64,000 nt of DNA from NCBI RefSeq assembly GCF_013122565.1, contig NZ_CP053258.1; one strand, given 5' to 3'. This stretch comes from Escherichia coli (GTDB lineage: Bacteria > Pseudomonadota > Gammaproteobacteria > Enterobacterales > Enterobacteriaceae). Below the pieces are notes generated by a model, which had not been told where the DNA came from, searched no databases, and worked only from the letters and a program-made list of their open reading frames with translations. How positions within the stretch are numbered: the first letter of the stretch is position 1; the number at the start of each line of letters is the position of its first letter. Shown here one piece after another: positions 1 to 64,000 of this stretch. Made by a program: the position numbers and the translations under genes.

Positions 1-312
1 ATCCCTTGTACGGGGCATAGTCGGATTTATTTGCTGCAAATGAAAGATGTGGCATTTGTCAGCAGTCGGATGAGCGGTGTCTACGTTACCAGCCACGAAG
101 GGAAAGAGGGCTTTACCGAATTGACATTACGTACCCTGGAAAGTCGTACACCACTACTGCGCTGCCATCGTCAGTATCTGGTTAACCTCGCGCATTTACA
201 GGAGATTCGTCTGGAAGATAACGGCCAGGCCGAGTTGATTTTGCGTAATGGCTTAACCGTGCCGGTCAGCCGCCGTTATCTGAAAAGCTTAAAAGAGGCG
301 ATTGGCCTGTAA
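1..312 (+). CDS. btsR: LytTR-family response regulator, C-terminal part (5' end outside window)
   Basis: Open frame from window start to stop at 310-312; position immediately upstream of yehS as in K-12 (yehT/btsR). Confidence 0.7.
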
Positions 313-358
313 AAGACTGCTAAAATGGCTTTTTGCCTCATCAACACCTGAAGGCCTC

Positions 359-829
359 ATGCTAAGTAACGATATTCTGCGCAGCGTGCGCTACATTTTG
401 AAAGCCAATAATAATGACCTGGTGCGTATTCTGGCGCTGGGTAATGTCGAAGCCACCGCGGAACAGATCGCCGTCTGGCTACGTAAAGAAGACGAAGAGG
501 GTTTTCAGCGTTGTCCGGACATTGTTTTGTCGTCATTCCTCAATGGCCTGATTTATGAAAAACGCGGCAAGGATGAGTCTGCTCCGGCACTGGAGCCGGA
601 ACGTCGCATTAATAACAACATCGTGCTGAAAAAATTACGCATCGCGTTTTCGCTGAAAACCGATGACATTCTGGCGATCCTCACCGAACAGCAGTTCCGC
701 GTTTCGATGCCGGAAATTACAGCGATGATGCGCGCACCGGATCATAAAAACTTCCGCGAATGCGGCGATCAATTTTTACGTTATTTTCTGCGTGGACTGG
801 CAGCGCGCCAGCATGTGAAGAAAAGCTAA
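359..829 (+). CDS. yehS: DUF1456-family protein YehS (156 aa)
   Basis: ORF 302..829 trimmed to ATG at 359 with GAAGG SD upstream, giving 156 aa (MLSNDILRSV...); synteny. Confidence 0.8.
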   Translation: MLSNDILRSVRYILKANNNDLVRILALGNVEATAEQIAVWLRKEDEEGFQRCPDIVLSSFLNGLIYEKRGKDESAPALEPERRINNNIVLKKLRIAFSLKTDDILAILTEQQFRVSMPEITAMMRAPDHKNFRECGDQFLRYFLRGLAARQHVKKS

Positions 830-838
830 GACGGGTAT

Positions 839-863
839 GGCGGCCATGCGAAACATGGCCGCC
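839..863. terminator. Perfect 10-bp stem hairpin between convergent yehS and yehR
   Basis: ggcggccatg-cgaaa-catggccgcc inverted repeat; no strong T-run, so intrinsic-terminator function is uncertain. Confidence 0.4.
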
Positions 864-869
864 GACAGA

Positions 870-1331
870 TTATTTCACTTCTTTAAAACCAGCGGCTTTC
901 ATCACCAGTTCCATTTGCGCCATAGTGATACCTTTTTTGGCATCTTCAGCAGAAACGTTGATTCCTGAAATACCCTGCAGGGCTTTAAAATCCACTTTTT
1001 CCATATCGATAGTCACGTTTTCCTGCGCGTAGGTATCGGTATAGGTTAATTTTTCTTCAACACCCTCGATGTTTTTGTATTTGGCGCTTAACGGCTCAAG
1101 TGTCTTGGCAGCATCTTCTTTGGTGGTTGCACCAATGGAGGCAAATTGAATTTTGGTTTCAGAAGATTGCTTAAGCACCTTGTCACCTTTGTAGATATAG
1201 GTAATGGCAATTTCAGTGCCGTTCAGATTGGCGCTGAATTTCTTCGATTCTTCTTTGTCACCGCAGCCAGCAAGAGAGAAAACCAGAACAGATGCAACAA
1301 CAAGGGAAAACAGCTTATTGAAAGCCTTCAT
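870..1331 (-). CDS. yehR: Lipoprotein YehR (153 aa)
   Basis: ORF 870..1343 trimmed to MKAFNKLFSLVVASVLVFSLAGC signal peptide with lipobox Cys. Confidence 0.8.
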   Translation of the reverse strand: MKAFNKLFSLVVASVLVFSLAGCGDKEESKKFSANLNGTEIAITYIYKGDKVLKQSSETKIQFASIGATTKEDAAKTLEPLSAKYKNIEGVEEKLTYTDTYAQENVTIDMEKVDFKALQGISGINVSAEDAKKGITMAQMELVMKAAGFKEVK

Positions 1332-1455
1332 GTAAAACTCCATTTTATTTAATCAAGGAACTGGTGACTCTCACCAGGGGCTATATAGGATATGCCTAAT
1401 ACCGTGGCGTGAGCAGTCCGGAACTGGAGTAGAACTCTTAGTAAAAAGCACTATT

Positions 1456-3456
1456 TCATCCTTTTTGCTGAAGCATGGGGAATAATTGTTCGCACAGCAA
1501 AACACCGTTATTCATTGCTTCTACCCGTGCCTCGCTTTCTGTATTACGAAATTGTCCCAACACATGTGCCAGCCGATAAAAAACCACCGCGGTGAGGTCA
1601 TTCGCCAGCAACTCTGCCTGACCAATAGCACTCTGTTCCTGATAGCGCCAGCCGTTATGGAGCAGTTGAATAAGTAACGCCTGGCAGCGCATCAGCAACT
1701 GATGAGCAGTAGACGGCACAGGCAGAACGCTGGCAGAAGGTAGCGGTGCCACAGGCGCAGTTTCTGCGTCCAGCGCCCAGGCGCGGGTTTTTGTCATCAT
1801 TACCCGTGGTTCCAGTGTCAATTGCCCATCAACAAAACTGACAAAGCCAGAAACCAGACACACGGGGTCCTCTGTTTGTTGCAAAAGCGCCGCCATGCGT
1901 TCAACGGCATAAGGCGCGCTGGCTGAGGCTGGTAGGGATAACGTCAGCACATTATCTTCCCCTTCGCCGCTAATGACCTGCGCATCCAGTGTCTGGCGGC
2001 TGCTATCCCAACCAAGCGAAATACACTCCGCTACCGGCAGAATAAATAAGTTATCGACCTGGTTGAGTGGTCGTATGCAGGCGGGGGGACGCTGGCGTAA
2101 ATATTCCCGCAAAGCCACAATGCCCGGCTGGCGCAACGGCGCGCTCAACATTTGCCAGGCGTCTGGCGACAACGGCACAACGCTGCTTAAGCGGTTGCGG
2201 GTAGCTAACAGCAGCTCGCCATCGGCACTGCGTTTTGCTGCTTGTGAAACAATTTGCCCACCTGCCAGTGCGCCAGCCTGAAAACTAAACAGCCGACGTT
2301 TTGCCGCGGGAGCGTTTTCTTGTTCGCTTCTCGGCCAACTACGCGAAAGATGCAAAATACTGCCGGTGTCGGGATCGGTGAACCAGATGCGTAAACCATA
2401 CTGCTCAATATCCTGCCAGCAACGCATACCTAAAGACACCAGCCGCAGATGATCAAGCTTTGCTTCTCCGGCAATGCCAGCGCCAACGACCGTGCGCCAC
2501 GGCACAGGAGGAACTTCACCGATACTGTCGCGCCGGGCCATCTCTTGTGCGCAATTTAATCGACTGTTTAATGCCGCAAGCTGACGTAAGCATTCTCCGG
2601 CATGATAGTGGCTGGCGCGGGCGTGGAAGGCATCAACGCTGGCGCGCAGTTGCCGTAGCGATTCACTCACCCATCGCCAGTTGCAGCGTTCCGCCGCCTG
2701 CTGTGCGCGGCTGAAAGCGGCCTCGTAATGGATTGGCGGCTGGCTGATGCCGCCCAGCCATAATGCCTGACTTAATTGCTGAACATATTGACGACACGCG
2801 TTGCCCTCTTCGCTGGCAAACGGATCGTCAGATGATGTGACGTGTTCGCTGCGCATCTGCCAGATTAAATGAGTAAATTCCGCTTGCTGAGTTTTTGCCT
2901 CGACGAAGGCCTGCACAGCCAGTACGACATGTTCGCAAAGTGTGCCGTCAATACAATCACAACGGGCGAAACGAATACTGCTGCGGGAATAAAAACGCAC
3001 ATCGCTCATCGGTAAGCGGGCAGAGGGAATTTCGCCCGGCGTACAGAACAACTCAATGGTGATGCCTTTAGCGACCAACGCCTGTGCGCGTTTGCGGGTG
3101 GCATCGGGAAGGGTAGCCAGTTCTTCCAGCCAGATTGCCGGATCCCACTCTTCTTCTTTTTCCGTGGGCTGAACGGTGGCACAAAGTCGTTGATAACTTA
3201 ACACCAGCATAACGCGATGACGGCACATGCCGCTGGCCCCGCAGGTGCACTGAGCCTCTTTCAGTGCCTGACCGTTCGCCAGCTGGGTACGGACACCGTC
3301 ACTGAAGGTGGCGATTAAAGCGCCGTTCTCATGGCTGATTTCCGGGACGTTGCCATTTTCCAGTTCCTTAAGGCTGCGCTTAACAAAACCGGCATTGCTT
3401 AACGCCGTCAGTGCCTGCGGTGTCAGTTCTAATAATTCCGGGCGTAGTGAATTCAT
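1456..3456 (-). CDS. yehQ: SWIM zinc-finger protein YehQ
   Basis: Two CxC...CxH motifs (CTCGASGMCRH, CDCIDGTLCEH); start chosen at MNSLRPEL so that ATG overlaps the yehP stop (ATGA at 3453-3456); start uncertain (ORF extends to 3480). Confidence 0.75.
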   Translation of the reverse strand: MNSLRPELLELTPQALTALSNAGFVKRSLKELENGNVPEISHENGALIATFSDGVRTQLANGQALKEAQCTCGASGMCRHRVMLVLSYQRLCATVQPTEKEEEWDPAIWLEELATLPDATRKRAQALVAKGITIELFCTPGEIPSARLPMSDVRFYSRSSIRFARCDCIDGTLCEHVVLAVQAFVEAKTQQAEFTHLIWQMRSEHVTSSDDPFASEEGNACRQYVQQLSQALWLGGISQPPIHYEAAFSRAQQAAERCNWRWVSESLRQLRASVDAFHARASHYHAGECLRQLAALNSRLNCAQEMARRDSIGEVPPVPWRTVVGAGIAGEAKLDHLRLVSLGMRCWQDIEQYGLRIWFTDPDTGSILHLSRSWPRSEQENAPAAKRRLFSFQAGALAGGQIVSQAAKRSADGELLLATRNRLSSVVPLSPDAWQMLSAPLRQPGIVALREYLRQRPPACIRPLNQVDNLFILPVAECISLGWDSSRQTLDAQVISGEGEDNVLTLSLPASASAPYAVERMAALLQQTEDPVCLVSGFVSFVDGQLTLEPRVMMTKTRAWALDAETAPVAPLPSASVLPVPSTAHQLLMRCQALLIQLLHNGWRYQEQSAIGQAELLANDLTAVVFYRLAHVLGQFRNTESEARVEAMNNGVLLCEQLFPMLQQKG

Positions 3457-4589
3457 GACTGAAGATTCTCCGCAAGCCATGATGCCAGCTCGCCCGGTGT
3501 CATGGCGGCTATTTGTGCGCCGATATTAACCAGCGCCTGGGCCGTATCGTGGTCATAGCAGGGTGTTGCGTTGCTATCGAGCGCCGCCAGTCCCAGCACT
3601 TTGATGCCGCTCTGGACACACTTTTTCACCTGATGCGTCAGCAATGATGATGAACCCCCTTCGTAAAAATCGCTCACGAGGATAATGACGCTTTTTGCTG
3701 GTTGTTCAATAAGTTGCCGACCATACTCCACGGCACTGGCGATATTGGTCCCGCCACCCAACTGTACTTTCATTAATAACTCTACCGGATCGGCAACGTC
3801 TGCCGTGAGATCAACGACGCTTGTGTCAAACGCCACCAGATGGGTACGAATGCCGGGTAACTGCCACAAACAGGCCGCCATCACCGCAGAGTGGATCACC
3901 GAATCGACCATCGAGCCGCTTTGATCAACCAGTAAGACCAGTTGCCATTGTTCGCTTTGGCGTTTAATGCGGCTGTTAAAGCGGGGGGATTCGATATACA
4001 ACTTGCCGTGTTGCGGGTGCCAGTGTTGCAGGTTGGCGCGCAGAGTACTTTTGAAATCAAAGTTTCGCGCCAGTGGAATAAATGAGCGGCGACGGCGATC
4101 GCGGACACCAGAAAAAGCCTGACGAACCTCCTTTGCCAGTTGTGCCATAATTTCTTCCACAACCTGGCGCACTATCCGGCGGGCGGCAGCCAGTACTTCG
4201 GGATTCATCAGATGTTTGGTGTGCAAAACGGCGCGTAGCAGGCTTTCAGAAGGCTGCATACGTTCCAGCACGTCGAGATTTGTCACCACATCTTCAATGC
4301 CGTAGCGCAGTACGGCATCGCTTTCCAGCCGCTCAATCACCTGTTGCGGAAACAGCGTGTGAATACTGTTGATCCACTCAGGAGTGGTGAGATTTGAGCC
4401 ACCTAATCCACCGGAGCGTTCACCACGCTGGAGCCGTTCAGGATCGCGCCCATACAGCCACTCCAGCGCGTGGTCTATCTGCCGGGCGTTGTCATCCAGC
4501 CCACAAAGCGTCGTTTCTGCCGCTTCGCCAAGAATTAATCGCCAGCGTTGTAGTTCACGGGTGGTCAGAAGATCGTTCAGTTCAGACAT
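3453..4589 (-). CDS. yehP: von Willebrand factor A domain protein YehP (378 aa)
   Basis: MIDAS-type DxSxS motif (LLVDQSGSM); ORF 3453..4817 trimmed to MSELNDLL start 3 nt after the yehM stop. Confidence 0.85.
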   Translation of the reverse strand: MSELNDLLTTRELQRWRLILGEAAETTLCGLDDNARQIDHALEWLYGRDPERLQRGERSGGLGGSNLTTPEWINSIHTLFPQQVIERLESDAVLRYGIEDVVTNLDVLERMQPSESLLRAVLHTKHLMNPEVLAAARRIVRQVVEEIMAQLAKEVRQAFSGVRDRRRRSFIPLARNFDFKSTLRANLQHWHPQHGKLYIESPRFNSRIKRQSEQWQLVLLVDQSGSMVDSVIHSAVMAACLWQLPGIRTHLVAFDTSVVDLTADVADPVELLMKVQLGGGTNIASAVEYGRQLIEQPAKSVIILVSDFYEGGSSSLLTHQVKKCVQSGIKVLGLAALDSNATPCYDHDTAQALVNIGAQIAAMTPGELASWLAENLQS

Positions 4590-6861
4590 GGAAAACTCCC
4601 CAGTGTTGCAGCGATGCCAGTGCCTGCTGTTCGAGTTGTTGATGATGTGCAATGGCTTGTGGTGGACAATGCAACGGCATTTGCAGAGCCGAAACGGGAA
4701 GTTGCGCCAGTTGATAATGTTCAAGCACCTGATGCGCCAGCGTCCCGCGTTCTCGTGGCGGTAGCCAGGCCATCGCCGCGCGTAAATCGGGCAGGGCATT
4801 GATAAAATCGGCATCACTTAGTTGATTTAAATGACTGCTGAAACCGGCGATAAATGCCGGCTGACAAGCCAGTTGATGACGGGCTAATGCCAGCAAACCG
4901 TGCAGCGCCTCGCCGGATTGGGCCGGGGATAACTGCGTCAGCATTGTCAGCGCCGCTTCGGCACTAGCGTTGGGATGTTCCAGACGCATCAGTGCGCCAA
5001 GAGTCGCGCCGCGATCCAGCGCCGGGGCATGAATCGCCTGACTGCGGCGCTCCAGTAAGGCTACCGCCGCAGAAAGCGAAACGCCGGATAAGTTAACGCC
5101 GCTATGTAGATCGCGCAGGATATGGCAAAGCGCTTGCCAGCTATGCAGGTGAGCGTGAAACTCCTTTTCATCCGGTCTGCCGTTGGATTCACACAGCCAC
5201 AGCGTGCGATCGATAGCCGCGCATAACGTCGTTTGTAATATCTGCGCGCCTTGCATACCGCTAATTTCATCCAGCCGCCATAAGGCATATAGCACTTCCA
5301 GCGCCTGGCCCATTTCGGCAAATTGATTTTCCTGGGCGATTAATAATGTGAGTTGTTCCAGTAATTGCTCACTAAAGCTCGCCAGGCCCGCTAACGCCGC
5401 CTGGCTAAGACATGCGGTAATGCTGCCGATTCCACCCGCGTCCAGCATATCGGCTTCTAATTTATTGCGTGCGGCTTCCTGGAGTGTTGCACCAAAGCAG
5501 GCGGCCTCAATCAATGCCGCATGCTGGCTAAGCGGGCGGGTTAATTTCCAGCGTTCTTCACCGTTGCCTGCAAGTGTCAGTGTACTTCCCTGCTGGCGTA
5601 CAATCCCTGGGATCTCCAGTATTGCCAGCCGATGTAACACCTGACTTTGCGCTAGTCCATTGGGGTTAAAGCGATTTAAGGTAAGCTGCGCCGGAAGAGA
5701 GATTCCGGTACGTTCCAGTTCGCAGGTGACATCTTTTGGCAGAGGCGGTTGTGGCGTGGAGGGGGCAAGTTTACCGAATCCGTCACCCGCTAATGTGTCT
5801 ATCAACGTTAGCAGAATCGGATCGGTATCGGGATGAATAACTCCGCGATAGCTCCACGGCAACGGCGCGTTCAAGGCTTCTTTAATCAGCGAGCCTGCTA
5901 TGGCATCCAGCCAGTCAGTGCGTAACGGTAGTGTATGACCGCGCAACTGTGCCAGCGCCATCACATGCAGATGAGCGGCAGCCATATCAGCGGTAGAAGC
6001 GGGCAATTTGTGCTGGCGCAAACGGGCAAGGATAGTTTTTAGCAGTTGTTCACCGGCCTGCTGTAAGCCCCACTGCCAGCACCAGTTTTGCCAGACCGGG
6101 GCAGGCATACCGGAAAGGTATCCAGCCAGCACATCAAGGCGCTTTTCACTGTAGGGGGTGAGATAACAACCTGTAACGGCATCTGCCAGCGACGGCAATT
6201 CTGGCGTGTTAATTTCCTGCGGACATTCGCGCCACATTTTTGCCAGTGCCGGAGCGTGCCAGCCACCGCAGACAACTAACACGTCGCCATTATTTTGCTG
6301 CATCGCCCATCCAATCCAGCGGGCCATAAAGGCTTCGCGCTGACGATTGAGTGCATCGCCGAGGAAATCGCCCCGCAGTTGGGCAAAATAGTGCGCCAGT
6401 GCAGAGGGTAATGCAGTTCGCTGGCTTTCATCTTCGAACAAGTGATCCCACAGGGTATCGCTGTTATCCATGCGGGTGGCACGCAGCAGCAAGGTCTGGC
6501 TTTCCTCTTGCGTATCAGGCGAATCGTCCTCTTCTTCACTCTGTGCCCAGCAAGGCAAATCGATGAAGTAAGTTTGTGCCTGAATACGACGAGCGGCTTG
6601 TAGCGCCTGCCACTCCGGCGAAAATTCAGCAAATGGCGTCCAGGCACCACGCCCGGGGGCTGCACCGTCCTGATACTGGCAATAACTGTAAATAGCTACC
6701 GGAAGCTGGTGGGCTAAAAACAGTTCGTCTACCCGGTCATTAAAATCAGCCGGGCCTTCAATCAACACGTATCGTGGCCGCTGGCTTTCGATTAACGATT
6801 TCACCAGCCGGGCGCAGGCCGGACTATGATGCCGGATGCCGACAATTAACAGCTCGCTCAT
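4582..6861 (-). CDS. yehM: Large protein of unknown function YehM (759 aa)
   Basis: ORF 4582..7029 trimmed to MSELLIVGIRHH start giving 759 aa; tightly packed in the yehL-M-P-Q string. Confidence 0.8.
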   Translation of the reverse strand: MSELLIVGIRHHSPACARLVKSLIESQRPRYVLIEGPADFNDRVDELFLAHQLPVAIYSYCQYQDGAAPGRGAWTPFAEFSPEWQALQAARRIQAQTYFIDLPCWAQSEEEDDSPDTQEESQTLLLRATRMDNSDTLWDHLFEDESQRTALPSALAHYFAQLRGDFLGDALNRQREAFMARWIGWAMQQNNGDVLVVCGGWHAPALAKMWRECPQEINTPELPSLADAVTGCYLTPYSEKRLDVLAGYLSGMPAPVWQNWCWQWGLQQAGEQLLKTILARLRQHKLPASTADMAAAHLHVMALAQLRGHTLPLRTDWLDAIAGSLIKEALNAPLPWSYRGVIHPDTDPILLTLIDTLAGDGFGKLAPSTPQPPLPKDVTCELERTGISLPAQLTLNRFNPNGLAQSQVLHRLAILEIPGIVRQQGSTLTLAGNGEERWKLTRPLSQHAALIEAACFGATLQEAARNKLEADMLDAGGIGSITACLSQAALAGLASFSEQLLEQLTLLIAQENQFAEMGQALEVLYALWRLDEISGMQGAQILQTTLCAAIDRTLWLCESNGRPDEKEFHAHLHSWQALCHILRDLHSGVNLSGVSLSAAVALLERRSQAIHAPALDRGATLGALMRLEHPNASAEAALTMLTQLSPAQSGEALHGLLALARHQLACQPAFIAGFSSHLNQLSDADFINALPDLRAAMAWLPPRERGTLAHQVLEHYQLAQLPVSALQMPLHCPPQAIAHHQQLEQQALASLQHWGVFHV

Positions 6862-6871
6862 GCATCTTTCC

Positions 6872-7960
6872 TCACGGCAGGCGGTGGCGGGCTTGATAAT
6901 AAGCCTGCCAGTGAGCTTCTTTATGTGTGGCGACTCGCTGTTCGAAGTAACGGCGCAGACGAGCGCGATCTTCTTCGTTATCTTTGACGATGGTTCCGGC
7001 AATACAGTCCACCAGATCGGCTGGCTCACCTGCGCGATTCGCTAAAAACCAGGCGCGGACGCCCACAGCGTGGGCCACGTTCACGGCTTCAGCGGTGGAC
7101 ATAATCGCTGTTAGTGTATCCATTGACGTTTTCTTTTCGCCGTTGGCACGCAGATCGCGGAAGGTGCGGACCAGTAACTCCAGTACCGCGTCAGGCACTT
7201 TATGCGGAATACCGCTATGGGCCAGCAAACGCGCCGAAGCACTGGCGACCAGTTCCAGCTCCTGAGCGAAATCCATAATCGGAAAGACAGTTTCAAAATC
7301 GAAGCGACGCTTTAGCGCAGCACTCATCTCATTGACGCCGCGATCGCGCGTATTGGCAGTGGCAATAATATTAAAGCCTTCCCGCGCATAGAGTTGACTG
7401 GCTTCACCAGTGAGTTCCGGCACCGTCATCACCCTGTCAGAAAGCATACCTAACAGACAGTCTTGCACTTCCAGCGGTGTACGCGTTATCTCTTCAAAAC
7501 GGACGATTTTGCCGTCGCGCATTCCCTGGTAAAGCGGGGCAGGGACCAGCGCTTCCGTTGATGGACCATGATTGATAAGCAGAGCGTAGTTCCAGCCGTA
7601 CTTGATTTGATCTTCAGTGGTAGATGCGCCGCCCTGGATGGTTAACCCGGCATCGCCGCTAATAGCGGTTGCCAGTAATTCAGACAGGAGAGATTTTGCG
7701 GTGCCCGGTTCCCCCACCAACATCAAACCGCGCCCGGTGGCAAGAGTGACTAACATACGTTCGACAGCAGAGGGACTAATCACGACTTTACGGCTAATAT
7801 TTTGCGCGCTATCGCCAAGGATAAAAGCACGTGCCGCAGGCAAACTTAACTGCCAACCGGGCGGGCAAGGTGCGTTATCATTTTGTTTTAATTTTGCCAG
7901 TTCATCGGCGTATAACACAGCGGCAGGCGGACGCTGCAGATGATTATTCTGCGGTGACAT
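6872..7960 (-). CDS. yehL: MoxR-like AAA+ ATPase YehL (362 aa)
   Basis: Walker A GEPGTAKS; ORF 6872..8026 trimmed to MSPQNNHLQ start giving 362 aa. Confidence 0.85.
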   Translation of the reverse strand: MSPQNNHLQRPPAAVLYADELAKLKQNDNAPCPPGWQLSLPAARAFILGDSAQNISRKVVISPSAVERMLVTLATGRGLMLVGEPGTAKSLLSELLATAISGDAGLTIQGGASTTEDQIKYGWNYALLINHGPSTEALVPAPLYQGMRDGKIVRFEEITRTPLEVQDCLLGMLSDRVMTVPELTGEASQLYAREGFNIIATANTRDRGVNEMSAALKRRFDFETVFPIMDFAQELELVASASARLLAHSGIPHKVPDAVLELLVRTFRDLRANGEKKTSMDTLTAIMSTAEAVNVAHAVGVRAWFLANRAGEPADLVDCIAGTIVKDNEEDRARLRRYFEQRVATHKEAHWQAYYQARHRLP

Positions 7961-8066
7961 ATATTCATCCCTGAAATGTATTAATGAAATAAACGATATT
8001 TTACGCGCAATAAATGTTTGGTGCATTAGTTGTTTGAGCGAAAAATATCTGGAAAGCAGATCACAG

Positions 8067-8152
8067 TAAATAAAAAAACCTGCTGGTGAGGCAGGTTCTT
8101 TTATTTACTACAGTGACGCTAACTTGCTGATTGTGCAACATTTCGTACCAAC
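8067..8152 (-). ncRNA. Putative antitoxin sRNA (OrzO/OrzP-like), divergent from toxin gene
   Basis: Minus-strand -10 TATAAT (plus 8159-8164) and -35 TTGCAA (8182-8187); 5' region (complement of 8133-8152) matches a direct repeat in the toxin 5' UTR (8298-8322); ends at hairpin 8078-8096 with T-run on minus strand. Boundaries approximate. Confidence 0.5.
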
Positions 8153-8181
8153 GAATAAATTATAACCATATCCACACTCCA

Positions 8182-8209
8182 TTGCAATTCAGTGAGTGAG
8201 ATTTATAAT
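8182..8209 (+). promoter_or_regulatory. Sigma70-like promoter TTGCAA-16-TATAAT for toxin mRNA; palindromic -35 shared with divergent sRNA promoter
   Basis: TTGCAA 8182-8187, TATAAT 8204-8209; predicted TSS ~8216 gives ~174-nt 5' UTR before ATG 8391. Confidence 0.5.
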
Positions 8210-8390
8210 CCTGCCCGTTGGGAGGTTGTGCCGGATCGGACCAATTTTAAGTCCTGGCTGCCGGACGGGTGGTGCCGCAGGCGGTGCCCTGATCCGGAGA
8301 GCAACGTTTCGTACCAACATACGTAAACCAGTATCGACAGGCAGTGTAAGGGTAAGGTGCTGGTGTTGCGCTCCTTAATAAGGAGAGCGG

Positions 8391-8480
8391 ATGGACACGC
8401 TGACACAAAAGTTAACCGTGCTCATTGCCGTACTGGAGTTATTAGTGGCTCTGTTACGGTTGATTGATTTGTTGAAGTAA
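8391..8480 (+). CDS. zorO: 29-aa hydrophobic type I toxin peptide (ZorO/ZorP-like), MDTLTQKLTVLIAVLELLVALLRLIDLLK
   Basis: AGGAGA SD at 8381-8386; single-helix hydrophobic peptide; matches my recollection of EHEC ZorO (not verified by search). Confidence 0.65.
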   Translation: MDTLTQKLTVLIAVLELLVALLRLIDLLK

Positions 8481-8503
8481 CGGGCAAATTGAAACGCATC
8501 TAA

Positions 8504-8526
8504 GGGGGAATACCGTTTCCCCCTTT
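8504..8526 (+). terminator. Intrinsic terminator after toxin ORF
   Basis: gggggaa-taccgt-ttccccc hairpin followed by TTT. Confidence 0.5.
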
Positions 8527-8674
8527 AATAAAATGATTACATCTTCCATTAATTCACCCGATAACTTTTTTCATATTTATAAATTCATCGATTTTATAAT
8601 CAACGTACTATTTGGCCGGGATGTGAATAATCATGGTGGGCTATTGGCGAAAAATATCTGGAAAGTAGATCGCA

Positions 8675-8761
8675 GAAAATAAAAGAACCTGCTGGTGAGG
8701 CAGGTTCTTTTATTTACTACTTTGATGTTAAGTTACTGATAGTGCAACATGGCATCTCAAC
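8675..8761 (-). ncRNA. Putative antitoxin sRNA, copy 2 (OrzO/OrzP-like)
   Basis: Same architecture as copy 1; pairing region is the complement of 8743-8763, cognate UTR site at 8908-8932. Confidence 0.45.
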
Positions 8762-8790
8762 GAACGAATTATAACCACCTCGGGGCCGTG

Positions 8791-8818
8791 TTGCAATTAA
8801 GATAATGAGATTTATAAT
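8791..8818 (+). promoter_or_regulatory. Sigma70-like promoter TTGCAA-16-TATAAT for toxin mRNA copy 2
   Basis: TTGCAA 8791-8796, TATAAT 8813-8818; ~175-nt 5' UTR to ATG 9000. Confidence 0.45.
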
Positions 8819-8999
8819 CCTGACTGTTGGGAAGTTGCGCCGGATCGAACCCATTTCAAGTCCTGGCTACCGGACGGGTGGTGCCGCAGGTAGTGCTCTG
8901 ATCCGGAGTGCAACATGGCGACTCAACATACGTAAACCAGTATCGACAGGCAGTGTAAGGGTAAGGTGCTGGTGTTGCGCTCCTTAATAAGGAGAGCGG

Positions 9000-9089
9000 A
9001 TGGACACGCTGACAAAAAAGTTAACCGTGCTCATTGCCGTACTGGAGTTATTAGTGGCTCTGTTACGGTTGATTGATTTGTTGAAGTAA
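9000..9089 (+). CDS. zorP: 29-aa type I toxin peptide, copy 2 (Q6K variant), MDTLTKKLTVLIAVLELLVALLRLIDLLK
   Basis: AGGAGA SD; one substitution relative to copy 1; O versus P assignment between the two copies is arbitrary. Confidence 0.6.
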   Translation: MDTLTKKLTVLIAVLELLVALLRLIDLLK

Positions 9090-9112
9090 CGGGCAAATTG
9101 AAACGCATCTAA

Positions 9113-9135
9113 GGGGGAATACCGTTTCCCCCTTT
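9113..9135 (+). terminator. Intrinsic terminator after toxin ORF copy 2
   Basis: Same hairpin as 8504-8526. Confidence 0.5.
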
Positions 9136-9270
9136 AATAAAGCTATACTCGTCATACTTCAAGTTGCATGTGCTGCGACTGCGTTCGTTCACCCCGGTCA
9201 CTTACTTTAGTAAGCTCCTGGGAATTCACTCGCTTATCGCCTTCCTGCAACTTGAATTATTTAGAGTATA

Positions 9271-9573
9271 TTATTCTATTTCTTGGTTGAATATATTCTG
9301 TAGTTCGCGATTAAAAATTGCTATTACCGTTTCAGGTGATTCACCTCGTAATTTCCGCTCATCAATACACTCATCTCTTATATAAATCAACGCATCATTT
9401 ATTTGCGGGTCGGCATCATTAAATGTTGGATGTAGCCGGAATCGCTCCAGCCGGTAGACGGAACCTGTAAATAATTCAGAGCATTTATGGATCTCAAGTC
9501 TGAAGGAAAACGGATCTTCAGGTACAGGGACCTCATAATCGTAAATAGCAACCAGCTCTTTTTGCACGATCAT
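9271..9573 (-). CDS. yehK: Small protein YehK
   Basis: 100-aa ORF directly downstream of yehI on the same strand; true start may differ slightly. Confidence 0.6.
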   Translation of the reverse strand: MIVQKELVAIYDYEVPVPEDPFSFRLEIHKCSELFTGSVYRLERFRLHPTFNDADPQINDALIYIRDECIDERKLRGESPETVIAIFNRELQNIFNQEIE

Positions 9574-9632
9574 CGCTTTCCCGTTGGTAAGTCGTGTTGA
9601 AAACGGGCAGTCGCATCACTGCCCGTTGTGTT

Positions 9633-12600
9633 TTAATGGAAAATGACGTCGGGTGCGCTTAACGCCTCACTCAAATCAAACACATCAAGTTCGGCAAAAG
9701 TGACGGATTTATTGTCACGGTACACTCGAAGAGAACGGAAGCTCATTAACGCTTTGCTATCAACATTGTAGTGGTTAAAACCGGGTGAAAACTTAAGGAC
9801 CAGCCGGTACTCGCCCAGGTCATAGACAAATGCATCCTCATAGCCTGACTCCCAGCCTTTGTATCGCATTCCCATAAGCTGCCCAACGGTAGCGGATTTA
9901 CCTTCCCAGCGAGTCAGGCTGTTACTGGTTGACTCGTCAGGTGTGAGCAGCACCGTGCGGCGCGACAACTGGCGAAAAGGCGGCATAATTTCGTAATCGG
10001 CAAAAAGCTGTGCAAATTCACTGCGCATTTCTGCTGTCATTTCTAACGGGTGGGCAATGCCAATCAGAGCATCCGCAGGCAGGTCAATGGGCTCATCTTG
10101 CGCATTGCAGAACTCACCCTCTGCGGCCACACGAAAGGCGTTGAGTAAACGACGCGGTTCATTTGCTGGATACACGCCCCATATTAATCGCTGAGTAACC
10201 AGGCGGGTAAAGGGATGATTAACAAACAGAGAATGAAAATCTGCCAGCGACCAGCGTCGGGTGGTACGTAGGGCTGCTTCAAGACGCGGGAGCAGGTTTT
10301 TGCTCACCTGGGTGGCATCTTTTTTTAGCCCTTTTAGTCGGGCCAGTGCCTCGGGCGCTTTCAGTTGATCGTCATCGGCGCGCAACCGGGGAACACTTTT
10401 CTGGCGAACGTTTTGTTGATCAAAGATAACCGGGTTGAGGTTTTCATCGAAGCGAACGGTAAACTGCCGGGGACCAAAATCAAAAATCAACGCCTGCGGA
10501 TCATCAAGACCCAGTGTTGGGACTAATCTGTCCGCTAACTCTTCCTGGCTTAGCCCGCGATTTTCTGCGACCACCTGAAGAAATTCCGCTGCGTTTTCAC
10601 GTAATGAAGAGGATTTCGCCCGTTGTGATACATGATGCAGCTGTATCAGCGCCATATCATTATTCATCAGGGTAAGTATATTCAGACCACTGACAGCACG
10701 GGCAGATTTGCCTTCTTGTGGCCAGGCGAGGATCTGTGTCGTTAGATCCCGTGCCGTGCTTTCGTCACCAAAGAGACTTAACGCCAGAAATGCCCAGTTG
10801 TCTTTTGCGGGGGCACCAGCTTGTTGCCAGGCGGTGAAGAGATCCCAGGCAAAAGCTGCCAGCGTTTGCGGCTGGCAGAACGATTTCAGTTGTTCCAGTC
10901 CGCTATAAAAACGTCCCCCCTGGGTAAAGCGCAGCATTTCGCCGATAATTTCCAGAGCGTCATCGGTAACAGGTTGATTATTAGTGATAAGTCGAGGCCT
11001 GGACCACATTGCCGGATGCCAGAAATCAGGGGCTTTTGGAATGCGTGCCGGGTAAATCTCTATTTGACTCTGTTTAAGTAATTGTTCCAGGGCAGGCCAT
11101 ACATCAGCGCGATCCCAGCGGTTTGCCACGGTTTGTAGTAATACGCCATGTCCCTGTTCATACAGTAAACGCAGGGCAAGTAATGCAGCTTCGCTATTAT
11201 CGCTGGATTTGGTGAAGACAAGAGGGATAAGTGCAGTAGCCGTATGTTCCGGCCATTGTAAAATCCACTGGCGGGCCAGATCACGCTGCGCCGCGAAACG
11301 TCGCCAGACGCGGGCAACAGGCAGGGCCAGTTCTGTTGCGCCAAAATGAATCAGCAGAGGAAATATCTCTTTTGGATGTCGGGCAAAGGCGGTGTTTAAT
11401 CCAGGCAAAGCATCGGTACCCAGCACACTTAACAGATATTCCCCCCCGGTGTAATGAAAATCAGCCTCGACAATTTGTTGCCAGCACGATACCGCCATTT
11501 CGTGCGGCATCTGCGCGATAAGGTACAGATTCCAAATCCCCCAACGCTTTTTATTACCATAGTAAAATCCGTGCTGAAAAGTTCGCCACCCTCCCATCAG
11601 CGCAATGCTATCTTGTGCCAGTAATGCTTTGGTGGCTTCTTCCCGGTACTGTTTAGATTTGGCCTGATACGCGTGATAAGTACGCAATAGTCCTATTGAT
11701 GTGTATTCTTGCAGTTGCTGAGCATCAAAGGCATCCAACTGTCCATGAAGAAGACGCTTATTAAATTCCAGGCTATGAACGTCAAAACCTAATTCCCGCA
11801 AGAAGGTATCCGCCCCTCTCTTAGCAAGACGTTCGTCAAAAGACATGGCGCTAAAATGGTCAATTGCAGTTTGCTGTTCCGGCGTCCAGTGTTTATTCGG
11901 CGACCTGTACGTTTGCGGTGCAAGCGTAAGATCAGGCAGCGAAAAGTGAGGTATGGAAGTCTTTTTCTTCCTCCCACGCCATGGTGGTGAAACGAGGATT
12001 TCAGGCATTTGGCTGTTATCGGTACTATCAATAACCGGTTTGGGCGGTGCCAATAAATAACTATTCAGTACTGCCCGGGCTTGAGTACTTAACCACTGCA
12101 TCACCTCTTCTGCCAGTTGTGGCTGCGATGCCATCAGCGTTTGTAACAGCGTACGCCAGTATTCATCTCGAGCTTTTTGCTGGGCAGGCAGCTTTTTGTC
12201 TTCGATGATTGGATAACCAGGGCGGGCTGGTGGTTCTTTTAACGCCAGCAGTTCTGCCAGTGCCGCGAGCGTCGCGTGGGGGAAGTTTTTACTGTATTTA
12301 GCCACACGTTGCAGGCTGGGTTTGTTTTTATCAGCCACCAGTAGCAAGGTGCGGATGACCTGCGGATGGTTAATTTGTACCAACAGACTGCCGCAATCTT
12401 CTTTATGGGCATACATCGCGAGGCGCGGAATGGCTGCCAGTCCTTGTTCGCGCAAAAGGGCGGCGCAGGCCGCGTAGCCGAAGTGGTTTTCATGCGACAT
12501 GTAGCTGGCTTCGCGATCGCTAAATATATCCTGACTCCAGTAGTGATCGAGTTTCCTCACCGCTGTGGGGTCATTAGCAACAACTTTTAGCCACTCCTTA

Positions 12601-13280
12601 GAATGATAATGAGTCCGTGGGCATTCAAGGCCTATCAACTCATTGGCGATTTCTGGTTTTTCCGGGAGGATCAGCGCAATAAAAGGGCGGCGAACTTTGG
12701 TTATTCCTGGCAGTGCGGCAATGAGTTTGTCGGCGCAACGCTGCCAGCAGCTTTCCTCTGCCAGAGAGAGATGCTTACGCAGTCGGAGATCGAATTCGTT
12801 ATAGGTTTCTGATCGATAACCATAGCCATAGTCCTCGTTCTGATACTGCAATGTCACTACCAGAGGATCACTCTCATAACACCGCGCAATAAACTGGCGT
12901 GCAATCACCACCTCAGTCGCATATTCCAGCCCCTCTTGTTGGACGATTTCGTCGAGTAACTGTTGGCTGTCATTTTGCGCGATACAGGCTAGCGCCGCCA
13001 TTGTCCGGGCCGGGATTGAGGGTTTGTGTTCGCCGATCAAGTTGATGGCCTGCGTGATGGCGGACTGCCACTCCAGTGAAAAATTCTCATAACGCCAGAC
13101 AATGTTTTTTTTCTTCTCAGCTTTTTGTAGCAATTCATCACCCAGTGTCTGAATGATGCTTTCAGTGATAACAGGCACTGGTTCGCCCGGCCAATTGCGA
13201 TGGCTGAGTGGTGTTTTGCCTTTTTTATATTTCAGTTCCAGTTGGGCGTTATCCGCCAGCCACGGTAATTCCTTGTCCAT
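9633..13280 (-). CDS. yehI: YehI, 1215-aa paralog of the molR family lacking the N-terminal WGR-like domain
   Basis: C-terminal two-thirds align with the four upstream paralogs (shared AWP..K.A..GL.IL, DRL.P.LGLD, LLPPFRQL blocks); AAGGAA SD 9 nt after upstream stop. Confidence 0.85.
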   Translation of the reverse strand: MDKELPWLADNAQLELKYKKGKTPLSHRNWPGEPVPVITESIIQTLGDELLQKAEKKKNIVWRYENFSLEWQSAITQAINLIGEHKPSIPARTMAALACIAQNDSQQLLDEIVQQEGLEYATEVVIARQFIARCYESDPLVVTLQYQNEDYGYGYRSETYNEFDLRLRKHLSLAEESCWQRCADKLIAALPGITKVRRPFIALILPEKPEIANELIGLECPRTHYHSKEWLKVVANDPTAVRKLDHYWSQDIFSDREASYMSHENHFGYAACAALLREQGLAAIPRLAMYAHKEDCGSLLVQINHPQVIRTLLLVADKNKPSLQRVAKYSKNFPHATLAALAELLALKEPPARPGYPIIEDKKLPAQQKARDEYWRTLLQTLMASQPQLAEEVMQWLSTQARAVLNSYLLAPPKPVIDSTDNSQMPEILVSPPWRGRKKKTSIPHFSLPDLTLAPQTYRSPNKHWTPEQQTAIDHFSAMSFDERLAKRGADTFLRELGFDVHSLEFNKRLLHGQLDAFDAQQLQEYTSIGLLRTYHAYQAKSKQYREEATKALLAQDSIALMGGWRTFQHGFYYGNKKRWGIWNLYLIAQMPHEMAVSCWQQIVEADFHYTGGEYLLSVLGTDALPGLNTAFARHPKEIFPLLIHFGATELALPVARVWRRFAAQRDLARQWILQWPEHTATALIPLVFTKSSDNSEAALLALRLLYEQGHGVLLQTVANRWDRADVWPALEQLLKQSQIEIYPARIPKAPDFWHPAMWSRPRLITNNQPVTDDALEIIGEMLRFTQGGRFYSGLEQLKSFCQPQTLAAFAWDLFTAWQQAGAPAKDNWAFLALSLFGDESTARDLTTQILAWPQEGKSARAVSGLNILTLMNNDMALIQLHHVSQRAKSSSLRENAAEFLQVVAENRGLSQEELADRLVPTLGLDDPQALIFDFGPRQFTVRFDENLNPVIFDQQNVRQKSVPRLRADDDQLKAPEALARLKGLKKDATQVSKNLLPRLEAALRTTRRWSLADFHSLFVNHPFTRLVTQRLIWGVYPANEPRRLLNAFRVAAEGEFCNAQDEPIDLPADALIGIAHPLEMTAEMRSEFAQLFADYEIMPPFRQLSRRTVLLTPDESTSNSLTRWEGKSATVGQLMGMRYKGWESGYEDAFVYDLGEYRLVLKFSPGFNHYNVDSKALMSFRSLRVYRDNKSVTFAELDVFDLSEALSAPDVIFH

Positions 13281-13289
13281 GCTCTTTCC

Positions 13290-16200
13290 TTATTCAAACA
13301 GGGCTTCAATATCATTAATTAACTCGCTGGTGGTGATGGCATCGAGTACGGAGAACTGCGCTTCCTGAGTTGAATTATTCCTCCAGCCATAGCTTTCTGC
13401 TTTGCCTTCCCATAGCCACAGCTTGCTTAAGAGCTGCTCGGCGCTAAGTTCGGCTGGCGACATACCCACAGCAAAGCCTTCATCGATTTCCATGATTAAC
13501 GACCAGCGGCCCAGGGGTTTGATCATCCAGCAGATCCAGCCTCCATCCTGTGGTTCGCCCTTTATCCAGCCTTTATTCGCCAGCCCCATGACCCGACCAC
13601 TCGGGCATTTTCTGCCTGCCCAGCGGGTCAGTTCGCTGGCGTTGCGCTCGGCTTCTGTCAGGGCGTAACTGTTACGGTCAAGCTGACGGAACGGTGGTAG
13701 CAGTTCGTAGTCGGCAAAAAGCTGACCAAAGGCGGCAGCATCCGTCGGTGATATTTCCAGAACGTGAGGAATACCAATAGAGATATCGCCTTCCGGCAGG
13801 GTGAAAAGATCATCGTCAGCGGTGCTGTAACTGTTATCTTCCGCCACGCGAAAGCACGCCAGCAGCTGGTTTTCGGCGCTATAAACGCCCCAAATCAGAC
13901 GACGGGTTAAGTGGCGAACCAGCGGGTGCTCAACCAGGAAAAGCTGAAAGTTTTCCGGCGACCAGCGGCGGCGCAGGCACATGGCGGATTCCAGCCTTGC
14001 TACCTGCTGGGCGGCGACGGTACGCGCATCTTTTTTCAGCAATTTGTAGCGGTTTACCGCCTCATCAGCCCGCGATTCATCATCGCTTTTATTGGGTTTA
14101 GGTAAGTCTTTCAGGCGGCTGCCGGAAACATCACGCACAAACGGTTTTAAGGTTTCATCAAAGCTGACGGTGAACTGGCGTGAGCCGAAATCCAGCAGCA
14201 ACGAACCGTTATCATCCAGACCGAGATCCGGGGCCAGGCGATCTTCTAGCTCCGCCACCGTGAGTTCGCGGCTTTCGGCAATGTCGGCAATTTTTTCTTT
14301 TGCCCGCTCCTGTAATGCTTTGAATTTCAGTTTCTGGGCGATGCCGTTAAGTTGCATCAAGGCGATATCACTACCGATAGTGGCGAGAATATCCAACCCA
14401 ACGGTGGCGCGTTTATGCTGGGATTCACCAGGCCAGGCACGGATTAATGGCGTCAGTTTGCGGGCGGTGTCATCGTTACCGAGAACACCTAACGCGTTGA
14501 ACGCCCAGCTCTCTTTCGACGGCGCGCCAGCGGTCTGCCAGGCGGTAAACAGATCCCAGGCAAATCCCGCCAGTGAGTCGGGGGTACAGGCATCTTTCAC
14601 CTGCAATAATCCCGGATACAGTGCCTCTTCCTGAGGGAAGCGGAGCATTTCACCGAGGTAGAGTAGGGCGCTATCGGGCAGTGATTGGGCGTTTGCTTTT
14701 AATACCGGGCGCGTCCAGAGCGATGGCTGATAAAAGGCCGGAAGAGTGGGGATTTTTGTCGGGTGATTATCTAAGGGATCGAGCGCAAGCAGAGCGTTCA
14801 CCGCGTCTGTTACTTCCGGCTGGTTATAACGCCGGGCGATTTCTTGCAGTAATGGCTGATGACCGTTTTCGGTAAGCATACGCAAGGCAGCGCGGGCGTT
14901 ATCCTGTGCTTCACCGGCTTTGCCGAGCGCGGCAGGCAGCAGGCCGGTAATGGCGTGTTCCGGGTATTTCAACAGCCAGCTACGGGCGTCTTGTCGTAGG
15001 GTTTTGAGTTTGTTGAAGGCGCGGGCAATCAGTGGCGCTAATTCGATAGCCGCAAAATATTGTGCTATAGGCAGCGCTTCTTGCGGATAGCGAGATGCTG
15101 AGTGGATAAAACCTGTTAAACCAGCAAGTCGAAGATGCAACATTACTTGTTTTGCACCTGTATGTGGTTCTTTACTAAGGATGTTCCACATCTCGATAGC
15201 TTTATTAATGGGTAAAACATGGAGTGAAGAAAGATTCCATTCGCCCTGATAAGGGGAGTTATAGGACTTAAAAGCATCAATCAGCGCTGAATAATCTTCA
15301 CGCTGCCAGGCATCCAGTGCTATTTCTGGAACATCAATATAGCCTCTATGTTTGTTCCAATCCCAGCGGTTGAATCCCAGGGAGGTCAGAAAAGCTTTTT
15401 CTCCCTCAGCTTGCTGATGAGGTTGCCAGTTATGCTGCACTTGCAGTGTTTTGCTTTTTGTTTCATTTATTGTACAGAAGGATTCTAGGGATAATGGTGC
15501 TAAATCCAGCACCGAAATCGTCGATTTTTTCTTTTTAGCCAGCCAGGGCGGTGAGATTAGTACGGCAGGCAGCAAATCGGCGTTCGCATAAACTGAAGGT
15601 TGTGTCAGTTGTTGCAGGCATGACTTAAGTTCGGTAACCGCCGGAGCAGATAGCCAGGGAATTACCTGCTCTGCTAATGTTGGTTGTGAGATAAGCATTG
15701 TCATTAGCATCATGCGCCAGCGCTTTTCATCTTTTTGTGCCAGAAGTTCTGCTAATGCCGCCAGCGCTGCATGTGGAAAGCGAACGAAAGCCTTTGTCAT
15801 GCGATCGTGGCAACGCTTTCCCTGCTCGCTTGCATGGATAAGTAGTGTAAGTGCCTGGGGGTGGTTGATATGCATCAACACTTCCCCACATGTGTCACCA
15901 GCAGCGTAAGGAGCAAAACGGGCCAGCGCAGCGACACCTTGCTCCTTGAGTATCGTTGCACACCAGATTTTACCGCCGTAATAATCATCAAATACCTGCC
16001 CAGGCTGTCCTGGATAGTATTTTCCCAGTTCTGCCAATACCTGCTCGTCGGTGGTCGTCAGTTTCAGCCATTCCAGCGCATATAACCCTTTTTGTCCACA
16101 AAGATGTCTGGCAATCTCATGAGCTACTTCTGGTTTTTCCGGCAACAATAGTGCAACCAGTGGCTGGTGCCACGTGGGCATGGTTCCGAGAGCGGCAATC

Positions 16201-17048
16201 AGTTTGTCGGCGCAGCGCTGCCATACATCGTCATTTGCAAGTGAGAGATGCTTACGCAGGCGCATTTCAACCGAAGCGAAGCGTAACAGATAGCCAGGCT
16301 GCCTGTTATCCGGGGTAACCGTAATGAGATGGGCATCATAATCCCAGTCGAAGCGGATGAATTGCAATGCAATGACAACCTCAGTGGCATATTCCAGACC
16401 ACCTTCCTGGACAATTTGATCCATTAGCTCTTCATGATCGTTACGATTGAAGCCTTGTTCCAGCGCAACCAGTACCGCCAGAACCATCGGTGGTAGCGTG
16501 GTGCTAATTGGCGAGTCGATAAGGCCTACGGCTTGTGTAATTGCCTGCTGCCAGTCCAGTGAACAGGTGCTGTAATCGAAGGTGAGCACCTTTTTAAAAC
16601 GCCGGTGAGTATTCGCGGCGACGGAGCGTAGCAGGGTTAATTCATTCTCCTGTGGCACAGGAGCGCCAGGCCAGCGTCGATGACTTAGTGTGGTTGGCGC
16701 AACCTCTGTCGGTAAAATGATTTGGGTGTCGTCTGCCAGCCAGGGGAGGTGGTCTCCAGTAAATGCCGGTTTGTCTTGTGGCAAAGGGGTTATTTCCGGG
16801 CATTCGATAACCTTGCCGGGCGCAGATGTCGGTGTCATCACGGATACTTCTTCTACGTAGCCCTTTTTTGTTTTCTCCGTAATCAGCTTCAGTTCCGCTT
16901 TTTCCGCCGCTGCAGCATCTGCAAAGCTTTTTACCTGGCTTTGCCCGTTAGTACCGACTTTGCCCCAGGTAATATGCAGCTCGTTTCCCTGCTGCTCCAC
17001 CGCCCAGAATTTATGTGATTTTTCATCCTGATAAATATAGGTTTTCAT
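13290..17048 (-). CDS. MolR-family protein, paralog D (1252 aa), N-terminal WGR-like domain
   Basis: Intact ORF; N-terminus MKTYIYQDEKSHKFWAVEQQGNELHITWGKVG; start 12 nt downstream of paralog C stop with AAGGAA SD. Confidence 0.85.
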   Translation of the reverse strand: MKTYIYQDEKSHKFWAVEQQGNELHITWGKVGTNGQSQVKSFADAAAAEKAELKLITEKTKKGYVEEVSVMTPTSAPGKVIECPEITPLPQDKPAFTGDHLPWLADDTQIILPTEVAPTTLSHRRWPGAPVPQENELTLLRSVAANTHRRFKKVLTFDYSTCSLDWQQAITQAVGLIDSPISTTLPPMVLAVLVALEQGFNRNDHEELMDQIVQEGGLEYATEVVIALQFIRFDWDYDAHLITVTPDNRQPGYLLRFASVEMRLRKHLSLANDDVWQRCADKLIAALGTMPTWHQPLVALLLPEKPEVAHEIARHLCGQKGLYALEWLKLTTTDEQVLAELGKYYPGQPGQVFDDYYGGKIWCATILKEQGVAALARFAPYAAGDTCGEVLMHINHPQALTLLIHASEQGKRCHDRMTKAFVRFPHAALAALAELLAQKDEKRWRMMLMTMLISQPTLAEQVIPWLSAPAVTELKSCLQQLTQPSVYANADLLPAVLISPPWLAKKKKSTISVLDLAPLSLESFCTINETKSKTLQVQHNWQPHQQAEGEKAFLTSLGFNRWDWNKHRGYIDVPEIALDAWQREDYSALIDAFKSYNSPYQGEWNLSSLHVLPINKAIEMWNILSKEPHTGAKQVMLHLRLAGLTGFIHSASRYPQEALPIAQYFAAIELAPLIARAFNKLKTLRQDARSWLLKYPEHAITGLLPAALGKAGEAQDNARAALRMLTENGHQPLLQEIARRYNQPEVTDAVNALLALDPLDNHPTKIPTLPAFYQPSLWTRPVLKANAQSLPDSALLYLGEMLRFPQEEALYPGLLQVKDACTPDSLAGFAWDLFTAWQTAGAPSKESWAFNALGVLGNDDTARKLTPLIRAWPGESQHKRATVGLDILATIGSDIALMQLNGIAQKLKFKALQERAKEKIADIAESRELTVAELEDRLAPDLGLDDNGSLLLDFGSRQFTVSFDETLKPFVRDVSGSRLKDLPKPNKSDDESRADEAVNRYKLLKKDARTVAAQQVARLESAMCLRRRWSPENFQLFLVEHPLVRHLTRRLIWGVYSAENQLLACFRVAEDNSYSTADDDLFTLPEGDISIGIPHVLEISPTDAAAFGQLFADYELLPPFRQLDRNSYALTEAERNASELTRWAGRKCPSGRVMGLANKGWIKGEPQDGGWICWMIKPLGRWSLIMEIDEGFAVGMSPAELSAEQLLSKLWLWEGKAESYGWRNNSTQEAQFSVLDAITTSELINDIEALFE

Positions 17049-17060
17049 TGCAAATTCCTT

Positions 17061-18500
17061 TTAATCAAACAGTGATTCAATATCGTTAATCAGCTCGCTG
17101 GCAGTGATGTCGTCGAGCACGGAGAAGGGATAAACCGATTTGCGCGGCGTCAGTTTGTACAACTGAATGTGCTCAATTTTTTGGTTATCGCTGATTTCGG
17201 TGACGGGCAATCCAACACAGAAGCCGGGTGTCACACTCAGTTCGACGTAGCCATCATCCACAGCTTTATAAAATGAGTAATAGCCGCCACCATCCAGAAC
17301 ATCGCCCCGTTGCCAGCCTTTATTCATCAGCCCGGCGACGCGCCAACTCGCTGCCTGGCGACCAGCCCAGCGCTGCAAATCGTTGCTGTTTTTTTCTGAA
17401 TCAGAGAGCTGAGACCAGGGGCGATCAAGTTGACGGAACGGTGGCAGGAGTTCGTAGTCAGAGAACAGTTGGGCAAATTCAGCAGCCTGTGGGGCCGGGA
17501 TTTCCAGCACATGCGGGATACCGATACAGCCCTGCGCAAGGGTAAACGGGGTATCCTGACCGTCGCTAAAACTGCCATCCTCCGCCACGCGAAAACAGCA
17601 AATAAGGTGATTATCAGCGTCATAAATGCCCCACATCAGACGTTGGGTGATATGACGAACCAGGGGATGCTCAACCAGAAACAGGCGGAACTGTTCTGCA
17701 GTCCAGCGGCGACGCTGACACATGGCGGCTTCCAGACGCGAAATCTGTTGTGCAGCTACCGTGCGGACATCTTTTTTCAACAACTTGTAGCGATTTACCG
17801 CTTCCTCAGCCAGCGTTTCATCATCGCTTTTGTTCGGTTTGGGCAGGTCTTTCAGACGGTTGCCGGAAGTATCGCGCACAAACGGTTTTAAGGATTCATC
17901 AAAGCTGACGGTGAACTGGCGTGGGCCGAAATCCAGCAGCAGCGAACCGTTATCATCCAGACCGAGATCGGGCGCTAACCGGTCTTCCAGCTCTGCGACA
18001 GTGAGCTGGCGGCTTTCGGCAATCTGGGCGATTTTAGTTCTAGCCTGATCCTGCAAGGCTTTAAATTTTAGCTTTTGCGCAATGCCGTTAAGCTGCATCA
18101 GGGCGATATCGCTGCCGATAGCAGCAAGAATATCCAGCCCGACAGTGGCGCGTTTATGCTGGGATTCCCCCGGCCAGGCGCGGATGAGCGGGGTGAGTTT
18201 GCGGGCGGTGTCATCGTTACCCAGAATCCCCAGTGTGGTAAATGCCCAGTTATCTTTAGCTGAGCCACTGGCAGATTCCCAACTGAGGAAGAGATCCCAG
18301 GCAAAATCGGCAAGAGATTGCGGGGTACAGGCCTCGATTACCTGTGTAATTCCTGGGTAAAGGGTGGCTTCGCGGGGGAAAGAGAGCATGGTGCACAGGT
18401 GCAGGATGGCTGAATCTGAAAGTGCCTTGCCGTTACTGCGCAGAAGCGGGCGGTGCCATACTTCTGGCGAACACCACCCAGGGAGTTTAGCGATTTTCTG
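17061..18500. repeat. ~1.45-kb near-identical block shared by paralogs C and B (copy 1)
   Basis: C-terminal ~480 codons of paralog C are nearly identical to paralog B (20910..22350); antisense spurious ORFs are duplicated too. Confidence 0.8.
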
Positions 18501-20897
18501 CGGATAGTTTTCCAGCGGATCTGCTGCTAAAAAGTCGGTAAGTGCAGTCATTACCTCAGGTTGTTGGTAACGGCTGGCAATTTTTTTCAGCAACGCGAGA
18601 TGACCATTATTGGCCAGGTAGCGTAATGTCATCCGGGCATCTTGTTGTTCTTTAACTGGTTTACTCAGCGCAATGGGCAGCAGCCCGGTAATGGCATGTT
18701 CCGGGTAGGTGGTGAGCCAATATTCAGCGACATCTCGTACGGATTTTAACTGGCAAAATGCGCGGGCCATCAGCAGGGCAACTTCAGTGGAACCGAATTG
18801 AGCGGCGAGGGGAACCGCCTCCTTAGGGTTTACCAGGGCATAACGCAACAGACCTGGTACCGTAGATAGACCAAATCGCTCAACCACTTTTTCAGCACCC
18901 ACGAGGTGCATGTGTGAGAGTCCATTCCAGATTGAGAGCGCTTTCTCTGCTGGTAGACGAGTGAGTATGGATACAGAAAAGGTAATAAAACCTTCATAAT
19001 CATACTTTGGTCGGGTATTTAACAACGATTCATAATCTTCCGTTTCCAGCAGACGAATGGCCGTTTTTGTTACGCCCCATTTAATATCAAATCTTTCTGG
19101 ATCAGGATTATTCTCATCAAATGCTCCGCTTCTGAATCCCAGGCGGCGTAAGACTTCAGCAGTAGAAGGTATTTCTGCTTCGGGTTGTGGCTGAGGTTTG
19201 GGGCCAATGGACTCCAGAGGTAATACGGGTAATGTAAATATCGTCGTGGCTGATTTATTCTTTTTCTTCAGCCAAATTGGATTAGTTAATATACCGGGTA
19301 ACTCACAAGCATTGGCTATCTCTTCTTTAGCATGCAATTGAGGGAAATAACTGAATAAAAGTTGTTTCTGTTCCTCACTCAACCAGGGCATTGTATTACG
19401 CAAGGTTTGAGCATTACCTAATACAATTTGTTCCATCAGGCGAGAATACCTCAGATTTTTAGCACTAAGCAAAGCTGCAGTAAGGGCATAAAGCGCCGAT
19501 TCTGGGTACTTCGAAGCCGAAATTTCGACACCTATGGCACATTCCTCTTTGATAAACAACGTAACGACATCAGGATGGTTAATTTCCTGAAGTGCGTGTC
19601 TGACAGGATAACTATCGTTAACGCCCTCTTGCAGACGTGACAGCGCATTAAGACCTTGTTCACGCAGTAGGGTTTTAATACAACGCTTCGTCATATCGCC
19701 TCCCCATCCCGTTGTGAGTTCAAGTTGATGGAAATGCTTCAGCAGACACGTTGCTTGTGGGTCAGTTGTGACAAGGGAAAGCCACTCAATCTCTGGGTAA
19801 TCATGCATAGGGGCAATTTCCAGGGCTATCTGATTGGCAATATCTGGTTTTTCTGGTAGCAAAAAAGCAATTAATGGGCGTCTGCGGGCAGGCAGTGAAG
19901 GGAGAGCATCTATGAGTTTATTAGCACAGCGTTGCCAGGTTTCCTCATCTGTGTGCGAAAGGTGTTCTCGTAAACGTAACTCTATTTCGTCGCTGAATCC
20001 ATATTTGTAGCGCATGTCGGAAATATCGTGGCTAAGGCTTACTACAGGTAGATAATAATTGTCTGCCATTTCCCCTCTTCTCAGCGCACTAAAAAGACTA
20101 TTGTAATGAAGTTTTAAAGTGGCATTTTTTGTAGGATCGGTATTTGCGTCGTCAGTCATTTGTACATGCTGTATAGCGATAACTAACTCAGTGGCATACT
20201 CAAGGCCTCGCAGTTGCACTATGCTATCCAGCCATGTATGAGGGCGACCGGGGCAGCCGATAATTAATCTTGTTAGTGTCAATATGGCGTCGGAAAGCAA
20301 CGATCCGTCTTGCTGTAATTTATGGATGCGCGAAATAGTTTCCTGTAACGCCAATTGCCATTCTGACTGGCATTGGCTGACATCGAGCTTTTGCAGACAG
20401 GCAAGGTAAAATGCTGCCCAATATGGGTACTTTTTTAGTTGCATCCAGAAGAAACCATCTTTATCAACAATGTCCAGAGGATCATTAATCAAGTGACGAT
20501 GGCTAAACGGCGCGGGTTCATCATTGGCAAAAATAACAATTGACTCACCGTCCTTCAGCCAGGGCGGCGTTTCCAACGTGGGCATCGCTTGTGGCTGTGC
20601 CGTTTCAGGCGTTGTGAAGTTTCCGGTTGGTATTGCTAACTCTTGTACTGAAATTGTGCTTGATATCGGAGAATTTATGATGGTTTCTGGCGAACCATGC
20701 TTCACATATCCCTTCTTCATCTTCTCCGCAATCAGCTTCAGTTCCGCTTTTTCCGCCGCTGCAGCATCTGCAAAGCTTTTTACCTGGCTTTGCCCGTTAG
20801 TACCGACTTTGCCCCAGGTAATATGCAGCTCGTTTCCCTGCTGCTCCACCGCCCAGAATTTATGTGATTTTTCATCCTGATAAATATAGGTTTTCAT
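17061..20897 (-). CDS. MolR-family protein, paralog C (1278 aa), N-terminal WGR-like domain
   Basis: Intact ORF; C-terminal ~480 aa nearly identical to paralog B. Confidence 0.85.
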   Translation of the reverse strand: MKTYIYQDEKSHKFWAVEQQGNELHITWGKVGTNGQSQVKSFADAAAAEKAELKLIAEKMKKGYVKHGSPETIINSPISSTISVQELAIPTGNFTTPETAQPQAMPTLETPPWLKDGESIVIFANDEPAPFSHRHLINDPLDIVDKDGFFWMQLKKYPYWAAFYLACLQKLDVSQCQSEWQLALQETISRIHKLQQDGSLLSDAILTLTRLIIGCPGRPHTWLDSIVQLRGLEYATELVIAIQHVQMTDDANTDPTKNATLKLHYNSLFSALRRGEMADNYYLPVVSLSHDISDMRYKYGFSDEIELRLREHLSHTDEETWQRCANKLIDALPSLPARRRPLIAFLLPEKPDIANQIALEIAPMHDYPEIEWLSLVTTDPQATCLLKHFHQLELTTGWGGDMTKRCIKTLLREQGLNALSRLQEGVNDSYPVRHALQEINHPDVVTLFIKEECAIGVEISASKYPESALYALTAALLSAKNLRYSRLMEQIVLGNAQTLRNTMPWLSEEQKQLLFSYFPQLHAKEEIANACELPGILTNPIWLKKKNKSATTIFTLPVLPLESIGPKPQPQPEAEIPSTAEVLRRLGFRSGAFDENNPDPERFDIKWGVTKTAIRLLETEDYESLLNTRPKYDYEGFITFSVSILTRLPAEKALSIWNGLSHMHLVGAEKVVERFGLSTVPGLLRYALVNPKEAVPLAAQFGSTEVALLMARAFCQLKSVRDVAEYWLTTYPEHAITGLLPIALSKPVKEQQDARMTLRYLANNGHLALLKKIASRYQQPEVMTALTDFLAADPLENYPQKIAKLPGWCSPEVWHRPLLRSNGKALSDSAILHLCTMLSFPREATLYPGITQVIEACTPQSLADFAWDLFLSWESASGSAKDNWAFTTLGILGNDDTARKLTPLIRAWPGESQHKRATVGLDILAAIGSDIALMQLNGIAQKLKFKALQDQARTKIAQIAESRQLTVAELEDRLAPDLGLDDNGSLLLDFGPRQFTVSFDESLKPFVRDTSGNRLKDLPKPNKSDDETLAEEAVNRYKLLKKDVRTVAAQQISRLEAAMCQRRRWTAEQFRLFLVEHPLVRHITQRLMWGIYDADNHLICCFRVAEDGSFSDGQDTPFTLAQGCIGIPHVLEIPAPQAAEFAQLFSDYELLPPFRQLDRPWSQLSDSEKNSNDLQRWAGRQAASWRVAGLMNKGWQRGDVLDGGGYYSFYKAVDDGYVELSVTPGFCVGLPVTEISDNQKIEHIQLYKLTPRKSVYPFSVLDDITASELINDIESLFD

Positions 20898-20909
20898 TGC
20901 AAATTCCTT

Positions 20910-22350
20910 TTAATCAAACAGTGATTCAATATCGTTAATCAGCTCGCTGGCAGTGATGTCGTCGAGCACGGAGAAGGGATAAACCGATTTGCGCGGCGTC
21001 AGTTTGTACAACTGAATGTGCTCAATTTTTTGGTTATCGCTGATTTCGGTGACGGGCAATCCAACACAGAAGCCGGGTGTCACACTCAGTTCGACGTAGC
21101 CATCATCCACAGCTTTATAAAATGAGTAATAGCCGCCACCATCCAGAACATCGCCCCGTTGCCAGCCTTTATTCATCAGCCCGGCGACGCGCCCACTCGC
21201 TGCCTGGCGACCAGCCCAGCGCTGCAAATCGTTGCTGTTTTTTTCTGAATCAGAGAGCTGAGACCAGGGGCGATCAAGTTGACGGAACGGTGGCAGGAGT
21301 TCGTAGTCAGAGAACAGTTGGGCAAATTCAGCAGCCTGTGGGGCCGGGATTTCCAGCACATGCGGGATACCGATACAGCCCTGCGCAAGGGTTAACGGGT
21401 TATCGTGACCGTCGCTAAAACTGCCATCCTCCGCCACGCGAAAACAGCAAATAAGCTGATTATCAGCGTCATAAATGCCCCACATCAGACGTTGGGTGAT
21501 ATGACGAACCAGGGGATGCTCAACCAGAAACAGACGGAACTGTTCTGCAGTCCAGCGGCGACGCTGACACATGGCGGCTTCCAGACGCGAAATCTGTTGT
21601 GCAGCTACCGTGCGGACATCTTTTTTCAACAACTTGTAGCGACTTACCGCTTCCTCAGCCAGAGTTTCATCATCGCTTTTGTTCGGTTTGGGCAGGTCTT
21701 TCAGACGGTTGCCGGAAGCATCGCGCACAAACGGTTTTAAGGATTCATCAAAGCTGACGGTGAACTGGCGTGGGCCGAAATCCAGCAGCAGCGAACCGTT
21801 ATCATCCAGACCGAGATCGGGCGCTAACCGGTCTTCCAGCTCTGCGACAGTGAGCTGGCGGCTTTCGGCAATCTGGGCGATTTTAACTCTTGCCTGATCC
21901 TGCAAGGCTTTAAATTTTAGCTTTTGCGCAATGCCGTTAAGCTGCATAAGAGCGATATCGCTGCCGATAGCAGCAAGAATATCCAGCCCGACAGTGGCGC
22001 GTTTATGCTGGGATTCCCCTGGCCAGGCGCGGATGAGCGGGGTGAGTTTGCGGGCGGTGTCATCGTTACCCAGAATCCCCAGCGCGGTAAATGCCCAGTT
22101 ATCTTTAGCGGAGCCACTGGCAGATTCCCAACTGAGGAAGAGATCCCAGGCGAAATCAGCAAGAGACTGCGGAGTACAGGCCTCGATTACCTGTGTAATC
22201 CCGGGGTAAAGGGTGGCTTCACGGGGGAAAGAGAGCATGGTGCACAAGTTCAGGATAGCTGAGTCAGGAAGTGCCTTGCCGTTACTGTGCAGAAGCGGGC
22301 GATGCCATACTTCTGGCGAACACCAGGTGGGGAGTTTGGCGATTTTCTGC
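20910..22350. repeat. ~1.45-kb near-identical block shared by paralogs C and B (copy 2)
   Basis: See 17061..18500. Confidence 0.8.
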
Positions 22351-24650
22351 GGAAAATTATCGAGTGGGTCGCAGTTAAGGACATCTAACAAACCTGTAAG
22401 CACTTCTGGCTGATTATAGCGGTGGGCAATTTGTTCCATTAACGGCTGATGCCCATGATGAGCCAAATAGCGTATTGCCATCACAGCATCCTCACGTTCA
22501 CTGCCCGGTTTGCCGAGTACAGCAGGTAATAGACCTGTAATAGCATGTTCCGGATAGGTTAATAACCAACGCTGTGCGACGTCACGTACAGATTTTAGCT
22601 GACGAAAAGCGCGTGCCATTAATAGCGCCACGTCGGTTGTACCAAAACGTGCGGCTAAAGGAATGGCTTCCTGAGGTACGACTAAGGCGTGACGCAGCAA
22701 GCCGGGTAATGTGGGAAGACCGTAATAGTCCACTACTTCGCATGCGTTAATCAGATGTAGGTGAGTCAGTGCGTTCCATATTTTCAGTGCTTTATTTTCT
22801 GTTAGCTGAAGCAATACAGACACATTGACAAGGATATGACTTGCCCACCGAGGTTTATCCCAGATCTTTAATAAAGCTTCGTAATTGTCTTGCTCGAAAA
22901 AATCAATGGCAGCCTGAGGTATACCCCAACCAAGCTCTTCGCAATGGAAGTTCAACAAATCCAGGATATCTTTCGCTGATGGGGATGGCGCAGATGGCTC
23001 AGTCAGATTTTTTGTTGCGGGGATAGATTCCAGGGGGGAAAGAGGTAATACCCGGAGAGTGAGGTTGATACCAGCAACCTTTTTCTTTTTTTTCACCCAT
23101 GAAGGGGCGATCAATATACTAGGTAACTCATTCTGATGAGCAATTTTTTCGCTGGACATAAGCTGAGGAAAATAACTAAATAAAATTTGTTGCTGTTTTT
23201 CGTCAAGGCAGGGTAGCGTTTTATGTAAGGCTTGCGCATTACCCAAGATGATGCGCTCCAGTAAACGATAATAGCGCGGGTTATTTGTGTGATTTAAGGC
23301 TTTTGTTAATGCATAAAGTGCAGCTTCTGGATGTAAATTTGTTGCGCATTCCACTTCACTGATACATTCTTCTTTTATTAATATATTAATGGCGTCAGGA
23401 TGATTAACTTGTGTAATTAGATTTTTAACTGAATAACTATCCTTTATCCAACGCTGAAGAAGCGGAAGAGCTTTTACCCCTCGTTCGCGCAGTAATGTCG
23501 CAGTGCATTTTTCAGCCATCTGCCAGTCGTTATAGCGCTTAAGTTGGTTAAGATTCATTAATTCATTGAGTGCCTGCGCATCTGTGGCAACGATATCCAA
23601 CCATTCCATTTCTGGGTAATTAACACATTGCACTAAATCAAGGACAATTTGATTAGCAATTTCAGGTTGTTCAGGCAAAAGAAAACCAATTAAAGGACGT
23701 TTACGTGGAGACAGGAAAGGCAACGCTTGAGTAAGCTTTTTCATGCACCGTTGCCATGTTTTTTCATCAGTGCGCGAGAGATGATTTCGCAAGTGAAAAT
23801 CTACAGTGCTGAAGCCGAACTCAAAACGTTGTTCTGATATTGTGTTACTGAGAATAAGCGTTGGTACGGAATTATTTGTAAAAAAATTGTATTCCATGCG
23901 AACATACAAAAGGCATTTATTTAATGCATCACAATTTCCTGGATCTTGATTTTGATCATCAGATATCTGAATTTGCTGCAATAGCAAGACTAATTCGGTC
24001 GCGTATTCTACCCCATGTTGTTGCACCAGATAATCAAAAAGATCATTGACACTATCGCTATTTTGCATAAGTAACTTGACCAGCAAAAAGAATGCATCGG
24101 AGAAAATAGAACCGTCTATATTTTTCTGCTGAACGCGCATGATTGCTTCATCCCGGCCTCGTTGCCATTCCGGGCGGCAGTCACTCACATCAAAATGCTG
24201 TAATTGTGCAAGAAAATAGTATTCCTCATATTTGTTTTCCCATAAGAATGACCATAACGAGATATCTTTAGCAAACGTGCTGACACTGTCTGCTGGGAAT
24301 TTCCTACTGCTAAATACTCTCTTCGTTTCGAGAATAATTGGTTCAATGTCTGCAATCCACGGTGGTGTGTCGACATCAGTAATAATTGGATGTTGTTCGC
24401 TATCATCATCTGTGGTGGGAACAGCAATCAGCATGTTTATATCGTCAGTCGATTTTACATACCCCTTCTTCACCTTCTCCGCAATCAGCTTCAGTTCCGC
24501 TTTTTCCGCCGTTGCAGCATCTGCAAAGCTTTTTACCTGACTTTGCCCGTTAGTGCCGACTTTGCCCCAGTTGATATGCAGCTCGTTGTCTTGCTGCTCA
24601 ACCGCCCAGAATTTATGTGATTTTTCGTCCTGATAGATATAGGTTTTCAT
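20910..24650 (-). CDS. MolR-family protein, paralog B (1246 aa), N-terminal WGR-like domain
   Basis: Intact ORF; same N- and C-terminal blocks as paralog C, divergent middle. Confidence 0.85.
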   Translation of the reverse strand: MKTYIYQDEKSHKFWAVEQQDNELHINWGKVGTNGQSQVKSFADAATAEKAELKLIAEKVKKGYVKSTDDINMLIAVPTTDDDSEQHPIITDVDTPPWIADIEPIILETKRVFSSRKFPADSVSTFAKDISLWSFLWENKYEEYYFLAQLQHFDVSDCRPEWQRGRDEAIMRVQQKNIDGSIFSDAFFLLVKLLMQNSDSVNDLFDYLVQQHGVEYATELVLLLQQIQISDDQNQDPGNCDALNKCLLYVRMEYNFFTNNSVPTLILSNTISEQRFEFGFSTVDFHLRNHLSRTDEKTWQRCMKKLTQALPFLSPRKRPLIGFLLPEQPEIANQIVLDLVQCVNYPEMEWLDIVATDAQALNELMNLNQLKRYNDWQMAEKCTATLLRERGVKALPLLQRWIKDSYSVKNLITQVNHPDAINILIKEECISEVECATNLHPEAALYALTKALNHTNNPRYYRLLERIILGNAQALHKTLPCLDEKQQQILFSYFPQLMSSEKIAHQNELPSILIAPSWVKKKKKVAGINLTLRVLPLSPLESIPATKNLTEPSAPSPSAKDILDLLNFHCEELGWGIPQAAIDFFEQDNYEALLKIWDKPRWASHILVNVSVLLQLTENKALKIWNALTHLHLINACEVVDYYGLPTLPGLLRHALVVPQEAIPLAARFGTTDVALLMARAFRQLKSVRDVAQRWLLTYPEHAITGLLPAVLGKPGSEREDAVMAIRYLAHHGHQPLMEQIAHRYNQPEVLTGLLDVLNCDPLDNFPQKIAKLPTWCSPEVWHRPLLHSNGKALPDSAILNLCTMLSFPREATLYPGITQVIEACTPQSLADFAWDLFLSWESASGSAKDNWAFTALGILGNDDTARKLTPLIRAWPGESQHKRATVGLDILAAIGSDIALMQLNGIAQKLKFKALQDQARVKIAQIAESRQLTVAELEDRLAPDLGLDDNGSLLLDFGPRQFTVSFDESLKPFVRDASGNRLKDLPKPNKSDDETLAEEAVSRYKLLKKDVRTVAAQQISRLEAAMCQRRRWTAEQFRLFLVEHPLVRHITQRLMWGIYDADNQLICCFRVAEDGSFSDGHDNPLTLAQGCIGIPHVLEIPAPQAAEFAQLFSDYELLPPFRQLDRPWSQLSDSEKNSNDLQRWAGRQAASGRVAGLMNKGWQRGDVLDGGGYYSFYKAVDDGYVELSVTPGFCVGLPVTEISDNQKIEHIQLYKLTPRKSVYPFSVLDDITASELINDIESLFD

Positions 24651-24662
24651 TGCTAAATCCTT

Positions 24663-27600
24663 TTAATCAAACAGTGATTCGATGTCGTTAATCAGCTCGC
24701 TGGCGGTGATGTCGTTGAGCACGGAGAAAGTGGGTGAGGATTGTTTACCATAGCGATCATAAGGGGCGGTGATTTTTACGCTTTCGACAGGCAGCAGGTC
24801 GCTATACCCCGTTTCGCCATAAATTAATGAAAAAGGTTCTGTTTCAAGTTCGAGAGCGCCATAAGGGGTAGATTTGCGCATCGCATAGATGCTGCCGCTT
24901 TCTTCCAGACGTTGCCAGCCTCTGCGTTCCAGCCCGACAATGCGTCCGGCCTGGCAGAGACGTCCGTTCCAGCGTGACAATTCATGGGCATCACGCTCGT
25001 TATCCGCAAGGTGGTAACTACCACGATCGAGCTGTTGGAAAGGGGGAAGCAGTTCGTAATCAATGTATATTTGCCTGAATGCAGCGGCGGATTCAGGGGG
25101 GATTTCCAGCACATGCGGAATACCGATGTTTCCTGCTGGCAGCGTGAATAGCTCATCCTGCGCATCGCTGTAAGTGCTGTCTTCTGCCACACGAAAACAG
25201 GTGATAAGGGCGTTTTCATCGTTATAAACCCCCCATAACAGCCGTCGGGTTAAGTGACGTACCAGCGGATGCTCCACCAGAAACAGGCGGAACTGCTCTG
25301 CCGTCCAGCGTCTGCGCTGGCACATAGCCTGCTCCAGACGATCAATCTGCTGGCTGGCAATGGCGCGCACATCTTTCTTCAATTGTTTAAAGAGGTTAAC
25401 GGCGTCAGTTGCCAGTGTTTGATCATCGCTCTGGTTTGGTTTGGGTAAATCTTTCAGGACTTTGCCGTTTGCGTCGCGAACCACGGGTTTCAAGGTTTCG
25501 TTAAAACCAACGGTGAATTGACGTGGGCCGAAATCAAGTGTCAGCGAGCCATTGCTATCAAGCCCTAAATCTGGAGCCAGGCGGTCTTCCAGTTCAGCCA
25601 TAGTCAGCCCACGGTTTTCAGCAACTATGTTGATTTTCTCGCGGGCATGTTCCTGTAATGCTTTGAATTTAATTTTTCGCGCGATGCCATTAAGCAGCAT
25701 TAGCGCAACATCGCTGCCAATATCAGCTAATACATCCAGCCCGGACACCGCCCGTTTATGCTGGGATTCCCCAGGCCAGGCGCGGATGAGCGGAGTTAAT
25801 TTACGCGCGGTGTCGTCATTGCCTAAAATCCCAAGCGAAGTAAATGCCCAGTTTTCTTTTGCTGGGGCACCAGCTTCTGTCCAGGCGGTATACAGATCCC
25901 AGCCAAAGTCAGCCAGTGATTCGCGGGTGAAGGTTTCTCTAATGATATCCAGCCCAGCGTAGGCGGTAATGTCGCGTGGAAAGCTCAACATTGTGCCGAG
26001 GTGGCGCATAGCGTCATCTGGCAGAGGCAGGTTGTTACTTTTAAGCCGAGGTCTGTGCCATAAGGTGAACTGATAAAAGCCGGGCAGTGGGGCGATTTTT
26101 GCAGGATATTCTTCCAGTGGGTCGCTATCAAATAATGTTGCCAGCGCAGCTAAAACATCAGGTTGATTATATCCTTGGGCGATTTCCTCAATCGTTTCTC
26201 GCTGGTTTAAATTCACCAGCAGGCGGAGCGCCTGGCGGGCACAATCACGATCTTTTCCTTTTTTGCCCAGGGCCACAGGAAGTAGCCCGGCGGCGGCATG
26301 GCGCGGATAATCAGTTAGCCAGTTTCGCGCATCTTCATAAGACATTTTTTTCTGTAATTGTTGCGCCATCGGTAAGGCCAGTTCACTGACACCGAGGAAA
26401 AAGGGGAAGAAGCACAGGCGTCGTGGATCACGTTGCAGGCAGGTCATAAATGCAGGTATGGCGGCGCTACCAAAAAGTGCCAGAATATTTCCCTCACCAG
26501 AGTAGTTATCTTCTTTGACTATCTGGTTAAGAAAAGAAATGGCCTGTTGACCAGGCAGGTAACAGAGGGCAATAAGATTCCAGCTTTTGTATGCATTGTT
26601 ATGGTATTGCACAAATTCAGCATTCAATGCTGGAAAATCGAAGCGTAGCAGGGCATCAACGGCACTTTGTGGCGCCGGAATTTTTTCGTATATTTTTTCT
26701 CCGCTCTCCCGCCATTTTTCAAAACCAAGATGCCACAGTATTTGTTGCTCCGGTGTAAGCGGTATTAAGTGTTTCTCCCAGCTTGCTTTTTTCATCGGTG
26801 CCAGGTCGGTAAACAATGTTTGTTTTGTCGCCTGCTGTTGGGCTATTTGCTGGAAGCGGGTGATAAGGTAAGTACGGGTCAGTTTTTTGGCAATCTCTGG
26901 AGTGATATCCGAAACAGAAGGAACTGGGAGCACAGGAAGATCAAACACCGGCGTATTTTTCTTTTTCTCTTTGGTCATCCAGGGAGGCGAAACAAACAGC
27001 TCTGGCAACATATCCGCAGTGGCATATTCACATTCTTCAGCGACTGACTGCGGACGACATTCAGATAAGATGCCAGCGGCTTTGGCATTAACCCAGGGAA
27101 TGACGTCGCATACTAACTCTGGCGTGATGGTAATCAGTTTGATAAGTGCGTTACGCCACTGTGCATCTTCATGTATTGCCAGCAAAGTAGCATAAGCGGC
27201 AAGAGCCGCAGCGGGATGTTTTTGACAGGCTTTGCTTAAGTATTCCAGGTGCTTTTTCTTGCCAATCACACCGAGGATCAGAATTTGAATCGCATCCGGG
27301 TGATTCGTTTTCCATAGCCATTTGACAAGATTTTCAGTCTCGCTGTTGCGCTCGAAAAGATAAGTGGGATTGTCAGAATGCTCTTCCGTAAACTCAAGAA
27401 GGATCTGGCTTACACCCCGAATTCCATTATTCGCCAGCAACATTGCCAGATAAGCGCGAAAATTACGAAAATCACGATACAACGGTGGGAAGTCGTATTT
27501 TTCCACTGTACTAAGAGCAGTATCATCGGTTATCACCAGTCTTAACCAGGTCATCGCCGGAACGTTTTGGTCTGCATAGCGTAGAGCCATAGCATTGGCA

Positions 27601-28469
27601 ATATCCGGGCGTTCAGGGAGCAGTAACGCCGCAAAAGGTTGCCGTGCTGGAGATAGCGAGGGAATAGCCGCGAGTACTTTATCTACACAGCGTTGCCACT
27701 CATCTTCTGAAGCGAGTGAAAGATGATGACATAGACGTTGATGCCAACTAGGTAGCGATTCTGCTTCGTGATTAGGTGGAATGATGGTGGTTACTGCGCC
27801 TTTTACTGGTTTATATCTAAGTTGAATAGCGAGAAGGGCAATTTCAACGGCGCTTTCCAGACCACAGCGAATGACTAAGTCATCGACCAGTTCATCTGCA
27901 GAGTAAGAGTTCCAGAAACTCCAGAGCAATGCTGCATCAGATTGCGCACTCCCTGTCTGTTGATTACCCTGAACTCGCATTTGTAACTCAGCAAAAGCAT
28001 GCTGCCAGTTTTCTGGATAAGAACGGTAATTGTTGTCGGGATCATATGCCCTGGTGTTATCTGCAATACGCTTCCATATCTCACCGTCTTTGCGCAGATA
28101 ATTGATCTCTCTGGGGCGAGAGCGATGAGGGAAAGCAAATCGATTAATATCGTCAGTTACCGGAATGACTGCATCATCAGCCAGCCATGGGCGTTTGTTT
28201 TTACTCTCAAGGGAAGTTTCAACTTCAGGAGTGGCTTTGGTGCTGGAGATATGCACGTTTGCTGAAGCATCTTCCACATAGCCTTTTTTCGTTTTCTCTG
28301 CGATAAGCTTTAGTTCCGCTTTTGCCGCTGCCGCAGCATCCGCAAAACTTTTTACCTGGCTTTGCCCTTGGGTGCCAACTTTTCCCCAACTGATATGCAA
28401 CTCGTTTCCCTGTTGCTCCACCGCCCAGAATTTATGTGATTTTTCGTCCTGATAGATAAAGCGTCTCAT
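24663..28469 (-). CDS. molR: MolR-family protein, paralog A (1268 aa), first gene of the array next to metG
   Basis: Intact ORF; N-terminus MRRFIYQDEKSHKFWAVEQQGNELHISWGKVG; occupies the K-12 molR (pseudogene) position. Confidence 0.8.
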   Translation of the reverse strand: MRRFIYQDEKSHKFWAVEQQGNELHISWGKVGTQGQSQVKSFADAAAAAKAELKLIAEKTKKGYVEDASANVHISSTKATPEVETSLESKNKRPWLADDAVIPVTDDINRFAFPHRSRPREINYLRKDGEIWKRIADNTRAYDPDNNYRSYPENWQHAFAELQMRVQGNQQTGSAQSDAALLWSFWNSYSADELVDDLVIRCGLESAVEIALLAIQLRYKPVKGAVTTIIPPNHEAESLPSWHQRLCHHLSLASEDEWQRCVDKVLAAIPSLSPARQPFAALLLPERPDIANAMALRYADQNVPAMTWLRLVITDDTALSTVEKYDFPPLYRDFRNFRAYLAMLLANNGIRGVSQILLEFTEEHSDNPTYLFERNSETENLVKWLWKTNHPDAIQILILGVIGKKKHLEYLSKACQKHPAAALAAYATLLAIHEDAQWRNALIKLITITPELVCDVIPWVNAKAAGILSECRPQSVAEECEYATADMLPELFVSPPWMTKEKKKNTPVFDLPVLPVPSVSDITPEIAKKLTRTYLITRFQQIAQQQATKQTLFTDLAPMKKASWEKHLIPLTPEQQILWHLGFEKWRESGEKIYEKIPAPQSAVDALLRFDFPALNAEFVQYHNNAYKSWNLIALCYLPGQQAISFLNQIVKEDNYSGEGNILALFGSAAIPAFMTCLQRDPRRLCFFPFFLGVSELALPMAQQLQKKMSYEDARNWLTDYPRHAAAGLLPVALGKKGKDRDCARQALRLLVNLNQRETIEEIAQGYNQPDVLAALATLFDSDPLEEYPAKIAPLPGFYQFTLWHRPRLKSNNLPLPDDAMRHLGTMLSFPRDITAYAGLDIIRETFTRESLADFGWDLYTAWTEAGAPAKENWAFTSLGILGNDDTARKLTPLIRAWPGESQHKRAVSGLDVLADIGSDVALMLLNGIARKIKFKALQEHAREKINIVAENRGLTMAELEDRLAPDLGLDSNGSLTLDFGPRQFTVGFNETLKPVVRDANGKVLKDLPKPNQSDDQTLATDAVNLFKQLKKDVRAIASQQIDRLEQAMCQRRRWTAEQFRLFLVEHPLVRHLTRRLLWGVYNDENALITCFRVAEDSTYSDAQDELFTLPAGNIGIPHVLEIPPESAAAFRQIYIDYELLPPFQQLDRGSYHLADNERDAHELSRWNGRLCQAGRIVGLERRGWQRLEESGSIYAMRKSTPYGALELETEPFSLIYGETGYSDLLPVESVKITAPYDRYGKQSSPTFSVLNDITASELINDIESLFD

Positions 28470-28577
28470 TCTGCATCCCTGTAATTTTATCCAGTTGAAT
28501 GCAGATGCTACCAGTATTTATGCGGGTTAGAGAGAGACAAAATCGCAAGAAAACAACTTTAGGAATTTATAAAGAAA

Positions 28578-28600
28578 AGGCGCTGTCGATGCAGCGCCTT
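28578..28600 (-). terminator. Probable metG intrinsic terminator
   Basis: aaggcgctg-tcgatg-cagcgcctt hairpin followed on minus strand by T-rich run. Confidence 0.5.
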
Positions 28601-28609
28601 GAAGGGGGA

Positions 28610-30643
28610 TTATTTCACCTGATGACCCGGTTTAGCACCGGCATCCGGGCTTAGCAGGAAGATATCTTTCCCGCCAGGACCAGCAGCCATTACCATGCCT
28701 TCGGAGATACCAAAGCGCATTTTACGCGGCGCCAGGTTAGCCACCATAATGGTGTGACGACCAATCAGAGCCTGCGGATCCGGGTAAGCAGAACGAATGC
28801 CGGAGAAAACATTACGTTTTTCACCGCCGAGATCCAGTGTCAGTCGCAGCAGTTTGTCAGAACCTTCAACAAACTCTGCATTTTCAATCAGCGCCACGCG
28901 CAGGTCAACTTTAGCGAAGTCGTCAAAGGTGATGGTTTCCTGAATCGGATCGTCTGCCAGCGGGCCAGTAACTGGCGCGGCAGCTGCTTTCACTTCTTCT
29001 TTAGAGGCTTCCACCAGTGCTTCAACCTGCTTCATATCGATGCGGTTATACAGCGCCTTGAACGGATTCACTTTGTGGCCCAGCAGCGGTTGCTGGATAC
29101 CATCCCAGGTCAGTTCCGTATTGAGGAATGCTTCTGCACGCTCGGTCAGTTTCGGCAGTACCGGCTTCAGGTAAGTCATCAGCACGCGGAACAGGTTTAT
29201 GCCCATTGAGCAAATTGCCTGCAGGTCGGCATCGCGGCCTTCCTGTTTCGCCACAACCCACGGAGCCTGTTCATCGACATAGCGGTTAGCCAGATCAGCC
29301 AGCGCCATGATTTCGCGCACGGCTTTACCAAATTCGCGGCTTTCCCACGCTTCACCAATCACTTCAGCGGCATCAGTGAAGGTTTTGTACAACTGCGGGT
29401 CAGCCAGTTCGCTTGCCAGCACACCGTCAAAACGCTTGTTGATAAAGCCCGCATTACGAGAGGCCAGGTTAACCACTTTGTTAACGATATCGGCATTCAC
29501 GCGCTGAACGAAATCTTCCAGGTTGAGATCGATATCATCAATGCGCGAAGAGAGTTTCGCAGTGTAGTAGTAACGCAGGCTGTCAGCGTCAAAATGATTC
29601 AGCCAGGTGCTGGCTTTAATAAAGGTACCGCGAGACTTAGACATCTTCGCGCCGTTCACCGTCACATAGCCATGAACAAACAGGTTGGTCGGCTTGCGGA
29701 AGTTGCTGCCTTCCAGCATTGCTGGCCAGAACAGACTGTGGAAGTAAACAATATCTTTACCGATGAAGTGGTACAGCTCGGCGGTGGAGTCTTTCTTCCA
29801 GTATTCATCGAAGCTTACGCTGTCGCCGCGCTTGTCGCACAGATTCTTGAAAGAACCCATATAGCCAATCGGCGCATCTAGCCAGACGTAGAAATATTTA
29901 CCCGGCGCGTTCGGAATTTCAAAACCGAAGTACGGCGCGTCGCGGGAGATATCCCACTGTTGCAGGCCGGATTCAAACCACTCCTGCATTTTATTTGCCA
30001 CCTGCTCCTGCAACGCACCGCTGCGGGTCCATGCCTGCAACATTTCGCTGAAAGAGGGCAGATCAAAGAAGAAGTGTTCAGAATCACGCATTACCGGCGT
30101 AGCGCCAGAAACCACCGATTTCGGCTCGATCAATTCAGTCGGGCTGTAGGTCGCGCCGCAAACTTCGCAGTTATCGCCGTATTGATCCGGGGATTTACAT
30201 TTCGGGCAGGTGCCTTTCACAAAACGGTCCGGCAGGAACATGCCTTTTTCCGGATCGTACAGCTGAGAGATGGTGCGGTTTTTAATAAAACCGTTTTCTT
30301 TCAAGCGAGTATAGATAAGCTCAGACAACTGGCGGTTCTCTTCGCTGTGCGTCGAGTGATAGTTGTCATAGCTGATGTTAAAGCCTGCGAAATCAGTCTG
30401 ATGCTCCTGACTCATTTCGCCAATCATCTGCTCCGGGGTGATACCAAGCTGCTGAGCTTTCAGCATGATCGGTGTACCGTGGGCATCGTCGGCGCAGATG
30501 AAGTTGACCTCGTGGCCGCGCATTCGCTGGTAACGGACCCAGACATCAGCCTGGATGTGCTCCAGCATATGGCCGAGGTGGATTGAGCCGTTAGCGTACG
30601 GCAGTGCGCACGTCACCAGAATTTTCTTCGCGACTTGAGTCAT
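28610..30643 (-). CDS. metG: Methionyl-tRNA synthetase (677 aa)
   Basis: N-terminus [25 protein letters not shown] (HIGH motif), KMSKS present; ORF trimmed by 3 codons. Confidence 0.95.
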
Positions 30644-30774
30644 AGTAGGCATTACTTCTTAATAGTGAAAAGGGGTTAGATAGTACCAAATGGGAAAATG
30701 TTAAGTAAGTACTTCTCTATATTCTTCAGGTAAACTATCAGCTGATGGTTTATCTATACAAAAAAGGAGTCGGG

Positions 30775-31884
30775 ATGAACGAACAATCCCAGGCCAAATC
30801 ACCAGAAGCCTTGCGCGCAATGGTCGCCGGGACACTGGCCAATTTTCAGCACCCAACCCTGAAGCATAACCTCACCACGCTGAAAGCGTTGCACCATGTC
30901 GCCTGGATGGACGACACGTTGCATGTGGAACTGGTTATGCCATTCGTCTGGCATAGCGCGTTTGAAGAGTTAAAAGAGCAATGTAGCGCCGAACTGCTGC
31001 GTATCACCGGGGCGAAAGCTATCGACTGGAAACTGTCGCACAATATCGCCACCTTAAAACGCGTGAAGAATCAGCCGGGTATTAATGGCGTGAAGAACAT
31101 CATTGCGGTCAGTTCCGGTAAAGGCGGCGTGGGTAAATCCTCCACGGCGGTAAACCTGGCGCTGGCACTGGCGGCGGAAGGGGCGAAAGTCGGCATTCTG
31201 GACGCCGATATCTACGGCCCATCAATTCCCACCATGCTGGGCGCAGAAAATCAGCGTCCAACTTCGCCGGACGGTACCCATATGGCACCGATTATGTCTC
31301 ATGGCCTGGCAACCAATTCAATTGGTTATCTGGTTACTGACGACAATGCGATGGTGTGGCGTGGACCGATGGCGAGCAAGGCGTTAATGCAGATGTTGCA
31401 GGAAACCTTGTGGCCGGATCTCGACTATCTGGTGCTTGATATGCCGCCAGGCACCGGTGACATTCAGCTGACGCTGGCGCAGAACATTCCGGTGACTGGT
31501 GCGGTAGTGGTCACCACCCCGCAGGACATCGCGCTGATCGATGCGAAAAAAGGCATTGTGATGTTCGAGAAAGTCGAAGTTCCGGTGCTCGGTATTGTCG
31601 AGAACATGAGTGTGCATATTTGCAGTAACTGTGGTCACCATGAACCGATTTTCGGTACCGGTGGTGCAGAGAAACTGGCTGAAAAATACCATACACAGCT
31701 GCTGGGGCAGATGCCGTTACACATCTCCTTACGTGAGGATCTCGATAAAGGCACGCCAACGGTTATCAGCCGTCCGGAGAGCGAATTTACCGCTATCTAC
31801 CGCCAGCTGGCTGACCGCGTTGCAGCTCAGCTCTACTGGCAGGGTGAAGTCATTCCAGGCGAGATTTCCTTCCGCGCGGTCTAA
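30775..31884 (+). CDS. mrp: Fe-S cluster carrier ATPase Mrp/ApbC (369 aa)
   Basis: P-loop GKGGVGKS, CxxC motif; AAGGAG SD before ATG at 30775; divergent from metG as in K-12. Confidence 0.9.
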   Translation: MNEQSQAKSPEALRAMVAGTLANFQHPTLKHNLTTLKALHHVAWMDDTLHVELVMPFVWHSAFEELKEQCSAELLRITGAKAIDWKLSHNIATLKRVKNQPGINGVKNIIAVSSGKGGVGKSSTAVNLALALAAEGAKVGILDADIYGPSIPTMLGAENQRPTSPDGTHMAPIMSHGLATNSIGYLVTDDNAMVWRGPMASKALMQMLQETLWPDLDYLVLDMPPGTGDIQLTLAQNIPVTGAVVVTTPQDIALIDAKKGIVMFEKVEVPVLGIVENMSVHICSNCGHHEPIFGTGGAEKLAEKYHTQLLGQMPLHISLREDLDKGTPTVISRPESEFTAIYRQLADRVAAQLYWQGEVIPGEISFRAV

Positions 31885-31912
31885 CGCCTATTAACCATTC
31901 TGGTTATTCTTC

Positions 31913-31956
31913 ATACACCGCAGAGATGTTACATTGATGCGGTGTATTTGTTTTTG
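31913..31956 (+). terminator. Probable mrp terminator
   Basis: tacaccgc...gcggtgta stem followed by tttgtttttg. Confidence 0.4.
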
Positions 31957-32146
31957 CCGCATTAATGAACACTTATTTAATACTGCGAATATTCTGCGGA
32001 CCTTCGTCCGAAACTCTACAAAGTCGATTGATCATACAGGCAATGCGTCATTATCATCCTTCGTGGCTGTGTAGTGGATGTACAGCTATAGTTTGTTATG
32101 CACTCATTCTATCCAGGCATAACCTTTACTACAGGGATAACGTTCA

Positions 32147-32428
32147 ATGAATAAGTATTGGCTGTCAGGAATTATTTTTCTTGCCTATGGATTGGCTTCT
32201 CCCGCATTCTCTTCAGAGACTGCCACATTAGCGATTAATGGCAGGATCAGTCCCCCAACATGCAGTATGGCTATGGTTAATGGTCAACCTCAACAGCATT
32301 GTGGTCAGTTAACGTATAATGTTGACACCCGTCATCTGTTTTCTTCGCCCGTCAAAGGTGTAACGACAGAAGTGGTTGTTGCAGGTAGCGATAGCAAACG
32401 TCGAATCGTGTTAAATCGCTACGATTAA
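32147..32428 (+). CDS. yehE: Small secreted protein YehE (93 aa)
   Basis: Signal-peptide-like N-terminus; position upstream of yehD as in K-12. Confidence 0.7.
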   Translation: MNKYWLSGIIFLAYGLASPAFSSETATLAINGRISPPTCSMAMVNGQPQQHCGQLTYNVDTRHLFSSPVKGVTTEVVVAGSDSKRRIVLNRYD

Positions 32429-32460
32429 TTTGGCAACCTGATTTTAATTGCATTTAGAAA

Positions 32461-32496
32461 GCCGAAATCATTTATATAAATGATCTCGGCTTTTTT
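32461..32496 (+). terminator. Intrinsic terminator after yehE
   Basis: gccgaaatcattta/taaatgatctcggc hairpin followed by TTTTTT. Confidence 0.45.
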
Positions 32497-32720
32497 ATTG
32501 ATATCAACAATACCATTTACATAAATCTACATTAATTGATAGATGCGATAAATAGTTAATACTCTTAAATATTTGTTGTATTTATATTGCAATGGTTAAT
32601 TTGTTTTAAATCAATAAAACAATATGTTTACATTGCGGCAACTTTTTTGATGTGAGAAATTTGTTTCCAAGAGATACAGACTATTAACAACCAAAAATAA
32701 ATTTTATTAAGGAACATATT

Positions 32721-33263
32721 ATGAAACGTTCAATTATTGCTGCCGCTGTCTTTTCTTCTTTTTTTATGAGCGCTGGAGTATTTGCTGCAGACGTTGATAC
32801 CGGAACATTAACTATTAAGGGGAATATTGCAGAATCTCCGTGTAAATTCGAAGCGGGTGGTGATTCAGTAAGTATTAATATGCCAACTGTACCAACCACT
32901 GTCTTTGAAGGTAAAGCTAAATATTCTACCTATGATGATGCAGTCGGTGTAACCAGTAGCATGTTAAAAATTAGCTGCCCGAAAGAAGTTGCTGGTGTAA
33001 AACTCTCGTTGATTACCAACGATAAAATAACTGGTAACGATAAGGCGATAGCCAGTAGCAACGATACTGTGGGTTACTATCTCTATTTAGGTGATAACAG
33101 CGAAGTCCTGGATGTTTCTGCACCTTTTAACATTGAGAGTTATAAAACAGCGGAAGGTCAATATGCTATTCCGTTTAAAGCAAAATACCTGAAACTGACA
33201 GATAGCTCAGTGAATTCAGGTGATGTGTTATCTTCTCTGGTTATGCGTGTGGCGCAGGATTAA
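32721..33263 (+). CDS. yehD: Fimbrial major subunit YehD
   Basis: Signal peptide, fimbrial-subunit-like sequence; AAGGAA SD; AT-rich upstream region. Confidence 0.85.
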   Translation: MKRSIIAAAVFSSFFMSAGVFAADVDTGTLTIKGNIAESPCKFEAGGDSVSINMPTVPTTVFEGKAKYSTYDDAVGVTSSMLKISCPKEVAGVKLSLITNDKITGNDKAIASSNDTVGYYLYLGDNSEVLDVSAPFNIESYKTAEGQYAIPFKAKYLKLTDSSVNSGDVLSSLVMRVAQD

Positions 33264-33342
33264 TAAATAAAATTGTAAGTTTCTCCAGGTAATAAACATG
33301 GCCGCTATCCCATGGCGGCCTTTTAATTTAAGAGGCATTAAA

Positions 33343-34017
33343 ATGAAAGGATTATTATCTTTACTCATTTTTTCTATGGTCCTTCCTGCACATGCCGGAA
33401 TTGTTATCTACGGGACGCGCATTATTTACCCGGCAGAAAATAAAGAAGTGATGGTGCAGTTGATGAACCAGGGAAACCGTTCTTCGCTGCTGCAGGCGTG
33501 GATTGATGATGGCGATACGTCATTACCACCAGAAAAAATTCAGGTTCCTTTCATGTTAACGCCACCAGTGGCAAAAATAGGGGCAAATTCCGGGCAGCAA
33601 GTAAAAATCAAAATTATGCCGAATAAACTGCCCACTAATAAAGAAAGCATTTTTTATCTGAATGTTCTGGATATTCCACCAAATAGTCCAGAGCAAGAAG
33701 GTAAGAATGCACTGAAGTTTGCGATGCAAAACAGAATTAAGTTGTTTTACCGGCCAGCGGGTATTGCTCCGGTAAATAAAGCGACATTTAAAAAATTGCT
33801 GGTAAATCGCAGTGGCAATGGTTTGGTGATAAAAAATGACTCAGCTAATTGGGTGACGATTTCGGATGTCAAAGCTAATAATGTCAAAGTCAATTATGAA
33901 ACTATTATGATTGCCCCCTTAGAAAGTCAGAGTGTTAATGTCAAAAGTAATAATGCAAATAACTGGTATCTGACCATTATCGATGACCACGGCAACTATA
34001 TTAGTGACAAAATTTAA
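33343..34017 (+). CDS. yehC: Periplasmic fimbrial chaperone YehC
   Basis: Start chosen at MKGLLSLLIFSMVLPAHA with AGAGG SD; the ORF extends to an upstream ATG at 33298, which may be the annotated start. Confidence 0.75.
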   Translation: MKGLLSLLIFSMVLPAHAGIVIYGTRIIYPAENKEVMVQLMNQGNRSSLLQAWIDDGDTSLPPEKIQVPFMLTPPVAKIGANSGQQVKIKIMPNKLPTNKESIFYLNVLDIPPNSPEQEGKNALKFAMQNRIKLFYRPAGIAPVNKATFKKLLVNRSGNGLVIKNDSANWVTISDVKANNVKVNYETIMIAPLESQSVNVKSNNANNWYLTIIDDHGNYISDKI

Positions 34018-34032
34018 TTGCAGGAGCTGCCT

Positions 34033-36513
34033 ATGTTGAGAATGACCCCACTTGCATCAGCAATCGTAGCGTTATTGCTCGGCATTGAAGCTTATGCAGC
34101 TGAAGAAACCTTTGATACCCATTTTATGATAGGTGGAATGAAAGACCAGCAGGTTGCAAATATTCGTCTTGATGATAATCAACCCTTGCCGGGGCAGTAT
34201 GACATCGATATTTATGTCAATAAACAATGGCGCGGGAAATATGAGATCATTGTTAAAGACAACCCGCAAGAAACATGTTTATCAAGGGAAATTATCAAGC
34301 GGTTAGGCATTAACACCGATAACTTCGCCAGTGGAAAGCAATGTTTAACATTTGAGCAACTTGTTCAGGGCGGGAGTTATACCTGGGATATCGGAGTTTT
34401 TCGTCTCGATTTCAGTGTCCCGCAGGCCTGGGTGGAAGAACTGGAAAGTGGCTATGTTCCACCGGAAAACTGGGAGCGGGGTATTAATGCGTTTTATACC
34501 TCTTATTATGTGAGTCAGTATTACAGTGACTATAAAGCGTCGGGTAATAGTAAGAGTACATATGTACGTTTTAACAGCGGGTTAAATTTACTGGGGTGGC
34601 AACTGCATTCTGATGCCAGTTTCAGTAAAACAAATAACAATCCAGGGGTGTGGAAAAGCAATACCCTGTATCTGGAACGTGGATTTGCCCAACTTCTCGG
34701 CACGCTTCGCGTGGGTGATATGTACACATCAAGCGATATTTTTGATTCTGTTCGCTTCAGCGGTGTGCGGTTGTTTCGTGATATGCAGATGTTGCCTAAC
34801 TCGAAACAAAATTTTACGCCACGGGTGCAGGGGATTGCTCAGAGTAACGCGCTGGTAACTATTGAACAGAATGGTTTTGTGGTTTATCAGAAAGAGGTTC
34901 CTCCTGGCCCGTTTGCGATTACAGATTTGCAGTTGGCCGGTGGTGGAGCAGATCTTGATGTCAGCGTGAAAGAGGCGGACGGCTCGGTTACCACCTATCT
35001 GGTGCCTTATGCAGCGGTGCCAAATATGCTGCAACCTGGCGTATCGAAATATGATTTTGCGGCGGGTCGTAGCCATATTGAAGGGGCAAGCAAACAAAGT
35101 GATTTTATCCAGGTGGGTTATCAGTATGGTTTTAATAATTTATTGACGCTGTATGGTGGCTCGATGGTCGCGAATAATTACTACGCGTTCACTTTGGGGA
35201 CTGGCTGGAATACACGCATTGGTGCCATTTCCGTCGATGCCACGAAGTCGCATAGTAAACAAGACAACGGCGATGTGTTTGACGGGCAAAGTTATCAAAT
35301 TGCTTACAACAAATTTGTGAGCCAAACGTCGACACGTTTTGGTCTGGCGGCCTGGCGTTATTCGTCGCGTGATTACCGGACATTTAATGATCACGTTTGG
35401 GCAAACAATAAAGATAATTATCGCCGTGATGAAAACGATATCTATGACATTGCCGATTATTACCAGAACGATTTTGGCCGTAAAAATAGCTTTTCTGCCA
35501 ATATGAGCCAGTCATTGCCAGAAGGCTGGGGTTCTGTGTCGTTAAGTACGTTATGGCGAGATTACTGGGGACGTAGCGGCAGCAGTAAGGATTATCAGTT
35601 GAGTTATTCCAACAACCTGCGACGGATAAGCTATACCCTCTCGGCAAGCCAGGCTTATGACGAGAATCATCATGAAGAGAAACGATTTAATATTTTTATA
35701 TCGATTCCCTTTGATTGGGGTGATGACGTTACGACGCCTCGTCGGCAAATATATATGTCTAACTCAACGACGTTTGATGATCAAGGTTTTGCCTCAAATA
35801 ATACGGGATTATCAGGAACCGTTGGAAGCCGGGATCAGTTTAACTATGGGGTCAACCTGAGTTATCAGCATCAGGGAAATGAAACGACAGCTGGAGCTAA
35901 TTTGACCTGGAATGCGCCGGTTGCGACAGTGAATGGCAGTTATAGTCAGTCGAGTACTTATCGACAGGCTGGAGCCAGGGTTTCAGGGGGCATTGTCGCC
36001 TGGTCGGGTGGCGTTAATCTGGCGAACCGTCTTTCCGAAACGTTTGCTGTGATGAATGCACCTGGCATTAAAGATGCTTATGTCAATGGGCAAAAATATC
36101 GCACAACAAACCGTAATGGAGTGGTGGTATACGACGGAATGACACCTTATCGGGAAAATCACCTGATGCTGGATGTGTCGCAAAGCGATAGCGAAGCAGA
36201 ATTACGTGGCAACCGGAAAATTGCCGCCCCTTATCGCGGCGCGGTTGTACTGGTTAATTTTGATACCGATCAGCGCAAGCCATGGTTTATAAAAGCGTTA
36301 AGAGCAGATGGGCAACCATTAACGTTTGGTTATGAAGTCAATGATATCCATGGTCATAATATTGGCGTTGTCGGCCAGGGAAGTCAGTTATTTATTCGCA
36401 CCAATGAAGTACCGCCATCGGTTAATGTGGCAATTGATAAGCAACAAGGACTTTCATGCACAATCACCTTCGGTAAAGAGATTGATGAAAGTAGAAATTA
36501 TATCTGTCGGTGA
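34033..36513 (+). CDS. yehB: Outer-membrane fimbrial usher YehB (826 aa)
   Basis: CAGGAG SD; large beta-barrel usher-like protein; follows chaperone gene. Confidence 0.9.
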   Translation: MLRMTPLASAIVALLLGIEAYAAEETFDTHFMIGGMKDQQVANIRLDDNQPLPGQYDIDIYVNKQWRGKYEIIVKDNPQETCLSREIIKRLGINTDNFASGKQCLTFEQLVQGGSYTWDIGVFRLDFSVPQAWVEELESGYVPPENWERGINAFYTSYYVSQYYSDYKASGNSKSTYVRFNSGLNLLGWQLHSDASFSKTNNNPGVWKSNTLYLERGFAQLLGTLRVGDMYTSSDIFDSVRFSGVRLFRDMQMLPNSKQNFTPRVQGIAQSNALVTIEQNGFVVYQKEVPPGPFAITDLQLAGGGADLDVSVKEADGSVTTYLVPYAAVPNMLQPGVSKYDFAAGRSHIEGASKQSDFIQVGYQYGFNNLLTLYGGSMVANNYYAFTLGTGWNTRIGAISVDATKSHSKQDNGDVFDGQSYQIAYNKFVSQTSTRFGLAAWRYSSRDYRTFNDHVWANNKDNYRRDENDIYDIADYYQNDFGRKNSFSANMSQSLPEGWGSVSLSTLWRDYWGRSGSSKDYQLSYSNNLRRISYTLSASQAYDENHHEEKRFNIFISIPFDWGDDVTTPRRQIYMSNSTTFDDQGFASNNTGLSGTVGSRDQFNYGVNLSYQHQGNETTAGANLTWNAPVATVNGSYSQSSTYRQAGARVSGGIVAWSGGVNLANRLSETFAVMNAPGIKDAYVNGQKYRTTNRNGVVVYDGMTPYRENHLMLDVSQSDSEAELRGNRKIAAPYRGAVVLVNFDTDQRKPWFIKALRADGQPLTFGYEVNDIHGHNIGVVGQGSQLFIRTNEVPPSVNVAIDKQQGLSCTITFGKEIDESRNYICR

Positions 36514-36523
36514 GAGGTGGAAT

Positions 36524-37558
36524 ATGATGTTCAGAAATGGAATGTTACTAATATTTATTTTATGGGCTAATTTTACCTGGGCTGGATGTCGTACCACTGC
36601 ATCATTAAATATTACTGATAGTATTAATGTGGGGGAGATTTTAGCGAATGAGGTTTCCTTTAGTAAAAATGTCGTGTTTACTGGGATATCTTGTGATACG
36701 AGCACGGATAAAATAGTTTATAAAAATATCCAAAGTGATTGGGTTGAAGTTGGGCCTTTTGGTAATGGCGAAAAATTAAAGGTTAAAATAGATTCTTTAG
36801 GTAAAAACAGTGAGACGATTGGGAAATCCAGCAATGCGCAGGCAGAATTACCCTATGTGGTTAAAATTGCCAGAGGTACACTTGATTTTACTGGAGAAAG
36901 AAAACCAACCTGGTTTCTTTCAGATACTGTGATTGCAAATATTGGCGGTGAGTCATCTACATCTATCGACTTTTGGTTGGGAATTTGTAAGACATTGAAG
37001 ATTAACTGGTGTGTAAGTTATCTCACCAGTAAACTGGCGGGGGATACATTTACGCTTGGGTTAAGTATTTCCTATTATCCTAAAAATACGACCTGTAAGC
37101 CTGAAAACACAATAATAAAAGTAGATGATATTGCCTTGTCCCAGCTCAGAAGTCAGGGAAAGATTACGGCGAACAGTAAGGAAGGAATAATTTCGTTGAA
37201 ATGTGATAATCTTTTCGGCGACAAAAACCAAGCATCGAGGAATATGGTCGTATATCTTTCCAGCAGTGACTTAGTTACAGGAAGCAATACAATTTTGCGT
37301 GGCAACATAGATAATGGTGTAGGATTTGTGTTGGATCTAAAAGAACCACCAAAAGGAACTGAAGCTGCCATCAAAATTTCTGCTAGCGGCAATCAGGGCG
37401 CGGCGACATCATTATGGAAAACAGATAAACCAGGGGCTTCTTTAAATAGCAATATTATTAATATACCAGTTATGGCCAGTTACTACGTCTACGATACAAA
37501 CAAAGTTAAATCTGGCGCACTGGAGGCAACCGCATTAATCAACGTGAAATACGACTAA
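36524..37558 (+). CDS. yehA: Fimbrial adhesin-like protein YehA (344 aa)
   Basis: ORF 36326..37558 trimmed to MMFRNGMLLIFILWANFTWA start with GAGGTGG SD right after the yehB stop. Confidence 0.8.
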   Translation: MMFRNGMLLIFILWANFTWAGCRTTASLNITDSINVGEILANEVSFSKNVVFTGISCDTSTDKIVYKNIQSDWVEVGPFGNGEKLKVKIDSLGKNSETIGKSSNAQAELPYVVKIARGTLDFTGERKPTWFLSDTVIANIGGESSTSIDFWLGICKTLKINWCVSYLTSKLAGDTFTLGLSISYYPKNTTCKPENTIIKVDDIALSQLRSQGKITANSKEGIISLKCDNLFGDKNQASRNMVVYLSSSDLVTGSNTILRGNIDNGVGFVLDLKEPPKGTEAAIKISASGNQGAATSLWKTDKPGASLNSNIINIPVMASYYVYDTNKVKSGALEATALINVKYD

Positions 37559-37614
37559 TAACAAGCAAGACGAGCAAGTGGCTAATAATAAAAAATAACA
37601 AGGTGTCTGCATTT

Positions 37615-37641
37615 CCCCCTCATGATGAGGGGGCTTTTTTT
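37615..37641 (+). terminator. Intrinsic terminator after yehA
   Basis: ccccctcatgatgaggggg hairpin followed by cttttttt. Confidence 0.55.
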
Positions 37642-37978
37642 AGCGATGATAAAAAATCTCACCGTCGTAGGCTTTAATGATTTTACCGTCGGTGTCGCTG
37701 ATCAACACGTACGCGCCACCCATATAGGTCCAGTGCGTCCCGGCATCAGGCGCGGGCAGGTTACGTAACTGCCACTGCTTAATGTTGTACTCATCGGTGC
37801 GGTACATCTCTGGGACGGTATCGCCTGGTTTGAAATGCTTAAAGTCAGCAATGAAACTGCTTAACTCATACTTGGAAATTCCCGAGGTATTGGTCGAACC
37901 CGCGGTGGCTGGTGCGGCCCAGGCGGCACTGGTAACCAGCAAAAGCGCACCCAGCAACATCTTATTTTTAATGGTCAT
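37640..37978 (-). CDS. rcnB: Periplasmic Ni/Co homeostasis protein RcnB/YohN (112 aa)
   Basis: ORF 37640..38158 trimmed to MTIKNKMLLGALLLVTSAAWA signal peptide with GGAGAG SD. Confidence 0.8.
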   Translation of the reverse strand: MTIKNKMLLGALLLVTSAAWAAPATAGSTNTSGISKYELSSFIADFKHFKPGDTVPEMYRTDEYNIKQWQLRNLPAPDAGTHWTYMGGAYVLISDTDGKIIKAYDGEIFYHR

Positions 37979-38196
37979 AAACTCTCCACTTTGGGGATCT
38001 GTAATATCAGTCGCATATCTTTCCTGCCATACAATATAACTGACAAGCGATATTTTGTTAGTGATCCCATGATTTCGTAAAAAGTGTAAATGAAAGGATG
38101 CCCTAAAAGCATCCTTAGCGAGCAGAGAGTCAGCGGAAATAGCTGATTTAAGAATCATCCTGGGCTGAAGATAACATGCAAGCCTAAAGGATTGAG

Positions 38197-39021
38197 TTAT
38201 CGCATTATGCCCATGAAGCCATGTACGCCCATATACACACCAACTAAGCCAATCAACAGACTGGAAAAATAGGGGGCGCGTTTAGCGAGAGTGTTAAATC
38301 CGCTCCAGCGTTTTGCGACCTGCTGAACGCTGATTGCTGCGCCAACGCCTACGGTGACAAGCGTTAACGCCAGGCCAATGCTAAAACTTACGACCAGTGT
38401 TGCGCCCAGTGTCAGGGCTTTCAACTGAATGCAAATCAACAGCACGGTAATTGCTGCCGGGCAGGGGATAAGGCCACCGGTTAAGCCAAATAACAAAATT
38501 TGCCAGTTGGTGACCTCTCTACCATCAAAGCGTCGTTTAATGTCATTAGCATGGGCTCGTGCATGAGCATCCTGATACTCGCCATGTTCGTGATGGTGAT
38601 GATGCCCATGGTCGTGGTGATCTTCGTGATCGTGGTGATGATGTTCATGATCATGCTCGTGCATATTCTCCAGCCAGTTGCGTTCGCCGCGCCAGGTACG
38701 CCAGAACATCCAGAACGCGGTGCCAATAATGATCACTGCAGAAATCAACTGGAGCCACGGTTCTGCAGATTGAGCAGTAAAGCGTTTGCTGATCACCATC
38801 CCGCCAAAGGCAATCAACCAGACCACCGCGGTATGCGAAATGGTTGCTGCCAGTCCGAGCATCACCGCCTGTTTAATGGTGCCTTTGATGGCGATGATAA
38901 ACGCCGCCATCATCGTTTTTGAGTGCCCTGGTTCCAGGCCATGAAGCGCACCAAGTAAGATGGCGCTGGGGATGAAGAACCAGGCGTTTCCTTGCTGAAG
39001 AAGAGTTGTAAATTCGGTCAT
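38197..39021 (-). CDS. rcnA: Nickel/cobalt efflux protein RcnA
   Basis: Membrane protein with very His-rich loop (HEHDHEHHHHDHEDHHDHGHHHHHEH). Confidence 0.9.
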   Translation of the reverse strand: MTEFTTLLQQGNAWFFIPSAILLGALHGLEPGHSKTMMAAFIIAIKGTIKQAVMLGLAATISHTAVVWLIAFGGMVISKRFTAQSAEPWLQLISAVIIIGTAFWMFWRTWRGERNWLENMHEHDHEHHHHDHEDHHDHGHHHHHEHGEYQDAHARAHANDIKRRFDGREVTNWQILLFGLTGGLIPCPAAITVLLICIQLKALTLGATLVVSFSIGLALTLVTVGVGAAISVQQVAKRWSGFNTLAKRAPYFSSLLIGLVGVYMGVHGFMGIMR

Positions 39022-39058
39022 GATAATAATTCTTAGTATTAATTCGGCAATCTGATTC

Positions 39059-39093
39059 TACTCCCCCCCAGTACCTGATACTACCCCCCAGTA
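39059..39093. promoter_or_regulatory. Two RcnR operator sites in rcnA-rcnR divergent intergenic region
   Basis: TACT-C7-AGTA at 39059-39073 and TACT-A-C6-AGTA at 39079-39093, i.e. the TACT-G6-N-AGTA motif on the opposite strand. Confidence 0.7.
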
Positions 39094-39141
39094 GATTAAT
39101 AGTGCTATGATTTTTCATGTTCTTGTTAACCAGGTGTTGCC

Positions 39142-39414
39142 ATGTCTCATACAATCCGTGATAAACAGAAACTGAAAGCGCGTGCCAGTAAGATTCAGGG
39201 CCAGGTCGTGGCGCTCAAGAAAATGCTCGACGAACCGCATGAATGCGCTGCAGTTTTACAACAGATTGCTGCTATCCGTGGCGCGGTAAACGGTCTGATG
39301 CGGGAAGTGATTAAAGGTCATCTGACGGAACACATCGTTCACCAGGGGGATGAGCTAAAACGTGAAGAAGATCTGGATGTCGTTCTGAAGGTGCTGGATT
39401 CTTATATCAAATAA
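39142..39414 (+). CDS. rcnR: Ni/Co-responsive repressor RcnR (90 aa)
   Basis: CsoR/RcnR-family small helical protein, divergent from rcnA. Confidence 0.9.
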
Positions 39415-39494
39415 TTTATTAACGCGATTGTAAAACTGCCGTTTTTCCTCGTTTACAACGCGTGCGCTGGACATTACCATCCTCCTCTGCGATT

Positions 39495-39605
39495 TATCAT
39501 CGCAACCAAACGACTCGGGGTGCCCTTCTGCGTGAAGGCTGAGAAATACCCGTATCACCTGATCTGGATAATGCCAGCGTAGGGAAGTCACGGACCACCA
39601 GGTCA
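39495..39605 (+). promoter_or_regulatory. TPP (thiamine pyrophosphate) riboswitch in thiM leader
   Basis: ggggtgcccttctgcgtgaaggctgagaaatacccgtatcacctgatctggataatgccagcgtagggaa matches the classic thiM thi-box aptamer, immediately upstream of thiM SD. Confidence 0.8.
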
Positions 39606-39636
39606 TTGCTTCTTCACGTTATGGCAGGAGCAAACT

Positions 39637-40425
39637 ATGCAAGTCGACCTGCTGAGTTCCGCGCAATCTGCGCACACGTTACACCTTTTTCACCAACATT
39701 CCCCTCTTGTGCACTGCATGACCAACGATGTGGTGCAAACCTTTACTGCCAATACCTTGCTGGCGCTCGGTGCATCGCCAGCGATGGTTATCGAAACCGA
39801 AGAGGCCAGTCAGTTTGCGGCTATTGCTAGTGCCTTGCTGATTAACGTTGGCACGCTGACGCAGCCACGCGCACAGTCGATGTGTGCCGCCGTTGAGCAA
39901 GCAAAAAGCTCTCAAACACCCTGGACGCTTGATCCAGTAGCGGTGGGTGCACTCGATTATCGCCGCCGTTTTTGTCTGGAACTTCTGTCTCATAAGCCAA
40001 CCGCCATACGTGGTAATGCTTCGGAAATCATGGCATTAGCTGGCATTGCTAATGGCGGACGGGGAGTGGATACCACTGACGCCGCAGCTAACGCGATACC
40101 CGCTGCACAAACACTGGCACGGGAAACTGGCGCAATCGTCGTGGTCACTGGCGAGATGGATTATGTTACCGATGGACATCGTATCATTGGTATTCACGGT
40201 GGCGATCCGTTAATGACCAAAGTGGTAGGAACTGGCTGTGCATTATCGGCGGTTGTCGCTGCCTGCTGTGCGTTACCAGGCGATACGCTGGAAAATGTCG
40301 CATCTGCCTGTCACTGGATGAAACAAGCCGGAGAACGCGCAGTCGTCAGAAGCGAGGGGCCAGGCAGTTTTGTTCCACATTTCCTTGATGCGCTCTGGCA
40401 ATTGACGCAGGAGGTGCAGGCATGA
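39637..40425 (+). CDS. thiM: Hydroxyethylthiazole kinase
   Basis: 262-aa ORF after TPP riboswitch; GGCAGGAG SD. Confidence 0.95.
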
Positions 40426-41222
40426 AACGAATTAACGCTCTGACGATTGCCGGTACTGATCCGAGTGGTGGTGCGGGGATTCAGGCCGATCTTAAAACCT
40501 TCTCGGCACTTGGCGCTTATGGTTGCTCAGTTATTACTGCACTGGTGGCGCAAAATACCCGTGGCGTACAGTCGGTGTATCGCATTGAGCCTGATTTTGT
40601 CGCCGCCCAGCTCGATTCGGTGTTCAGCGATGTGCGAATCGACACCACTAAAATCGGTATGTTGGCGGAAACCGATATTGTTGAAGCGGTGGCAGAACGG
40701 TTGCAACGTTATCAGATCCAAAACGTGGTACTCGACACCGTTATGCTGGCAAAAAGCGGCGACCCGCTGCTTTCACCTTCGGCGGTTGCTACGCTGCGCA
40801 GTCGATTATTGCCACAGGTTTCATTAATAACGCCAAACTTGCCCGAAGCTGCTGCCTTGCTCGACGCGCCACACGCGCGCAACGAACAGGAAATGCTGGA
40901 ACAAGGGCGATCGCTGTTGGCGATGGGCTGTGGCGCAGTGCTAATGAAAGGTGGTCATCTGGATGATGAACAAAGCCCGGACTGGCTGTTTACTCGTGAG
41001 GGAGAACAACGATTTACTGCACCGCGCATTATGACCAAAAACACCCACGGCACTGGTTGTACGCTCTCTGCGGCGTTGGCTGCACTACGCCCGCGCCATA
41101 CAAACTGGGCTGACACCGTACAGGAGGCAAAAAGCTGGCTTTCATCGGCGTTAGCCCAGGCCGACACGCTGGAAGTTGGTCACGGTATTGGTCCGGTTCA
41201 CCACTTCCACGCCTGGTGGTGA
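40422..41222 (+). CDS. thiD: Hydroxymethylpyrimidine/phosphomethylpyrimidine kinase
   Basis: 266-aa ORF, ATGA-overlapped with thiM stop. Confidence 0.95.
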
Positions 41223-41277
41223 GCACCGTACTATAGCTGCTTTGGTTATTGTCAGTCTTTGGCGCTGACATTCAGGG

Positions 41278-42105
41278 ATGAAACCAATGCAGCTAAGAAT
41301 TACCAGTCGAAAAAAACTCACCGCTCTATTATGCGCTCTTGGGCTAATTTCCATCGTTGCAATTTATCCGCGTCAGACGGTGAATTTTTTCTATTCGACA
41401 GCAGTTCAGATTACAGACTACATCCACTTCTACGGTTATCGCCCGGTTAAATCTTTCGCTATTCGTATTCCTGCCAGTTACACCATTCACGGAATAGATG
41501 TTTCGCGCTGGCAGGAGCGGATCGACTGGCAGCGGGTGGCAAAAATGCGCGATAACGGTATCCGCTTACAATTTACCTTTATCAAGGCGACGGAAGGCGA
41601 AAAGCTGGTGGACCCCTATTTTTCGCGTAACTGGCAACTAAGCCGCGAAAATGGCCTGCTGCGCGGGGCGTATCATTATTTCTCCCCGTCGGTATCCGCT
41701 TCAGTTCAGGCGCGATTATTTCTGCAAACGGTGGATTTCTCACAAGGCGATTTACCTGCCGTGCTGGATGTAGAAGAACGGGGAAAATTATCGGCAAAAG
41801 AATTACGCAAGCGGGTAAGTCAGTGGCTAAAAATGGTCGAAAAAAGTACGGGAAAAAAGCCGATTATTTACTCAGGAGCCGTTTTTTATCACACCAATCT
41901 GGCGGGCTATTTCAATGAATATCCGTGGTGGGTGGCTCACTACTATCAACGTCGTCCGGACAATGACGGCATGGCCTGGCGCTTCTGGCAGCATTCCGAC
42001 CGTGGACAGGTAGATGGCATCAATGGTCCGGTGGATTTTAATGTATTTAATGGCACGGTGGAGGAGTTGCAGACATTCGTTGATGGGATTAAAGAAACGC
42101 CTTAA
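41278..42105 (+). CDS. yegX: Glycoside hydrolase family 25 (lysozyme-like) protein YegX
   Basis: Signal/TM N-terminus then GH25-like sequence; alternative start at 41287. Confidence 0.75.
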   Translation: MKPMQLRITSRKKLTALLCALGLISIVAIYPRQTVNFFYSTAVQITDYIHFYGYRPVKSFAIRIPASYTIHGIDVSRWQERIDWQRVAKMRDNGIRLQFTFIKATEGEKLVDPYFSRNWQLSRENGLLRGAYHYFSPSVSASVQARLFLQTVDFSQGDLPAVLDVEERGKLSAKELRKRVSQWLKMVEKSTGKKPIIYSGAVFYHTNLAGYFNEYPWWVAHYYQRRPDNDGMAWRFWQHSDRGQVDGINGPVDFNVFNGTVEELQTFVDGIKETP

Positions 42106-42156
42106 ATAAGAAGCAGTGATATACTCCCACCAGACTCCCTGGCAGGAAAAAGACAA

Positions 42157-42903
42157 ATGGAACAAGCGCATACCCAGCTGATTGCCCAACTGAACGAGCG
42201 TATTTTAGCGGCGGATAACACGCCGCTTTATATTAAGTTTGCCGAAACGGTAAAAAATGCCGTGCGCAGCGGGGTGCTGGAGCATGGCAATATTTTGCCC
42301 GGTGAGCGTGATTTAAGTCAGTTAACCGGCGTTTCGCGCATTACGGTGCGCAAGGCGATGCAGGCGCTGGAAGAAGAGGGCGTGGTGACGCGTTCGCGTG
42401 GTTACGGCACGCAGATCAACAACATCTTCGAATACTCGTTGAAAGAAGCGCGAGGTTTTTCTCAGCAGGTGGTATTGCGCGGGAAAAAGCCCGATACGCT
42501 ATGGGTTAACAAGCGTGTCGTGAAATGTCCCGAAGAAGTCGCGCAGCAGCTGGCGGTCGAAGCGGGAAGTGATGTCTTTTTGCTTAAGCGTATTCGCTAT
42601 GTCGATGAAGAAGCGGTATCGATTGAGGAATCGTGGGTTCCGGCGCATTTAATTCATGATGTTGATGCCATCGGAATTTCTCTTTATGACTATTTCCGCA
42701 GCCAGCACATTTACCCACAACGTACGCGTTCCCGCGTTAGCGCCCGGATGCCAGATGCCGAGTTTCAGTCACATATTCAGTTAGATAGCAAAATACCGGT
42801 GCTGGTGATCAAGCAAGTGGCGCTTGACCAGCAGCAACGGCCTATTGAGTACAGCATCAGCCACTGTCGCAGCGATCTATACGTTTTTGTGTGCGAGGAG
42901 TAG
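42157..42903 (+). CDS. yegW: GntR-family (HutC-like) transcriptional regulator YegW
   Basis: N-terminal winged-HTH, C-terminal UTRA-like domain. Confidence 0.85.
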   Translation: MEQAHTQLIAQLNERILAADNTPLYIKFAETVKNAVRSGVLEHGNILPGERDLSQLTGVSRITVRKAMQALEEEGVVTRSRGYGTQINNIFEYSLKEARGFSQQVVLRGKKPDTLWVNKRVVKCPEEVAQQLAVEAGSDVFLLKRIRYVDEEAVSIEESWVPAHLIHDVDAIGISLYDYFRSQHIYPQRTRSRVSARMPDAEFQSHIQLDSKIPVLVIKQVALDQQQRPIEYSISHCRSDLYVFVCEE

Positions 42904-43842
42904 TTCCTCGCGCGTTGGCGCACAATCACCGCCCCGATGCCCGACAACCCACGACGCCACTGCATTCCCCAGTAATACGGCATCCGCCAGTGGCAGACCA
43001 GAAGCCAGCCCGGCAAGTACGCCACCGGCATGACTGTCGCCCGCCCCAATGGTATCTACAACTTGCGTTGGATATGCTGGAACGCAGCCAGAAGCGTTGT
43101 CGCTGAAATACCATGCGCCCTCTTTATCGAGACGAACGATCAACGGCGCGGCAAATTTCTCCTGCCATTGCTTGCCAAGTGTTGTTATCTCTGCGGATAA
43201 AGCAAAACGTTCGGCGGCAATCTCAGCCTCTTGACGATTGAGTGACACTAAAGGTCGACAGGCCATGATCCGCGCCAGTAATGCGTCCGGGATATCGCCA
43301 ATACGTGGGCCAAAATCGATAAACGGCGTCACGTCTTGCAGCTTTTCCAGCCATTCCACTAACAATTCGCCGCAGGGCGAGGCCAGTTGATAACCGGAAA
43401 AATAGAGCAGGCTGCCAGGCGCAACGGTTAATCGTGCCAACCATTGGTGATTCCATTGATTTTCCACACCGCTGAATGACATAAAAGTGCGTTCGCCATC
43501 AGGCTCAACCAGCGCTAGACACCAGCCGTTATCACCTTCGGCGTTATCGATCAGGCTGATTAAGCCCTCTTTTGCCATCCGGTTGCGAATAATCTCCGCC
43601 CATACCCCCTGACCGAGCGGCAAGGCATTACCCGCTTCGATGCCGAGGCGCTTTAACGCCACGGCAATATTCAGTGCGCAGCCGCCAACGTTAACGCTCT
43701 GCTGTTTCAGTTCGATATCGCACCCACGCCAGGGGAGGGCATAAGCGTCGGCGATCACGTCAATGACCGCCGCGCCGACGACCATCACCGGCTGACGCGT
43801 GGTTAATTCAGGCAGCAGCGTGTGTAATCGAGCGCCGCTCAT
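42877..43842 (-). CDS. yegV: PfkB-family sugar/nucleoside kinase YegV
   Basis: PfkB motifs (GG, DTxGAGD); 3' end overlaps yegW 3' end by 27 nt (convergent). Confidence 0.85.
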   Translation of the reverse strand: MSGARLHTLLPELTTRQPVMVVGAAVIDVIADAYALPWRGCDIELKQQSVNVGGCALNIAVALKRLGIEAGNALPLGQGVWAEIIRNRMAKEGLISLIDNAEGDNGWCLALVEPDGERTFMSFSGVENQWNHQWLARLTVAPGSLLYFSGYQLASPCGELLVEWLEKLQDVTPFIDFGPRIGDIPDALLARIMACRPLVSLNRQEAEIAAERFALSAEITTLGKQWQEKFAAPLIVRLDKEGAWYFSDNASGCVPAYPTQVVDTIGAGDSHAGGVLAGLASGLPLADAVLLGNAVASWVVGHRGGDCAPTREELLLAHKNV

Positions 43843-44843
43843 ACCGCCTCCCGTTGTTGACGATATTTCGCCAGCGCCGTGGCATAGCGGTTGAAATCAA
43901 GCTGATTTACCGCATCCAGTTCCGCCTTTAACGCAGGATCGATAGCGTTAACGCCATGCAACGCGCCGCAAATCGCCGTCGCCATAGCACCGATGGTGTC
44001 TGTGTCGCCGCCAAGGTTAGCGCAGAGAACGGCGCAACGGTTCGGGTCGGTTTGTGCCAGTTCAACCAGCGCAATGGCGCACGGAACGGACTCAATAGTG
44101 CTGGTACCTGCGCCAACGACCTGGTAAAGCTGTTCGCTGGCGGATTCGGTGCCGTCGGCATTGCGCACAATTTTCAGCGCAATCTCCAGACGTGCTGCCA
44201 GTGAGGCGCTGAAGGTAGTGATGCGTTTTTGCTGTGCATGTCGCGCAATTGAAGGCAGTGAATCAACAATCGCTGACCAGCTTTCTCCGTCAATGGCACG
44301 AGAAATCGCCCATGCGATGACTACCGCACCTGCAACCGCCAGATCGGATTTATGGGTCGGGCTGGACGCCAGCGCCACATCATCAATAAAGGAATCAACA
44401 TCGCGCGCCGGAAGCAAACAACCTAATGGCGAGACGCGCATCGCTGCGCCGTTGGTCACGCCGTTGTTTTCCAGTTCAGCAACGGGTTTACCGTCGCGAA
44501 TGGCGTTAAGCGCAATCTTCGAGGTCGGACCTAGCACGTTTTTGTTGAAGGCGTCGAAACGCAGCGCCCAGTCGAGGATATTACGCCCAATCAGATCCGG
44601 ATCGATCTTGCCTTCACGTTCCAGCAACGCATCCGCCAGACACAGCGCCATCGAGGTATCGTCGGTGAATTCGGCGCGGTTAAAATAACAGGCCGCGTTA
44701 TTCTCCTTTGGTCCAGGCAGAAAACGGTCAATCCAGCCAAAGTGTGCTTTAACGCGGCTGCGTGGCCAAAGCTCGGAGGGCATCCCCATCGCATCCCCTA
44801 ACGCCTGCCCATAAAGAGCACCGAGAATACGTTCTGTTTTCAT
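43839..44843 (-). CDS. yegU: ADP-ribosylglycohydrolase-family protein YegU
   Basis: 334-aa ORF; ATGA overlap with yegV. Confidence 0.85.
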   Translation of the reverse strand: MKTERILGALYGQALGDAMGMPSELWPRSRVKAHFGWIDRFLPGPKENNAACYFNRAEFTDDTSMALCLADALLEREGKIDPDLIGRNILDWALRFDAFNKNVLGPTSKIALNAIRDGKPVAELENNGVTNGAAMRVSPLGCLLPARDVDSFIDDVALASSPTHKSDLAVAGAVVIAWAISRAIDGESWSAIVDSLPSIARHAQQKRITTFSASLAARLEIALKIVRNADGTESASEQLYQVVGAGTSTIESVPCAIALVELAQTDPNRCAVLCANLGGDTDTIGAMATAICGALHGVNAIDPALKAELDAVNQLDFNRYATALAKYRQQREAV

Positions 44844-46117
44844 TTAACTTCCCCTTGTGTCAACGCAATATCGCGATCATCGACCTTGATAGCCGTAATT
44901 TCGTTGTCGGATTCGCGGAAAAAAATCATGAACAGCACGGCGATAATGGCAATCATCACCGCGCCGAAAGTCCACATCCCGGACCAGTTGAAAGTCAGCC
45001 CGTTTACCGGTTCCGGATAAGCGAACATCTTTTCCATCATCACACCGCCAAGACGATAGCCGAGCAAACTGCCGAAGCCCTGGCAGCAGAGCGTGATCAG
45101 CCCCTGCGCGGCGGTACGCATATGCACGGGGGCTTTTTTATCGACATAGATGTAAGCGGTAACGTAGTAAAAATCGTAACTTACGCCATGCAGCAAAATA
45201 CCGAGGAACAGTAACGCGTAGGTGAAATATTCATCCGCACTACCGTAAATAAAGAAGCCATAGCGGATCGCAGCGGTGACCAGACCAAGCAATAATACCT
45301 TTTTGATACCAAAGCGTTTAGTGAAAAACGGCAATGCCAGCATAAAGAAGATTTCAGAGAACTGGCCGAGCGTCATCCAGCCAGTGGCGTTTTTCATGCC
45401 GACTTCGGTCAGATACCCGTTGGCAAAGATGTAATAGAACGCCAGTGGCATCGCAAACAGGAATGAACAGAAGAAAAAGACGAGGAAGTTTTTATCGCGC
45501 AGTAGGATCAGCGCATCCAGGCCGAGCATGACTTTAATGTCCATTTTGCCGGTGCTTTTTGGCGGCGTGTCGGGCAGGAAAAACGCAAACACACCGAGCA
45601 GAGCAGAACTTCCGGCGGTAATCAGCAGCGGGATGTTAGTCGGTGAGATATCGGCATACCCCAGCATTTGCGGCAAGAAACCACATGCCAGACCGGAGGC
45701 AATCCAGCCGATAGTGCCCATCACACGAATGCGCGGGAAATCACGCTCAACATCCGGCACGTTGGCAAAAGCGATGCTGTTAGTCAGCGCAATGGTCGGC
45801 ATATAGGTTAGCGAGTAGGCCAGCAGTAACGGGAAGAACCCGGCAAAAGTGGTCTGTTGCGCAGCGAAATACATCAGCACCGTACCAGCGAACATCAATA
45901 CCGCCAGCACTTTCTGCGCCGAGAAAAAGCGGTCAGTGATGGAGCCAACCAGAATCGGCGACAGGATCGCCGCAATGGCGGTACAGGCATACGACCAGCC
46001 AATTTCTCCGGCGCTAAAACCGCTTTTACTTAACCACAGCCACAATGGCACAAACCACGCGCCCCAGATAAACCATTCAACAAACATCATGAACGACAGC
46101 TTTGCTGTTGTTTTCAT
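44840..46117 (-). CDS. yegT: Nucleoside:H+ symporter-family transporter YegT
   Basis: 12-TM MFS-like protein; overlaps yegU start by 4 nt. Confidence 0.85.
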   Translation of the reverse strand: MKTTAKLSFMMFVEWFIWGAWFVPLWLWLSKSGFSAGEIGWSYACTAIAAILSPILVGSITDRFFSAQKVLAVLMFAGTVLMYFAAQQTTFAGFFPLLLAYSLTYMPTIALTNSIAFANVPDVERDFPRIRVMGTIGWIASGLACGFLPQMLGYADISPTNIPLLITAGSSALLGVFAFFLPDTPPKSTGKMDIKVMLGLDALILLRDKNFLVFFFCSFLFAMPLAFYYIFANGYLTEVGMKNATGWMTLGQFSEIFFMLALPFFTKRFGIKKVLLLGLVTAAIRYGFFIYGSADEYFTYALLFLGILLHGVSYDFYYVTAYIYVDKKAPVHMRTAAQGLITLCCQGFGSLLGYRLGGVMMEKMFAYPEPVNGLTFNWSGMWTFGAVMIAIIAVLFMIFFRESDNEITAIKVDDRDIALTQGEVK

Positions 46118-46372
46118 CTTTTAATTCCTTCATGACAGGTAATGTAAGGTACGCGATGACAATACCATTTAATAATACCTTTTAAATACCTTTGCGGTGA
46201 AAACTTGACCGCGGTAACATTTTTCTGATGAATCGAGCCAACAGAAAACGCTGAAAAAACATCCAAAAGATGGAAAAACTCGCCTGTAACGACCAGGATT
46301 ATGATTGCCCGCAAAAGGCGGGCCAGGACAATCCATAGCCGATATCCAATCGGAATTTACGGGAGCATAGTA

Positions 46373-47425
46373 ATGACAGATATTGCGCAGTTGCTTGGCA
46401 AAGACGCCGACAACCTTTTACAGCACCGTTGTATGACTATTCCTTCTGACCAGCTTTATCTCCCCGGACATGACTACGTAGACCGCGTGATGATTGACAA
46501 TAATCGCCCGCCAGCGGTGTTACGTAATATGCAGACGTTGTACAACACCGGGCGTCTGGCTGGCACAGGATATCTTTCTATTCTGCCGGTTGACCAGGGC
46601 GTGGAGCACTCTGCGGGCGCTTCATTTGCCGCGAACCCACTCTACTTTGACCCGAAAAACATTGTTGAACTGGCGATTGAAGCGGGCTGTAACTGTGTGG
46701 CATCAACCTACGGCGTGCTGGCTTCGGTATCACGACGTTATGCACACCGTATTCCTTTCCTCGTCAAACTCAACCATAACGAAACACTAAGCTACCCCAA
46801 CACCTACGACCAAACACTGTATGCCAGCGTAGAACAGGCTTTTAATATGGGCGCGGTGGCGGTTGGTGCGACTATCTATTTTGGCTCGGAAGAGTCACGT
46901 CGCCAGATTGAAGAAATTTCTGCGGTTTTTGAACGTGCGCACGAGCTGGGCATGGTGACAGTGCTGTGGGCCTATTTGCGTAACTCCGCCTTTAAGAAAG
47001 ATGGCGTTGATTACCATGTTTCCGCCGACCTGACTGGTCAGGCGAACCATCTGGCGGCAACCATAGGTGCAGATATCGTCAAACAAAAAATGGCGGAAAA
47101 TAACGGCGGCTATAAAGCGATTAATTACGGCTATACCGACGATCGCGTCTACAGCAAACTGACCAGTGAAAACCCCATCGACCTGGTGCGTTACCAGTTA
47201 GCCAACTGCTATATGGGGCGTGCCGGGCTTATCAACTCAGGTGGAGCTGCAGGCGGAGAAACTGACCTTAGTGATGCGGTGCGTACTGCGGTAATTAATA
47301 AACGCGCAGGCGGTATGGGGCTGATTCTGGGGCGGAAAGCATTTAAGAAATCGATGGCTGACGGCGTGAAACTGATTAACGCCGTGCAGGACGTTTATCT
47401 CGATAACAAAGTCACTATTGCCTGA
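46373..47425 (+). CDS. fbaB: Class I fructose-bisphosphate aldolase (350 aa)
   Basis: ORF trimmed to [16 protein letters not shown] with GGGAG SD. Confidence 0.9.
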
Positions 47426-47433
47426 TGTGAAAT

Positions 47434-47459
47434 CATCCTCTCCCATGAGGGAGAGGATG
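47434..47459. terminator. Hairpin between convergent fbaB and rbtT-like gene
   Basis: catcctctccc-atga-gggagaggatg inverted repeat. Confidence 0.4.
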
Positions 47460-47481
47460 AGTGCCTGATGCGTTTCGTTTT

Positions 47482-48756
47482 TCAGGAGATATTCAATGCT
47501 TTCTCAGTCACTGGCGCAGAACTGAATCCTGGCTGCTCAACGCGAATGAATGCGCAAAGGACAAAGGCCAATAGATACAATGCTGTATAGGCAATGACCA
47601 CACCGATAGTGCTAAACCACGGTAATAACACCACGGCAATTGCCGGAGCCAGGAAGTTAGACATACCCGCAGAGAGGTTGTAAACCGAGATTGCAGCACC
47701 TTTGTGTTTTGGTTCCAGTGCCGGGAAGACAGCGGCCATCGGCACAAATGCAGCAACAAAAGTTCCCAGAGCAATCGCCGGAATCATTGCCATCCAGTAG
47801 TTGTGACCAAAGTATTGCGGCATGTAGTAAAACGCTAAACTTGATGCTGCCATCCCGAGGCAACCAAACCAGCGAATAACACGCATCCAGCCCATTTTTT
47901 CTGCCACAATCCCCCAAAAAATATTAGAGAAAATAGTGGTAAAGAAAAATGCCGCCCAGACCTGCAACCATTCAGAGGTGGTGAATCCCAGTTCATCCAC
48001 AAACATCATTGGCATAATGACCGCAAAACCGAATAACGATAAGGTATTTATAATGCGCACAATACTGGAGAGAAAAATATTGCGGTTGGTATAAAGTAAA
48101 GTTACTGCCCGACTTAATTCTGCAAACTTCTCACGGGGAGTTAAATTATGCATATGTCCAGGCGTTTTAACATGACGCAAGGAGATCATGGCAATGACAC
48201 CGCCAGCAAAGCAGAACGCCAGTGCCAGCCATAAGGTTCCCATTTCACCCATAATCGGTATCGTAAAACTGGGAATATAACTGCCAGCAACACCGATCCC
48301 TACTGAATATACCGCCCAGTACCAACCCAGAGCAGCACTGGAATTTTCGCTACGCACGTTATGAATAATAACGACGATAAATGAGTAGAGAAATAGCGGA
48401 TACGCTAAACCACGAATCCCGTAAAACAGCAGGATTAACCCATAGTTTGCCTGTCCTAATCCAAAGACCAGAAACAGAACATGGAATACGCACCATAGGA
48501 CAAAACCAATCAGCATGGTTTTTTGCGGCGTGATGATTTCCGCTACCACCCCAGAAACCCAGGCGGAAAGGGCAGCCGCCAGGCCGTAGAGCGTAAAGGC
48601 AAAAGAGGCTTCCGCAGGTGTGAAGCCTAACGATTTAATATAGTGCGATAAGAATGCGAGTTCGAAACCATCACCAGTCATAAATACTGCGATGGCGATA
48701 TATCCCCATATCAGATGCAGTGGCAAACCCAACCACTGTTTATTATTTCTGGACAT
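47482..48756 (-). CDS. rbtT: MFS polyol transporter (ribitol transporter-like)
   Basis: ~80% identical paralog of the dalT-like gene at 56485..57762; last gene of rbtD-rbtK-rbtT string. Confidence 0.7.
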   Translation of the reverse strand: MSRNNKQWLGLPLHLIWGYIAIAVFMTGDGFELAFLSHYIKSLGFTPAEASFAFTLYGLAAALSAWVSGVVAEIITPQKTMLIGFVLWCVFHVLFLVFGLGQANYGLILLFYGIRGLAYPLFLYSFIVVIIHNVRSENSSAALGWYWAVYSVGIGVAGSYIPSFTIPIMGEMGTLWLALAFCFAGGVIAMISLRHVKTPGHMHNLTPREKFAELSRAVTLLYTNRNIFLSSIVRIINTLSLFGFAVIMPMMFVDELGFTTSEWLQVWAAFFFTTIFSNIFWGIVAEKMGWMRVIRWFGCLGMAASSLAFYYMPQYFGHNYWMAMIPAIALGTFVAAFVPMAAVFPALEPKHKGAAISVYNLSAGMSNFLAPAIAVVLLPWFSTIGVVIAYTALYLLAFVLCAFIRVEQPGFSSAPVTEKALNIS

Positions 48757-48857
48757 ATAAACCTCGTTTTTAGGGTGCAGATGAATGCACTCCGGGATAT
48801 TACCGGAGTGAGTCGTTATTATTGATTGCCTGAAAACAGCGTCAGGCGGCTGGTTAA

Positions 48858-50462
48858 TTAGTCTCTGAGTAATTTTGCAGTATGCTGCAACTGCTTATAG
48901 GCCTCATATCGACGATGATGAAGAGATTGATAGCGTTCTTGCGGATAATAATATTTATCCACATGGGTGAATTGTTGCATCGCTTCGCCAACAGAAGGTG
49001 CAATATTTCCGGCGACAGCACCAAGAATGGCCGAGCCTAATAAAACCGGTTCGCAGCATTGCGTCGTAATGACCGGAATACCGCAAGTATCTGCCAGAAC
49101 TTGTCGTACCAGTGGATGCTGCCCGGCACCGCCGCTAATAACGATATTTTTACTCACTACTCCCTGCGCTGTTTGAGCGTCGAGAATTTGGCGCAGACCA
49201 TAACCAATTCCGCATAATCCAGCGATATACAAGGCGAGTAAATTATCCAGATCTCGCTCCATACCCAGGCCACAAATTACCGCTCTGGCATGAGGATCTG
49301 CGAAGGGGGCGCGATTTCCGAGAAATTCCGGCACCACGTGTAGCCCTTTCGCCAGGGCGACAGCATCTGATGGTTGCGCCGTTTTTTCGAGGATTCGATC
49401 AGCAAGCCAGACGGGGAGGGGCTGATTCACACGTTGTGCCATTTCACGAGCTTCTTCAACAGCCGGATGGAAATCCAGTAGCTGGTCAATAGCTGCTCCC
49501 GCAGCACTTTGCCCGCCTTCAACTAACCACAGACCTGGAACCATCGCACTGTAATACGGCCCCCAGACACCTGGTACAAACGAGGGAGAAGTTGTAGATG
49601 CCATGGTGCATGAAGAAGTGCCGAAAACATACGCGAGATTGTTCAGCGCTCCACCTTCTACGCCAACCGTACCGATGCCACCAGCGTGAGCATCAATTAA
49701 CCCTACAGCGACAGGTGTGCCGGGGAGTAATCCCATCTCTGCCGCGGCTTGTGCTGTTAAACCATTTCCACAAGGTGTTCCGGGAGAAACAATATGATGA
49801 CCAATGCGAATAAAATCTTCATCCGCTAACTCTGCAAGGCCAATGGTGCGGAAATAATCTGGATCCCAGCGATTTTCATGCGCCAGCCACGTCCATTTAC
49901 AGGTAACAGTGCATACTGAACGCGCTAAATCACCGGTAGCCCGCCAGGTCAGAAAATCGGCCAGATCGAAAAATTGTCCGGCCCGTTCGTAGATCTCTGG
50001 CATATTTTCTTTCAGCCAGAGAATTTTCGGTGTTTCCATTTCAGGCGAAATTTTACCACCGACGTAGTTCAGCACCGGATGGTGAGTGGCATTGATTCGC
50101 TCTGCTTGTTCGGTGGCGCGGTGATCCATCCACACAATGATATTTTGCTTTGCATCTCCTTCCGGGCTGACAGGCAATGGATCACCGTTTTTATCCAGTA
50201 CCACCAGAGAACAGGTGGCATCAAAACCGATGCCTGCCACACTTTGTGCACAAACGTCTGCCAGAGTGAGCGCATTACGAATACATGAACAGACCGCCTG
50301 CCAGATCTCCTGGCTGGACTGTTCCACGCGGCTTCCGCTGCGCCGTGTAGTTGTGATTTTTTCTGTGGCATGGGATAGCAGAGATCCGTTGAGATCAAAA
50401 ATCCCGGCGCGGACACTGCCTGATCCCACATCAACACCAATAACGGTTTTGGTTATTGTCAT
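48858..50462 (-). CDS. rbtK: FGGY-family ribulokinase (D-ribulokinase-like)
   Basis: N-terminal VIGVDVGSGSVRAG sugar-kinase motif; start chosen at MTITKT (ORF extends to 50486). Confidence 0.75.
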   Translation of the reverse strand: MTITKTVIGVDVGSGSVRAGIFDLNGSLLSHATEKITTTRRSGSRVEQSSQEIWQAVCSCIRNALTLADVCAQSVAGIGFDATCSLVVLDKNGDPLPVSPEGDAKQNIIVWMDHRATEQAERINATHHPVLNYVGGKISPEMETPKILWLKENMPEIYERAGQFFDLADFLTWRATGDLARSVCTVTCKWTWLAHENRWDPDYFRTIGLAELADEDFIRIGHHIVSPGTPCGNGLTAQAAAEMGLLPGTPVAVGLIDAHAGGIGTVGVEGGALNNLAYVFGTSSCTMASTTSPSFVPGVWGPYYSAMVPGLWLVEGGQSAAGAAIDQLLDFHPAVEEAREMAQRVNQPLPVWLADRILEKTAQPSDAVALAKGLHVVPEFLGNRAPFADPHARAVICGLGMERDLDNLLALYIAGLCGIGYGLRQILDAQTAQGVVSKNIVISGGAGQHPLVRQVLADTCGIPVITTQCCEPVLLGSAILGAVAGNIAPSVGEAMQQFTHVDKYYYPQERYQSLHHRRYEAYKQLQHTAKLLRD

Positions 50463-50472
50463 GATTGCGCCC

Positions 50473-51225
50473 TTACAGATCGACACTGCCAGGCAGGATC
50501 ACTAAATCTCGCACGGTGACATTTTTCGAGCGGGTCACCATAAACAATACTGATTCCGCCACTTCAATCGGTTGCATCAGGCTACCATTTGCCAGGGCTT
50601 CTTCCATTTTGGCTTTTGGCCAGTCATCAAGCAGGGCAGTGACTACTGGTCCTGGCAGCACCGCACCCACACGCACGCCATATTGAGAAACCTGGCGGCG
50701 GGTAGTGTGTACGAATGCCTGAACGGCAAATTTGGACGCGGTGTAGATCGGTTCCCAGATAACCGGAACGACGCCCGCGATGGAACTGGTAAAAATTATA
50801 TCGCCCGACCTCTGCGCAATCATATGCGGCAGGACTGCACGGACACAGCGAAACGCCGCATTTATATTCAGATTTAACACACGATCCCAGACATCTGGAT
50901 CACCTTCAGCCACTGGGCCGCCAATATAAGCGCCTGCATTGGCATGAAAAATATCCAGCCCACCCGCCAGTTCGATAATGTCCGCCAGCATGTTATCGAC
51001 TTGCTGATTATTGAAGAGATCGAGTTGCAGCGCGTACGCGTTTTCGCCTAACTCAGCGACAATCTTGTGCAGTTTGTCGCCTTCCCGGTCAATCAATACT
51101 ACCTTTGCTCCTGCATCGAGCAGCGTTTTTGCACATTGCAGGCCAATACCTGACGCAGCGCCAGTGATAGCTGCAACTTTGCCATTAAGGGGAGTATTCA
51201 TAGAGGGCACAGAGTGATTCATCAT
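50473..51225 (-). CDS. rbtD: Ribitol 2-dehydrogenase (short-chain dehydrogenase/reductase)
   Basis: SDR Rossmann motif GAASGIG; sequence closely resembles Klebsiella RbtD as I recall it. Confidence 0.8.
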
Positions 51226-51383
51226 ATAATCCTTTTACCAGGGCGAATTTATAGTCTCTGTTTGCTTGCACGCACTGAACGGGAATTTAGCTGCCGTGTG
51301 AAGCAAACTGCTCAATCGATGAAGCAGATCTAGCACTTGCTTAAATTCTCAGCAAGAGACATTCAAAATGAAGAGGCAAATTT

Positions 51384-52415
51384 GTGACAAGCGTTGAGAA
51401 AACGAAGAAAACGACCATTTACGACCTGGCAGAATTAACCGGCGTTTCTGCCAGTGCGGTAAGCGCTATTTTGAATGGCAACTGGAAAAAGCGACGCATC
51501 AGCGCAAAGCTGGCTGAGAAGGTCACCCGTATTGCGGAAGAGCAGGGATATGCCATTAATCGGCAGGCAAGTTTACTGCGCAGTAAAAAATCCAACGTTA
51601 TTGGCATGATTGTGCCGAAATATGACAACCGATACTTTGGATCGATTGCCGAAAAATTTGAAGAGATGGCGCGTGCCAGAGGATTACTGCCAATCATCAC
51701 CTGTACGCGGCGACAGCCAGAACTGGAAATTGAGGCTGCTCGCGCCATGCTCTCCTGGCAGGTGGATTGGGTCATTGCTACCGGAGCGACTCAACCGGAT
51801 AAAATAGCCCAAATGTGCCAGCAAGCGGGCGTACCGACACTGAATCTGGATCTGCCGGGAACACTGGCGCCGTCGATCATTTCTGATAACTATATGGGGG
51901 CGAAATTATTGACGGAAAGAATTTTAGCCAACAGCCAGAAACGCTATGGCAAGCTGGCACCTTTGACTTTTGTCGGTGGACGTATAAGCGATAACAATAC
52001 TGCTGAACGTTTACGTGGTTTTGTCGATGCCCATCAGGCTTTGGGGATAACCGTACCGGATGAACATAAACTGGTTACCGGCTACTCTTCTGCTCGCGTA
52101 GAGGGATTACTGAAAGAGGTCTTCCAAAGCTCTGCAGTATCGCTTCACGGGTTATTCGTCAACTCGACAATCTCTCTTGAAGGGGTGGTTCGCTGGCTGG
52201 CGCAAACCGGGCAGACGGGAGCCAATCAACCGCCAATGGGGTGTTTTGACTGGGATCCTTTTGTTTCTCTGCTCGGGCACGATATCGATATGGTTCGTCA
52301 GGATGTACCCGCCATGCTCGAAAAAGTGTTTGAAATTGTGGATTCTGGCGATACCACCCTGCGTCGCATTGAGATACCGCCACAACTCATTCCGAGCCTG
52401 AATGTTGTCAGCTGA
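51384..52415 (+). CDS. LacI-family transcriptional regulator, divergent from rbtD (putative ribitol operon regulator)
   Basis: N-terminal HTH (TIYDLAELTGVSASAVSAILNG), periplasmic-binding-fold C-terminus; GTG start at 51384. Confidence 0.7.
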   Translation: MTSVEKTKKTTIYDLAELTGVSASAVSAILNGNWKKRRISAKLAEKVTRIAEEQGYAINRQASLLRSKKSNVIGMIVPKYDNRYFGSIAEKFEEMARARGLLPIITCTRRQPELEIEAARAMLSWQVDWVIATGATQPDKIAQMCQQAGVPTLNLDLPGTLAPSIISDNYMGAKLLTERILANSQKRYGKLAPLTFVGGRISDNNTAERLRGFVDAHQALGITVPDEHKLVTGYSSARVEGLLKEVFQSSAVSLHGLFVNSTISLEGVVRWLAQTGQTGANQPPMGCFDWDPFVSLLGHDIDMVRQDVPAMLEKVFEIVDSGDTTLRRIEIPPQLIPSLNVVS

Positions 52416-52417
52416 GA

Positions 52418-53359
52418 TTAACGTGTCAGCAACCAGCGTGCGGTGTGTTCATCGGTGACCAGACCGTTGATCCACCCACCTTTTAATGCTGCGAGGATCG
52501 CCGGACGTTTATCCTCACCACAGGCAGCTGCGATACGTGGGCAGTTGCTTTCGCGGATATCATGGCTAGTGATCATCTGGTTGATCTGGCTTTCCACAAC
52601 ATTGCCTTCAGCATCAATAAAGCGTCCGAGGATTTCACCAACGCCTCCGCGTGCTGTTAACTCTTCCAGTTGCTGCTCATCAATAAAGCCATCTTTGAAG
52701 ATAGGGCTTTGACGACCTAAAGCACCAATACCCACGAAAATAACATCAGAGTCACGCGCTACGGTAGAGACGTTGCGGAACAATCGATTGGTTGACCACA
52801 TTTGGTACTCTTCGCGGGACTGAGCATAGCGTGGAGCTGGCCACTGGTAATATTTTCCCTGAATTTTTCTCGCCAAAAGCAGCGGTACGTCGTCGTAATA
52901 GTTACATTGCCCGTGTTCATTCATGGCGCTAATCAGCGCCACACAGCGGGTATTCTGACTATCAAAATCGATACGTTTAATGGTTTTCTTCAACGTTAAG
53001 CCAGAACCAATACCAACGATGGTCGGTTTGTCACCCTGTAAGTAACGCGCCATCAGTTGATAACAGCCAAATGTCACGCTGTCGAGCGTACTTTCAATAC
53101 TGTAAACCGGCATAATATTGCAGTCGGTTAATTGGTACTTTTCCTTTAACAGTTGGGCATAATCGAGACAGTTGGCAACCGGATGATGCAATCCAATCGA
53201 CACAATCCCTTCGTCTTTCGCTGCTGCTATCAGGCGTTGAACCACTGGCCGTGAAGTACCTAACTGACTTGCGATTTCACTCTGATTAAGCCCGGCAATG
53301 TAGTACATCCATGCCGCCCGTACTTTTTGATCGAGCCTGATGTCATCTTCTTTGTTCAC
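52418..53359 (-). CDS. SorC/DeoR-type sugar-binding transcriptional regulator, divergent from dalD (putative arabinitol operon repressor)
   Basis: N-terminal HTH (LNQSEIASQLGTSRPVVQRLI) plus sugar-binding domain. Confidence 0.7.
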   Translation of the reverse strand: MNKEDDIRLDQKVRAAWMYYIAGLNQSEIASQLGTSRPVVQRLIAAAKDEGIVSIGLHHPVANCLDYAQLLKEKYQLTDCNIMPVYSIESTLDSVTFGCYQLMARYLQGDKPTIVGIGSGLTLKKTIKRIDFDSQNTRCVALISAMNEHGQCNYYDDVPLLLARKIQGKYYQWPAPRYAQSREEYQMWSTNRLFRNVSTVARDSDVIFVGIGALGRQSPIFKDGFIDEQQLEELTARGGVGEILGRFIDAEGNVVESQINQMITSHDIRESNCPRIAAACGEDKRPAILAALKGGWINGLVTDEHTARWLLTR

Positions 53360-53571
53360 GTTTCCCTACCTCAAAAGTGGCGTGCGGAATCGTGAAAATC
53401 CCGCAACTGATTAGCGTCATTTTGGCCATAGCTTTACCGCGAGGCAAGTTTATTGCTTTGATTTGGTCATTTGTAATTTTTTTGGTCAATTGTTCTTTTG
53501 TGATCTAACGCTCTTAATTAACTCAAATGTTCGATTACAGTTCAGCCATAACGTCAATGGAGAACGAAACA

Positions 53572-54939
53572 ATGAACGAACAATTTACATGGCTGCACAT
53601 CGGGTTAGGTTCTTTTCATCGCGCACATCAGGCGTGGTATCTACACCGTTTGCAGGTGATGGGCGATAAACGCTGGAGCATTGCTGCGGGCAATATTCGT
53701 AATGATGCTGAACATGTCGTACAGGCACTCAGTGCACAGAAAGGTCGCTATGTGCTGGAAACCGTCAGCCCGGAAGGGGTAAGCGAATATGAAGAGATCA
53801 CCTCAATTCAGAAGTTGATACCGTGGCAGGCAGATTTACAACCGCTGATTGCTGAAGGGGCAGATCCGAAGACAAAAGTGATTGCTTTCACCGTCACCGA
53901 AGGCGGGTACTACCTGAATACCAGTCACAAACTGGAAGTTAACAATCCTGATTTAGCGGCAGATCTTAAAGGGGGATGCAAAACAATTTACGGTGTTATT
54001 ACCCGTATCCTCGAAGCGCGTATGGCAAATAACGCCGGACCACTAACCCTGCTGAATTGCGATAACGTGCGCCATAATGGTGAACGTTTCCATGATGGCC
54101 TGGTTGAGTTTCTCCAGCTAACTGGCAAACAGGATGTCATCGACTGGCTGAGTACAAATACCACTTGCCCGAATACCATGGTTGACCGCATTACGCCTCG
54201 TCCGGCAGCAGAACTTCCGGCACGGATCAAGGCTCAAACGGGTATTGCCGATAAAGCGCCGGTAATGGGCGAAACCTTTATCCAGTGGGTCGTGGAAGAT
54301 AATTTCCGTGATGTCCGTCCGGCACTGGAGAAGGTCGGTGTCGAACTGGTGGCGTCGGTAATCCCCTATGAAGAGGCGAAGATTCGCATTCTTAACTCTT
54401 CACACAGTTGCATCGCCTGGGCAGGTACGTTAATCGGTCAAAAATATATCCACGAAAGCACAATGACCGATTTTATCTATCAGATTGCCGACCGCTACGT
54501 GACGGAAGATGTCATTCCTTGCCTGGGCGATAACGGTATCGATTTGCCAACCTACCGTGATGTTGTACTCAAGCGTTTTACCAATCCACATATTCAGGAC
54601 ACCAACCAACGCGTCGCTGCGGATGGTTTCTCGAAAATTCCGGCGATGATTGCCCCCACACTGCGAGAGTGCTACCAGCGAGGCGTTCGCCCGAATGCCA
54701 CCGCCATGTTACCTGCACTGTTTTACGTATTCATGGAGCAGTGGCATCACGGCAAACTGCCCTATGAATATCAGGATGGCATCCTTGATGCACCAGCTGT
54801 CCATGCAATGTTCCAGTCTGCCGATCCCGTCGCTGTTTATGCCAGTGATAAAGCGCTGTTTGGCGATTTAACCGAACGTGAAGATTTTGCCGCGTTGTTG
54901 CGCGAAAAAATCGCTGACGTCTACGCGTTAATTAACTAA
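53572..54939 (+). CDS. dalD: D-arabinitol 4-dehydrogenase (mannitol dehydrogenase family)
   Basis: N-terminus [23 protein letters not shown] typical of the mannitol/arabinitol dehydrogenase family; TGGAGAA SD. Confidence 0.8.
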
Positions 54940-54952
54940 CCAGGAGGCGGTT

Positions 54953-56416
54953 ATGTATCTGGGTATCGATCTGGGCACATCGGAAGTTAAGGCGCTGGTC
55001 ATTGATGAAAACAATGAAATTGTTGCCACCCATAGTGCGCCGCTGACCATTCAGCGGCCCCATCCACACTGGTCAGAACAATCGCCGCAAGCCTGGTGGG
55101 AAGCGACGGAATATTTAATGTCGACCCTGCGGGAAAAATGCGGTCACCACTGGCAGGCGATCAAAGCCATTGGCCTTTCTGGTCAAATGCATGGTGCCGT
55201 CCTGTTGGATGAAAAAGGAGAGGCGATTCGTCCGGCGATTTTATGGAACGACACCCGCAGTGCGCAGGAGTGTGCGGAGCTGGAAGAGATCGCACCAGAG
55301 TTGCATCAGGTAGCGGGAAACCTGGCGATGCCTGGATTTACCGCCCCCAAATTGCTATGGGTACGGCGCCATGAGCCGCAGCATTTTGCGCGCATTTCCA
55401 CCGTTTTACTGCCGAAAGACTATTTGCGTTTCAAAATGACCGGCCAAAAGATTTCCGATATGTCGGATTCTGCTGGCACGTTGTGGCTCGACGTGGAAAA
55501 ACGCGACTGGTCAGATTCGTTGCTGGAAAAATGTGGCCTGACACGGGCGAATATGCCGGAACTGGTGGAAGGTTGTGACGTTTCTGCCACTCTTTCCCCT
55601 GAAGTTGCCAGCCGTTGGGGGCTGACATCTTCGGTTGTAGTTGCTGGTGGCGGTGGCGATAACGCCGTGAGCGCAATTGGTGTGGGGGCCGTTTCTCCCG
55701 GAGATGCGTTTATTTCTTTGGGAACTTCCGGGGTGTTGTTTGTGGTGACAGATGCCTATCGTCCTGCGCCGCAATCAGCAGTCCATGCTTTCTGTCACGT
55801 ACTACCGAATTTATGGCACCAGATGAGTGTAATGCTCAGTGCCGCCAGTTGTCTGCAATGGTTCTGCCGTCTGGTGGGGGTAACGGAAACAGAGTTACTG
55901 GAAGAGATTACCCAACTTTCTGATGCAGACAAAGCCAGTGCACCGATGTTCCTCCCGTATCTTTCTGGTGAACGTACGCCACATAACGATCCTCATGCCC
56001 GGGGATTGTTCTGGGGGCTGACACACTCCAGTCAGCGTGCGCTAATGGGATATGCAGTGCTGGAAGGCGTCAGCTTTGGTATTGCCGATGGGCTGCGAGT
56101 CCTGCAAGAAAGCGGTACGGCAATTGAGCAATGCTCGCTGGTAGGTGGGGGGGCGAGAAGTCCATTCTGGGCGCAGTTACTGGCCGATATTCTCGATATG
56201 CCAGTGGTGACGCATAAAGGCGGTGAAACGGGTGGGGCGCTGGGAGCCGCGCGTCTGGCCTGTCTTGCTGCGGGAAAACCACTGGCGGCAGTGTGTGAAA
56301 AACCTGAAATCTTCAAAACCTGGCGCAGCGATCCTGAACGTCATAAGGCGCTGATGCAACGATATCAGCAGTTTACTGCGCTGTATCACAACGACCTGAA
56401 CTATCGCAATCAATAA
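54953..56416 (+). CDS. dalK: Xylulokinase (FGGY family)
   Basis: MYLGIDLGTSEVKALV N-terminus; CAGGAGG SD. Confidence 0.8.
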   Translation: MYLGIDLGTSEVKALVIDENNEIVATHSAPLTIQRPHPHWSEQSPQAWWEATEYLMSTLREKCGHHWQAIKAIGLSGQMHGAVLLDEKGEAIRPAILWNDTRSAQECAELEEIAPELHQVAGNLAMPGFTAPKLLWVRRHEPQHFARISTVLLPKDYLRFKMTGQKISDMSDSAGTLWLDVEKRDWSDSLLEKCGLTRANMPELVEGCDVSATLSPEVASRWGLTSSVVVAGGGGDNAVSAIGVGAVSPGDAFISLGTSGVLFVVTDAYRPAPQSAVHAFCHVLPNLWHQMSVMLSAASCLQWFCRLVGVTETELLEEITQLSDADKASAPMFLPYLSGERTPHNDPHARGLFWGLTHSSQRALMGYAVLEGVSFGIADGLRVLQESGTAIEQCSLVGGGARSPFWAQLLADILDMPVVTHKGGETGGALGAARLACLAAGKPLAAVCEKPEIFKTWRSDPERHKALMQRYQQFTALYHNDLNYRNQ

Positions 56417-56484
56417 CATCTGTCACAAATGCCCTCCGGTGTTTGCACCGGAGCGGCGTTTTGTATCCTACAAACGAGGTCACT

Positions 56485-57762
56485 ATGTCGTTAACAAATA
56501 AACAATGGCTGGGATTACCCTTAAATCTGGTGTGGGGATATATTGCCATTGCCATCTTTATGACCGGAGACGGTTTTGAACTGGCATTCCTGTCGCATTA
56601 CATTAAAGCACTGGGTTTCACGCCTGCAGAAGCCTCCTTTGCCTTTACGCTCTATGGCCTGGCGGCAGCGCTTTCCGCCTGGGTTTCCGGCGTAGTTGCC
56701 GAAATCATTACGCCACAAAAAACCATGTTTATCGGCTTCGTGCTGTGGTGCGTATTTCACGTGCTGTTTCTTGTCTTTGGTCTGGGGCAGGCGAACTATG
56801 GGTTAATCCTGCTGTTTTATGGTATTCGTGGCCTGGCCTATCCGCTGTTCCTCTACGCCTTTATTGTGGCGATTGTCCATAACGTACGCAGTGACAGCAC
56901 CAGTGCTGCGCTGGGCTGGTTCTGGGCAGTTTACTCTATTGGTATCGGCGTATTCGGCAGCTACATCCCCAGTTTTACCATTCCACTTATTGGCGAAATG
57001 GGAACATTATGGCTGGCGCTGGCCTTCTGTGGGGTTGGTGGCGCTGTTGCGTTAATTTCTATGCGCAAAGTAGAAACACCACGCCATATGCAAAACCTCA
57101 CCACAAAAGAGAAGTTTAGCGAACTGGGCCGTGCGGTGACTTTGCTTTATACCAACCGCAATATTTTGCTTTCCAGTATTGTTCGCATTATCAACACCTT
57201 ATCTTTATTCGGATTCGCCGTAATTATGCCGATGATGTTTGTTGATGAGCTGGGCTTTACCACCTCTGAGTGGTTGCAGGTCTGGGCAGTCTTCTTCTTT
57301 ACCACCATCTTCTCTAACGTATTCTGGGGCGTGCTGGCAGAGAAAATGGGCTGGATGAAAGTTGTTCGCTGGTTTGGTTGCGTGGGAATGGCGCTTTCAA
57401 GCCTGGCGTTCTACTACATGCCGCAACATTTCGGTCATAACTTTGCTATGGCGCTGATACCTGCGGTGGCACTGGGGATCTTTGTTGCTGCATTCGTACC
57501 GATGGCAGCCGTTTTCCCGGCACTGGAACCGAAACATAAAGGAGCAGCTATTTCGGTTTATAACCTTTCCGCCGGGTTGTCCAACTTCCTTGCTCCGGCA
57601 ATCGCCGTGGTACTTCTGCCTTATTTCAGTACTATTGGTGTGGTTATCGCTTACACCACCCTGTATGTGATAGCGTTTATTATTTGCCCGTTTATTCGCG
57701 TCGAACAACCGGGATTCTCAAATCAGCAAGTGTGTGAAGGGAAGACCGCCACCATTTCCTGA
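56485..57762 (+). CDS. dalT: MFS polyol transporter (arabinitol transporter-like)
   Basis: Start at MSLTNKQWLGLPL; paralog of 47482..48756. Confidence 0.75.
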   Translation: MSLTNKQWLGLPLNLVWGYIAIAIFMTGDGFELAFLSHYIKALGFTPAEASFAFTLYGLAAALSAWVSGVVAEIITPQKTMFIGFVLWCVFHVLFLVFGLGQANYGLILLFYGIRGLAYPLFLYAFIVAIVHNVRSDSTSAALGWFWAVYSIGIGVFGSYIPSFTIPLIGEMGTLWLALAFCGVGGAVALISMRKVETPRHMQNLTTKEKFSELGRAVTLLYTNRNILLSSIVRIINTLSLFGFAVIMPMMFVDELGFTTSEWLQVWAVFFFTTIFSNVFWGVLAEKMGWMKVVRWFGCVGMALSSLAFYYMPQHFGHNFAMALIPAVALGIFVAAFVPMAAVFPALEPKHKGAAISVYNLSAGLSNFLAPAIAVVLLPYFSTIGVVIAYTTLYVIAFIICPFIRVEQPGFSNQQVCEGKTATIS

Positions 57763-57806
57763 TGACGACAAGCCTGGTGTGGTGCCAGGCTTTATTGCGA
57801 GGAACA

Positions 57807-58460
57807 ATGTTTAATTGTAAAGCAGTCATTTTTGATATGGACGGCGTCATCATTGATTCGGAAGGGTTATGGCGTGAGGCACAAAAGGGAGCACTGGCAA
57901 GGTGGGGCGCATGTGTCAGTGAAGAAGAGTGTATAAGACTGACTAAAGGTAAAAGGCTGGATGAGATTGCCCAAACCTGGTGTGAATATTGTCATTTACA
58001 CATTGAACCCGCACTGTTGGAAAGTGAGATTCGCCGCCTGATCACTACGTTGATTGCCGGGACGGGCGAAGCGATGCCAGGCGTTCAGGACGTGTTATCT
58101 TTTTTGCGCCGGAGTGGCTATCAACTGGCGCTGGCAACCTCTTCATCTTACCAGGTGATCGATGCTGTACTGACAAAACTCAATATTCAGCACTATTTTT
58201 CGGTGATTTGTAGTGCTGATGACGAAAAGCATGGGAAACCACATCCGGCAGTTTATCTTTCTGCACTGCGAGAATTGCAACTGTCTGCTGCAGATTGTTT
58301 GGTTATAGAGGACAGCGTGAGTGGTTTTCAGGCAGCACAGGCGGCAGGAATAAACACCATTGTGGTATCAGAAGATGCCCAACAAACCTGCTTTAATGCG
58401 GCGAGTGCAAGATATTTATCGATGAATGAATTACTGGCAGCGTTAGCCGTAGCTGCGTAA
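57807..58460 (+). CDS. HAD-superfamily hydrolase (phosphatase/beta-phosphoglucomutase-like)
   Basis: AVIFDMDGVIIDS motif at N-terminus; start chosen at MFNCK (ORF begins 57762). Confidence 0.6.
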   Translation: MFNCKAVIFDMDGVIIDSEGLWREAQKGALARWGACVSEEECIRLTKGKRLDEIAQTWCEYCHLHIEPALLESEIRRLITTLIAGTGEAMPGVQDVLSFLRRSGYQLALATSSSYQVIDAVLTKLNIQHYFSVICSADDEKHGKPHPAVYLSALRELQLSAADCLVIEDSVSGFQAAQAAGINTIVVSEDAQQTCFNAASARYLSMNELLAALAVAA

Positions 58461-58533
58461 CAAAAAAGGGTGAGCGCAGAAGATCCCAGGGATGATGCCG
58501 GTCTGCTAATCCTGCTTCTGCGCTTGCTTTTAT

Positions 58534-59433
58534 TTAACGTAAAAGCGGGCAATCTGGTGGCAGACGGCAACGCAACGCTGCCGGAAGTATTTCAATATGA
58601 AAATTTTGCCCACTCAACGGTTCGCCATCAAGATTAAAGGTGATGTCGTGTGGTGCCTGAATATCAAACCACGACGAAGCGCCTTCGATAATATTCGGGT
58701 TATCTTCGTCAGATTTTAAGGTTGATACGAGAGCTGGAAGAATTTCATCGCCGGTAAAAATGCGCAGTTGCAGCAAGCCATCGTTAATTAACGCGTTCGG
58801 ACACAATTGCTGACCGCCACCGGCCTGACGCCCGTTACCAATACCAATGACCAGGGCGTCACCTTGCCAGTGAAAGTTTTCACCGTGGATTTCACAACGG
58901 TCCGGTTGCAGAGTATCCATGCGCATTAAGCCATGAATGATGTAAGAGACGCCACCCAGCGCGGCTTTTAATTTTTCCGGCGTTTCTGTGGTAATACGCG
59001 TCCCAAATCCGCCTGTCGCCATATTAATAAAACAGGTTTGTTTGTTGACCTGCGCCATATCTATCGCAATGGCGTTACCGGCAATTGCCAGTTTCAGCGC
59101 CTTATCCAGTGCCTCAGGAATCCCTACACTGGTGGCAAAATCATTGGCGGTTCCTAATGGCAAAATTCCCAGCGCGGGTATGTCATCCCCCTCACACTGA
59201 ATCAACGCCGTAGAAACTTCATTAATGGTGCCATCGCCACCACCGGCAATCACCGTTGCGACGCCCAACTTCCGGGCCTCCTCTACATATCGTGCGGCAT
59301 CGCCTTTCTCCCAGGTAACCCGCACATGGATCGTCATTCCTTCCTCACGCAACAGCATAATTGCTTCGCGCAAGGGTAGATTGTCAGTACTTTTGCCATT
59401 AAGAATCAGTAAGCTGGCGGGAAATTCTGCCAT
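58534..59433 (-). CDS. yegS: Lipid kinase YegS (299 aa)
   Basis: DAG-kinase-like GGDGT motif; synteny. Confidence 0.9.
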
Positions 59434-59846
59434 GATCGTATGTGCCTTTATGATTGGTCTGTAGATAGTGTAGAGCAGAAAAGAAAAGGTGGAGTCAGAA
59501 CAGGATGAAAGTCGGAGGATAAAAAGTCAGTTCAAGTATGGAGGATTCAGTGGTTACCACCAGGAGCTTGCAATGGGAACAGCGAATATTAACGGTAGCC
59601 ACCGATAAATTTCAAAAAAGAGCATATGCCTAATATTCAACCAAACAGTGGCATCTTAAATATACTATTCCAAATATATTAAAGCCCCATGGAGTTACCT
59701 GGAAAGGGCCTTCATGTCTGTAATTCCTACTTATGTAGGAAATGTTGTACAGAACATTTATTATAATCCTATTCAAATATAATAATCAGCCATTATTATA
59801 TTTAAACACTAGAGAGTGTCGTTGGTATTTAATGGGGAAAGGTGAG

Positions 59847-60164
59847 ATGAAAAAGATAGCTGCTATATCATTAATTAGTATTTTTATTATGTCTGGTTGT
59901 GCTGTGCATAATGATGAGACAAGTATCGGTAAATTTGGCCTTGCATATAAAAGTAATATTCAGCGTAAACTCGATAACCAATACTACACCGAAGCCGAAG
60001 CTTCTTTAGCCAGGGGTAGAATATCTGGTGCAGAAAATATAGTAAAAAATGATGCAGCTCATTTCTGTGTTACTCAGGGCAAAAAAATGCAGATAGTTAA
60101 ATTGAAGACAGAAGGTGCAGGATTACATGGCGTCGCTCGTCTGACATTCAAATGTGGAGAGTGA
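59847..60164 (+). CDS. yegR: Small lipoprotein YegR (105 aa)
   Basis: MKKIAAISLISIFIMSGC signal peptide with lipobox; ORF 59742..60164 trimmed. Confidence 0.7.
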   Translation: MKKIAAISLISIFIMSGCAVHNDETSIGKFGLAYKSNIQRKLDNQYYTEAEASLARGRISGAENIVKNDAAHFCVTQGKKMQIVKLKTEGAGLHGVARLTFKCGE

Positions 60165-60322
60165 GAATATTTTTTGGTTAGCGTCAAACATGCGCGTTCT
60201 GGCTGTGCGTAGCCGGAACCTGTGCGAGCACGATGCCGTTACGTGAAAGGCATCGTGCTATGAAGGGAGATTCTATCGATGTGGTCAATGGAAGACGGTG
60301 ACCAGGGATAGGGCTTATGTAC

Positions 60323-60349
60323 AAAAAATAAGCCCGTGTAAGGGAGATT
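60323..60349. mobile_element. P2-type 27-bp attachment core (attL of prophage)
   Basis: AAAAAATAAGCCCGTGTAAGGGAGATT, which I recall as the phage P2 att core, located about 80 bp beyond the 3' end of int. Confidence 0.7.
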
Positions 60350-60428
60350 TAGGGTGTCACCAGTAGGGGCTTTCAACGGTACAATGCGGGTTTGAGCGGC
60401 ATAAATTACCACTGAAAGCCCTTAAACG

Positions 60429-61442
60429 TTACTCTACTGTGGACACTGTGTGGACACTCTCGGCCTCAGTACCACCTCTTAGCGGATTAAGAGAAATGGC
60501 GTCCTGAAGGTACTCTGGCGCAAAATGAGCGTAAACCATAGTTTGCTCAATCCGCGTGTGACCTAGTATCCGTTGTAGCGTGATAATACTTCCTCCATTA
60601 ATCATGAAATGAGTGGCAAAGCTGTGCCTTAGTGCATGTGTGGCTTGCCCCATTGGCAAATCCGGTTTTATTGCTTTCATTGTTCGTCTGAAGCGAGGGT
60701 AATCAGCATCAGGGAATAAAAAACCTCGTTTGTTATCCGCGATCATTTTGGCAACAGCCTCTGAGATCGGGACGGTGCGTGGTTTGTTTGTTTTCGTTTT
60801 AACAAACGTGACGCGGTTATGGATGATATTTTCTGCTTTCAAACGAGCTGCTTCTCCCCAACGTGCTCCAGTACTCAGGCAAAGAATCGCAATCTTTTTG
60901 TTGTCGCCGTCAAGAGCAGCAAGCAGTAAGGCAATTTCTTCCTGCGTGAGATAGCCTGTGTCTGGTTTTTCCTCCTTAAGCCTTTTTGTCCCTCTGATAG
61001 GGTGCTCACCAAAGAATAACTCCGCTTCAATCAGGGCTGTAAACATGCCGCTAATACATGTTAAATCACGATTGATACTCGAAGGTTTAATACCCTGACT
61101 TCTTCGGGTGGCGCAGTACTGGCTGATAAGCGATTTCGTAATTTGAAATGCGCATGGGTCATTCGTTATTTTTGTGAAGATTTCAATTTTTCCAAGATTA
61201 GATTTCCCATGCTCTTCGTGTTTACCCTTTAAATCCCACCAGATCTGTGTCAGCTCCGACAGACGTCGCTTGTCTGTTGGTTTTGATAGCCATTCTTTAT
61301 TGTGGTGGTTGTACAACGTGTATTTCTCGAAAGCGACAGCTTCGCTTTTCTTATCAAACTTCCTACGGATGCGTTTTCCATTACGTCCAGTAGGGCGGAT
61401 GTCCACTTCATATCGACCATCATCGAGTTTTTTGATTGCCAT
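60429..61442 (-). CDS. int: P2-type tyrosine integrase (337 aa)
   Basis: Tyrosine recombinase catalytic residues (R...HxLRHSFATH...Y near C-terminus). Confidence 0.9.
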   Translation of the reverse strand: MAIKKLDDGRYEVDIRPTGRNGKRIRRKFDKKSEAVAFEKYTLYNHHNKEWLSKPTDKRRLSELTQIWWDLKGKHEEHGKSNLGKIEIFTKITNDPCAFQITKSLISQYCATRRSQGIKPSSINRDLTCISGMFTALIEAELFFGEHPIRGTKRLKEEKPDTGYLTQEEIALLLAALDGDNKKIAILCLSTGARWGEAARLKAENIIHNRVTFVKTKTNKPRTVPISEAVAKMIADNKRGFLFPDADYPRFRRTMKAIKPDLPMGQATHALRHSFATHFMINGGSIITLQRILGHTRIEQTMVYAHFAPEYLQDAISLNPLRGGTEAESVHTVSTVE

Positions 61443-61557
61443 CAGAAAACCCTCCGAGTGGTGTGTTTTTTTGCGACTACTAATCGCTTTTTTCGTGGTG
61501 GCTGAAATTTAGCCACCAATAGTAGGCACTTGTGATGAATATATTCACGATGAATTG

Positions 61558-61857
61558 TTAACCAGTCTTTTGACCGGAGTGGGGCGACGTTGTTTCGTTT
61601 TGCCCAAAGTGTGCGAGAGCGGGCGCAATTTGCCCGGACTCAGGAGCGATCTGATTGGTCATGAACCATAAAGTGTATTTGGTGAATTGTGGGGTCTGCA
61701 GGATGTTCATCATGACATCTGTTGGAGGTGTTGAACGACCACTTTCATAGTAACTCAGCGTGCCATACGGAACCCCTGTTAAATCAGCAAGTTGTTGTCT
61801 GCTCAAATACTCTGATTTTCGCATTAAGACTATCTTCTCGCTTATCGTGTTTGACAT
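61558..61857 (-). CDS. P2-type immunity repressor C (99 aa)
   Basis: HTH (LSRQQLADLTGVPYGTLSYYE); divergent from cox. Confidence 0.85.
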   Translation of the reverse strand: MSNTISEKIVLMRKSEYLSRQQLADLTGVPYGTLSYYESGRSTPPTDVMMNILQTPQFTKYTLWFMTNQIAPESGQIAPALAHFGQNETTSPHSGQKTG

Positions 61858-61971
61858 GGTGTTTAGATCTCAATAGTATTTGGTTTAGATGTAGATTGTT
61901 TAGTGCTTGGATGTGGGCACTAAAAGGCATTATAAGACATTAAACGCAATTCATGAGGGCTAGAGGACGAC

Positions 61972-62247
61972 ATGAGCAAGCAAGTAACACTCATGACTGA
62001 TGCGATTCCTTATCAGGAGTTCGCAAAACTAATAGGAAAATCGACAGGAGCGGTTCGTCGGATGATCGATAAAGGAAAGCTGCCTGTAATTGATATGACC
62101 GATCCACAATCAGCTTCAGGTCGTGCAGGTGAATATTGGGTATACCTTCCGGCATGGAATAACGGACTAAAACTGGCTTATGAAAGCCGCCCTAAAGAGA
62201 TTCGTGACGGCTGGTTGATGTGGTTAGGTCTCGGTGAACCACGTTAA
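61972..62247 (+). CDS. cox: P2-type Cox (excisionase/transcriptional switch, 91 aa)
   Basis: Size, position and divergent orientation to C. Confidence 0.8.
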   Translation: MSKQVTLMTDAIPYQEFAKLIGKSTGAVRRMIDKGKLPVIDMTDPQSASGRAGEYWVYLPAWNNGLKLAYESRPKEIRDGWLMWLGLGEPR

Positions 62248-62428
62248 GGAGAACCGTATGAATGAGCCTCGTTGTATTGCTCAGTTACTGCGTAACGAAA
62301 GCCCCAGGGCGATTGACTTCACCATCACCCACGGTAAGGGGCGTAAGGGAATCATTATCCGCACCAAAAAACAGAGTCCGTTAAAAAAGGCTCTGACCTT
62401 TCTGAAAAGCCGGAGGGTATGGAAATGA
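62234..62428 (+). CDS. Small early-region hypothetical protein (P2 orf78 position)
   Basis: ORF overlapping cox stop; position only. Confidence 0.45.
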   Translation: MNHVKENRMNEPRCIAQLLRNESPRAIDFTITHGKGRKGIIIRTKKQSPLKKALTFLKSRRVWK

Positions 62429-62925
62429 CAGTGATGACGCTCAATCTCGTTGAAAAACAGCCAGCAGCTATGCGCCGGATAATTGGTAAGCATCTTGCCG
62501 TTCCTCGCTGGCAGGATACATGTGATTATTATAATCAGATGATGGAGCGCGAACGGCTAACAGTTTGCTTTCATGCGCAGTTAAAACAGCGTCACGCAAC
62601 GATGCGTTTTGAAGAAATGAACGACGTCGAACGTGAACGACTGGTATGTGCAATTGATGAATTGCGTGGGGCATTCTCAAAACGTCGTCAGGTCGGTGCA
62701 AGTGAGTATGCATATATTAGTTTTTTAACAGTCAGTCAGCGTCGTACTTTATTTATGCATGCCGGATTGACTGAAAAAGAATTTAACCAGCCATACTGGC
62801 GAATTAATGAAGAGTCATGTTACTGGCGTGATGCTTTATTCCGTGCATTACGTGAATTATTCAGCCTGTTTGAGTATGCACCGACAATTCTGACGTCGGT
62901 AAAACCAGAGCAATATCTGCATTAA
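62419..62925 (+). CDS. P2 B-like replication (helicase-loader) protein
   Basis: 168-aa ORF in B position after cox. Confidence 0.65.
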   Translation: MEMTVMTLNLVEKQPAAMRRIIGKHLAVPRWQDTCDYYNQMMERERLTVCFHAQLKQRHATMRFEEMNDVERERLVCAIDELRGAFSKRRQVGASEYAYISFLTVSQRRTLFMHAGLTEKEFNQPYWRINEESCYWRDALFRALRELFSLFEYAPTILTSVKPEQYLH

Positions 62926-62988
62926 GTAATTAACCAGAGTTTTTAACGCACTTAATCGTGCGGGGCTTCTTTTTGCCTGGAGAAAGTT

Positions 62989-63213
62989 ATGCATACAGTT
63001 TCTGAAAATCAGTGCGGTAAATACGCATTACTGCTGCAACAGGCCAGAACCGAAGCACAGGCCGACGCTGCGACGCGCTTTTCTTCTCATCTTGATGCCA
63101 TGATTCGCCACATCACAAAGGCGGAGTTATCCCGCGTGGAGATAGTCGAGCTGCTCAGTCAGGAGTCGGAAAAATTTCACAATATCGGATTGTCTCGCGG
63201 GGAGGTGCTTTGA
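62989..63213 (+). CDS. Early-region hypothetical protein (P2 orf80 position)
   Basis: Position and size. Confidence 0.5.
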
Positions 63214-63515
63214 TGTCCTGTTCTCGTTCAGTTGTATTACTGAATAACGCCTTAAAAATCGCCGTTATGAAAAATGGCGATTTGTCTCTTATTCAACTTG
63301 GTCTTGATAAAGAAAAACGCGAAATAACTGAGTCTGTTATCGCGATTTATCAGAACGAATTAAACCTCCTGTCTGATGTGGTCAATTTGCTTGTTAAACG
63401 CGCTGTGTTTCACAAGCAAATCTCCTCCGTGGATGAACTGACGAAATTAACGACAGAAATCGCCAGCTATTGCGCTGATGAATTTAAAAACCTTAACAAC
63501 AAAAGGAACTGGTAA
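63210..63515 (+). CDS. Early-region hypothetical protein (P2 orf81 position)
   Basis: Position and size; ATGA overlap with previous ORF. Confidence 0.5.
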
Positions 63516-63739
63516 TGCCGGACAACGTAGATTTTATTCAGGAACAACAGGCTGAATTACTGGAGCGCCAGATTAACGCGGCAAGGGTAAAACATTGCGG
63601 TGCTTCTGCGATGGTTTGCGAAGAGTGTGACGCGCCAATACCTGCTGCCCGTCGTGCGGCTTATCCGTCAGCCACGCGTTGTGTTTCCTGTCAGTCAGTT
63701 TTTGAAGCAAAAAACAAACATTACCGGAGAACGGCATGA
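63515..63739 (+). CDS. DksA/TraR-type C4 zinc-finger protein (P2 orf82 position)
   Basis: CEECDAPIP...RCVSCQ four-cysteine motif. Confidence 0.6.
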   Translation: MPDNVDFIQEQQAELLERQINAARVKHCGASAMVCEECDAPIPAARRAAYPSATRCVSCQSVFEAKNKHYRRTA

Positions 63740-64000
63740 GTATTCGTATTGAAATTGGCGAACGTTATGTCGTTACCAGTGACAGCTTTCAGTTTATTCT
63801 CCACGAGAAAAAGAGAGCTGAAAGCGGTAAAAACGCCGGTCAGGAATGGCTGGCGGTGGTTGGTTATTACCCGAAATTAAGCCAGCTCGTTTCCGGCCTG
63901 ATGCATCACGATATTCTGACCGGAAGCGCAAAGTCTTTTGCTGATTTAAACGCGCAGGTTGAGCAACTCAGCAAGCGTTGTTCAGAGGCTTTTGGCTCAT
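63736..64000 (+). CDS. Early-region hypothetical protein (P2 orf83 position), 3' end outside window
   Basis: ATG at 63736 overlapping previous stop; open to window end. Confidence 0.45.
   Translation, partial: MSIRIEIGERYVVTSDSFQFILHEKKRAESGKNAGQEWLAVVGYYPKLSQLVSGLMHHDILTGSAKSFADLNAQVEQLSKRCSEAFGS

Follow-up and report, generated by a model that had tools for sequence, protein, structure and literature searches.

The Escherichia coli genes yehL, yehM, yehP and yehQ may encode the invariant core of a single ATP-driven machine with five components, probably a nucleic-acid-linked one for surveillance or remodelling, a reading to which we give an even chance; the fifth component would be a WGR-DUF4132 protein, of which loci carry one to five copies in tandem. 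The gene set ranges from enterobacteria to actinomycetes.

Gene layout and junctions

The window, as we call the whole 64,000-nucleotide stretch of E. coli DNA analysed, carries the four core genes at 1456-7960. An earlier note on this DNA had described them as translationally coupled and co-oriented with a paralog array, and the open reading frames (ORFs) and Pfam matches confirm this arrangement on the minus strand:

1456-3456, minus strand: yehQ, 666 aa, SWIM and tandem OB-fold protein
3453-4589, minus strand: yehP, 378 aa, CoxE-type vWA protein with a complete MIDAS
4582-6861, minus strand: yehM, 759 aa, DUF5682 protein
6872-7960, minus strand: yehL, 362 aa, MoxR-class AAA+ ATPase of the YehL subfamily
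9271-9573, minus strand: yehK, 100 aa, small ORF lying between yehI and yehL
9633-13280, minus strand: yehI, DUF4132 paralog 5, 1215 aa, without WGR (paralog alignment)
13290-17048, minus strand: WGR and DUF4132 paralog 4 (ORF)
17061-20897, minus strand: WGR and DUF4132 paralog 3 (ORF)
20910-24650, minus strand: WGR and DUF4132 paralog 2 (ORF)
24663-28469, minus strand: WGR and DUF4132 paralog 1, molR (ORF)

The ATGA common to yehP and yehQ, a 4-nt overlap, was seen in the sequence as the note had claimed. Its placement of the yehP start 3 nt after the yehM stop was wrong: the two genes instead overlap by 8 nt (ATGTCTGA, read from the window sequence), so that coupling is tighter, not looser, than first described. 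A 10-nt gap with GGAAAG inside separates the yehL stop from the yehM ATG.

Between yehLMPQ and the DUF4132 array lie 1.3 kb holding yehK, an ERIC-like element and two type I toxin-antitoxin modules, so the two units may be transcribed separately in Escherichia. Among the surveyed YehM-bearing loci, no yehK homologue was found outside Escherichia, and its position is taken by unrelated small ORFs in Variovorax (145 aa) and Glycomyces (56 aa); membership of yehK in the system is doubtful.

Conservation and linkage across genomes

A YehM profile scan of 100,044 species genomes revealed a relative in 328 species. Enough flank for linkage counts was available in 62 of the 80 retained loci, which came from Gamma-, Beta- and Deltaproteobacteria and Actinobacteria. 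YehL was encoded in all 62, YehP in 61 and YehQ in 59, in the same L-M-P-Q order and mostly with 4-nt overlaps (P-Q, 59 of 75 loci; M-P, 48 of 79). At least one adjacent DUF4132 gene was present in 58 of the 62, in one to four copies and usually with WGR; with the window included, the range is one to five copies per locus. In 48 of 63 loci, less than 100 nt separated the DUF4132 stop from the start of yehL, and WGR was found on 70 of the 100 linked DUF4132 ORFs in the surveyed loci. The position of the DUF4132 gene varies (upstream, downstream in Burkholderia, or mid-operon on a Sinorhizobium plasmid, between M and P) and the linkage is kept, also in distant branches such as Proteus (YehM 28% identical), Sinorhizobium and Glycomyces. 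No sixth conserved gene was found in the locus neighbourhoods, whose flanks differ between taxa. The co-occurrence of MoxR-vWA-SWIM genes with WGR/DUF4132 genes that the earlier note had asked about is clearly seen, and linkage across four bacterial classes supports its proposal that yehLMPQ and the molR/yehI paralogs make up one multi-component machine.

If yehLMPQ and the array were separate units that merely stand side by side in Escherichia, the intervening 1.3 kb would be explained, as would the orphan DUF4132 genes that exist without LMPQ nearby and the four of 62 loci with no DUF4132 gene within 10 kb. However, linkage in the other 58 loci, usually with a gap below 100 nt or a 4-nt overlap, and the Sinorhizobium gene inside the operon bring this explanation close to refutation, and we consider it extremely improbable.

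YehL motor and YehP adaptor

YehL matched Pfam AAA_5 (E 2.6e-34) and, marginally, bpMoxR (E 0.0021); it represents a named MoxR subfamily, distinct from RavA and CGN (PMC3893208). YehP matched VWA_CoxE (E 5.8e-72), and its vWA domain stops at residue 372 of 378, without a C-terminal effector fusion. Both motifs that had been called in these proteins were borne out by the profile searches and by their invariance across homologues:

7691-7714, minus strand: Walker A GEPGTAKS of yehL, read in the sequence
3912-3926, minus strand: MIDAS motif DQSGS of yehP, read in the sequence

In YehL, Walker A, Walker B (RFEE), sensor-1 N203 and R218/R219 were invariant in 81 of 81 homologues; in YehP, the MIDAS residues D222, S224, S226, T281 and D307 were invariant in 78 of 78. 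That none of the ATPase or MIDAS residues varies speaks for catalytic competence. Judged from sequence, the YehL, YehP and YehQ motifs recur across related genomes far beyond chance. All four core genes are under strong purifying selection, with dN/dS values against K-12 of 0.04-0.13 (YehL 0.04).

YehM and YehQ

YehM, in which the earlier note could name no motif, matched Pfam DUF5682 (E 1e-96), and its N-terminal domain is now assigned, for the first time here, to the TIKI/TraB/ChaN/erythromycin-esterase fold by structure prediction:

~6142-6861, minus strand: predicted TIKI/TraB/ChaN/EreA-fold domain of YehM, N-terminal ~240 aa

The remaining ~500 residues form an alpha-helical solenoid. Three residues are invariant: H11 after strand 1, E35 where strand 2 ends, and H202 after the strand at 194-199. 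The modelled domain is a probable peptide- or ester-hydrolase. Compared with the TIKI superfamily (Tiki, TraB/PrgY, RRSP, erythromycin esterases, ChaN and HopBA1), YehM has no detectable sequence-profile relationship, Pfam, NCBIfam and PDB profiles giving no link to the TraB, ChaN or Ere families; it also adds the solenoid, is cytoplasmic and is operon-linked to an AAA+ motor. Some TIKI-fold proteins are non-enzymes, such as PMT, which has no catalytic motif, and ChaN was deposited as a haem-binding protein.

YehQ features a SWIM zinc finger, a SWIM-like motif and a tandem OB-fold module, together with a four-helix bundle and a C-terminal helical bundle:

3217-3249, minus strand: SWIM zinc finger 1 of yehQ, CTCGASGMCRH (CxCx5CxH)
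2929-2961, minus strand: SWIM-like motif 2 of yehQ, CDCIDGTLCEH (CxCx5CxH)
~1777-2469, minus strand: tandem OB-fold module of YehQ, resembling RPA70

The two CxCxnCxH motifs stand where they had been called; Pfam SWIM matched them weakly (E 0.0013 and 0.12), and motif 1 did not vary among the 20 diverse YehQ sequences compared. The tandem OB module, new here, matched RPA70, HIN, POT1 and CST by two independent methods. Two-OB modules of RPA70 (DBD-A/B), POT1, CST and HIN align with YehQ residues ~330-560 over 226-290 columns at a sequence identity of 8-11%; unlike these DNA binders, YehQ also has SWIM fingers as well as helical bundles, and it is not a stand-alone SSB. Proteins and sugars are also bound by OB folds.

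The DUF4132 paralog array

Five co-oriented DUF4132 genes make up the array at 9633-28469, and none of the complete E. coli genomes searched has one as large. The four tandem WGR paralogs (13290-28469; 1246-1278 aa each) share an N-terminus of ~66 aa that is 91% identical among them and matches the WGR type, followed by a middle region at 18-35% identity and a C-terminus at 45-74%; the C-terminus of the first matched Pfam DUF4132 (E 3e-51). They are mosaic, paralogs 2 and 3 having 97.8% nucleotide identity at the C-terminus and 55% in the middle. Across phyla, the DUF4132 C-terminus is dense in invariant residues. YehI is 86.5% identical to its K-12 counterpart (dN/dS 0.34), and the divergence is limited to residues ~420-660:

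~11301-12023, minus strand: hypervariable allelic cassette of yehI, from comparison with K-12

This cassette of ~240 residues is 27-60% identical between alleles and the remainder of YehI 93-100%. A hypervariable cassette in the DUF4132 partners of a strongly conserved L/M/P/Q set is described here for the first time. The high yehI dN/dS, the cassette, the copy-number range, the mosaic paralogs, WGR and the invariant C-terminus together suggest sensor-like partners.

Comparison with known systems

The MoxR-vWA ternary conflict systems comprise VMAP, iSTAND, FtsH and beta-propeller types (Kaur et al., 2020; PMC7159879). They share with yehLMPQ a MoxR AAA+ protein and a CoxE-derived vWA coupled to sensor or effector components, a rapidly diversifying component, a peptidase-type candidate output and enrichment in large-genome soil bacteria (actinomycetes, myxobacteria and betaproteobacteria; PMC7159879). 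However, their defining third components are absent here, YehP lacks a fused effector, and PMC7159879 does not mention SWIM, WGR, DUF4132 or DUF5682. The earlier note's link to NTP-dependent conflict systems is therefore no more than an analogy, PADLOC models also giving no match to any of the eight proteins. Its statement that no function is established agrees with the literature searched, which held no mention of DUF5682, four papers naming DUF4132 but not dealing with its function, and no account of the system.

The same motor-adaptor logic is found in CoxD-CoxE, NorQ-NorD, CbbQ-CbbO and E. coli RavA-ViaA, maturation chaperones that share with YehL-YehP the VWA_CoxE family, an intact MIDAS and translationally coupled genes. 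By analogy, the system could be a dedicated maturation chaperone that activates a client enzyme or loads it with a metal or cofactor, with DUF4132 proteins as clients or carriers. The CoxE-type family of YehP, weak NCBIfam matches of YehL to GvpN-type ATPases and of YehP to cobaltochelatase, and, in name only, the old label "molybdate metabolism regulator" fit this proposal; moreover, the experimentally studied MoxR-vWA pairs in PMC7159879 and PMC3893208 are all assembly factors, Mg-chelatase being counted among the characterised pairs. Yet those chaperones adjoin their client enzyme genes, whereas yehLMPQ has no conserved client operon: no target-enzyme or cofactor-pathway gene is conserved nearby, and the flanks differ in every genus. 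Nor do they have SWIM/OB, WGR or TIKI-fold partners; the SWIM, tandem OB and WGR parts suggest a nucleic-acid target rather than a metallo-enzyme, and hypervariable clients would be unexpected for a housekeeping chaperone. We therefore regard this proposal as improbable.

Mg-chelatase (BchI-BchD-BchH), cobaltochelatase (CobS-CobT-CobN) and eukaryotic midasin (Rea1) also combine an AAA+ ring of the same broad class, a MIDAS-vWA and a very large partner, and the AAA_5 of YehL is a dynein/midasin-type domain. In yehLMPQ, however, motor and vWA are on separate polypeptides, DUF4132 and DUF5682 have no homology to BchH or CobN, and no tetrapyrrole genes lie nearby.

Proposed mechanism and SOS control

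From the observed five-gene linkage, motifs, folds and evolutionary rates we infer physical assembly, nucleic-acid binding, hydrolase activity and a biological role. YehL would be a hexameric MoxR AAA+ motor, and YehP a vWA adaptor whose MIDAS metal site may grip an acidic residue of the client. YehM would supply a TIKI/TraB-fold probable peptide- or ester-hydrolase and a helical scaffold, and YehQ, with its SWIM zinc finger and RPA70-like tandem OB, may hold the complex on a nucleic acid, most probably DNA in single-stranded form. The WGR-DUF4132 proteins would dock through their conserved C-terminal ~450 residues, with WGR as a second nucleic-acid contact, and their swappable cassette would turn them into interchangeable specificity or sensor subunits that evolve fast. 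The input may be a signal on DNA or one bound by the variable cassette; ATP-dependent remodelling by YehL/YehP would then activate YehM or present a substrate to it. In Escherichia, the receptor array would be under LexA (SOS) control:

28477-28496, minus strand: LexA (SOS) box AACTGGATAAAATTACAGGG, 7 nt upstream of the first-paralog ATG

This is the known SOS box of the E. coli gene molR (PMC6590174), carried by the first paralog. K-12 and strain S56 have the identical sequence, a similar box stands at the equivalent place in Klebsiella grimontii, and among the loci compared only those of Escherichia and Klebsiella have the box.

An SOS-induced DNA-damage tolerance or repair machine, rather than an immune system, would also account for this box. 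In such a machine, the complex would be brought to breaks or single-stranded gaps by YehQ (OB) and WGR; proteins stuck on the DNA would then be pulled off or unfolded by the AAA+/vWA pair and degraded by YehM, much as a protease with an AAA+ unfoldase acts on stalled complexes or DNA-protein crosslinks. In the Deinococcus radiation/desiccation (DdrO) regulon, induction of DUF4132 and WGR proteins ranks among the strongest (PMC8533742), an orphan DUF4132 gene of Nocardia adjoins SNF2/ResIII helicase genes, and the RPA70-like module, the core status of the locus in E. coli and the strong purifying selection acting on its four conserved genes agree with a repair role. But repair offers no reason for one to five mosaic paralogs with hypervariable cassettes, the LexA box is not kept beyond two genera, core repair pathways are not as patchy as 328 of about 100,000 species, and the array is broken in K-12 and disrupted in the successful ST131 lineage without obvious cost. 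We consider the repair machine possible, if rather unlikely. Surveillance against invading or damaged DNA is the most likely biological role, a conflict or immunity-like role being somewhat more likely than pure repair.

Several observations were counted against the machine reading: the lack of a PADLOC match, the near-absence of the system from phages and true plasmids, the narrow range of the LexA box, the orphan DUF4132 genes, the 1.3 kb between array and yehLMPQ in Escherichia, a TIKI assignment drawn from a predicted fold, the existence of non-enzymes with that fold, and the binding of proteins and sugars by OB folds. Of the 5426 complete E. coli genomes, 5425 have the locus, always at the same site and flanked by housekeeping genes, which, with the purifying selection on LMPQ, is unlike typical mobile, sporadic defence islands. 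The YehI cassette allele of the window is carried by 48 of the 5426 genomes.

Gene organization of the yehLMPQ locus

The yehLMPQ genes have long been known as ORFs. RefSeq names their products, in the order L, M, P, and Q, ATP-binding protein, DUF5682 family protein, vWA domain-containing protein, and SWIM zinc finger family protein. In the window, they lie on the same strand as yehK and an array of five DUF4132 genes.

Genes and motifs of the yehLMPQ and DUF4132 region
1456-3456, minus strand, yehQ, 666 aa; two weak Pfam SWIM matches
2929-2961, SWIM motif 2 of yehQ, CDCIDGTLCEH
3217-3249, SWIM motif 1 of yehQ, CTCGASGMCRH
3453-4589, minus strand, yehP, 378 aa; Pfam VWA_CoxE, E 5.8e-72
3912-3926, MIDAS motif of yehP, DQSGS
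4582-6861, minus strand, yehM, 759 aa; Pfam DUF5682, E 1e-96
6872-7960, minus strand, yehL, 362 aa; Pfam AAA_5, E 2.6e-34
7691-7714, Walker A motif of yehL, GEPGTAKS
9271-9573, minus strand, yehK, upstream of yehL
9633-13280, minus strand, yehI (paralog 5), DUF4132 array
13290-17048, minus strand, paralog 4, DUF4132 array
17061-20897, minus strand, paralog 3, DUF4132 array
20910-24650, minus strand, paralog 2, DUF4132 array
24663-28469, minus strand, paralog 1 (molR), DUF4132 array
28610-30652, metG, beyond paralog 1

The GEPGTAKS, DQSGS, and two SWIM motif sites, which the earlier note had called from the sequence alone, were all found at the positions it had assigned. Profile searches confirmed AAA_5 and VWA_CoxE strongly and gave weak SWIM matches (E 0.0013 and 0.12). 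When the junctions were read from the sequence, the TGA of yehL was followed by 10 nt (GGAAAGATGC) and the ATG of yehM, and an ATGA was common to yehP and yehQ, as had been described. The same note had placed the yehP start 3 nt after the yehM stop, which is wrong; the two genes overlap by 8 nt (ATGTCTGA).

A five-component system conserved across bacteria

A profile scan with an alignment of 20 YehM homologues (A1), covering 100,044 species with one genome each, revealed a YehM relative in 328 species. Eighty loci were retrieved, and every ORF was searched with the window proteins, followed by a second round using HMMs derived from the initial matches. These loci came from Enterobacterales, Burkholderiales, Xanthomonadales/Lysobacterales, Neisseriales, Myxococcales and other Deltaproteobacteria, and Actinobacteria. 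Among the 62 loci with sufficient flank, to which the component counts were restricted, YehL was encoded in 62, YehQ in 59, and YehP, whose gene is the vWA partner of yehL and lies two genes downstream of it, in 61. One or more DUF4132 genes adjoined in 58/62, with one copy in 40 loci, two in nine, three in eight, and four in one. The earlier note had proposed one machine comprising yehLMPQ and the molR/yehI paralogs and had set co-occurrence with DUF4132 genes in other genomes beforehand as the refutation test; the linkage of the five genes across these loci supports its interpretation.

The order DUF4132(n)-L-M-P-Q was nearly universal, with three variants: Burkholderia, with the DUF4132 gene after yehQ, a conjugative Sinorhizobium plasmid with the DUF4132 gene between yehM and yehP, and a distant Proteus branch (YehM 28% identical) that kept all five genes. 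Existing Pfam annotation of contigs from Serratia, Variovorax, and Glycomyces independently reads WGR+DUF4132, AAA_5, DUF5682, and VWA_CoxE, followed by SWIM or an unlabelled protein. Close packing was also widespread: yehP and yehQ overlapped by 4 nt in 59/75 loci, yehM and yehP by 4 nt in 48/79, and yehL and yehM were at most 12 nt apart in most loci. Fewer than 100 nt separated the DUF4132 stop and the start of yehL in 48 of 63 loci, five of them with a 4-nt overlap. Taken together, yehLMPQ and DUF4132 very probably constitute a single system.

Clustering of all other flanking ORFs gave no family extending beyond a single genus and hence no sixth conserved gene, so the module comprises five components that travel together. 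The classical role of a cofactor-insertion chaperone is the least likely of the functions considered for it, because no client is conserved nearby.

Several loci depart from this arrangement. Orphan DUF4132 genes occur on a metagenome contig and in one Nocardia strain; the Nocardia gene encodes 731 aa, lies beside helicase genes of the ResIII/DEAD and SNF2 types (region 10001-18694 of retrieved locus L085), and has no LMPQ genes less than 10 kb away. In Betaproteobacteria bacterium MS502 (retrieved loci L055/L061, ~7850-13830), a variant locus carries a 289-aa ORF between yehL and yehM and an unrelated 405-aa ORF after yehM, without a recognisable yehP, yehQ, or DUF4132 gene. The slot between DUF4132 and yehL, occupied by yehK in Escherichia, holds unrelated small ORFs of 145 aa in Variovorax (8387-8824 of locus L003) and 56 aa in Glycomyces (9533-9703 of locus L086). 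Apparent protein-database fusions of DUF5682 with AAA_5, VWA, or SWIM were single-member clusters more than 94% identical to E. coli and were treated as frameshift or assembly artefacts.

The YehL motor and the YehP adaptor

Seven MoxR subfamilies are recognised, one of them with YehL as its type member (PMC3893208), and YehL has the AAA_5-type domain with Walker A, Walker B, sensor 1, and arginine finger that defines a MoxR AAA+ protein. Walker A, Walker B (R-F-E-E), the sensor-1 residue N203, and R218/R219 were invariant in 81/81 homologues. YehP combines the VWA_CoxE profile with the complete MIDAS (DxSxS, T, D) of a CoxE-type vWA protein, and its MIDAS residues D222, S224, S226, T281, and D307 were invariant in 78/78 homologues. 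From this conservation, the YehL motor and the YehP adaptor are predicted to be intact enzymes. NCBIfam gave only weak generic AAA (YehL) or vWA (YehP) matches and none for YehM, YehQ, YehK, or YehI.

A predicted TIKI-fold domain in YehM

The earlier note had seen no nameable motif in YehM; an AlphaFold2 model built from A1 (pLDDT 82.4, pTM 0.75) instead revealed an N-terminal TIKI-fold domain with an invariant His/Glu/His set. In this predicted model, the domain adopts an alpha/beta fold whose core is a parallel sheet, as in ChaN, Bcr135/136, HopBA1, PMT, and RRSP; further structural matches were, in order, PMT (7.5), RRSP (7.4), and EreC (7.1). Those structures have been assigned to the TIKI superfamily, whose active members use a 2His/2Glu site in which a His-Glu pair lies beside the first two core strands and is joined by a distal His (PMC6254334). 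In YehM, strand 1 (residues 4-9) leads into the invariant R10-H11, strand 2 (31-37) ends in the invariant E35-G-P, and the strand at 194-199 leads into the invariant C198-G-G-x-H202; E143 and E176 are invariant as well. The layout of H11, E35, and H202 in the model appears to fit the TIKI active-site arrangement. No sequence-profile link between YehM and TraB, ChaN, or Ere was found in Pfam (DUF5682 was the only match for 20/20 members), NCBIfam (ten N-terminal domains, E up to 10), or a PDB profile search. Membership of YehM in the TIKI/TraB/ChaN/erythromycin-esterase fold is thus supported at the level of the predicted structure, from which we also infer a catalytic function.

YehQ resembles tandem-OB DNA-binding proteins

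YehQ was modeled with a pLDDT of 88.9 and a pTM of 0.86. Comparison of the model with the PDB using Foldseek retrieved tandem-OB DNA-binding modules over 226-290 aligned columns, among them RPA70 DBD-A/B (1jmc; E 8.4e-4, probability 0.99) and the MNDA HIN domain (probability 1.0), with further matches to baculovirus LEF-3, fungal RPA, CST, and POT1. The protein also bears two CxCxnCxH SWIM signatures, for which the Pfam profile matches are weak. Motif 1 was invariant in 20/20 diverse sequences, and motif 2 was lost in the two actinobacterial members and the one deltaproteobacterial member of the alignment. YehQ, with its SWIM motifs and modeled tandem OB folds, looks like an RPA-type DNA binder and probably binds single-stranded nucleic acid. 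For the system as a whole, we consider a link to nucleic acids somewhat probable.

The DUF4132 partners are mosaic and carry an allelic cassette

A WGR-type N-terminal domain is present in four of the five window paralogs, which are 91% identical to each other in this domain; YehI is without it. Between paralog 1 and the others, the differences in the domain are mostly synonymous. Paralogs 3 and 4 share 95% nucleotide identity in the WGR region, with only 8/66 codons differing and identity over the first ~165 nt. Elsewhere, WGR was found on 70 of 100 linked DUF4132 ORFs, and Pfam records WGR+DUF4132 on the Serratia and Variovorax orthologues. The middle of the paralogs (residues ~100-850) is only 18-35% identical and the C-terminus 45-74%. 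Between paralogs 2 and 3 (17061-24650), nucleotide identity reaches 97.8% over the C-terminal ~1 kb and falls to 55% in the middle, which indicates a mosaic history. Together with the WGR-region identity of paralogs 3 and 4, this pattern suggests that parts of the array have undergone gene conversion or exchanged cassettes. In 76 proteins of other taxa, many of the last ~450 residues are invariant W, G, D, H, R, or P; the Pfam DUF4132 profile spans 180 of these C-terminal residues in paralog 1 (E 3e-51), and a search of PDB profiles with this region yielded nothing beyond a PPR match at chance level.

Relative to K-12, dN/dS was 0.04 for yehL, 0.13 for yehM, 0.08 for yehP, and 0.12 for yehQ, and 0.34 for yehI, whose product is only 86.5% identical. 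The divergence of yehI is limited to residues ~420-660 (27-60% identity, with 93-100% in the remainder), which delimit an allelic hypervariable cassette:
11301-12023, within yehI, residues ~420-660
Of 5426 E. coli genomes, only 48 matched the window allele of this cassette at 80% query coverage or more; the rest aligned at its edges only.

Recognition functions under conflict are usually marked by this pattern, a constant machine whose partners diversify, duplicate, and recombine. In the single machine that the data support, the YehL MoxR motor would work with the YehP MIDAS adaptor; YehM, a probable TIKI-fold hydrolase on a helical scaffold, would be the candidate output; and the WGR-DUF4132 proteins would be exchangeable subunits that dock by their conserved C-terminus and vary in their central cassette.

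Distribution in E. coli and the window lineage

The yeh locus was matched in 5425/5426 complete E. coli genomes, and 5180 of them covered at least 80% of the 9.7-kb yeh query, at ~96% identity. The five-gene DUF4132 array (9633-28469) was found whole in 0/5426, with a top coverage of 68%; other E. coli strains carry two to four DUF4132 copies. The metG-yehB flank (28610-36500) is 99.1% identical to that of the pigeon isolate E. coli PT62 and 95-99% identical to most strains, so the window appears, from its sequence, to come from a divergent Escherichia lineage. In an ST131 sublineage, a resistance transposon lies inside the DUF4132 array (PMC9334617).

K-12 MG1655 (6475-20945 of retrieved locus L004) has one intact DUF4132 copy and one broken copy, the first paralog, which is split into yehF and the yehH pseudogene, and its yehQ is truncated (614 aa versus 666 in the window). 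On these grounds, K-12 is probably a poor model for the yehLMPQ/DUF4132 system, and studies in K-12 may have seen nothing of it.

Carriage of the system by phages, IMG/VR contigs, and plasmids is essentially absent. YehM relatives were found in 1/50,697 phage records, on one IMG/VR contig, and in 38/72,556 plasmid records, many of which are mislabelled chromosomes or megaplasmids.

An SOS box precedes the first paralog

A LexA box was found upstream of molR:
28477-28496, LexA box AACTGGATAAAATTACAGGG (CTG-N10-CAG), 7 nt before the ATG of paralog 1
The box is identical in K-12 and strain S56, and Klebsiella grimontii has a similar one in the same place; none was found at this position in Serratia, Erwinia, betaproteobacteria, or other genera. 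SOS control as a general property of the system was therefore rejected, the box being confined to Escherichia and Klebsiella. Reviews count molR among the E. coli genes known to have an SOS box (PMC6590174), and its promoter is also activated by BglJ-RcsB (PMC3950696). The genes most strongly derepressed on DdrO depletion in Deinococcus include one for a DUF4132 protein and one for a WGR protein (PMC8533742). A simple promoter scan identified no promoter for yehL.

The SOS box, the Deinococcus data, the purifying selection on yehL, yehM, yehP, and yehQ, and the fixed core-genome position would fit equally well with a role in DNA damage or repair. Weighed against the diversification of the DUF4132 partners, this role stands somewhat behind a role in conflict.

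Comparison with MoxR-vWA conflict systems

PADLOC-DB v2 models gave 0 matches for the eight window proteins of the locus at E up to 0.01. In the MoxR-vWA ternary conflict systems of Kaur et al. (PMC7159879), the third component is a VMAP, an inactive STAND, an FtsH, or a beta-propeller protein, and effectors are fused to the vWA protein. In contrast, none of these four third components is present in any of the eight window proteins, and YehP ends with its vWA domain, without a fused effector. Neither SWIM nor WGR is named in that study (PMC7159879) or in a 2026 BREX survey. In the literature searched, DUF5682 is unmentioned and DUF4132 is mentioned in four papers, never regarding function; the five-component architecture, the DUF5682 TIKI fold, the RPA-like module of YehQ, and the allelic DUF4132 cassette are absent from it.

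A more specific possibility, which we put forward tentatively and regard as rather doubtful, is that the core genome of E. coli encodes an unrecognised innate-immunity-like machine. It would represent a further, new class among MoxR-vWA conflict systems, with accessory parts unrelated to those of the four described. Here, an SOS-controlled array of WGR-DUF4132 "receptors", their hypervariable cassettes exchangeable, would signal foreign or abnormal DNA, or proteins bound to such DNA, to the MoxR-vWA motor, which would be anchored on single-stranded DNA by the RPA-like SWIM protein and would then arm the TIKI-fold protease. If the system is an immune or repair machine, it would add a new MoxR-vWA architecture and roles for three large DUF families. 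These are uncharacterised genes of the most intensively studied bacterium; essentially all E. coli carry them, as do at least 328 other species. The proposed five-part system, with its hydrolase-type fold in YehM, RPA-type look of YehQ, and putatively SOS-controlled allelic DUF4132 cassette, provides a first concrete, testable model for them.

Elements in the yehK-yehL spacer

The spacer between yehK and yehL contains two tandem type I toxin-antitoxin modules of the zorO/orzO type (8072-9089), each flanked by divergent promoter-like sites:
8072-8145, minus strand, second Rfam OrzO-P RNA, 89 bits
8391-8480, plus strand, 29-codon toxin ORF, same as the other with Q6
8681-8754, minus strand, first Rfam OrzO-P RNA, 90 bits
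9000-9089, plus strand, 29-codon toxin ORF, MDTLTKKLTVLIAVLELLVALLRLIDLLK
In K-12, this spacer is only 306 nt long. Just downstream of yehK, at ~9140-9240, a further stretch (gtgaattcccaggagcttac...aagtaagtgaccggggtgaacg) resembles the enterobacterial ERIC/IRU repeat.

Follow-up and report, generated by a model that had tools for sequence, protein, structure and literature searches.

INTRODUCTION

The closest described relative of the locus reported here is zorO-orzO of Escherichia coli O157:H7, for which we draw on Fozo 2010 (PMC2887945), Wen 2014 (PMC3919570), and Wen 2017 (PMC5397157). In strain EDL933, too, zor-orz has been reported from the yehL-yehK site (PMC2887945). Overproduction of ZorO is toxic and OrzO rescues from it, with RNase III contributing in part to repression (PMC3919570). 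The full-length zorO leader is poorly translated, and the form without the first 28 nt is active: the region termed EAP opens in this form, with the RBS still in a stem. [quoted passage not shown]

The alleles of this family are told apart by short sequence differences. The triplet V1 that defines OrzO is GAA; in OrzP it is ACG, and OrzP rescues from ZorO only with V1 swapped (PMC3919570). Functional pairing calls for 15 continuous nt, or for 17 discontinuous nt with one internal mismatch (PMC3919570; restated in PMC11264685). On the toxin side, ZorP is ZorO with the substitution T3S, and the orphan orzP of MG1655 has been reported as identical to OrzP of EDL933 (PMC11264685). A third zor-orz locus type, zorQ/orzQ, was named in 2024 (Shore et al. 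2024, PMC11264685). Its authors recognized it by a BLASTn bit score above 650 to a reference, and A20S is a common, though not universal, protein variant in ZorQ (PMC11264685).

Here, we describe positions 8037-9135 of a 64-kb window (the whole stretch of E. coli DNA that was analyzed), which an initial annotation had labeled as a tandem pair of zorO-orzO- and zorP-orzP-like modules. With a probability that we put at roughly 95%, the region is a chromosomal zor-orz type I toxin-antitoxin locus in its two-copy form, namely zorO-orzO followed by a third-class unit, apparently of the zorQ/orzQ type. This is an already described system, and the initial annotation had read it correctly except for the label of unit 2 and the exactness of the core pairing there.

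RESULTS AND DISCUSSION

Two tandem units between yehL and yehK

Between yehL and yehK, the region carries two tandem units of 490 bp each, repeated at an interval of 609 bp. This agrees with the tandem pair of ~490-bp units that had been proposed, as does the repeat structure: the direct-repeat blocks 8038-8168/8647-8777 (86% identical) and 8182-8481/8791-9090 (92% identical) both have a spacing of 609 bp. Between unit 1 and unit 2, 52 of 490 positions differ. The frame of the locus is as follows.

6872-8026, minus strand: yehL, flanking the locus
8527-8645: AT-rich spacer of ~120 bp between the units, from repeat analysis
9271-9573, minus strand: yehK, flanking the locus

The locus lies at the chromosomal site that characterizes the family, between yehI/yehK and yehL, and the same yehL-yehK site is occupied in O157:H7 Sakai (with a gap of 1.24 kb) and in other E. 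coli.

As a side observation on the surrounding DNA, the flanks of the locus are only 94-97% identical to complete E. coli genomes, which raised the possibility of an Escherichia other than E. coli. The metG-yehB region, however, is 97.9% identical to MG1655, and the species representatives of Escherichia whittamii and two other Escherichia species reach only ~85-92% identity, so that the DNA is assigned to an E. coli lineage absent from the complete-genome set.

Unit 1 is zorO-orzO

The features of unit 1 are listed below in order of position.

8072-8152, minus strand: orzO antitoxin sRNA gene, predicted 81 nt, 5' end GUUGGUACGAAAUGUUGCAC, V1 (+9 to +11) GAA, with hairpin and U run
8159-8187, minus strand: orzO promoter, -35 TTGCAA at 8187-8182, 17-nt spacer, -10 TATAAT at 8164-8159
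8182-8209, plus strand: zorO promoter, TTGCAA-16-TATAAT, from the promoter scan
8217-8390, plus strand: zorO 5' UTR, 174 nt, matching PMC5397157
8299-8318, plus strand: predicted OrzO target site in the zorO leader, 73-92 nt upstream of the ATG, in agreement with PMC2887945 and PMC5397157
8380-8385 (+164 to +169), plus strand: zorO RBS, AAGGAG, predicted to lie in a hairpin (unpaired probability 0.07), position as published
8391-8480, plus strand: zorO ORF, 29-aa toxin MDTLTQKLTVLIAVLELLVALLRLIDLLK, exact match to UniProt ZORO_ECO57
8502-8525, plus strand: zorO terminator hairpin AAGGGGGAAUACCGUUUCCCCCUU, from repeat/inverted-repeat and fold analysis

The initial annotation had placed a 29-aa peptide in each unit and had suggested a search against ZorO. 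The two ORFs are present, at 8391-8480 (MDTLTQKL...) and 9000-9089 (MDTLTKKL...), and the peptide of unit 1 is exactly UniProt ZORO_ECO57 ("Small toxic protein ZorO"). The zor1 mRNA region at 8217-8526 (310 nt) is 100% identical to several O157:H7 genomes, unit 1 as a whole is 99.4% identical to the Sakai zorO-orzO unit, and its sRNA has 81 of 81 nt in common with Sakai OrzO. The exact peptide, the O157:H7-identical mRNA, the site shared with Sakai, and the Rfam matches given below all bear out the zor-orz identity that had been proposed for this locus. A search of NCBIfam with both peptides returned no family, a null result that carries no information, as NCBIfam apparently lacks a model for the 29-aa toxin.

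Unit 2 and a third allele class

Unit 2 repeats the layout of unit 1, with the following features.

8681-8761, minus strand: second orz sRNA gene, apparently of the Q allele class, predicted 81 nt, 5' end GUUGAGAUGCCAUGUUGCAC, V1 GCC
8768-8818, both strands: divergent promoters with common -35 TTGCAA at 8791-8796 and -10s at 8773-8768 (minus) and 8813-8818 (plus)
8826-8999, plus strand: zor 5' UTR, 174 nt, same as unit 1 from +103 on
8908-8927, plus strand: predicted sRNA target site GUGCAACAUGGCGACUCAAC, 20-nt duplex
8989-8994, plus strand: zor RBS, in the 174-nt leader
9000-9089, plus strand: zor ORF, 29 aa, MDTLTKKLTVLIAVLELLVALLRLIDLLK, ZorO carrying Q6K owing to one C-to-A substitution at 9015
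9111-9134, plus strand: zor terminator hairpin, from repeat and fold analysis

The sRNA of unit 2 begins GUUGAGAUGCC, which gives V1 as GCC; E. coli 042, GF3-3, LD91-1, 2012C-4502, and SH19PTE6 have an identical sRNA 5' end. Unit 2 is 97.6 to 98.8% identical to the Q-class units of these five strains and only ~90% identical to the P and O units of Sakai (90.4% to P). Among the E. coli units compared, identity is ~89-91% between the three classes (O, P, and Q) and 97.6% or more between units of one class. What places unit 2 in the third class is its 98.2% identity to the LD91-1 unit encoding the A20S "ZorQ" variant, with which it has its sRNA 5' end and target in common. Unit 2 thus apparently represents the third allele class, of zorQ/orzQ type, by way of this A20S-encoding LD91-1 unit rather than by way of the reference zorQ/orzQ sequence. 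We found no published rescue experiment for a Q-class pair in the literature.

None of 5,426 complete E. coli genomes matched the Q6K codon exactly over 66 nt (98.5% at best), and the exact Q6K peptide is absent from a collection of 15 billion proteins. Judged from these comparisons, Q6K looks like a strain-specific SNP and the sole private feature of the locus.

Promoters, transcript ends, and sRNA genes

In each unit, one palindromic -35 hexamer is common to the zor and orz promoters. The initial annotation had described TTGCAA-16-TATAAT toxin promoters and a divergent minus-strand -10 on the palindromic -35, and we found these in both units; in unit 2, they read TTGCAA-16-TATAAT at 8791-8818 on the plus strand and TTGCAA-17-TATAAT at 8796-8768 on the minus strand. 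An orz gene divergent from the toxin gene, with TTGCAA/TATAAT promoters, is a mark of the family that both units carry, and these hexamers are conserved at 99% or more (Table 3 of PMC11264685). A consensus scan returned 4 promoter-like sites against a shuffle mean of 4.0, with no enrichment. As the site count is not above that of shuffles, the scan alone is no proof, and the weight lies in position and duplication.

Transcription starts were predicted by homology. We placed the zorO +1 at G8217, 7 nt past the -10; the published RBS at +164 to +169 then lands exactly on AAGGAG at 8380-8385. With this start, the 174-nt UTR that had been proposed holds and agrees with the literature (PMC5397157). 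The Rfam model RF02083 begins at sRNA +8, and the sRNA start was likewise set 7 nt past the -10, so that the predicted sRNAs run from 8152 to 8072 and from 8761 to 8681, each 81 nt long when counted through the U run. An earlier estimate of a ~85-nt minus-strand sRNA is well matched by this predicted 81-nt length and by the RF02083 hits, and the size fits the literature (PMC2887945 and PMC5397157).

Both sRNAs gave full-length matches to RF02083 (OrzO-P), at 8072-8145 with 88.8 bits and at 8681-8754 with 90.2 bits, above the gathering score of 60. Both are predicted to end in a 12-18-bp A/U-flanked hairpin, and their folds have z-scores of -5.1 (orzO) and -5.8 (unit 2 sRNA) relative to shuffles. 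In the terminator scan, the orz hairpin was reported on the plus strand only, and it was probably missed on the minus strand because the stem absorbs the U run there; the minus-strand orz terminator call is based on the Rfam structure and the fold. We also saw a weak, subthreshold Rfam match to ohsC on unit 2 orz (35 bits against a gathering score of 50).

Predicted pairing between each sRNA and its cognate leader

On the plus strand, the orz 5' end is a direct repeat of the cognate leader site, which makes the minus-strand sRNA its complement. Within the window, a single further near-match exists for each target, and it lies inside the cognate orz (1 mismatch for unit 1 and 2 for unit 2); two near-matches for a target occurred in 0 of 100 shuffles. 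The OrzO target site falls inside the published +73 to +102 region. The unit 1 duplex has 18 contiguous pairs, one being G·U, and the 20-nt duplex of unit 2 has 18 Watson-Crick pairs, one G·U, and one A·A, with runs of 13 and 6.

The initial annotation had also claimed that a core heptamer differs between the units and matches within each. The within-unit match stands for unit 1 (7/7, TTCGTAC) but not in full for unit 2, where 5 of 7 positions agree (GGCATCT versus GGCGACT). As RNA, the unit 2 differences are one G·U and one A·A, and the same two occur in every Q-class unit examined (five other strains).

The related claim of copy-specific pairing fared better. Predicted duplex energies are -31.3 (unit 1) and -34.4 (unit 2) kcal/mol for the cognate pairs, compared with -23.4 and -16.0 kcal/mol for the noncognate pairs. 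In the cognate pairs, 18-19 positions are paired and the longest run is 13-18, whereas the longest noncognate runs are 9 and 7, and only the cognate pairs pass the published pairing thresholds. Because a 7-9-nt duplex core differs between the units while its flanks are common, we infer that the tandem units are insulated from each other and that each sRNA should silence only its own toxin mRNA.

Predicted folds and mechanism

The toxicity, rescue, processing, and RNase III dependence considered here come from the literature on a sequence identical to unit 1, and by extrapolation unit 2 would work by the same published mechanism. Each unit is expected to have two divergent sigma-70 promoters on one palindromic -35 hexamer. 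The plus strand would give a ~310-nt mRNA with a 174-nt leader and the 29-aa inner-membrane toxin ORF, and the minus strand would give an sRNA of ~81-85 nt. In the mechanism published for zorO-orzO, the full-length leader is translationally inert because its RBS is held in a hairpin and its 5' end is paired with the "EAP" region at +73 to +102. Once the first 28 nt are removed, the EAP region, a putative ribosome standby site, is exposed, and pairing of the Orz 5' end with the 3' part of the EAP blocks translation and triggers RNase III cleavage.

The MFE folds of both units and a 13-unit consensus fold all join +1 to +22 to +74 to +102 and keep the RBS paired. The predicted folds therefore have the 174-nt leader with the RBS in a stem and the 5' end-EAP pairing by which the family is recognized. 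Truncation by 28 nt in silico had modest effects, raising the unpaired probability of the EAP region from 0.32-0.34 to 0.40-0.42 and that of the target from 0.35-0.40 to 0.47-0.51. In the 13-unit alignment, doubly compensatory changes were seen in 0 of 102 pairs of the mRNA helices, and every one-sided change keeps its pair. With 0 doubly compensatory changes, the fold rests on thermodynamics and on the published probing of the O allele, and covariation neither supports nor weakens the published structure.

Alternative readings

Unit 2 could be O157:H7 zorP-orzP, as the initial annotation had it, which would make the window's locus an EDL933-type O+P pair. Unit 2 stands second in a tandem pair at the same site, its sRNA matches an Rfam family named OrzO-P, and its toxin is one residue off ZorO. 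However, the sRNAs of the Sakai P unit and of MG1655 orzP both begin GUUGGAACACG with V1 as ACG, whereas unit 2 begins GUUGAGAUGCC with GCC. ZorP is defined by T3S and the unit 2 toxin by Q6K, identity is 90.4% to the Sakai P unit against 97.6-98.8% to Q-class units, and P, O, and Q stand as separate units in one three-unit genome. The zorP-orzP identity of unit 2 is refuted by sequence comparison, and we regard an O+P pair as extremely improbable. A different concern is that unit 2 might be a decaying or deregulated copy, in which the antitoxin no longer controls the toxin or the toxin is inactive. This would fit the 5/7 core match, a Q6K allele present in 0 of 5,426 genomes and absent from the protein collection, and the report that charged residues modulate ZorO toxicity. 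Yet the A·A and G·U are the same in all Q-class units examined, from five other strains, and a lone mismatch is found at this duplex position in the P allele too. The unit 2 duplex is the most stable of all (-34.4 kcal/mol) and passes the 17-discontinuous-nt rule. Its promoters, RBS, ORF length, and terminators are intact, its mRNA, one codon apart, matches zorO at 100% from +103 as far as the terminator, and the published K7Q and D2K variants stay toxic (PMC9860968, as for the charged residues). Decay of unit 2 is thus quite improbable in our view.

A broader alternative concerns what the sRNAs are for. The Orz sRNAs might act mainly on trans-encoded targets, with toxin control secondary. About 30% of E. 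coli keep orz without zor, orz-only loci are widespread and expressed (PMC11264685), and MG1655 keeps orzP with only ~30 nt of the zor leader. Set against this, the sRNA seeds have no near-match in the 64-kb window except their own zor leader, direct repression of zorO by OrzO has been shown experimentally (PMC3919570 and PMC5397157), and no other Orz target is known. [quoted passage not shown]

Divergence between units and order of the array

None of the 52 inter-unit differences lies in +103 to +174 or in the 3' UTR/terminator, and 1 lies in the ORF. Inter-unit identity is 67% in the Orz site, 75% in the orz pairing region, and 72% in the inter-promoter region. In the consensus fold, the variable core at +90 to +98 sits in an internal loop, between invariant helices formed with the mRNA's own 5' end. 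Our interpretation is that this pattern of divergence would fit selection for insulated recognition acting on an otherwise homogenized repeat.

Other genomes show how such units are arranged. SH19PTE6 has three units in the order yehL-P-O-Q-yehK. The two-unit orders are O-Q here and in GF3-3 and 2012C-4502, P-O in Sakai, and P-Q in 042 and LD91-1, and all two-unit arrangements seen are consistent with a P-O-Q order. The O157:H7 strain PV15-279 has a single P-class unit; the comparison with an O157:H7 O+P locus was made with Sakai. Among 5,426 complete E. coli genomes, 3,397 have one or more full zor, and the median carrier has it in two places; our counts are in line with the 2024 survey, in which 42% of assemblies had two copies and 25% had one (PMC11264685). 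The zor RBS hairpin is matched exactly outside E. coli as well, in the species representatives of Escherichia whittamii (with two units, one P and one O) and of two more Escherichia species.

These arrangements can be drawn into a wider picture, which we hold tentatively. The yehL-yehK site would be home to an ordered array, yehL-P-O-Q-yehK, of as many as three specificity alleles insulated from one another, and the two-unit loci would be different deletion derivatives, as would orzP alone in K-12. The 7-9-nt core would diverge under selection against cross-talk, and the rest of the mRNA would plausibly be kept identical between paralogues by gene conversion. The private Q6K variant, for its part, might tune toxicity. 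Taken whole, from the ordered three-allele array with its deletion derivatives to the anti-cross-talk core, the homogenized remainder, and Q6K tuning, this picture has in our estimation slightly less than an even chance of being right.

Implications for annotation

RefSeq has no feature under the zor-orz units in the complete E. coli genomes examined, so it helps annotation that the toxin ORFs and the sRNAs of both units can be recovered from the raw sequence. Beyond correct annotation, the importance of the locus is small. It illustrates well how, in nature, paralogous sRNA-toxin pairs in tandem are kept from cross-talk by a pairing core that is short and variable, a principle shown for the O and P alleles in 2014 (PMC3919570), with allele diversity surveyed in 2024 (PMC11264685).

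Comparison with known systems

Among type I systems, tisB-istR-1 and shoB-ohsC resemble zor-orz in having a divergent sRNA complementary over ~18-21 nt to a long structured toxin leader, and in their activation by 5' processing and standby-site logic. They differ in that their toxin sequences are unrelated and in that they are single-copy, without paralogue-specific recognition cores.

Within the family, zorP-orzP of O157:H7 and the orphan orzPmg of MG1655 have the same architecture and are ~89-91% identical to both units described here. The zorP-orzP duplex spans 20 nt, and its single internal mismatch falls at the position of the mismatch in the Q class. The difference lies in the recognition core (V1 as ACG) and in the T3S toxin, and the window holds no P unit. 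Closer to unit 2 is, apparently, zorQ/orzQ: units in 042, GF3-3, LD91-1, and others, one of which encodes the A20S "ZorQ" variant, have the same sRNA 5' end and target. The toxin differs, as unit 2 carries Q6K and neither the ZorO sequence nor A20S. Closest overall is zorO-orzO of O157:H7 EDL933/Sakai, with the same toxin, 310-nt mRNA, and 81-nt sRNA as unit 1, along with the same promoters, 174-nt leader, V1 of GAA, 18-nt duplex, and site. What differs is the neighbor: counted from yehL, the Sakai order is P then O, and here it is O then Q.

Unit order and possible loss of units

The zor-orz allele classes O, P, and Q occur together in E. coli SH19PTE6 (L011), where three units are arranged as yehL-P-O-Q-yehK (L011 1711-3419). 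All of the two-unit genomes that we examined, in which the toxin-antitoxin locus likewise lies between yehL and yehK, carry subsets of this array that keep the same order, and this retention of order therefore suggests that the two-unit loci arose by loss of units from a three-unit array.

The pairing between sRNA and mRNA also varied among the allele classes. The duplexes of the P allele (Sakai unit) and the Q allele (unit 2, target site 8908-8927) each contain one internal mismatch, located in both cases opposite the A that is invariant at sRNA +7. This position is paired in the O allele (unit 1, target site 8299-8318).

The orz-only state of K-12 and an ERIC-like palindrome

Comparison with MG1655 (L005) and a repeat scan of the window gave the following two features.

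8248-9247, stretch absent from MG1655, with the junction at L005 14308-14313 in the alignment
9144-9270, imperfect palindrome of ~127 bp, just downstream of unit 2

The MG1655 alignment stops at 8247, or approximately +31 of the zor leader, and restarts at 9248, within the right arm of the palindrome. The "orz-only" state of K-12 is therefore explained by a deletion of ~1 kb, one endpoint of which lies inside the ERIC-like repeat element. This deletion takes out the zor gene together with the second unit.

The two arms of the palindrome are 25 nt each (9144-9168 and 9246-9270), and its core on the minus strand, GTGAATTCCCAGGAGCTTACTAAAGTAAGTGACCGGGG, is presumably a match to the enterobacterial repetitive intergenic consensus (ERIC) element. 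Against the Rfam family V_AS5, the palindrome scored 40 bits, which is below threshold (gathering score, 96). In our search of complete E. coli genomes, the number of matching places per genome had a median of 6, a figure that the ERIC-like palindrome probably accounts for.

Annotation and distribution of zor-orz

Among the matches listed for 8037-9135, nearly every complete E. coli genome had "none" as the RefSeq feature beneath its zor-orz units. The toxin ORFs of zor-orz routinely go unannotated, and so do its sRNAs.

A 2014 paper described the zor-orz locus as restricted to E. coli and Shigella (PMC3919570), and a 2010 paper had already noted it in E. fergusonii as well (PMC2887945). We found intact P- and O-class units in the species representatives of Escherichia whittamii, Escherichia sp. 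E1V33, and Escherichia sp. MOD1-EC7003, at the same yeh locus.

Other features of the window

9633-28469, minus strand, five tandem yehI-like ORFs of 1,215 to 1,278 aa
28610-30652, metG, next after the five yehI-like ORFs
39506-39602, plus strand, TPP riboswitch (Rfam RF00059, 71.2 bits versus a gathering score of 54.3)

In matching genomes, the yehI-like ORFs are labelled as DUF4132 or WGR-plus-DUF4132 proteins, and just 3 complete E. coli genomes cover at least 80% of 9633-28469. Whereas the window has five yehI-like ORFs here, the MG1655 counterpart holds only yehI, a yehH pseudogene, and yehF.

What the first reader, a model, noticed from the sequence alone, without database searches (positions are those of the whole stretch)
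8133..8209. Divergent toxin and antitoxin promoters share a single palindromic -35 hexamer
TTGCAA (8182-8187) is its own reverse complement. It lies 16 bp upstream of the plus-strand TATAAT (8204-8209) and 17 bp from the minus-strand TATAAT (complement of 8159-8164). RNA polymerase binding in one direction would therefore exclude the other, giving built-in competition between toxin and antitoxin transcription. The same arrangement recurs in unit 2 (8791-8796).
Basis: inference. Interest (0 to 1): 0.45.

Follow-up and report, generated by a model that had tools for sequence, protein, structure and literature searches.

The report
Shared -35 in zor-orz promoters
The site is the real, already-published promoter core of the E. 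coli zorO-orzO toxin/antitoxin pair, where one palindromic TTGCAA serves as the -35 box for both divergent genes; the proposed competition for RNA polymerase is physically plausible but untested.

Summary
Observation confirmed. TTGCAA (8182-8187) lies 16 bp from a plus-strand TATAAT (8204-8209) and 17 bp from a minus-strand TATAAT (8159-8164). The arrangement repeats at 8768-8818.

The locus is the known tandem zor-orz type I toxin-antitoxin locus between yehL and yehK. Unit 1's promoter region is 100% identical to E. coli O157:H7. Published start sites fit the predicted -10 boxes: OrzO +1 = 8152 and zorO +1 = 8217, which are 65 bp apart and each exactly 35 nt from the hexamer.

The arrangement exceeds chance: 2 shared-hexamer pairs in 64 kb against 0.03 in shuffles. 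It is also conserved: 18/18 hexamer columns are invariant in 14 distinct modules, against 13/33 spacer columns. A 2024 survey already lists TTGCAA as the -35 of both genes (99.4% of 2,439 loci), so the anatomy is known.

Mutual steric exclusion of two polymerases follows from the 46-bp footprint overlap. Whether it changes toxin/antitoxin output is untested. Published work on overlapping promoters shows interference only at high occupancy.

Side result: a scan of viral contigs shows TTGCAA-centred mirror promoters recur in phages, with strong 17/17 spacing enrichment (50% versus 13-15% in controls). The design looks general.

The parts
8072..8152 (-). OrzO-type antitoxin sRNA gene, unit 1 (81 nt, 5'-GUUGGUACGAAAUGUUGC..., ends in a terminator hairpin plus U-run)
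   Evidence: Rfam RF02083 OrzO-P scores 88.8 bits against a gathering score of 60 at 8072-8145. The 5' end at 8152 comes from primer EF537 of Wen 2014, which replaces the native TTATTC after TATAAT and continues with OrzO +1 GTTG....
8159..8164 (-). orzO -10 hexamer (TATAAT on the minus strand)
   Evidence: Invariant in 14 distinct modules. Reported as 99.8% conserved in 2,439 loci (PMC11264685).
8165..8181 (.). 17-bp spacer of the orz promoter; the sequence varies but the length is fixed
   Evidence: Only 5 of 17 columns are invariant, and the length is 17 in all 14 modules.
8182..8187 (.). Shared palindromic -35 hexamer TTGCAA, read as TTGCAA on both strands
   Evidence: It is the only TTGCAA between the two start sites. 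Invariant in 14 modules. Published as the -35 of both zor and orz with identical conservation, 99.4%/99.4%.
8188..8203 (.). 16-bp spacer of the zor promoter
   Evidence: 8 of 16 columns are invariant, and the length is 16 in all 14 modules.
8204..8209 (+). zorO -10 hexamer TATAAT
   Evidence: Invariant. Reported as 100% conserved in 2,439 loci.
8217..8390 (+). zorO 5' UTR (174 nt), with +1 = G8217. The OrzO pairing site is at 8301-8318 (+85..+102)
   Evidence: The published UTR is 174 nt with the RBS at +164..+169 (PMC5397157), and the RBS sequence is AAGGAG. AAGGAG sits at 8380-8385 only if +1 = 8217. The cognate duplex has an energy of -31.3 kcal/mol.
8391..8480 (+). zorO ORF, 29 aa, MDTLTQKLTVLIAVLELLVALLRLIDLLK
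   Evidence: Identical to the Zor ORF beside the OrzO-type sRNA in locus L002.
8681..8761 (-). Second Orz sRNA gene, unit 2 (5'-GUUGAGAUGCCAUGUUGC...)
   Evidence: Rfam RF02083 scores 90.2 bits at 8681-8754. The +1 at 8761 is inferred by homology with unit 1. A weak OhsC model alignment also starts at 8761.
8768..8818 (.). Unit 2 promoter module: minus -10 at 8768-8773, 17-bp spacer, shared TTGCAA at 8791-8796, 16-bp spacer, plus -10 at 8813-8818
8826..9089 (+). Unit 2 zor mRNA: +1 at G8826, 174-nt UTR, Orz pairing site at about 8908-8927, ORF at 9000-9089 (29 aa, Q6K variant)
   Evidence: cognate duplex -34.4 kcal/mol.

Best explanation
[quoted passage not shown] One TTGCAA hexamer is the -35 element for both promoters. 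It is the only palindromic hexamer that keeps the TTG of the TTGACA consensus. Read on the minus strand, with a 17-bp spacer and TATAAT, it drives the 81-nt OrzO antitoxin RNA from 8152. Read on the plus strand, with a 16-bp spacer and TATAAT, it drives the zorO toxin mRNA from 8217. The two start sites are 65 bp apart and each lies exactly 35 nt from the hexamer. This anatomy is shown. The next step is inferred from established polymerase geometry. Sigma region 4 of each polymerase must occupy the same six base pairs, and the two -55..+20 footprints overlap by 46 bp. The module can therefore hold only one RNA polymerase at a time. Each binding event commits to either toxin or antitoxin transcription, and any change to the hexamer affects both genes. 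How much output shifts depends on how long polymerase sits on each promoter. Both promoters are near-consensus, so measurable interference is plausible. I expect it to favour orz, which has the optimal 17-bp spacer and an AT-richer discriminator, whereas zor has a 16-bp spacer and a GC-rich discriminator. This last step is unproven.
For: Coordinates and scores are. Locus identity rests on Rfam OrzO-P at 88.8 and 90.2 bits, the ZorO ORF, the yehL-yehK position, and 100% identity of 8120-8240 to O157:H7 strains. Start sites were mapped by primer extension (PMC2887945). OrzO +1 comes from primer EF537. zorO +1 comes from the 174-nt UTR and RBS position. Published hexamers are TTGCAA/TATAAT for both genes, 99.4-100% conserved. 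The arrangement exceeds chance and the hexamers and spacing are invariant amid variable spacers. The geometry is 65 bp between start sites, with footprint overlap of 46 bp, or 16 bp on the conservative -40..+10 definition. For precedent, overlapping divergent promoters bind one polymerase at a time and interfere according to occupancy (PMC3167631; PMC4207663). Symmetric promoters compete once one direction is strengthened (PMC12825309). The same TTGCAA-centred design is enriched at optimal spacing in phage genomes. Discriminator composition across modules can be read: orz has 6 nt with 1-3 G/C, and zor has 7 nt with 4-6 G/C.
Against: No promoter mutant, footprint or reporter experiment on this module exists in the papers I could read. 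Both RNAs are detected in the same cultures, so exclusion is not all-or-none at the population level. Five natural -10-sharing bidirectional promoters showed no competition at basal activity. Negative supercoiling generated behind each polymerase could instead couple the two promoters positively (PMC5175336 and PMC4469952 were listed but not read). I could not see the primer-extension figure itself, because the supplement is not held. The start sites are therefore placed from later constructs and UTR lengths.
Confidence: 0.6

Rival explanations
1. Sharing without consequence. The two promoters use the same hexamer, but each fires rarely enough, and clears fast enough, that polymerases almost never meet. 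Toxin control is then entirely post-transcriptional: UTR folding, 5' processing, OrzO pairing and RNase III. The shared hexamer would only reflect compact genome layout.
For: All five natural symmetric promoters tested showed no competition at basal activity. Published zorO regulation is fully explained at the RNA level. Overlapping reverse promoters are common in E. coli, 314 of 2,281. No paper reports transcriptional cross-talk at zor-orz.
Against: Both promoters are much closer to consensus (10/12, perfect -10) than the weak natural promoters tested. They resemble the 'up' variants that did compete. The strict invariance of both spacings shows that both promoters are under selection, although that alone does not demand interaction.
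Confidence: 0.35
2. Positive coupling. Transcription from one promoter leaves negative supercoils behind it that help the partner 65 bp away to open. Toxin and antitoxin transcription would then rise and fall together rather than compete.
For: Topological coupling of close divergent promoters is documented (titles and abstracts of PMC5175336 and PMC4469952). The twin-domain model is established knowledge. Co-variation would keep the toxin:antitoxin ratio constant, which suits a toxin-antitoxin pair.
Against: Not tested for any shared -35 pair. At this distance the partner site is physically covered while the first polymerase is still at the promoter. I did not read those two papers in detail.
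Confidence: 0.1
3. The hexamer is conserved for another reason. It could be part of an unidentified regulator's operator, or it could be needed by only one of the two promoters while the other runs mainly on its perfect -10.
For: No -35 mutant has been tested. In the O-type unit the hexamer sits in a longer imperfect palindrome, CACTCCATTGCAATTCAGTG. A GAGATT block upstream of the zor -10 is invariant.
Against: The longer palindrome is absent from unit 2 and from the other locus types. Both spacings (17 and 16) are invariant, which only makes sense if the hexamer is read from both sides. In phages the same hexamer shows a strong 17/17 spacing preference with extended -10 boxes on both sides.
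Confidence: 0.1

Closest known systems
zorO-orzO / zorP-orzP locus of E. coli O157:H7 EDL933 (Fozo 2010; Wen 2014, 2017; mSystems 2024)
   Same: It is this locus. It sits in the same yehL-yehK position. The ZorO protein is identical. The unit 1 promoter region is 100% identical to O157:H7 strains over 121 bp. The OrzO 5' end, 174-nt UTR and published TTGCAA/TATAAT elements are all the same.
   Different: This strain is not O157:H7; the best match is strain GF3-3 at 99.1%. The unit order is reversed relative to the O157-like strain RM6067W (O-type first here). Unit 2 carries a third Orz type and a Zor Q6K variant. The papers I could read do not discuss the hexamer being shared or palindromic.
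Overlapping 'tail-to-tail' divergent promoters with polymerase interference (Bendtsen et al. 2011, PMC3167631; aroP P1/P3; lambda PR/PRM)
   Same: The reverse start site lies within -80..+20 of the forward one (here at -65). The -40..+10 regions overlap by 16 bp. Polymerase acts as its own regulator according to occupancy.
   Different: Here the overlap is exact coincidence of the two -35 hexamers on a palindrome. No regulator is known, and interference has not been measured.
Bidirectional promoters sharing a symmetric -10 region (Warman, Grainger and colleagues 2020 preprint and 2026, PMC12825309)
   Same: Sequence symmetry lets polymerase bind in two orientations. One binding event blocks the other. 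Competition appears only when activity is high.
   Different: Those promoters share the -10 region. Here the -10 boxes are separate, the start sites are 65 bp apart, and the -35 is the shared element. Those authors explicitly exclude separate divergent promoters from their class.
Overlapping divergent promoters where each -35 coincides with the partner's -10 (P22 immI Pant/Pmnt; pLS20 Pc/Pr)
   Same: They are divergent promoters that cannot both be occupied, and this is used as a switch layer.
   Different: The geometry differs. In P22 the annotated Pant -35 (302-307) overlaps the Pmnt -10 (307-312), and the Pant -10 (325-330) overlaps the Pmnt -35 (330-335). pLS20 is analogous. Repressors drive those switches, and none is known for zor-orz.
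Other divergent type I toxin-antitoxin pairs of E. coli (shoB-ohsC, tisB-istR-1)
   Same: The sRNA is encoded divergently and pairs with a long toxin 5' UTR. A weak Rfam OhsC hit falls on unit 2's Orz (35.4 bits, below threshold).
   Different: Their published -35 boxes are different sequences for toxin and antitoxin: GTGACC versus TTGTAA for shoB/ohsC, and none versus TTGCGC for tisB/istR-1. They are not shared.

Membership tests
zor-orz type I toxin-antitoxin locus | Orz sRNA matching Rfam RF02083 (OrzO-P) above the gathering score | tested here: met
   88.8 and 90.2 bits against a gathering score of 60, at 8072-8145(-) and 8681-8754(-).
zor-orz type I toxin-antitoxin locus | 29-aa hydrophobic Zor ORF divergent from the sRNA | tested here: met
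   ORFs at 8391-8480 and 9000-9089. Unit 1 is identical to ZorO in locus L002, and unit 2 differs by Q6K.
zor-orz type I toxin-antitoxin locus | Long 5' UTR (174 nt) with about 18 nt of complementarity to the Orz 5' end | tested here: met
   The UTR is 174 nt in both units. Cognate duplexes score -31.3 and -34.4 kcal/mol, against -23.4 and -22.5 for the non-cognate pairs.
zor-orz type I toxin-antitoxin locus | Location in the yehL-yehK/yehI intergenic region | tested here: met
   Annotation of the 99.1%-identical region of strain GF3-3. Also.
zor-orz type I toxin-antitoxin locus | Toxicity of Zor and rescue by Orz | not testable with these tools
   Published for EDL933 (PMC3919570). Not tested for this strain or for the Q6K variant.
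Sigma-70 promoter | -35 and -10 hexamers with 16-18 bp spacing | tested here: met
   10/12 matches for all four promoters, with spacers of 16 and 17 bp.
Sigma-70 promoter | Mapped start site 6-9 nt downstream of the -10 | tested here: met
   Placed from published data on an identical sequence. OrzO +1 is at 8152, 7 nt after the -10. zorO +1 is at 8217, 8 nt after the -10. The primary gel was not viewable.
Overlapping divergent promoters with polymerase interference (Bendtsen 2011 definition) | Reverse start site within -80..+20 of the forward one, with overlapping -40..+10 regions | tested here: met
   The reverse start is at -65, and the overlap is 16 bp (46 bp for -55..+20).
Overlapping divergent promoters with polymerase interference (Bendtsen 2011 definition) | Weakening one promoter raises the other | not testable with these tools
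   Needs in vitro transcription or reporter fusions. No published test was found.
Bidirectional promoter in the sense of Warman/Grainger | Shared, symmetric -10 region with closely spaced divergent start sites | tested here: not met
   There are two separate -10 boxes 39 bp apart and start sites 65 bp apart.

The most novel reading that the evidence does not exclude
TTGCAA-centred 'mirror promoters' may be a general, selected class of divergent promoter that has not been described as such. In this class one palindromic -35 is read in both directions. The scan found at least 88 phage lineages carrying it, plus zor-orz. Such a module would act as a one-polymerase-at-a-time partition device. In zor-orz it would set the toxin:antitoxin initiation ratio and produce anticorrelated bursts of toxin and antitoxin transcription in single cells. 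That bias could be tuned by growth-rate signals through zor's 16-bp spacer and GC-rich discriminator. This would add a transcriptional layer to a system so far explained only at the RNA level.
Probability: 0.15. Interest if true: 0.6.

Novelty: already known. Interest (0 to 1): 0.3.

Why it matters
When and how chromosomal type I toxins are ever expressed remains an open question. For zor-orz every studied control acts on the RNA. If the shared hexamer makes toxin and antitoxin initiation mutually exclusive, the module would fix their ratio at the DNA level. It could also create cell-to-cell differences relevant to the reported aminoglycoside phenotype. A single asymmetric point mutation (TTGCAA to TTGACA) would test this directly. 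More broadly, the phage scan suggests that a palindromic shared -35 is a recurrent promoter design. It deserves the same systematic study that -10-sharing bidirectional promoters have recently received. As it stands, the window feature itself is a correct re-reading of published annotation plus an untested hypothesis.

Tried and rejected
I used a degenerate ORF pattern instead. It found only three non-coli Escherichia species, so there is no evidence outside the genus.

2. The Fozo 2010 supplement with the primer-extension gel and the 2022 J Bacteriol zor-orz paper are not held. Start sites were therefore placed indirectly.

3. Inverted-duplication origin of the two arms: rejected. Outside the hexamers and the first 4-5 transcribed bases the arms are no more alike than shuffles (P = 0.27-0.98).

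4. Each -10 serving as the partner's UP element: rejected by eye. Only 6/11 and 4/11 positions match the distal-subsite consensus as I recall it.

5. An operator around the hexamer: the 12-nt imperfect palindrome occurs only in the O-type unit.

6. P22 Pant/Pmnt as the same geometry: rejected from the record's own annotation.

7. Warman-type bidirectional promoter: rejected, because the -10 boxes are separate.

8. Phrase searches for 'shared/overlapping -35' returned only noise. Searches on TTGCAA plus divergent/palindrome found nothing relevant. My statement that the sharing is not discussed in print therefore rests on limited open-access text.

9. The Rfam hits to V_AS5, STnc370, ncr1015 and Trp_leader are below threshold and were not pursued, except V_AS5, which marks an ERIC element.

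Full report
**What is in the sequence**

TTGCAA occupies 8182-8187. A plus-strand TATAAT lies at 8204-8209 after a 16-bp spacer. The complement of 8159-8164 is TATAAT after a 17-bp spacer. The promoter scan reports exactly these two sites and their copies in unit 2: TTGCAA at 8791-8796, with -10 boxes at 8813-8818(+) and 8768-8773(-). Each scores 10/12, and they are the only promoter-like sites in 7900-9300. The observation and its coordinates are correct.

**Is it more than chance?**

As single sites, four promoter-like matches in 1.4 kb are ordinary (3.2 expected). The coincidence of two divergent promoters on one hexamer is not ordinary. The whole 64-kb window holds two such pairs, both here. 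Two hundred dinucleotide shuffles gave a mean of 0.03 at the tool's threshold and none at >=10/12. The two units are 609-bp tandem copies, so this is one independent event.

**What the locus is**

- Rfam finds the OrzO-P antitoxin RNA family at 8072-8145(-) and 8681-8754(-), at 88.8 and 90.2 bits against a gathering score of 60.
- Divergent from each sRNA is a 29-aa ORF (8391-8480 and 9000-9089). The first is MDTLTQKLTVLIAVLELLVALLRLIDLLK, which is ZorO.
- The region lies between yehL and yehK.
- This is the tandem zor-orz type I toxin-antitoxin locus, first described in E. coli O157:H7 (PMC2887945, PMC3919570).
- The 121 bp around the unit 1 promoters (8120-8240) are 100% identical to O157:H7 strains. 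A related module is present in 5,231 of 5,426 complete E. coli genomes.

**Do the mapped start sites fit?**

The start sites of both mRNAs and both sRNAs were mapped by primer extension. I could not view that figure. Later papers fix the positions instead.

- The zorO UTR is 174 nt, with the ribosome-binding site at +164..+169. That site is AAGGAG. AAGGAG is at 8380-8385 and the ATG at 8391, which places +1 at G8217, 8 nt after the -10.
- The primer used to clone orzO at its +1 reads GTGGATATGGTTATAAT, then an AatII site, then the OrzO 5' sequence. The native minus strand reads GTGGATATGGTTATAAT-TTATTC-GTTGGTACGAA. This places OrzO +1 at 8152, 7 nt after the -10.
- By homology the unit 2 starts are 8761 and 8826.
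- In both units the two starts are 65 bp apart, and each is exactly 35 nt from the first T of the hexamer as read on its own strand.

**Conservation**

I collected 14 distinct modules from E. coli strains and three other Escherichia species. Those species were found with an ORF-based pattern that does not include the promoter. All 18 hexamer columns and both spacer lengths (17 and 16) are invariant. Only 13 of 33 spacer columns are invariant, and spacer pairwise identity falls to 58% (Fisher p = 7e-6, approximate because the sequences are related). The orz-side spacer is almost free to vary (5/17 invariant). A published survey of 2,439 loci reports the same result. It lists TTGCAA as the -35 of both Zor and Orz with identical conservation (99.4%/99.4%), and TATAAT at 100%/99.8%. 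Only one TTGCAA lies between the two -10 boxes, so that table already implies a shared hexamer. Wen 2014 Fig. 1A boxes the predicted elements. The anatomy is thus already in print. I found no sentence remarking that the hexamer is palindromic or shared.

**How it most likely works**

TTGCAA is the only palindromic hexamer that keeps TTG, the best-conserved part of the -35 consensus (reasoning from the sequence). Both polymerases must place sigma region 4 on the same six base pairs. The two -55..+20 footprints overlap by 46 bp, or 16 bp on the conservative -40..+10 definition. By the definition of Bendtsen et al., these are overlapping tail-to-tail promoters. That class makes up about 14% of E. 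coli promoters, and interference within it depends on the fraction of time each promoter is occupied, not on its strength.

Mutual exclusion per binding event is therefore expected. A regulatory effect is not guaranteed. Warman et al. (2026) found no competition at five natural symmetric promoters at basal activity, but strong competition once one -35 was improved or an activator was added. The zor and orz promoters are near-consensus, so they plausibly lie in the competing regime.

The modules show a conserved asymmetry, which can be read:

| Promoter | Spacer | Discriminator |
|---|---|---|
| orz | 17 bp | 6 nt, 1-3 G/C |
| zor | 16 bp | 7 nt, 4-6 G/C, beginning CC or CT |

From general knowledge of promoter kinetics, this would make orz complexes longer-lived and zor complexes short-lived. 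That point is inference only. I put the anatomy at >0.9 and measurable interference at roughly 0.45.

**Rivals**

- Sharing has no consequence because occupancy is low and all control is post-transcriptional.
- Positive coupling through supercoiling (those papers were not read in depth).
- The hexamer is conserved for a regulator, or is read by only one promoter. The invariant spacing on both sides and the phage data argue against this.

**Comparison with relatives**

The sister divergent type I systems do not share a -35: shoB GTGACC versus ohsC TTGTAA, and tisB none versus istR-1 TTGCGC. P22 Pant/Pmnt and pLS20 Pc/Pr overlap differently, with each -35 over the partner's -10. Warman-type bidirectional promoters share the -10, not the -35. 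A 2025 review mentions in general terms that divergent type I promoters may compete.

**Wider check**

I compared it with two composition-matched control palindromes, TGTACA and TTCGAA, scanned over the whole collection.

| Centre hexamer | Clusters after dereplication | 17/17 spacing | TGn extended -10 on both sides |
|---|---|---|---|
| TTGCAA (scan truncated) | 88 | 50% | 19 sites |
| TGTACA (whole collection) | 47 | 13% | 0 |
| TTCGAA (whole collection) | 20 | 15% | 0 |

- Chance expectation for 17/17 spacing is 11%, giving a binomial p of 2e-19 for the TTGCAA set.
- The TTGCAA set differs from the pooled controls in 17/17 spacing with Fisher p = 1e-6.
- For the TTGCAA set, 44% of sites have divergent ORF starts within 250 bp on both sides, against 16.5% at random positions.
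- Many modules sit between a small ribbon-helix-helix repressor gene (Pfam RHH_3, E = 1e-15 to 1e-19) and endonuclease-like genes.

A TTGCAA hexamer read in both directions is thus a recurrent, selected design, and zor-orz is a proteobacterial example with 17/16 spacing.

**Verdict**

The element is real, functional and conserved, but its anatomy is already published. The competition idea is a reasonable, cheaply testable hypothesis within a known class of promoter interference. It is not demonstrated.

Noticed in passing
Viral loci L017-L136 (e.g. L083 3002-3053, L051 8917-8968, L026 1805-1856): TTGCAA-centred mirror promoters (ATTATA-N17-TTGCAA-N17-TATAAT) recur in phage contigs. They show 50% 17/17 spacing against 13-15% for control palindromes, and frequent TGn extended -10 boxes on both sides. 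Many lie between an RHH_3/Arc-like repressor gene and GIY-YIG or HNH genes. Short palindromes sit just after TTGCAA and are probably operators. I found no description of this class in the papers searched.
   Followed up: partly
window 8217-8238 and 8290-8318 (also 8826-8847 / 8899-8927): Both RNAs of a unit begin 5'-GUUG. In the predicted fold, zor mRNA nt 1-22 pair with +74..+102. That is the published 'exposed after processing' region, and it contains the Orz target (+85..+102). The toxin's own 5' end therefore looks like a generic cis-acting mimic of the antitoxin's 5' end. It pairs with the constant flanks CCAAC and GCAAC while the variable centre loops out.
   Followed up: partly
window 9148-9271: An ERIC (enterobacterial repetitive intergenic consensus) element lies between unit 2 and yehK. 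It forms a long hairpin (-43 kcal/mol). It matches the ERIC1R and ERIC2 primer sequences, which I recalled from memory, with 3 and 2 mismatches. Rfam gives only a sub-threshold V_AS5 hit (40 bits against 96).
   Followed up: partly
window 9000-9089: The unit 2 Zor protein carries Q6K (MDTLTKKL...), a change in one of the few polar positions. Its Orz 5' end (GUUGAGAUGCC...) is neither the O nor the P type of EDL933. The same Orz type occurs in other strains (L004, L007) beside an unchanged ZorO sequence.
   Followed up: no
L003 745-900 (E. coli K-12 MG1655): The K-12 'orz-only' locus keeps the whole promoter module, including the zor -10 and about 28 nt of zor leader. That leader is fused directly to the right end of the ERIC-flanking sequence. 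The orphan zor promoter points antisense into the 3' end of yehK, about 50 bp away.
   Followed up: no
L011 1440-1512 (strain S1-INA-02-A): An IS1 end abuts the orz-side spacer 16 bp from TTGCAA. A deletion removes orz and yehL through yehQ. Only the hexamer and the zor-side promoter remnant are left. This is a natural half-module, but there are no expression data for it.
   Followed up: no
window 8175-8194: In the O-type unit only, the hexamer is embedded in a longer imperfect palindrome, CACTCCATTGCAATTCAGTG (10 of 12 positions complementary). It is absent from unit 2 and from the other locus types.
   Followed up: yes
window 8677-8761: A weak Rfam match of unit 2's Orz to the OhsC antitoxin family (35.4 bits, below the gathering score of 50) begins at the inferred Orz +1. 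It hints at common ancestry of the zor-orz and shoB-ohsC antitoxins.
   Followed up: no

Follow-up and report, generated by a model that had tools for sequence, protein, structure and literature searches.

Five intact molR/yehI-family genes beside metG in Escherichia coli: possible interchangeable subunits of a conserved yehLMPQ machine

Pairs of a MoxR-type AAA+ ATPase and a VWA protein include RavA-ViaA, NorQ-NorD, CbbQ-CbbO and CoxD-CoxE, together with the Mg- and Co-chelatases, in which I/D or S/T subunits are accompanied by a large H/N subunit. The WGR domain is a DNA-break-sensing domain in PARPs. Kaur et al. 2020 reportedly described ternary, NTP-dependent vWA-MoxR-VMAP conflict systems. 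In E. coli, NCBI PGAP gives molR (yehH)/yehI proteins the name "WGR and DUF4132 domain-containing protein". A known SOS box is listed for molR (PMC6590174), and a BglJ-RcsB site and a transcription start were mapped at its promoter, which BglJ-RcsB activates (PMC3950696). Both the family and the SOS box had thus been described before, but no function is established for these genes. A sequence-only reading of the locus studied here had proposed an undescribed system, which holds for function but not for regulation.

The window is the whole stretch of E. coli DNA that was analysed, 64,000 nt of contig NZ_CP053258.1. Next to metG, its ORF list contains a head-to-tail run of five intact minus-strand genes (1215-1278 aa, no internal stops). 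These are paralog E, the molR orthologue (24663..28469, 1268 aa), D (20910..24650, 1246 aa), C (17061..20897, 1278 aa), B (13290..17048, 1252 aa) and yehI (9633..13280, 1215 aa); E to B were assigned by ORF and Pfam, and yehI also by alignment to its K-12 orthologue. A small ORF of 100 aa on the same strand, named yehK in E. coli genome annotations, follows (9271..9573). The spacers between the five array genes measure 12, 12, 12 and 9 nt. Each has a Shine-Dalgarno sequence, AAGGA(A/T), at 7-8 nt upstream of the ATG. The tandem giant genes and operon-like layout were thus as first described. The array does begin beside metG, but the metG intrinsic terminator (28577..28600, minus strand; a 9-bp stem, six of its pairs GC, followed by a T-run, by terminator scan) separates the two, and sequence comparison placed the array's own promoter and 5' UTR, those of K-12 molR, at 28470..28576 (minus strand). 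Paralog E shares with molR the position after metG, an identical promoter, the LexA box and the BglJ-RcsB site. Where the window has five intact copies, a single frameshifted DUF4132 gene accompanies yehI in a K-12-type genome, in agreement with the earlier comparison.

Profile searches matched Pfam WGR (PF05406) to B, C, D and E (best E = 1e-18) and DUF4132 (PF13569) to all five proteins (E ~6e-51). The N-terminal block of B-E, previously called WGR-like, is therefore a true WGR domain. The predicted lack of WGR in yehI was confirmed, PF05406 giving no match there; yehI starts at the PWLAD motif, which comes after the linker in the other paralogs. Paralog E consists of WGR, a disordered linker, an ARM/HEAT-like solenoid, a variable cassette, a HEAT solenoid and the DUF4132 alpha/beta domain, and the same architecture is found in each paralog, without WGR in yehI. 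AlphaFold models of E gave a pLDDT of 81.7 for aa 1-700 and 93.7 for aa 641-1268. The C-terminal module of ~600 aa (HEAT solenoid and DUF4132 alpha/beta domain) is strongly conserved; the C-terminal blocks quoted earlier occur in B-E, with diverged versions in yehI. Alignments with distant relatives (6152 clusters at 50% identity) lie chiefly across aa ~660-1266 of E, and in the last helix Ser1257 and Glu1258 show complete or almost complete conservation, according to which sequence set is used.

Most of the variability falls within a cassette of 130-300 aa located right after a conserved PPWxxKKK motif. Column identity among the paralogs is 9-49% over aa ~70-800 against 52-77% over the last ~450 aa; the divergent centre described earlier is therefore real, while its truly hypervariable part is confined to the cassette. 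The cassette core of E (26550..26957, minus strand; aa ~505-640, directly after PPWMTKEKKK) is the least conserved part, with 9-24% column identity among paralogs and 4-15% family-wide. Its model pLDDT is low (47-84, AlphaFold), and another E-type allele has a different sequence in place of the block (dS 1.2). In yehI, the cassette (11361..11960, minus strand; aa 441-640) is ~30% identical to that of K-12 at the amino acid level, against ~98% elsewhere in the gene, and its DNA was found in only 48 of the 5426 genomes of the survey below. In this cassette dN/dS lies between 0.38 and 0.90, in its flanks between 0.06 and 0.14; as the cassette values stay below 1, relaxed constraint can explain them. 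Diversifying selection, suggested earlier, is thus reflected in a local rise of dN/dS in the cassette, whereas gene-wide orthologue values of 0.12-0.23 indicate purifying selection. Sharply bounded allelic cassettes are a kind of feature found in conflict systems.

We surveyed the complete E. coli genomes (n=5426) for the locus. It is present in 5421 of them, at a fixed position beside metG in >99% of E. coli, and is core-chromosomal, unlike most mobile defence islands. Copy number differs between genomes: the median is 1 WGR-type copy per genome and the highest number is 3, compared with four plus yehI in the window. The E-type variable part was found in 1643 genomes and the D type in nine; the C type, the rarest, was found in four (full length in two), and the B type was full length in 22. 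Relative to other E. coli molR/yehI loci, the B, C and D types and the yehI cassette allele of the window are therefore rare. Pseudogenes are frequent; because many strains carry broken copies and K-12 yehQ is broken as well, the system is dispensable in the laboratory. The family was not found in 50,697 phage records and is nearly absent from plasmids, with almost none on true plasmids. None of 11 locus proteins matched PADLOC, and no nuclease, protease or toxin effector domain was recognised among them. The likeness to conflict systems proposed earlier is thus upheld by the bounded cassettes, their raised dN/dS, the frequent pseudogenes and the H-NS-linked behaviour of yehL and yehM given below, and weakened by the PADLOC result, the core-chromosomal location and the lack of phage copies. 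As a whole, the earlier interpretation is partly supported.

A functional unit extending to yehLMPQ was missed in that reading. These four genes lie beyond yehK on the same minus strand. YehL (6872..7963) is a MoxR-class AAA+ ATPase (AAA_5, as recorded on the orthologue in L008, a locus of another enteric genus) with a RavA-like Walker A motif, GEPGTAKS, and weak NCBIfam matches to GvpN, MadB and McrB. YehM (4582..6864) is a DUF5682 protein (PF18934, E = 1e-96) with an alignment-wide invariant N-terminal motif, GxRHHSPxCA...LIEGP, and has no solved relative in the PDB. YehP (3453..4592) is a VWA protein whose sequence contains an intact MIDAS motif (DxSxS; D223-Q-S-G-S); VWA_CoxE and VWA_2 are recorded on its orthologue. 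YehQ (1456..3459), named SWIM zinc finger family protein by PGAP, carries two SWIM motifs (CxC..CxH, aa 71-81 and 167-177), which are visible in the sequence and matched weakly by Pfam (E = 0.0013 and 0.12). The dN/dS is 0-0.15 across yehLMPQ (yehL 0-0.04, yehP 0.03-0.10) and 0.12-0.23 in the paralogs, so the intact copies are under constraint.

Among the 47 informative loci, defined by at least 8 kb of downstream sequence, WGR-DUF4132 genes adjoin yehL, yehM, yehP and yehQ in 35. The four genes directly follow the last DUF4132 gene on the same strand in 32 loci and lie directly upstream in three. The syntenic loci span at least six bacterial phyla or orders, with representatives in Enterobacterales, Burkholderiales, Xanthomonadales, Myxococcota, Actinobacteria, Holophagales and Geobacterales. 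Massilia (up to eight in tandem), Duganella, Klebsiella, Rhodoferax and others have tandem arrays of 2-8 copies alongside one core set per array.

The locus resembles the MoxR/VWA pairs in its adjacent MoxR-class ATPase and VWA protein with an intact MIDAS, and by analogy with the chelatases the ~1250-aa partner could be a substrate or adaptor, as BchH or CobN are. It differs from them in two further conserved partners (DUF5682 and the double-SWIM protein), in a large partner that carries WGR (predicted to bind nucleic acid) and a hypervariable cassette and is present in 1-8 copies, and in the absence of a metallo-enzyme target from the neighbourhood. With vWA-MoxR-VMAP systems it shares a MoxR and vWA core with large diversifying proteins, and an enrichment in large-genome bacteria of complex lifestyle (Myxococcota, Actinobacteria, Burkholderiales); unlike them, it has no identified VMAP protein or effector-associated domain, and no PADLOC match. 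A term count did not find "SWIM" in the full text of Kaur et al. 2020 (PMC7159879), which makes it likely that the paper does not treat the yeh partners. Like Type I restriction-modification HsdS and phase-variable loci, it has bounded variable modules exchanged by recombination between alleles or paralogs, and a shared enzymatic core with what may be alternative specificity subunits, cassette specificity being our conjecture. The array proteins have no sequence or fold relationship to HsdS, and methylase, nuclease, inversion and recombinase machinery are all absent here.

On this basis we propose, as an idea with an even chance of being right, that the five genes together encode an enlarged series of interchangeable sensor/adaptor subunits of one conserved yehLMPQ machine. 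Its single-copy core would be YehL (MoxR-type AAA+ ATPase), YehM (DUF5682), YehP (VWA/MIDAS) and YehQ (double SWIM). To judge from PARPs, whose WGR binds DNA ends or breaks, the WGR domain would bind nucleic acid, and the cassette would set the recognition target of each paralog. The conserved C-terminal module may dock on the YehP MIDAS-YehL ATPase pair, with the invariant Ser-Glu of the last helix as a candidate MIDAS ligand, and the ATPase would then use ATP to remodel or activate the bound complex. DNA damage (SOS) and BglJ-RcsB would switch the system on. As to its role, we lean slightly towards surveillance of foreign or damaged nucleoprotein, which is conflict-type, over an endogenous DNA-damage role. 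Counted against the machine reading were FEE instead of DE at the Walker B position of YehL, the lack of a recognised effector domain, the lack of a PADLOC match, the lack of phage copies and the near lack of copies on true plasmids. Also counted against it were the core position beside metG, the zor-orz insert and enteric-only LexA box described below, the cassette dN/dS below 1 and the many broken copies.

Regulation was counted in favour of the machine reading, as was the Deinococcus regulon described below. The array promoter region matches the K-12-type sequence exactly and shows 99% conservation over four strains. Within it, at 28479-28494 and 10-25 nt upstream of the ATG of E, lies a LexA box, CTGGATAAAATTACAG, which matches CTG-N10-CAG with an all-A/T spacer. 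All six E. coli loci used for comparison carry an identical box; in L008 the corresponding position holds a variant, CTGGATAAAAACACAG. Outside enterics the box is not conserved (2 of 55 loci, against 6 of 55 control regions). In hns/stpA mutants yehL and yehM are up-regulated, and an H-NS binding signal is present in the region (PMC3686432). In this strain a 1.2-kb insert with two zor-orz toxin-antitoxin modules lies between the array with yehK and yehLMPQ, so co-transcription of the array with yehLMPQ is not assured.

It is possible, though in our judgement rather unlikely, that the same machine has an endogenous role. The array proteins would then be SOS-induced scaffolds that bind DNA breaks or lesions and recruit the MoxR-VWA remodeller for repair or tolerance, its targets being damaged or stalled nucleoprotein complexes and not invaders. 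The LexA box and SOS regulon membership of molR (PMC6590174) point this way, as does Deinococcus, in which the DdrO/IrrE DNA-damage regulon includes DUF4132 and WGR genes, DRA0166 (DUF4132) and DR2173 (WGR) being de-repressed on DdrO depletion (PMC8533742). Break sensing by WGR in PARPs, the core chromosomal position, the absence from phages and near absence from plasmids and the PADLOC result are consistent with it as well. Allelic cassettes of ~30% identity within ~98%-identical genes, strain-specific paralog repertoires and frequent pseudogenes, core genes included, are however unexpected for a repair factor, and the LexA box is found only in enterics.

The array carries junction repeats on the minus strand, each comprising ~60 nt of gene end, the SD spacer and a ~220-nt WGR block: C/B at 16829..17123 and its equivalents D/C at about 20678-20972 and E/D at about 24431-24725. 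The copies of B and C are identical across ~300 nt of alignment, and the WGR block has a pS of 0.04-0.26 among B, C and D. Over the last ~480 codons, C and D have a pS of 0-0.11, against 0.7-0.9 elsewhere, and in UTME-7 an E-type WGR block is fused onto a D body. Gene conversion and unequal crossing-over act on the junction repeats (~300 nt) and on the C-terminal parts; copy number changes as a result and the shared ends stay alike, with the cassettes diverging meanwhile. The conserved termini noted earlier are thus present, and reflect purifying selection plus gene conversion (concerted evolution), not selection alone. 

The extra copies could also be neutral, decaying by-products of unequal crossing-over, with one WGR copy and yehI being what matters, if anything does. 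In favour of neutrality, the junction repeats offer a mechanism for duplication, most genomes have one WGR-type copy, the B, C and D types are often frameshifted, fragmented or IS-cut in other strains, and TnMB1860 is inserted in the region in ST131 at no obvious cost (PMC9334617). We nevertheless regard it as improbable: the five copies here are all intact across 1215-1278 codons, orthologue dN/dS of B, C and D is 0.12-0.22 (B 0.12; C 0.22, from the orthologue in strain MB53), and Massilia and other genera evolved large arrays independently. Synonymous sites are moreover saturated in the paralog centres, a mark of old paralogs that have been long maintained.

The historical annotation of MolR as a transcription factor for molybdate or molybdopterin metabolism is very improbable. 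It survives in database names ("molybdate metabolism regulator", "MolR family transcriptional regulator"), E being 84-95% identical to proteins named "WGR and DUF4132" or "molybdate metabolism regulator", and WGR has been described as a DNA-binding domain of MolR-like transcription factors (PMC7824862). Yet none of 70 loci has molybdenum-related genes in its conserved neighbourhood, where the partners are yehLMPQ; the proteins are 1250-aa solenoids without a recognised transcription-factor effector domain; K-12, the source of the name, has a pseudogene; and Deinococcus moeA and moeB do not co-vary with the DUF4132 gene (PMC8533742). That the array encodes polymorphic toxins or secreted effectors of Rhs or CDI type is scarcely credible, since the likeness of tandem giant paralogs with a variable module between conserved flanks is superficial, the module being central and the C-terminus the most conserved part, spacers of 9-12 nt leaving no room for immunity genes, the Pfam, NCBIfam and PADLOC matches including no signal peptide, secretion or toxin domain, and the partners being a cytoplasmic ATPase and VWA proteins.

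Two observations concern single genes. Outside Escherichia, yehK has no counterpart gene in L008 and no tblastn match in 70 other loci. One metagenome encodes a fusion protein of histidine kinase, WGR and DUF4132, likewise followed by an AAA_5 gene, which was counted towards the link with yehLMPQ.

Five giant ORFs without internal stops were found head to tail on the minus strand of the window, as the sequence-only reading had described. They are yehI (9633-13280, 1215 aa) and four paralogs designated B (13290-17048, 1252 aa), C (17061-20897, 1278 aa), D (20910-24650, 1246 aa) and E (24663-28469, 1268 aa), the last being the orthologue of molR. The spacers between them are 12, 12, 12 and 9 nt long, and each contains an AAGGA(A/T) Shine-Dalgarno sequence. 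The neighbouring metG gene (28610-30652) has its own terminator (28577-28600), and past the array follow yehK and then yehL, yehM, yehP and yehQ, all intact in the window. The gene order metG - array - yehK - yehLMPQ - yehR is that of annotated E. coli genomes, and the metG-apbC flanking DNA is 99.6% identical to that of six E. coli strains. By its orthologous position and common promoter, the array occupies the molR/yehI locus of E. coli.

Profile searches revealed the Pfam WGR domain (PF05406) in four of the five paralogs (B-E; best E = 1.1e-18, over aa 7-69) and gave no match to this profile in yehI, whereas DUF4132 (PF13569) was found in all five, at E-values of 6e-51 to 7e-52 and with the full model covered (1-179). 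The WGR-like N-termini proposed from sequence were thereby confirmed. Amino acid identity was 69% between C and D, which have ~1.4 kb of near-identical DNA in common that could mislead short-read assembly, ~49% between B and either C or D, ~46% between E and B, C or D, and 33-41% between yehI and the other four.

We then compared the array with other E. coli genomes, using a 783-nt conserved probe that picks up all four WGR-type copies of the window. Copy number varies at this locus: among 5336 genomes the median was one WGR-type copy and the maximum three, compared with four plus yehI in the window, and none of the E. coli genome records covered at least 80% of the 19-kb array region. Repertoires were counted with the variable 1.6-kb part of each paralog type in 5426 complete E. 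coli genomes. The E-type part was present in 1643 of these, the B-type at full length in 22, the D-type in 9 and the C-type in 4, and sequence look-ups in public assemblies found no record of the exact B, C or D proteins. The window order E-D-C-B-yehI agrees piecewise with strains MB53 (D-C-B-yehI) and USMARC-49610 (E-D-B-yehI). Many paralog copies in these and other strains are frameshifted, fragmented or cut by IS1, and the downstream genes are sometimes broken as well (yehQ in K-12, yehM in O157, yehL and yehM in 11899A). Given these low copy numbers and broken copies, the window holds the largest and most intact version that we have seen. The array is also a tolerated insertion site. In 184 isolates of ST131 sublineage L1a, the metG/DUF4132/yeh region contains TnMB1860, a resistance transposon bearing blaCTX-M-15 among other genes (PMC9334617), and in MB53 the site that TnMB1860 occupies in ST131 is interrupted by IS1 and ISVsa5.

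Conserved ends around a variable middle had been taken as a mark of diversifying recognition modules. Both features were observed, but the ends are in part kept alike by gene conversion. Sliding Nei-Gojobori analysis among the window paralogs gave, for the first 60 codons (WGR), a pS of 0.04 for B-C and of 0.21-0.26 for C-D and B-D. Over the last ~480 codons of C versus D, pS was 0-0.11; elsewhere synonymous sites were saturated (0.7-0.9). Pairs other than C-D showed in the C-terminal part a pN of 0.06-0.2 at a pS of 0.5-0.87. These results show that the conservation of the ends has two causes, gene conversion and purifying selection. The gene junctions carry a direct repeat of ~300 nt, which runs from ~60 nt before the end of the upstream gene through the spacer and a ~220-nt WGR block; the B and C copies of this repeat are identical. 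Strain UTME-7, which carries yehI, B and a frameshifted D with an E-type WGR block, has the arrangement expected from unequal crossing-over within this repeat. Orthologue dN/dS against six other strains was 0-0.02 for metG and apbC, 0-0.04 for yehL, 0.03-0.10 for yehP, ~0.10 for yehQ, ~0.15 for yehM and 0.12-0.23 for the five paralogs. The paralogs are under constraint, looser than that on housekeeping genes, and their values rule out gene-wide positive selection.

The variability is concentrated in a cassette of 130-300 aa that follows a PPWxxKKK motif in the array proteins. Compared with YehI of a K-12-type strain, the protein of the window is ~98% identical at aa 1-440 and 640-1215 and ~30% identical at aa 441-640, where the divergence begins directly after SPPWRxKKK. 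The yehI cassette DNA of the window was present in 48 of 5426 complete E. coli genomes, though the yehI gene is nearly universal. Within this cassette type dN/dS was 0.38-0.90, versus 0.06-0.14 in the flanks at similar dS, and an E-type allele of another strain has the equivalent block replaced (dS ~1.2). The cassette is the least conserved stretch both among the window paralogs (column identity 9-24%) and across 30 distant family members (4-15%), so that the central variability claimed from sequence held up in each comparison. Derivation of the yehI cassette from another window paralog was ruled out by identities of 21-38%. The GC content is uneven: 1-kb windows drop to 0.44 in C (19000-19999), to 0.45 where C meets D and to 0.39 in D (23000-23999), with values up to 0.51-0.55 elsewhere in the array and ~0.55 in yehM/P/Q, higher than the E. 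coli average. This would fit an origin in a GC-rich lineage and quicker drift in the variable parts.

A full HMMER scan showed how large the family is, with 6152 clusters (50% identity) related to E; members occur in >99% of E. coli genomes. Its conserved core, at aa ~660-1266 of E, reaches far beyond the 180 aa of Pfam DUF4132. A survey in which one genome per species was scanned returned 70 loci from seven groups, namely Enterobacterales, Burkholderiales, Xanthomonadales, Myxococcota, Actinobacteria, Holophagales and Geobacterales. Synteny was counted in the 47 loci with at least 8 kb downstream. The order yehL-yehM-yehP-yehQ stands directly past the last DUF4132 gene, on the same strand, in 32 of them and directly upstream in three, all from Burkholderia; the remaining 12 are mostly extra copies in contigs of Massilia, for which full-locus contigs were also recovered. 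Tandem arrays reach 7-8 copies in Massilia, three in Duganella, Klebsiella and Rhodoferax and two in others, and a single set of core genes accompanies each array. Six of the Massilia loci (L019, L040, L041, L027, L057, L056) are head-to-tail arrays of 4-8 full-length WGR-DUF4132 genes (1150-1260 aa) upstream of one yehLMPQ set, and further Massilia contigs carry orphan WGR-DUF4132 copies without yehLMPQ. Long family members were mostly uninformative as fusions, consisting of low-complexity linker extensions apart from one internal duplication and one histidine-kinase fusion. The former, a 1673-aa protein (P0182), has its conserved C-terminal DUF4132 module duplicated, so that the tandem arrangement exists inside one polypeptide. 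The latter, on a metagenome contig (L009, 6883-12213), is a 1776-aa fusion of a membrane histidine kinase (HATPase_c, with only a faint HisKA match) to WGR-DUF4132; it has a response regulator upstream and an AAA_5 gene downstream, a neighbourhood that hints at a signalling output.

We next inspected the proteins themselves. The predicted model of E aa 1-700 (pLDDT 81.7) consists of a WGR domain with a beta-sheet and a helix (pLDDT >90), a disordered linker at aa 72-87, helices of ARM/HEAT-like type at aa 106-493 and a cassette modelled with low confidence. The WGR protein PDB 2ra8 matches the paralog WGR domain at E = 3e-17, and a Foldseek search with the model returned only 2ra8 and weak solenoid matches; PDB searches found no solved relative for the DUF4132 core, YehM or YehQ. 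The core set contains a MoxR-class AAA+ gene (AAA_5) adjacent to a VWA gene with a MIDAS motif, intact as DQSGS in YehP, and orthologues of YehL and YehP carry recorded AAA_5 and VWA_CoxE plus VWA_2 domains, respectively. YehL (6872-7963) has a RavA-like Walker A sequence, GEPGTAKS, and its Walker B position reads R-F-E-E where hhhhDE is usual, so its ATPase competence is not certain. YehQ has two CxC..CxH SWIM motifs. In YehM, a DUF5682 protein (4582-6864, alignment A7), the N-terminal G-x-R-H-H-S-P-x-C-A ... L-I-E-G-P is invariant across phyla. A likeness to the catalytic motif shared by hydrolases of the TraB/PrgY/TIKI type makes YehM a conceivable hydrolase, a reading that searches with Pfam, NCBIfam and PDB profiles did not support. 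The last helix of the paralogs contains two residues, Ser1257 and Glu1258, that vary little or not at all across the family, according to the set of sequences compared. An acidic ligand residue is what MIDAS sites bind, as established for integrin-type and Rea1 MIDAS domains, which makes Glu1258 a candidate docking residue for the MIDAS of YehP.

The evidence best fits a machine of the 'one engine, many sensors' kind. In it, WGR-solenoid-DUF4132 proteins would be alternative sensor or adaptor subunits, each given its specificity by the cassette, and their common docking module would engage the MoxR-VWA core; in enterics, the sensors would be induced by DNA damage. That the DUF4132 proteins act as clients or adaptors of this core is an idea taken from synteny. 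The name 'molybdate regulator' finds nothing in its favour in the gene neighbourhood or architecture.

Over the 140 nt upstream of E, the sequence does not differ from the K-12-type molR promoter. A LexA box of the CTGT-N8-ACAG type, CTGGATAAAATTACAG, lies at 28479-28494, 10-25 nt before the ATG of E, and is kept in all six comparison E. coli loci, which would put the array promoter in the LexA (SOS) regulon. SOS regulon listings have included molR since 2000. A review names it among the genes with a known SOS box (PMC6590174), and its promoter has been mapped by experiment and is activated by BglJ-RcsB in a phasing-dependent manner (PMC3950696). An enteric relative with a metG-linked locus (L008) has a LexA-like box, CTGGATAAAAACACAG (3282-3297), at the same distance before its first DUF4132 gene, and the promoter around this box has diverged from that of E. 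coli. Conserved LexA control outside enterics was ruled out, as CTG-N10-CAG occurred upstream in 2 of 55 loci versus 6 of 55 control regions. Across the whole 64 kb, CTG-N10-CAG occurs 35 times versus 14 expected, an excess that comes partly from paralog-repeated sequences; CTGCTCCACCGCCCAG, for example, lies within WGR blocks at 16992 and 20841 and recurs with one base changed at 24594. One DUF4132 gene and one WGR gene of Deinococcus belong to the DdrO/IrrE DNA-damage regulon (PMC8533742).

These SOS and Deinococcus links favour an endogenous DNA-damage role, in which the targets would be endogenous lesions. So do the fixed position of the locus in the core chromosome, its absence from phages and near-absence from plasmids, and the result that none of 11 proteins (the five paralogs and yehK, L, M, P, Q and R) matched a family in PADLOC-DB v2.0.0. 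A conflict role, with invaders as targets, draws instead on the polymorphic cassettes, on repertoires that differ between strains and on how often pseudogenes occur. That WGR-DUF4132 and YehLMPQ form a widespread, previously uncharacterised immune-like system answering DNA damage or invaders is a tentative proposal, which we hold to be rather doubtful. Such a system would have a single MoxR-VWA motor with the DUF5682 and double-SWIM proteins, armed by a sensor repertoire that would grow by tandem duplication (five copies here, up to eight in Massilia), and its cassettes would recognise differing foreign proteins or nucleic-acid structures. If this were true, bacteria would possess a 'one engine, many receptors' design encoded in the germline, which nearly all E. 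coli would carry and which is broken in K-12.

Ternary vWA-MoxR-VMAP conflict systems combine vWA and MoxR with a VMAP protein and effector-associated domains; the Pfam and NCBIfam matches of the yeh locus proteins included no recognisable effector domain. Polymorphic toxin loci of the Rhs/CDI type have a variable C-terminal toxin, an immunity gene and a secretion-related N-terminus; in the array, by contrast, conservation is highest at the C-terminus, the 9-12 nt spacers are too short for immunity ORFs, and domain searches found no toxin or secretion domains, which rejects this class. A known defence system was rejected, as PADLOC gave no match, and so was a phage or plasmid origin: tblastn against 50,697 phage records found 0 copies, and of the 30 plasmid records that matched, most are megaplasmids or as large as a chromosome. 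Several PHROGs (phrog_20839, 28101, 36602, 30700, 33984, 31592, 29006 and 36295) match the yeh proteins encoded in 1456-28469 over nearly their full length, at very high scores and near-identically. No copy was found in the 50,697 phage genomes, and the source of these matches is probably host DNA in over-extended prophage predictions.

The sequence-only reading had named this its top candidate for an undescribed system, which holds in part. Earlier work already covers the genes, Pfam families and SOS box. Four points are absent from open-access literature text and so appear to be new: an intact array of five copies, where exactly the cassette lies and how it behaves, the part played by gene conversion and the junction repeat, and the linkage to yehLMPQ across phyla with a variable number of sensor copies. 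To our knowledge, none of the five component types has a known function or solved structure, and the broken molR and yehQ of K-12 may explain the absence of a reported phenotype. For the sensor machine that we prefer, the window offers the most complete natural version seen, with five intact sensor-type genes and intact yehLMPQ, and a concrete, testable architecture of common docking module, variable cassette and MIDAS-ATPase core. Confirmation of the link would define a new class of MoxR-VWA machine, acting on nucleic-acid-associated targets, and would provide a function for what has long been an orphan in the SOS regulon.

Expression of the core genes has been linked to H-NS, which binds the intergenic region there, and yehL and yehM are up in hns/stpA mutants (PMC3686432). 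The yehK-yehL intergenic region of the window (8038-9255) contains a tandem-duplicated 609-nt unit that represents two zor-orz type I toxin-antitoxin modules, with OrzO-P antitoxin sRNAs on the minus strand (8072-8145 and 8681-8754; Rfam, 89-90 bits) and 29-aa zor toxin ORFs, MDTLT[Q/K]KLTVLIAVLELLVALLRLIDLLK, on the plus strand (8391-8480 and 9000-9089). Modules of this kind at yehK-yehL are known from O157:H7 (PMC2887945). The insert is absent in K-12 and puts 1.2 kb between the array and yehLMPQ.
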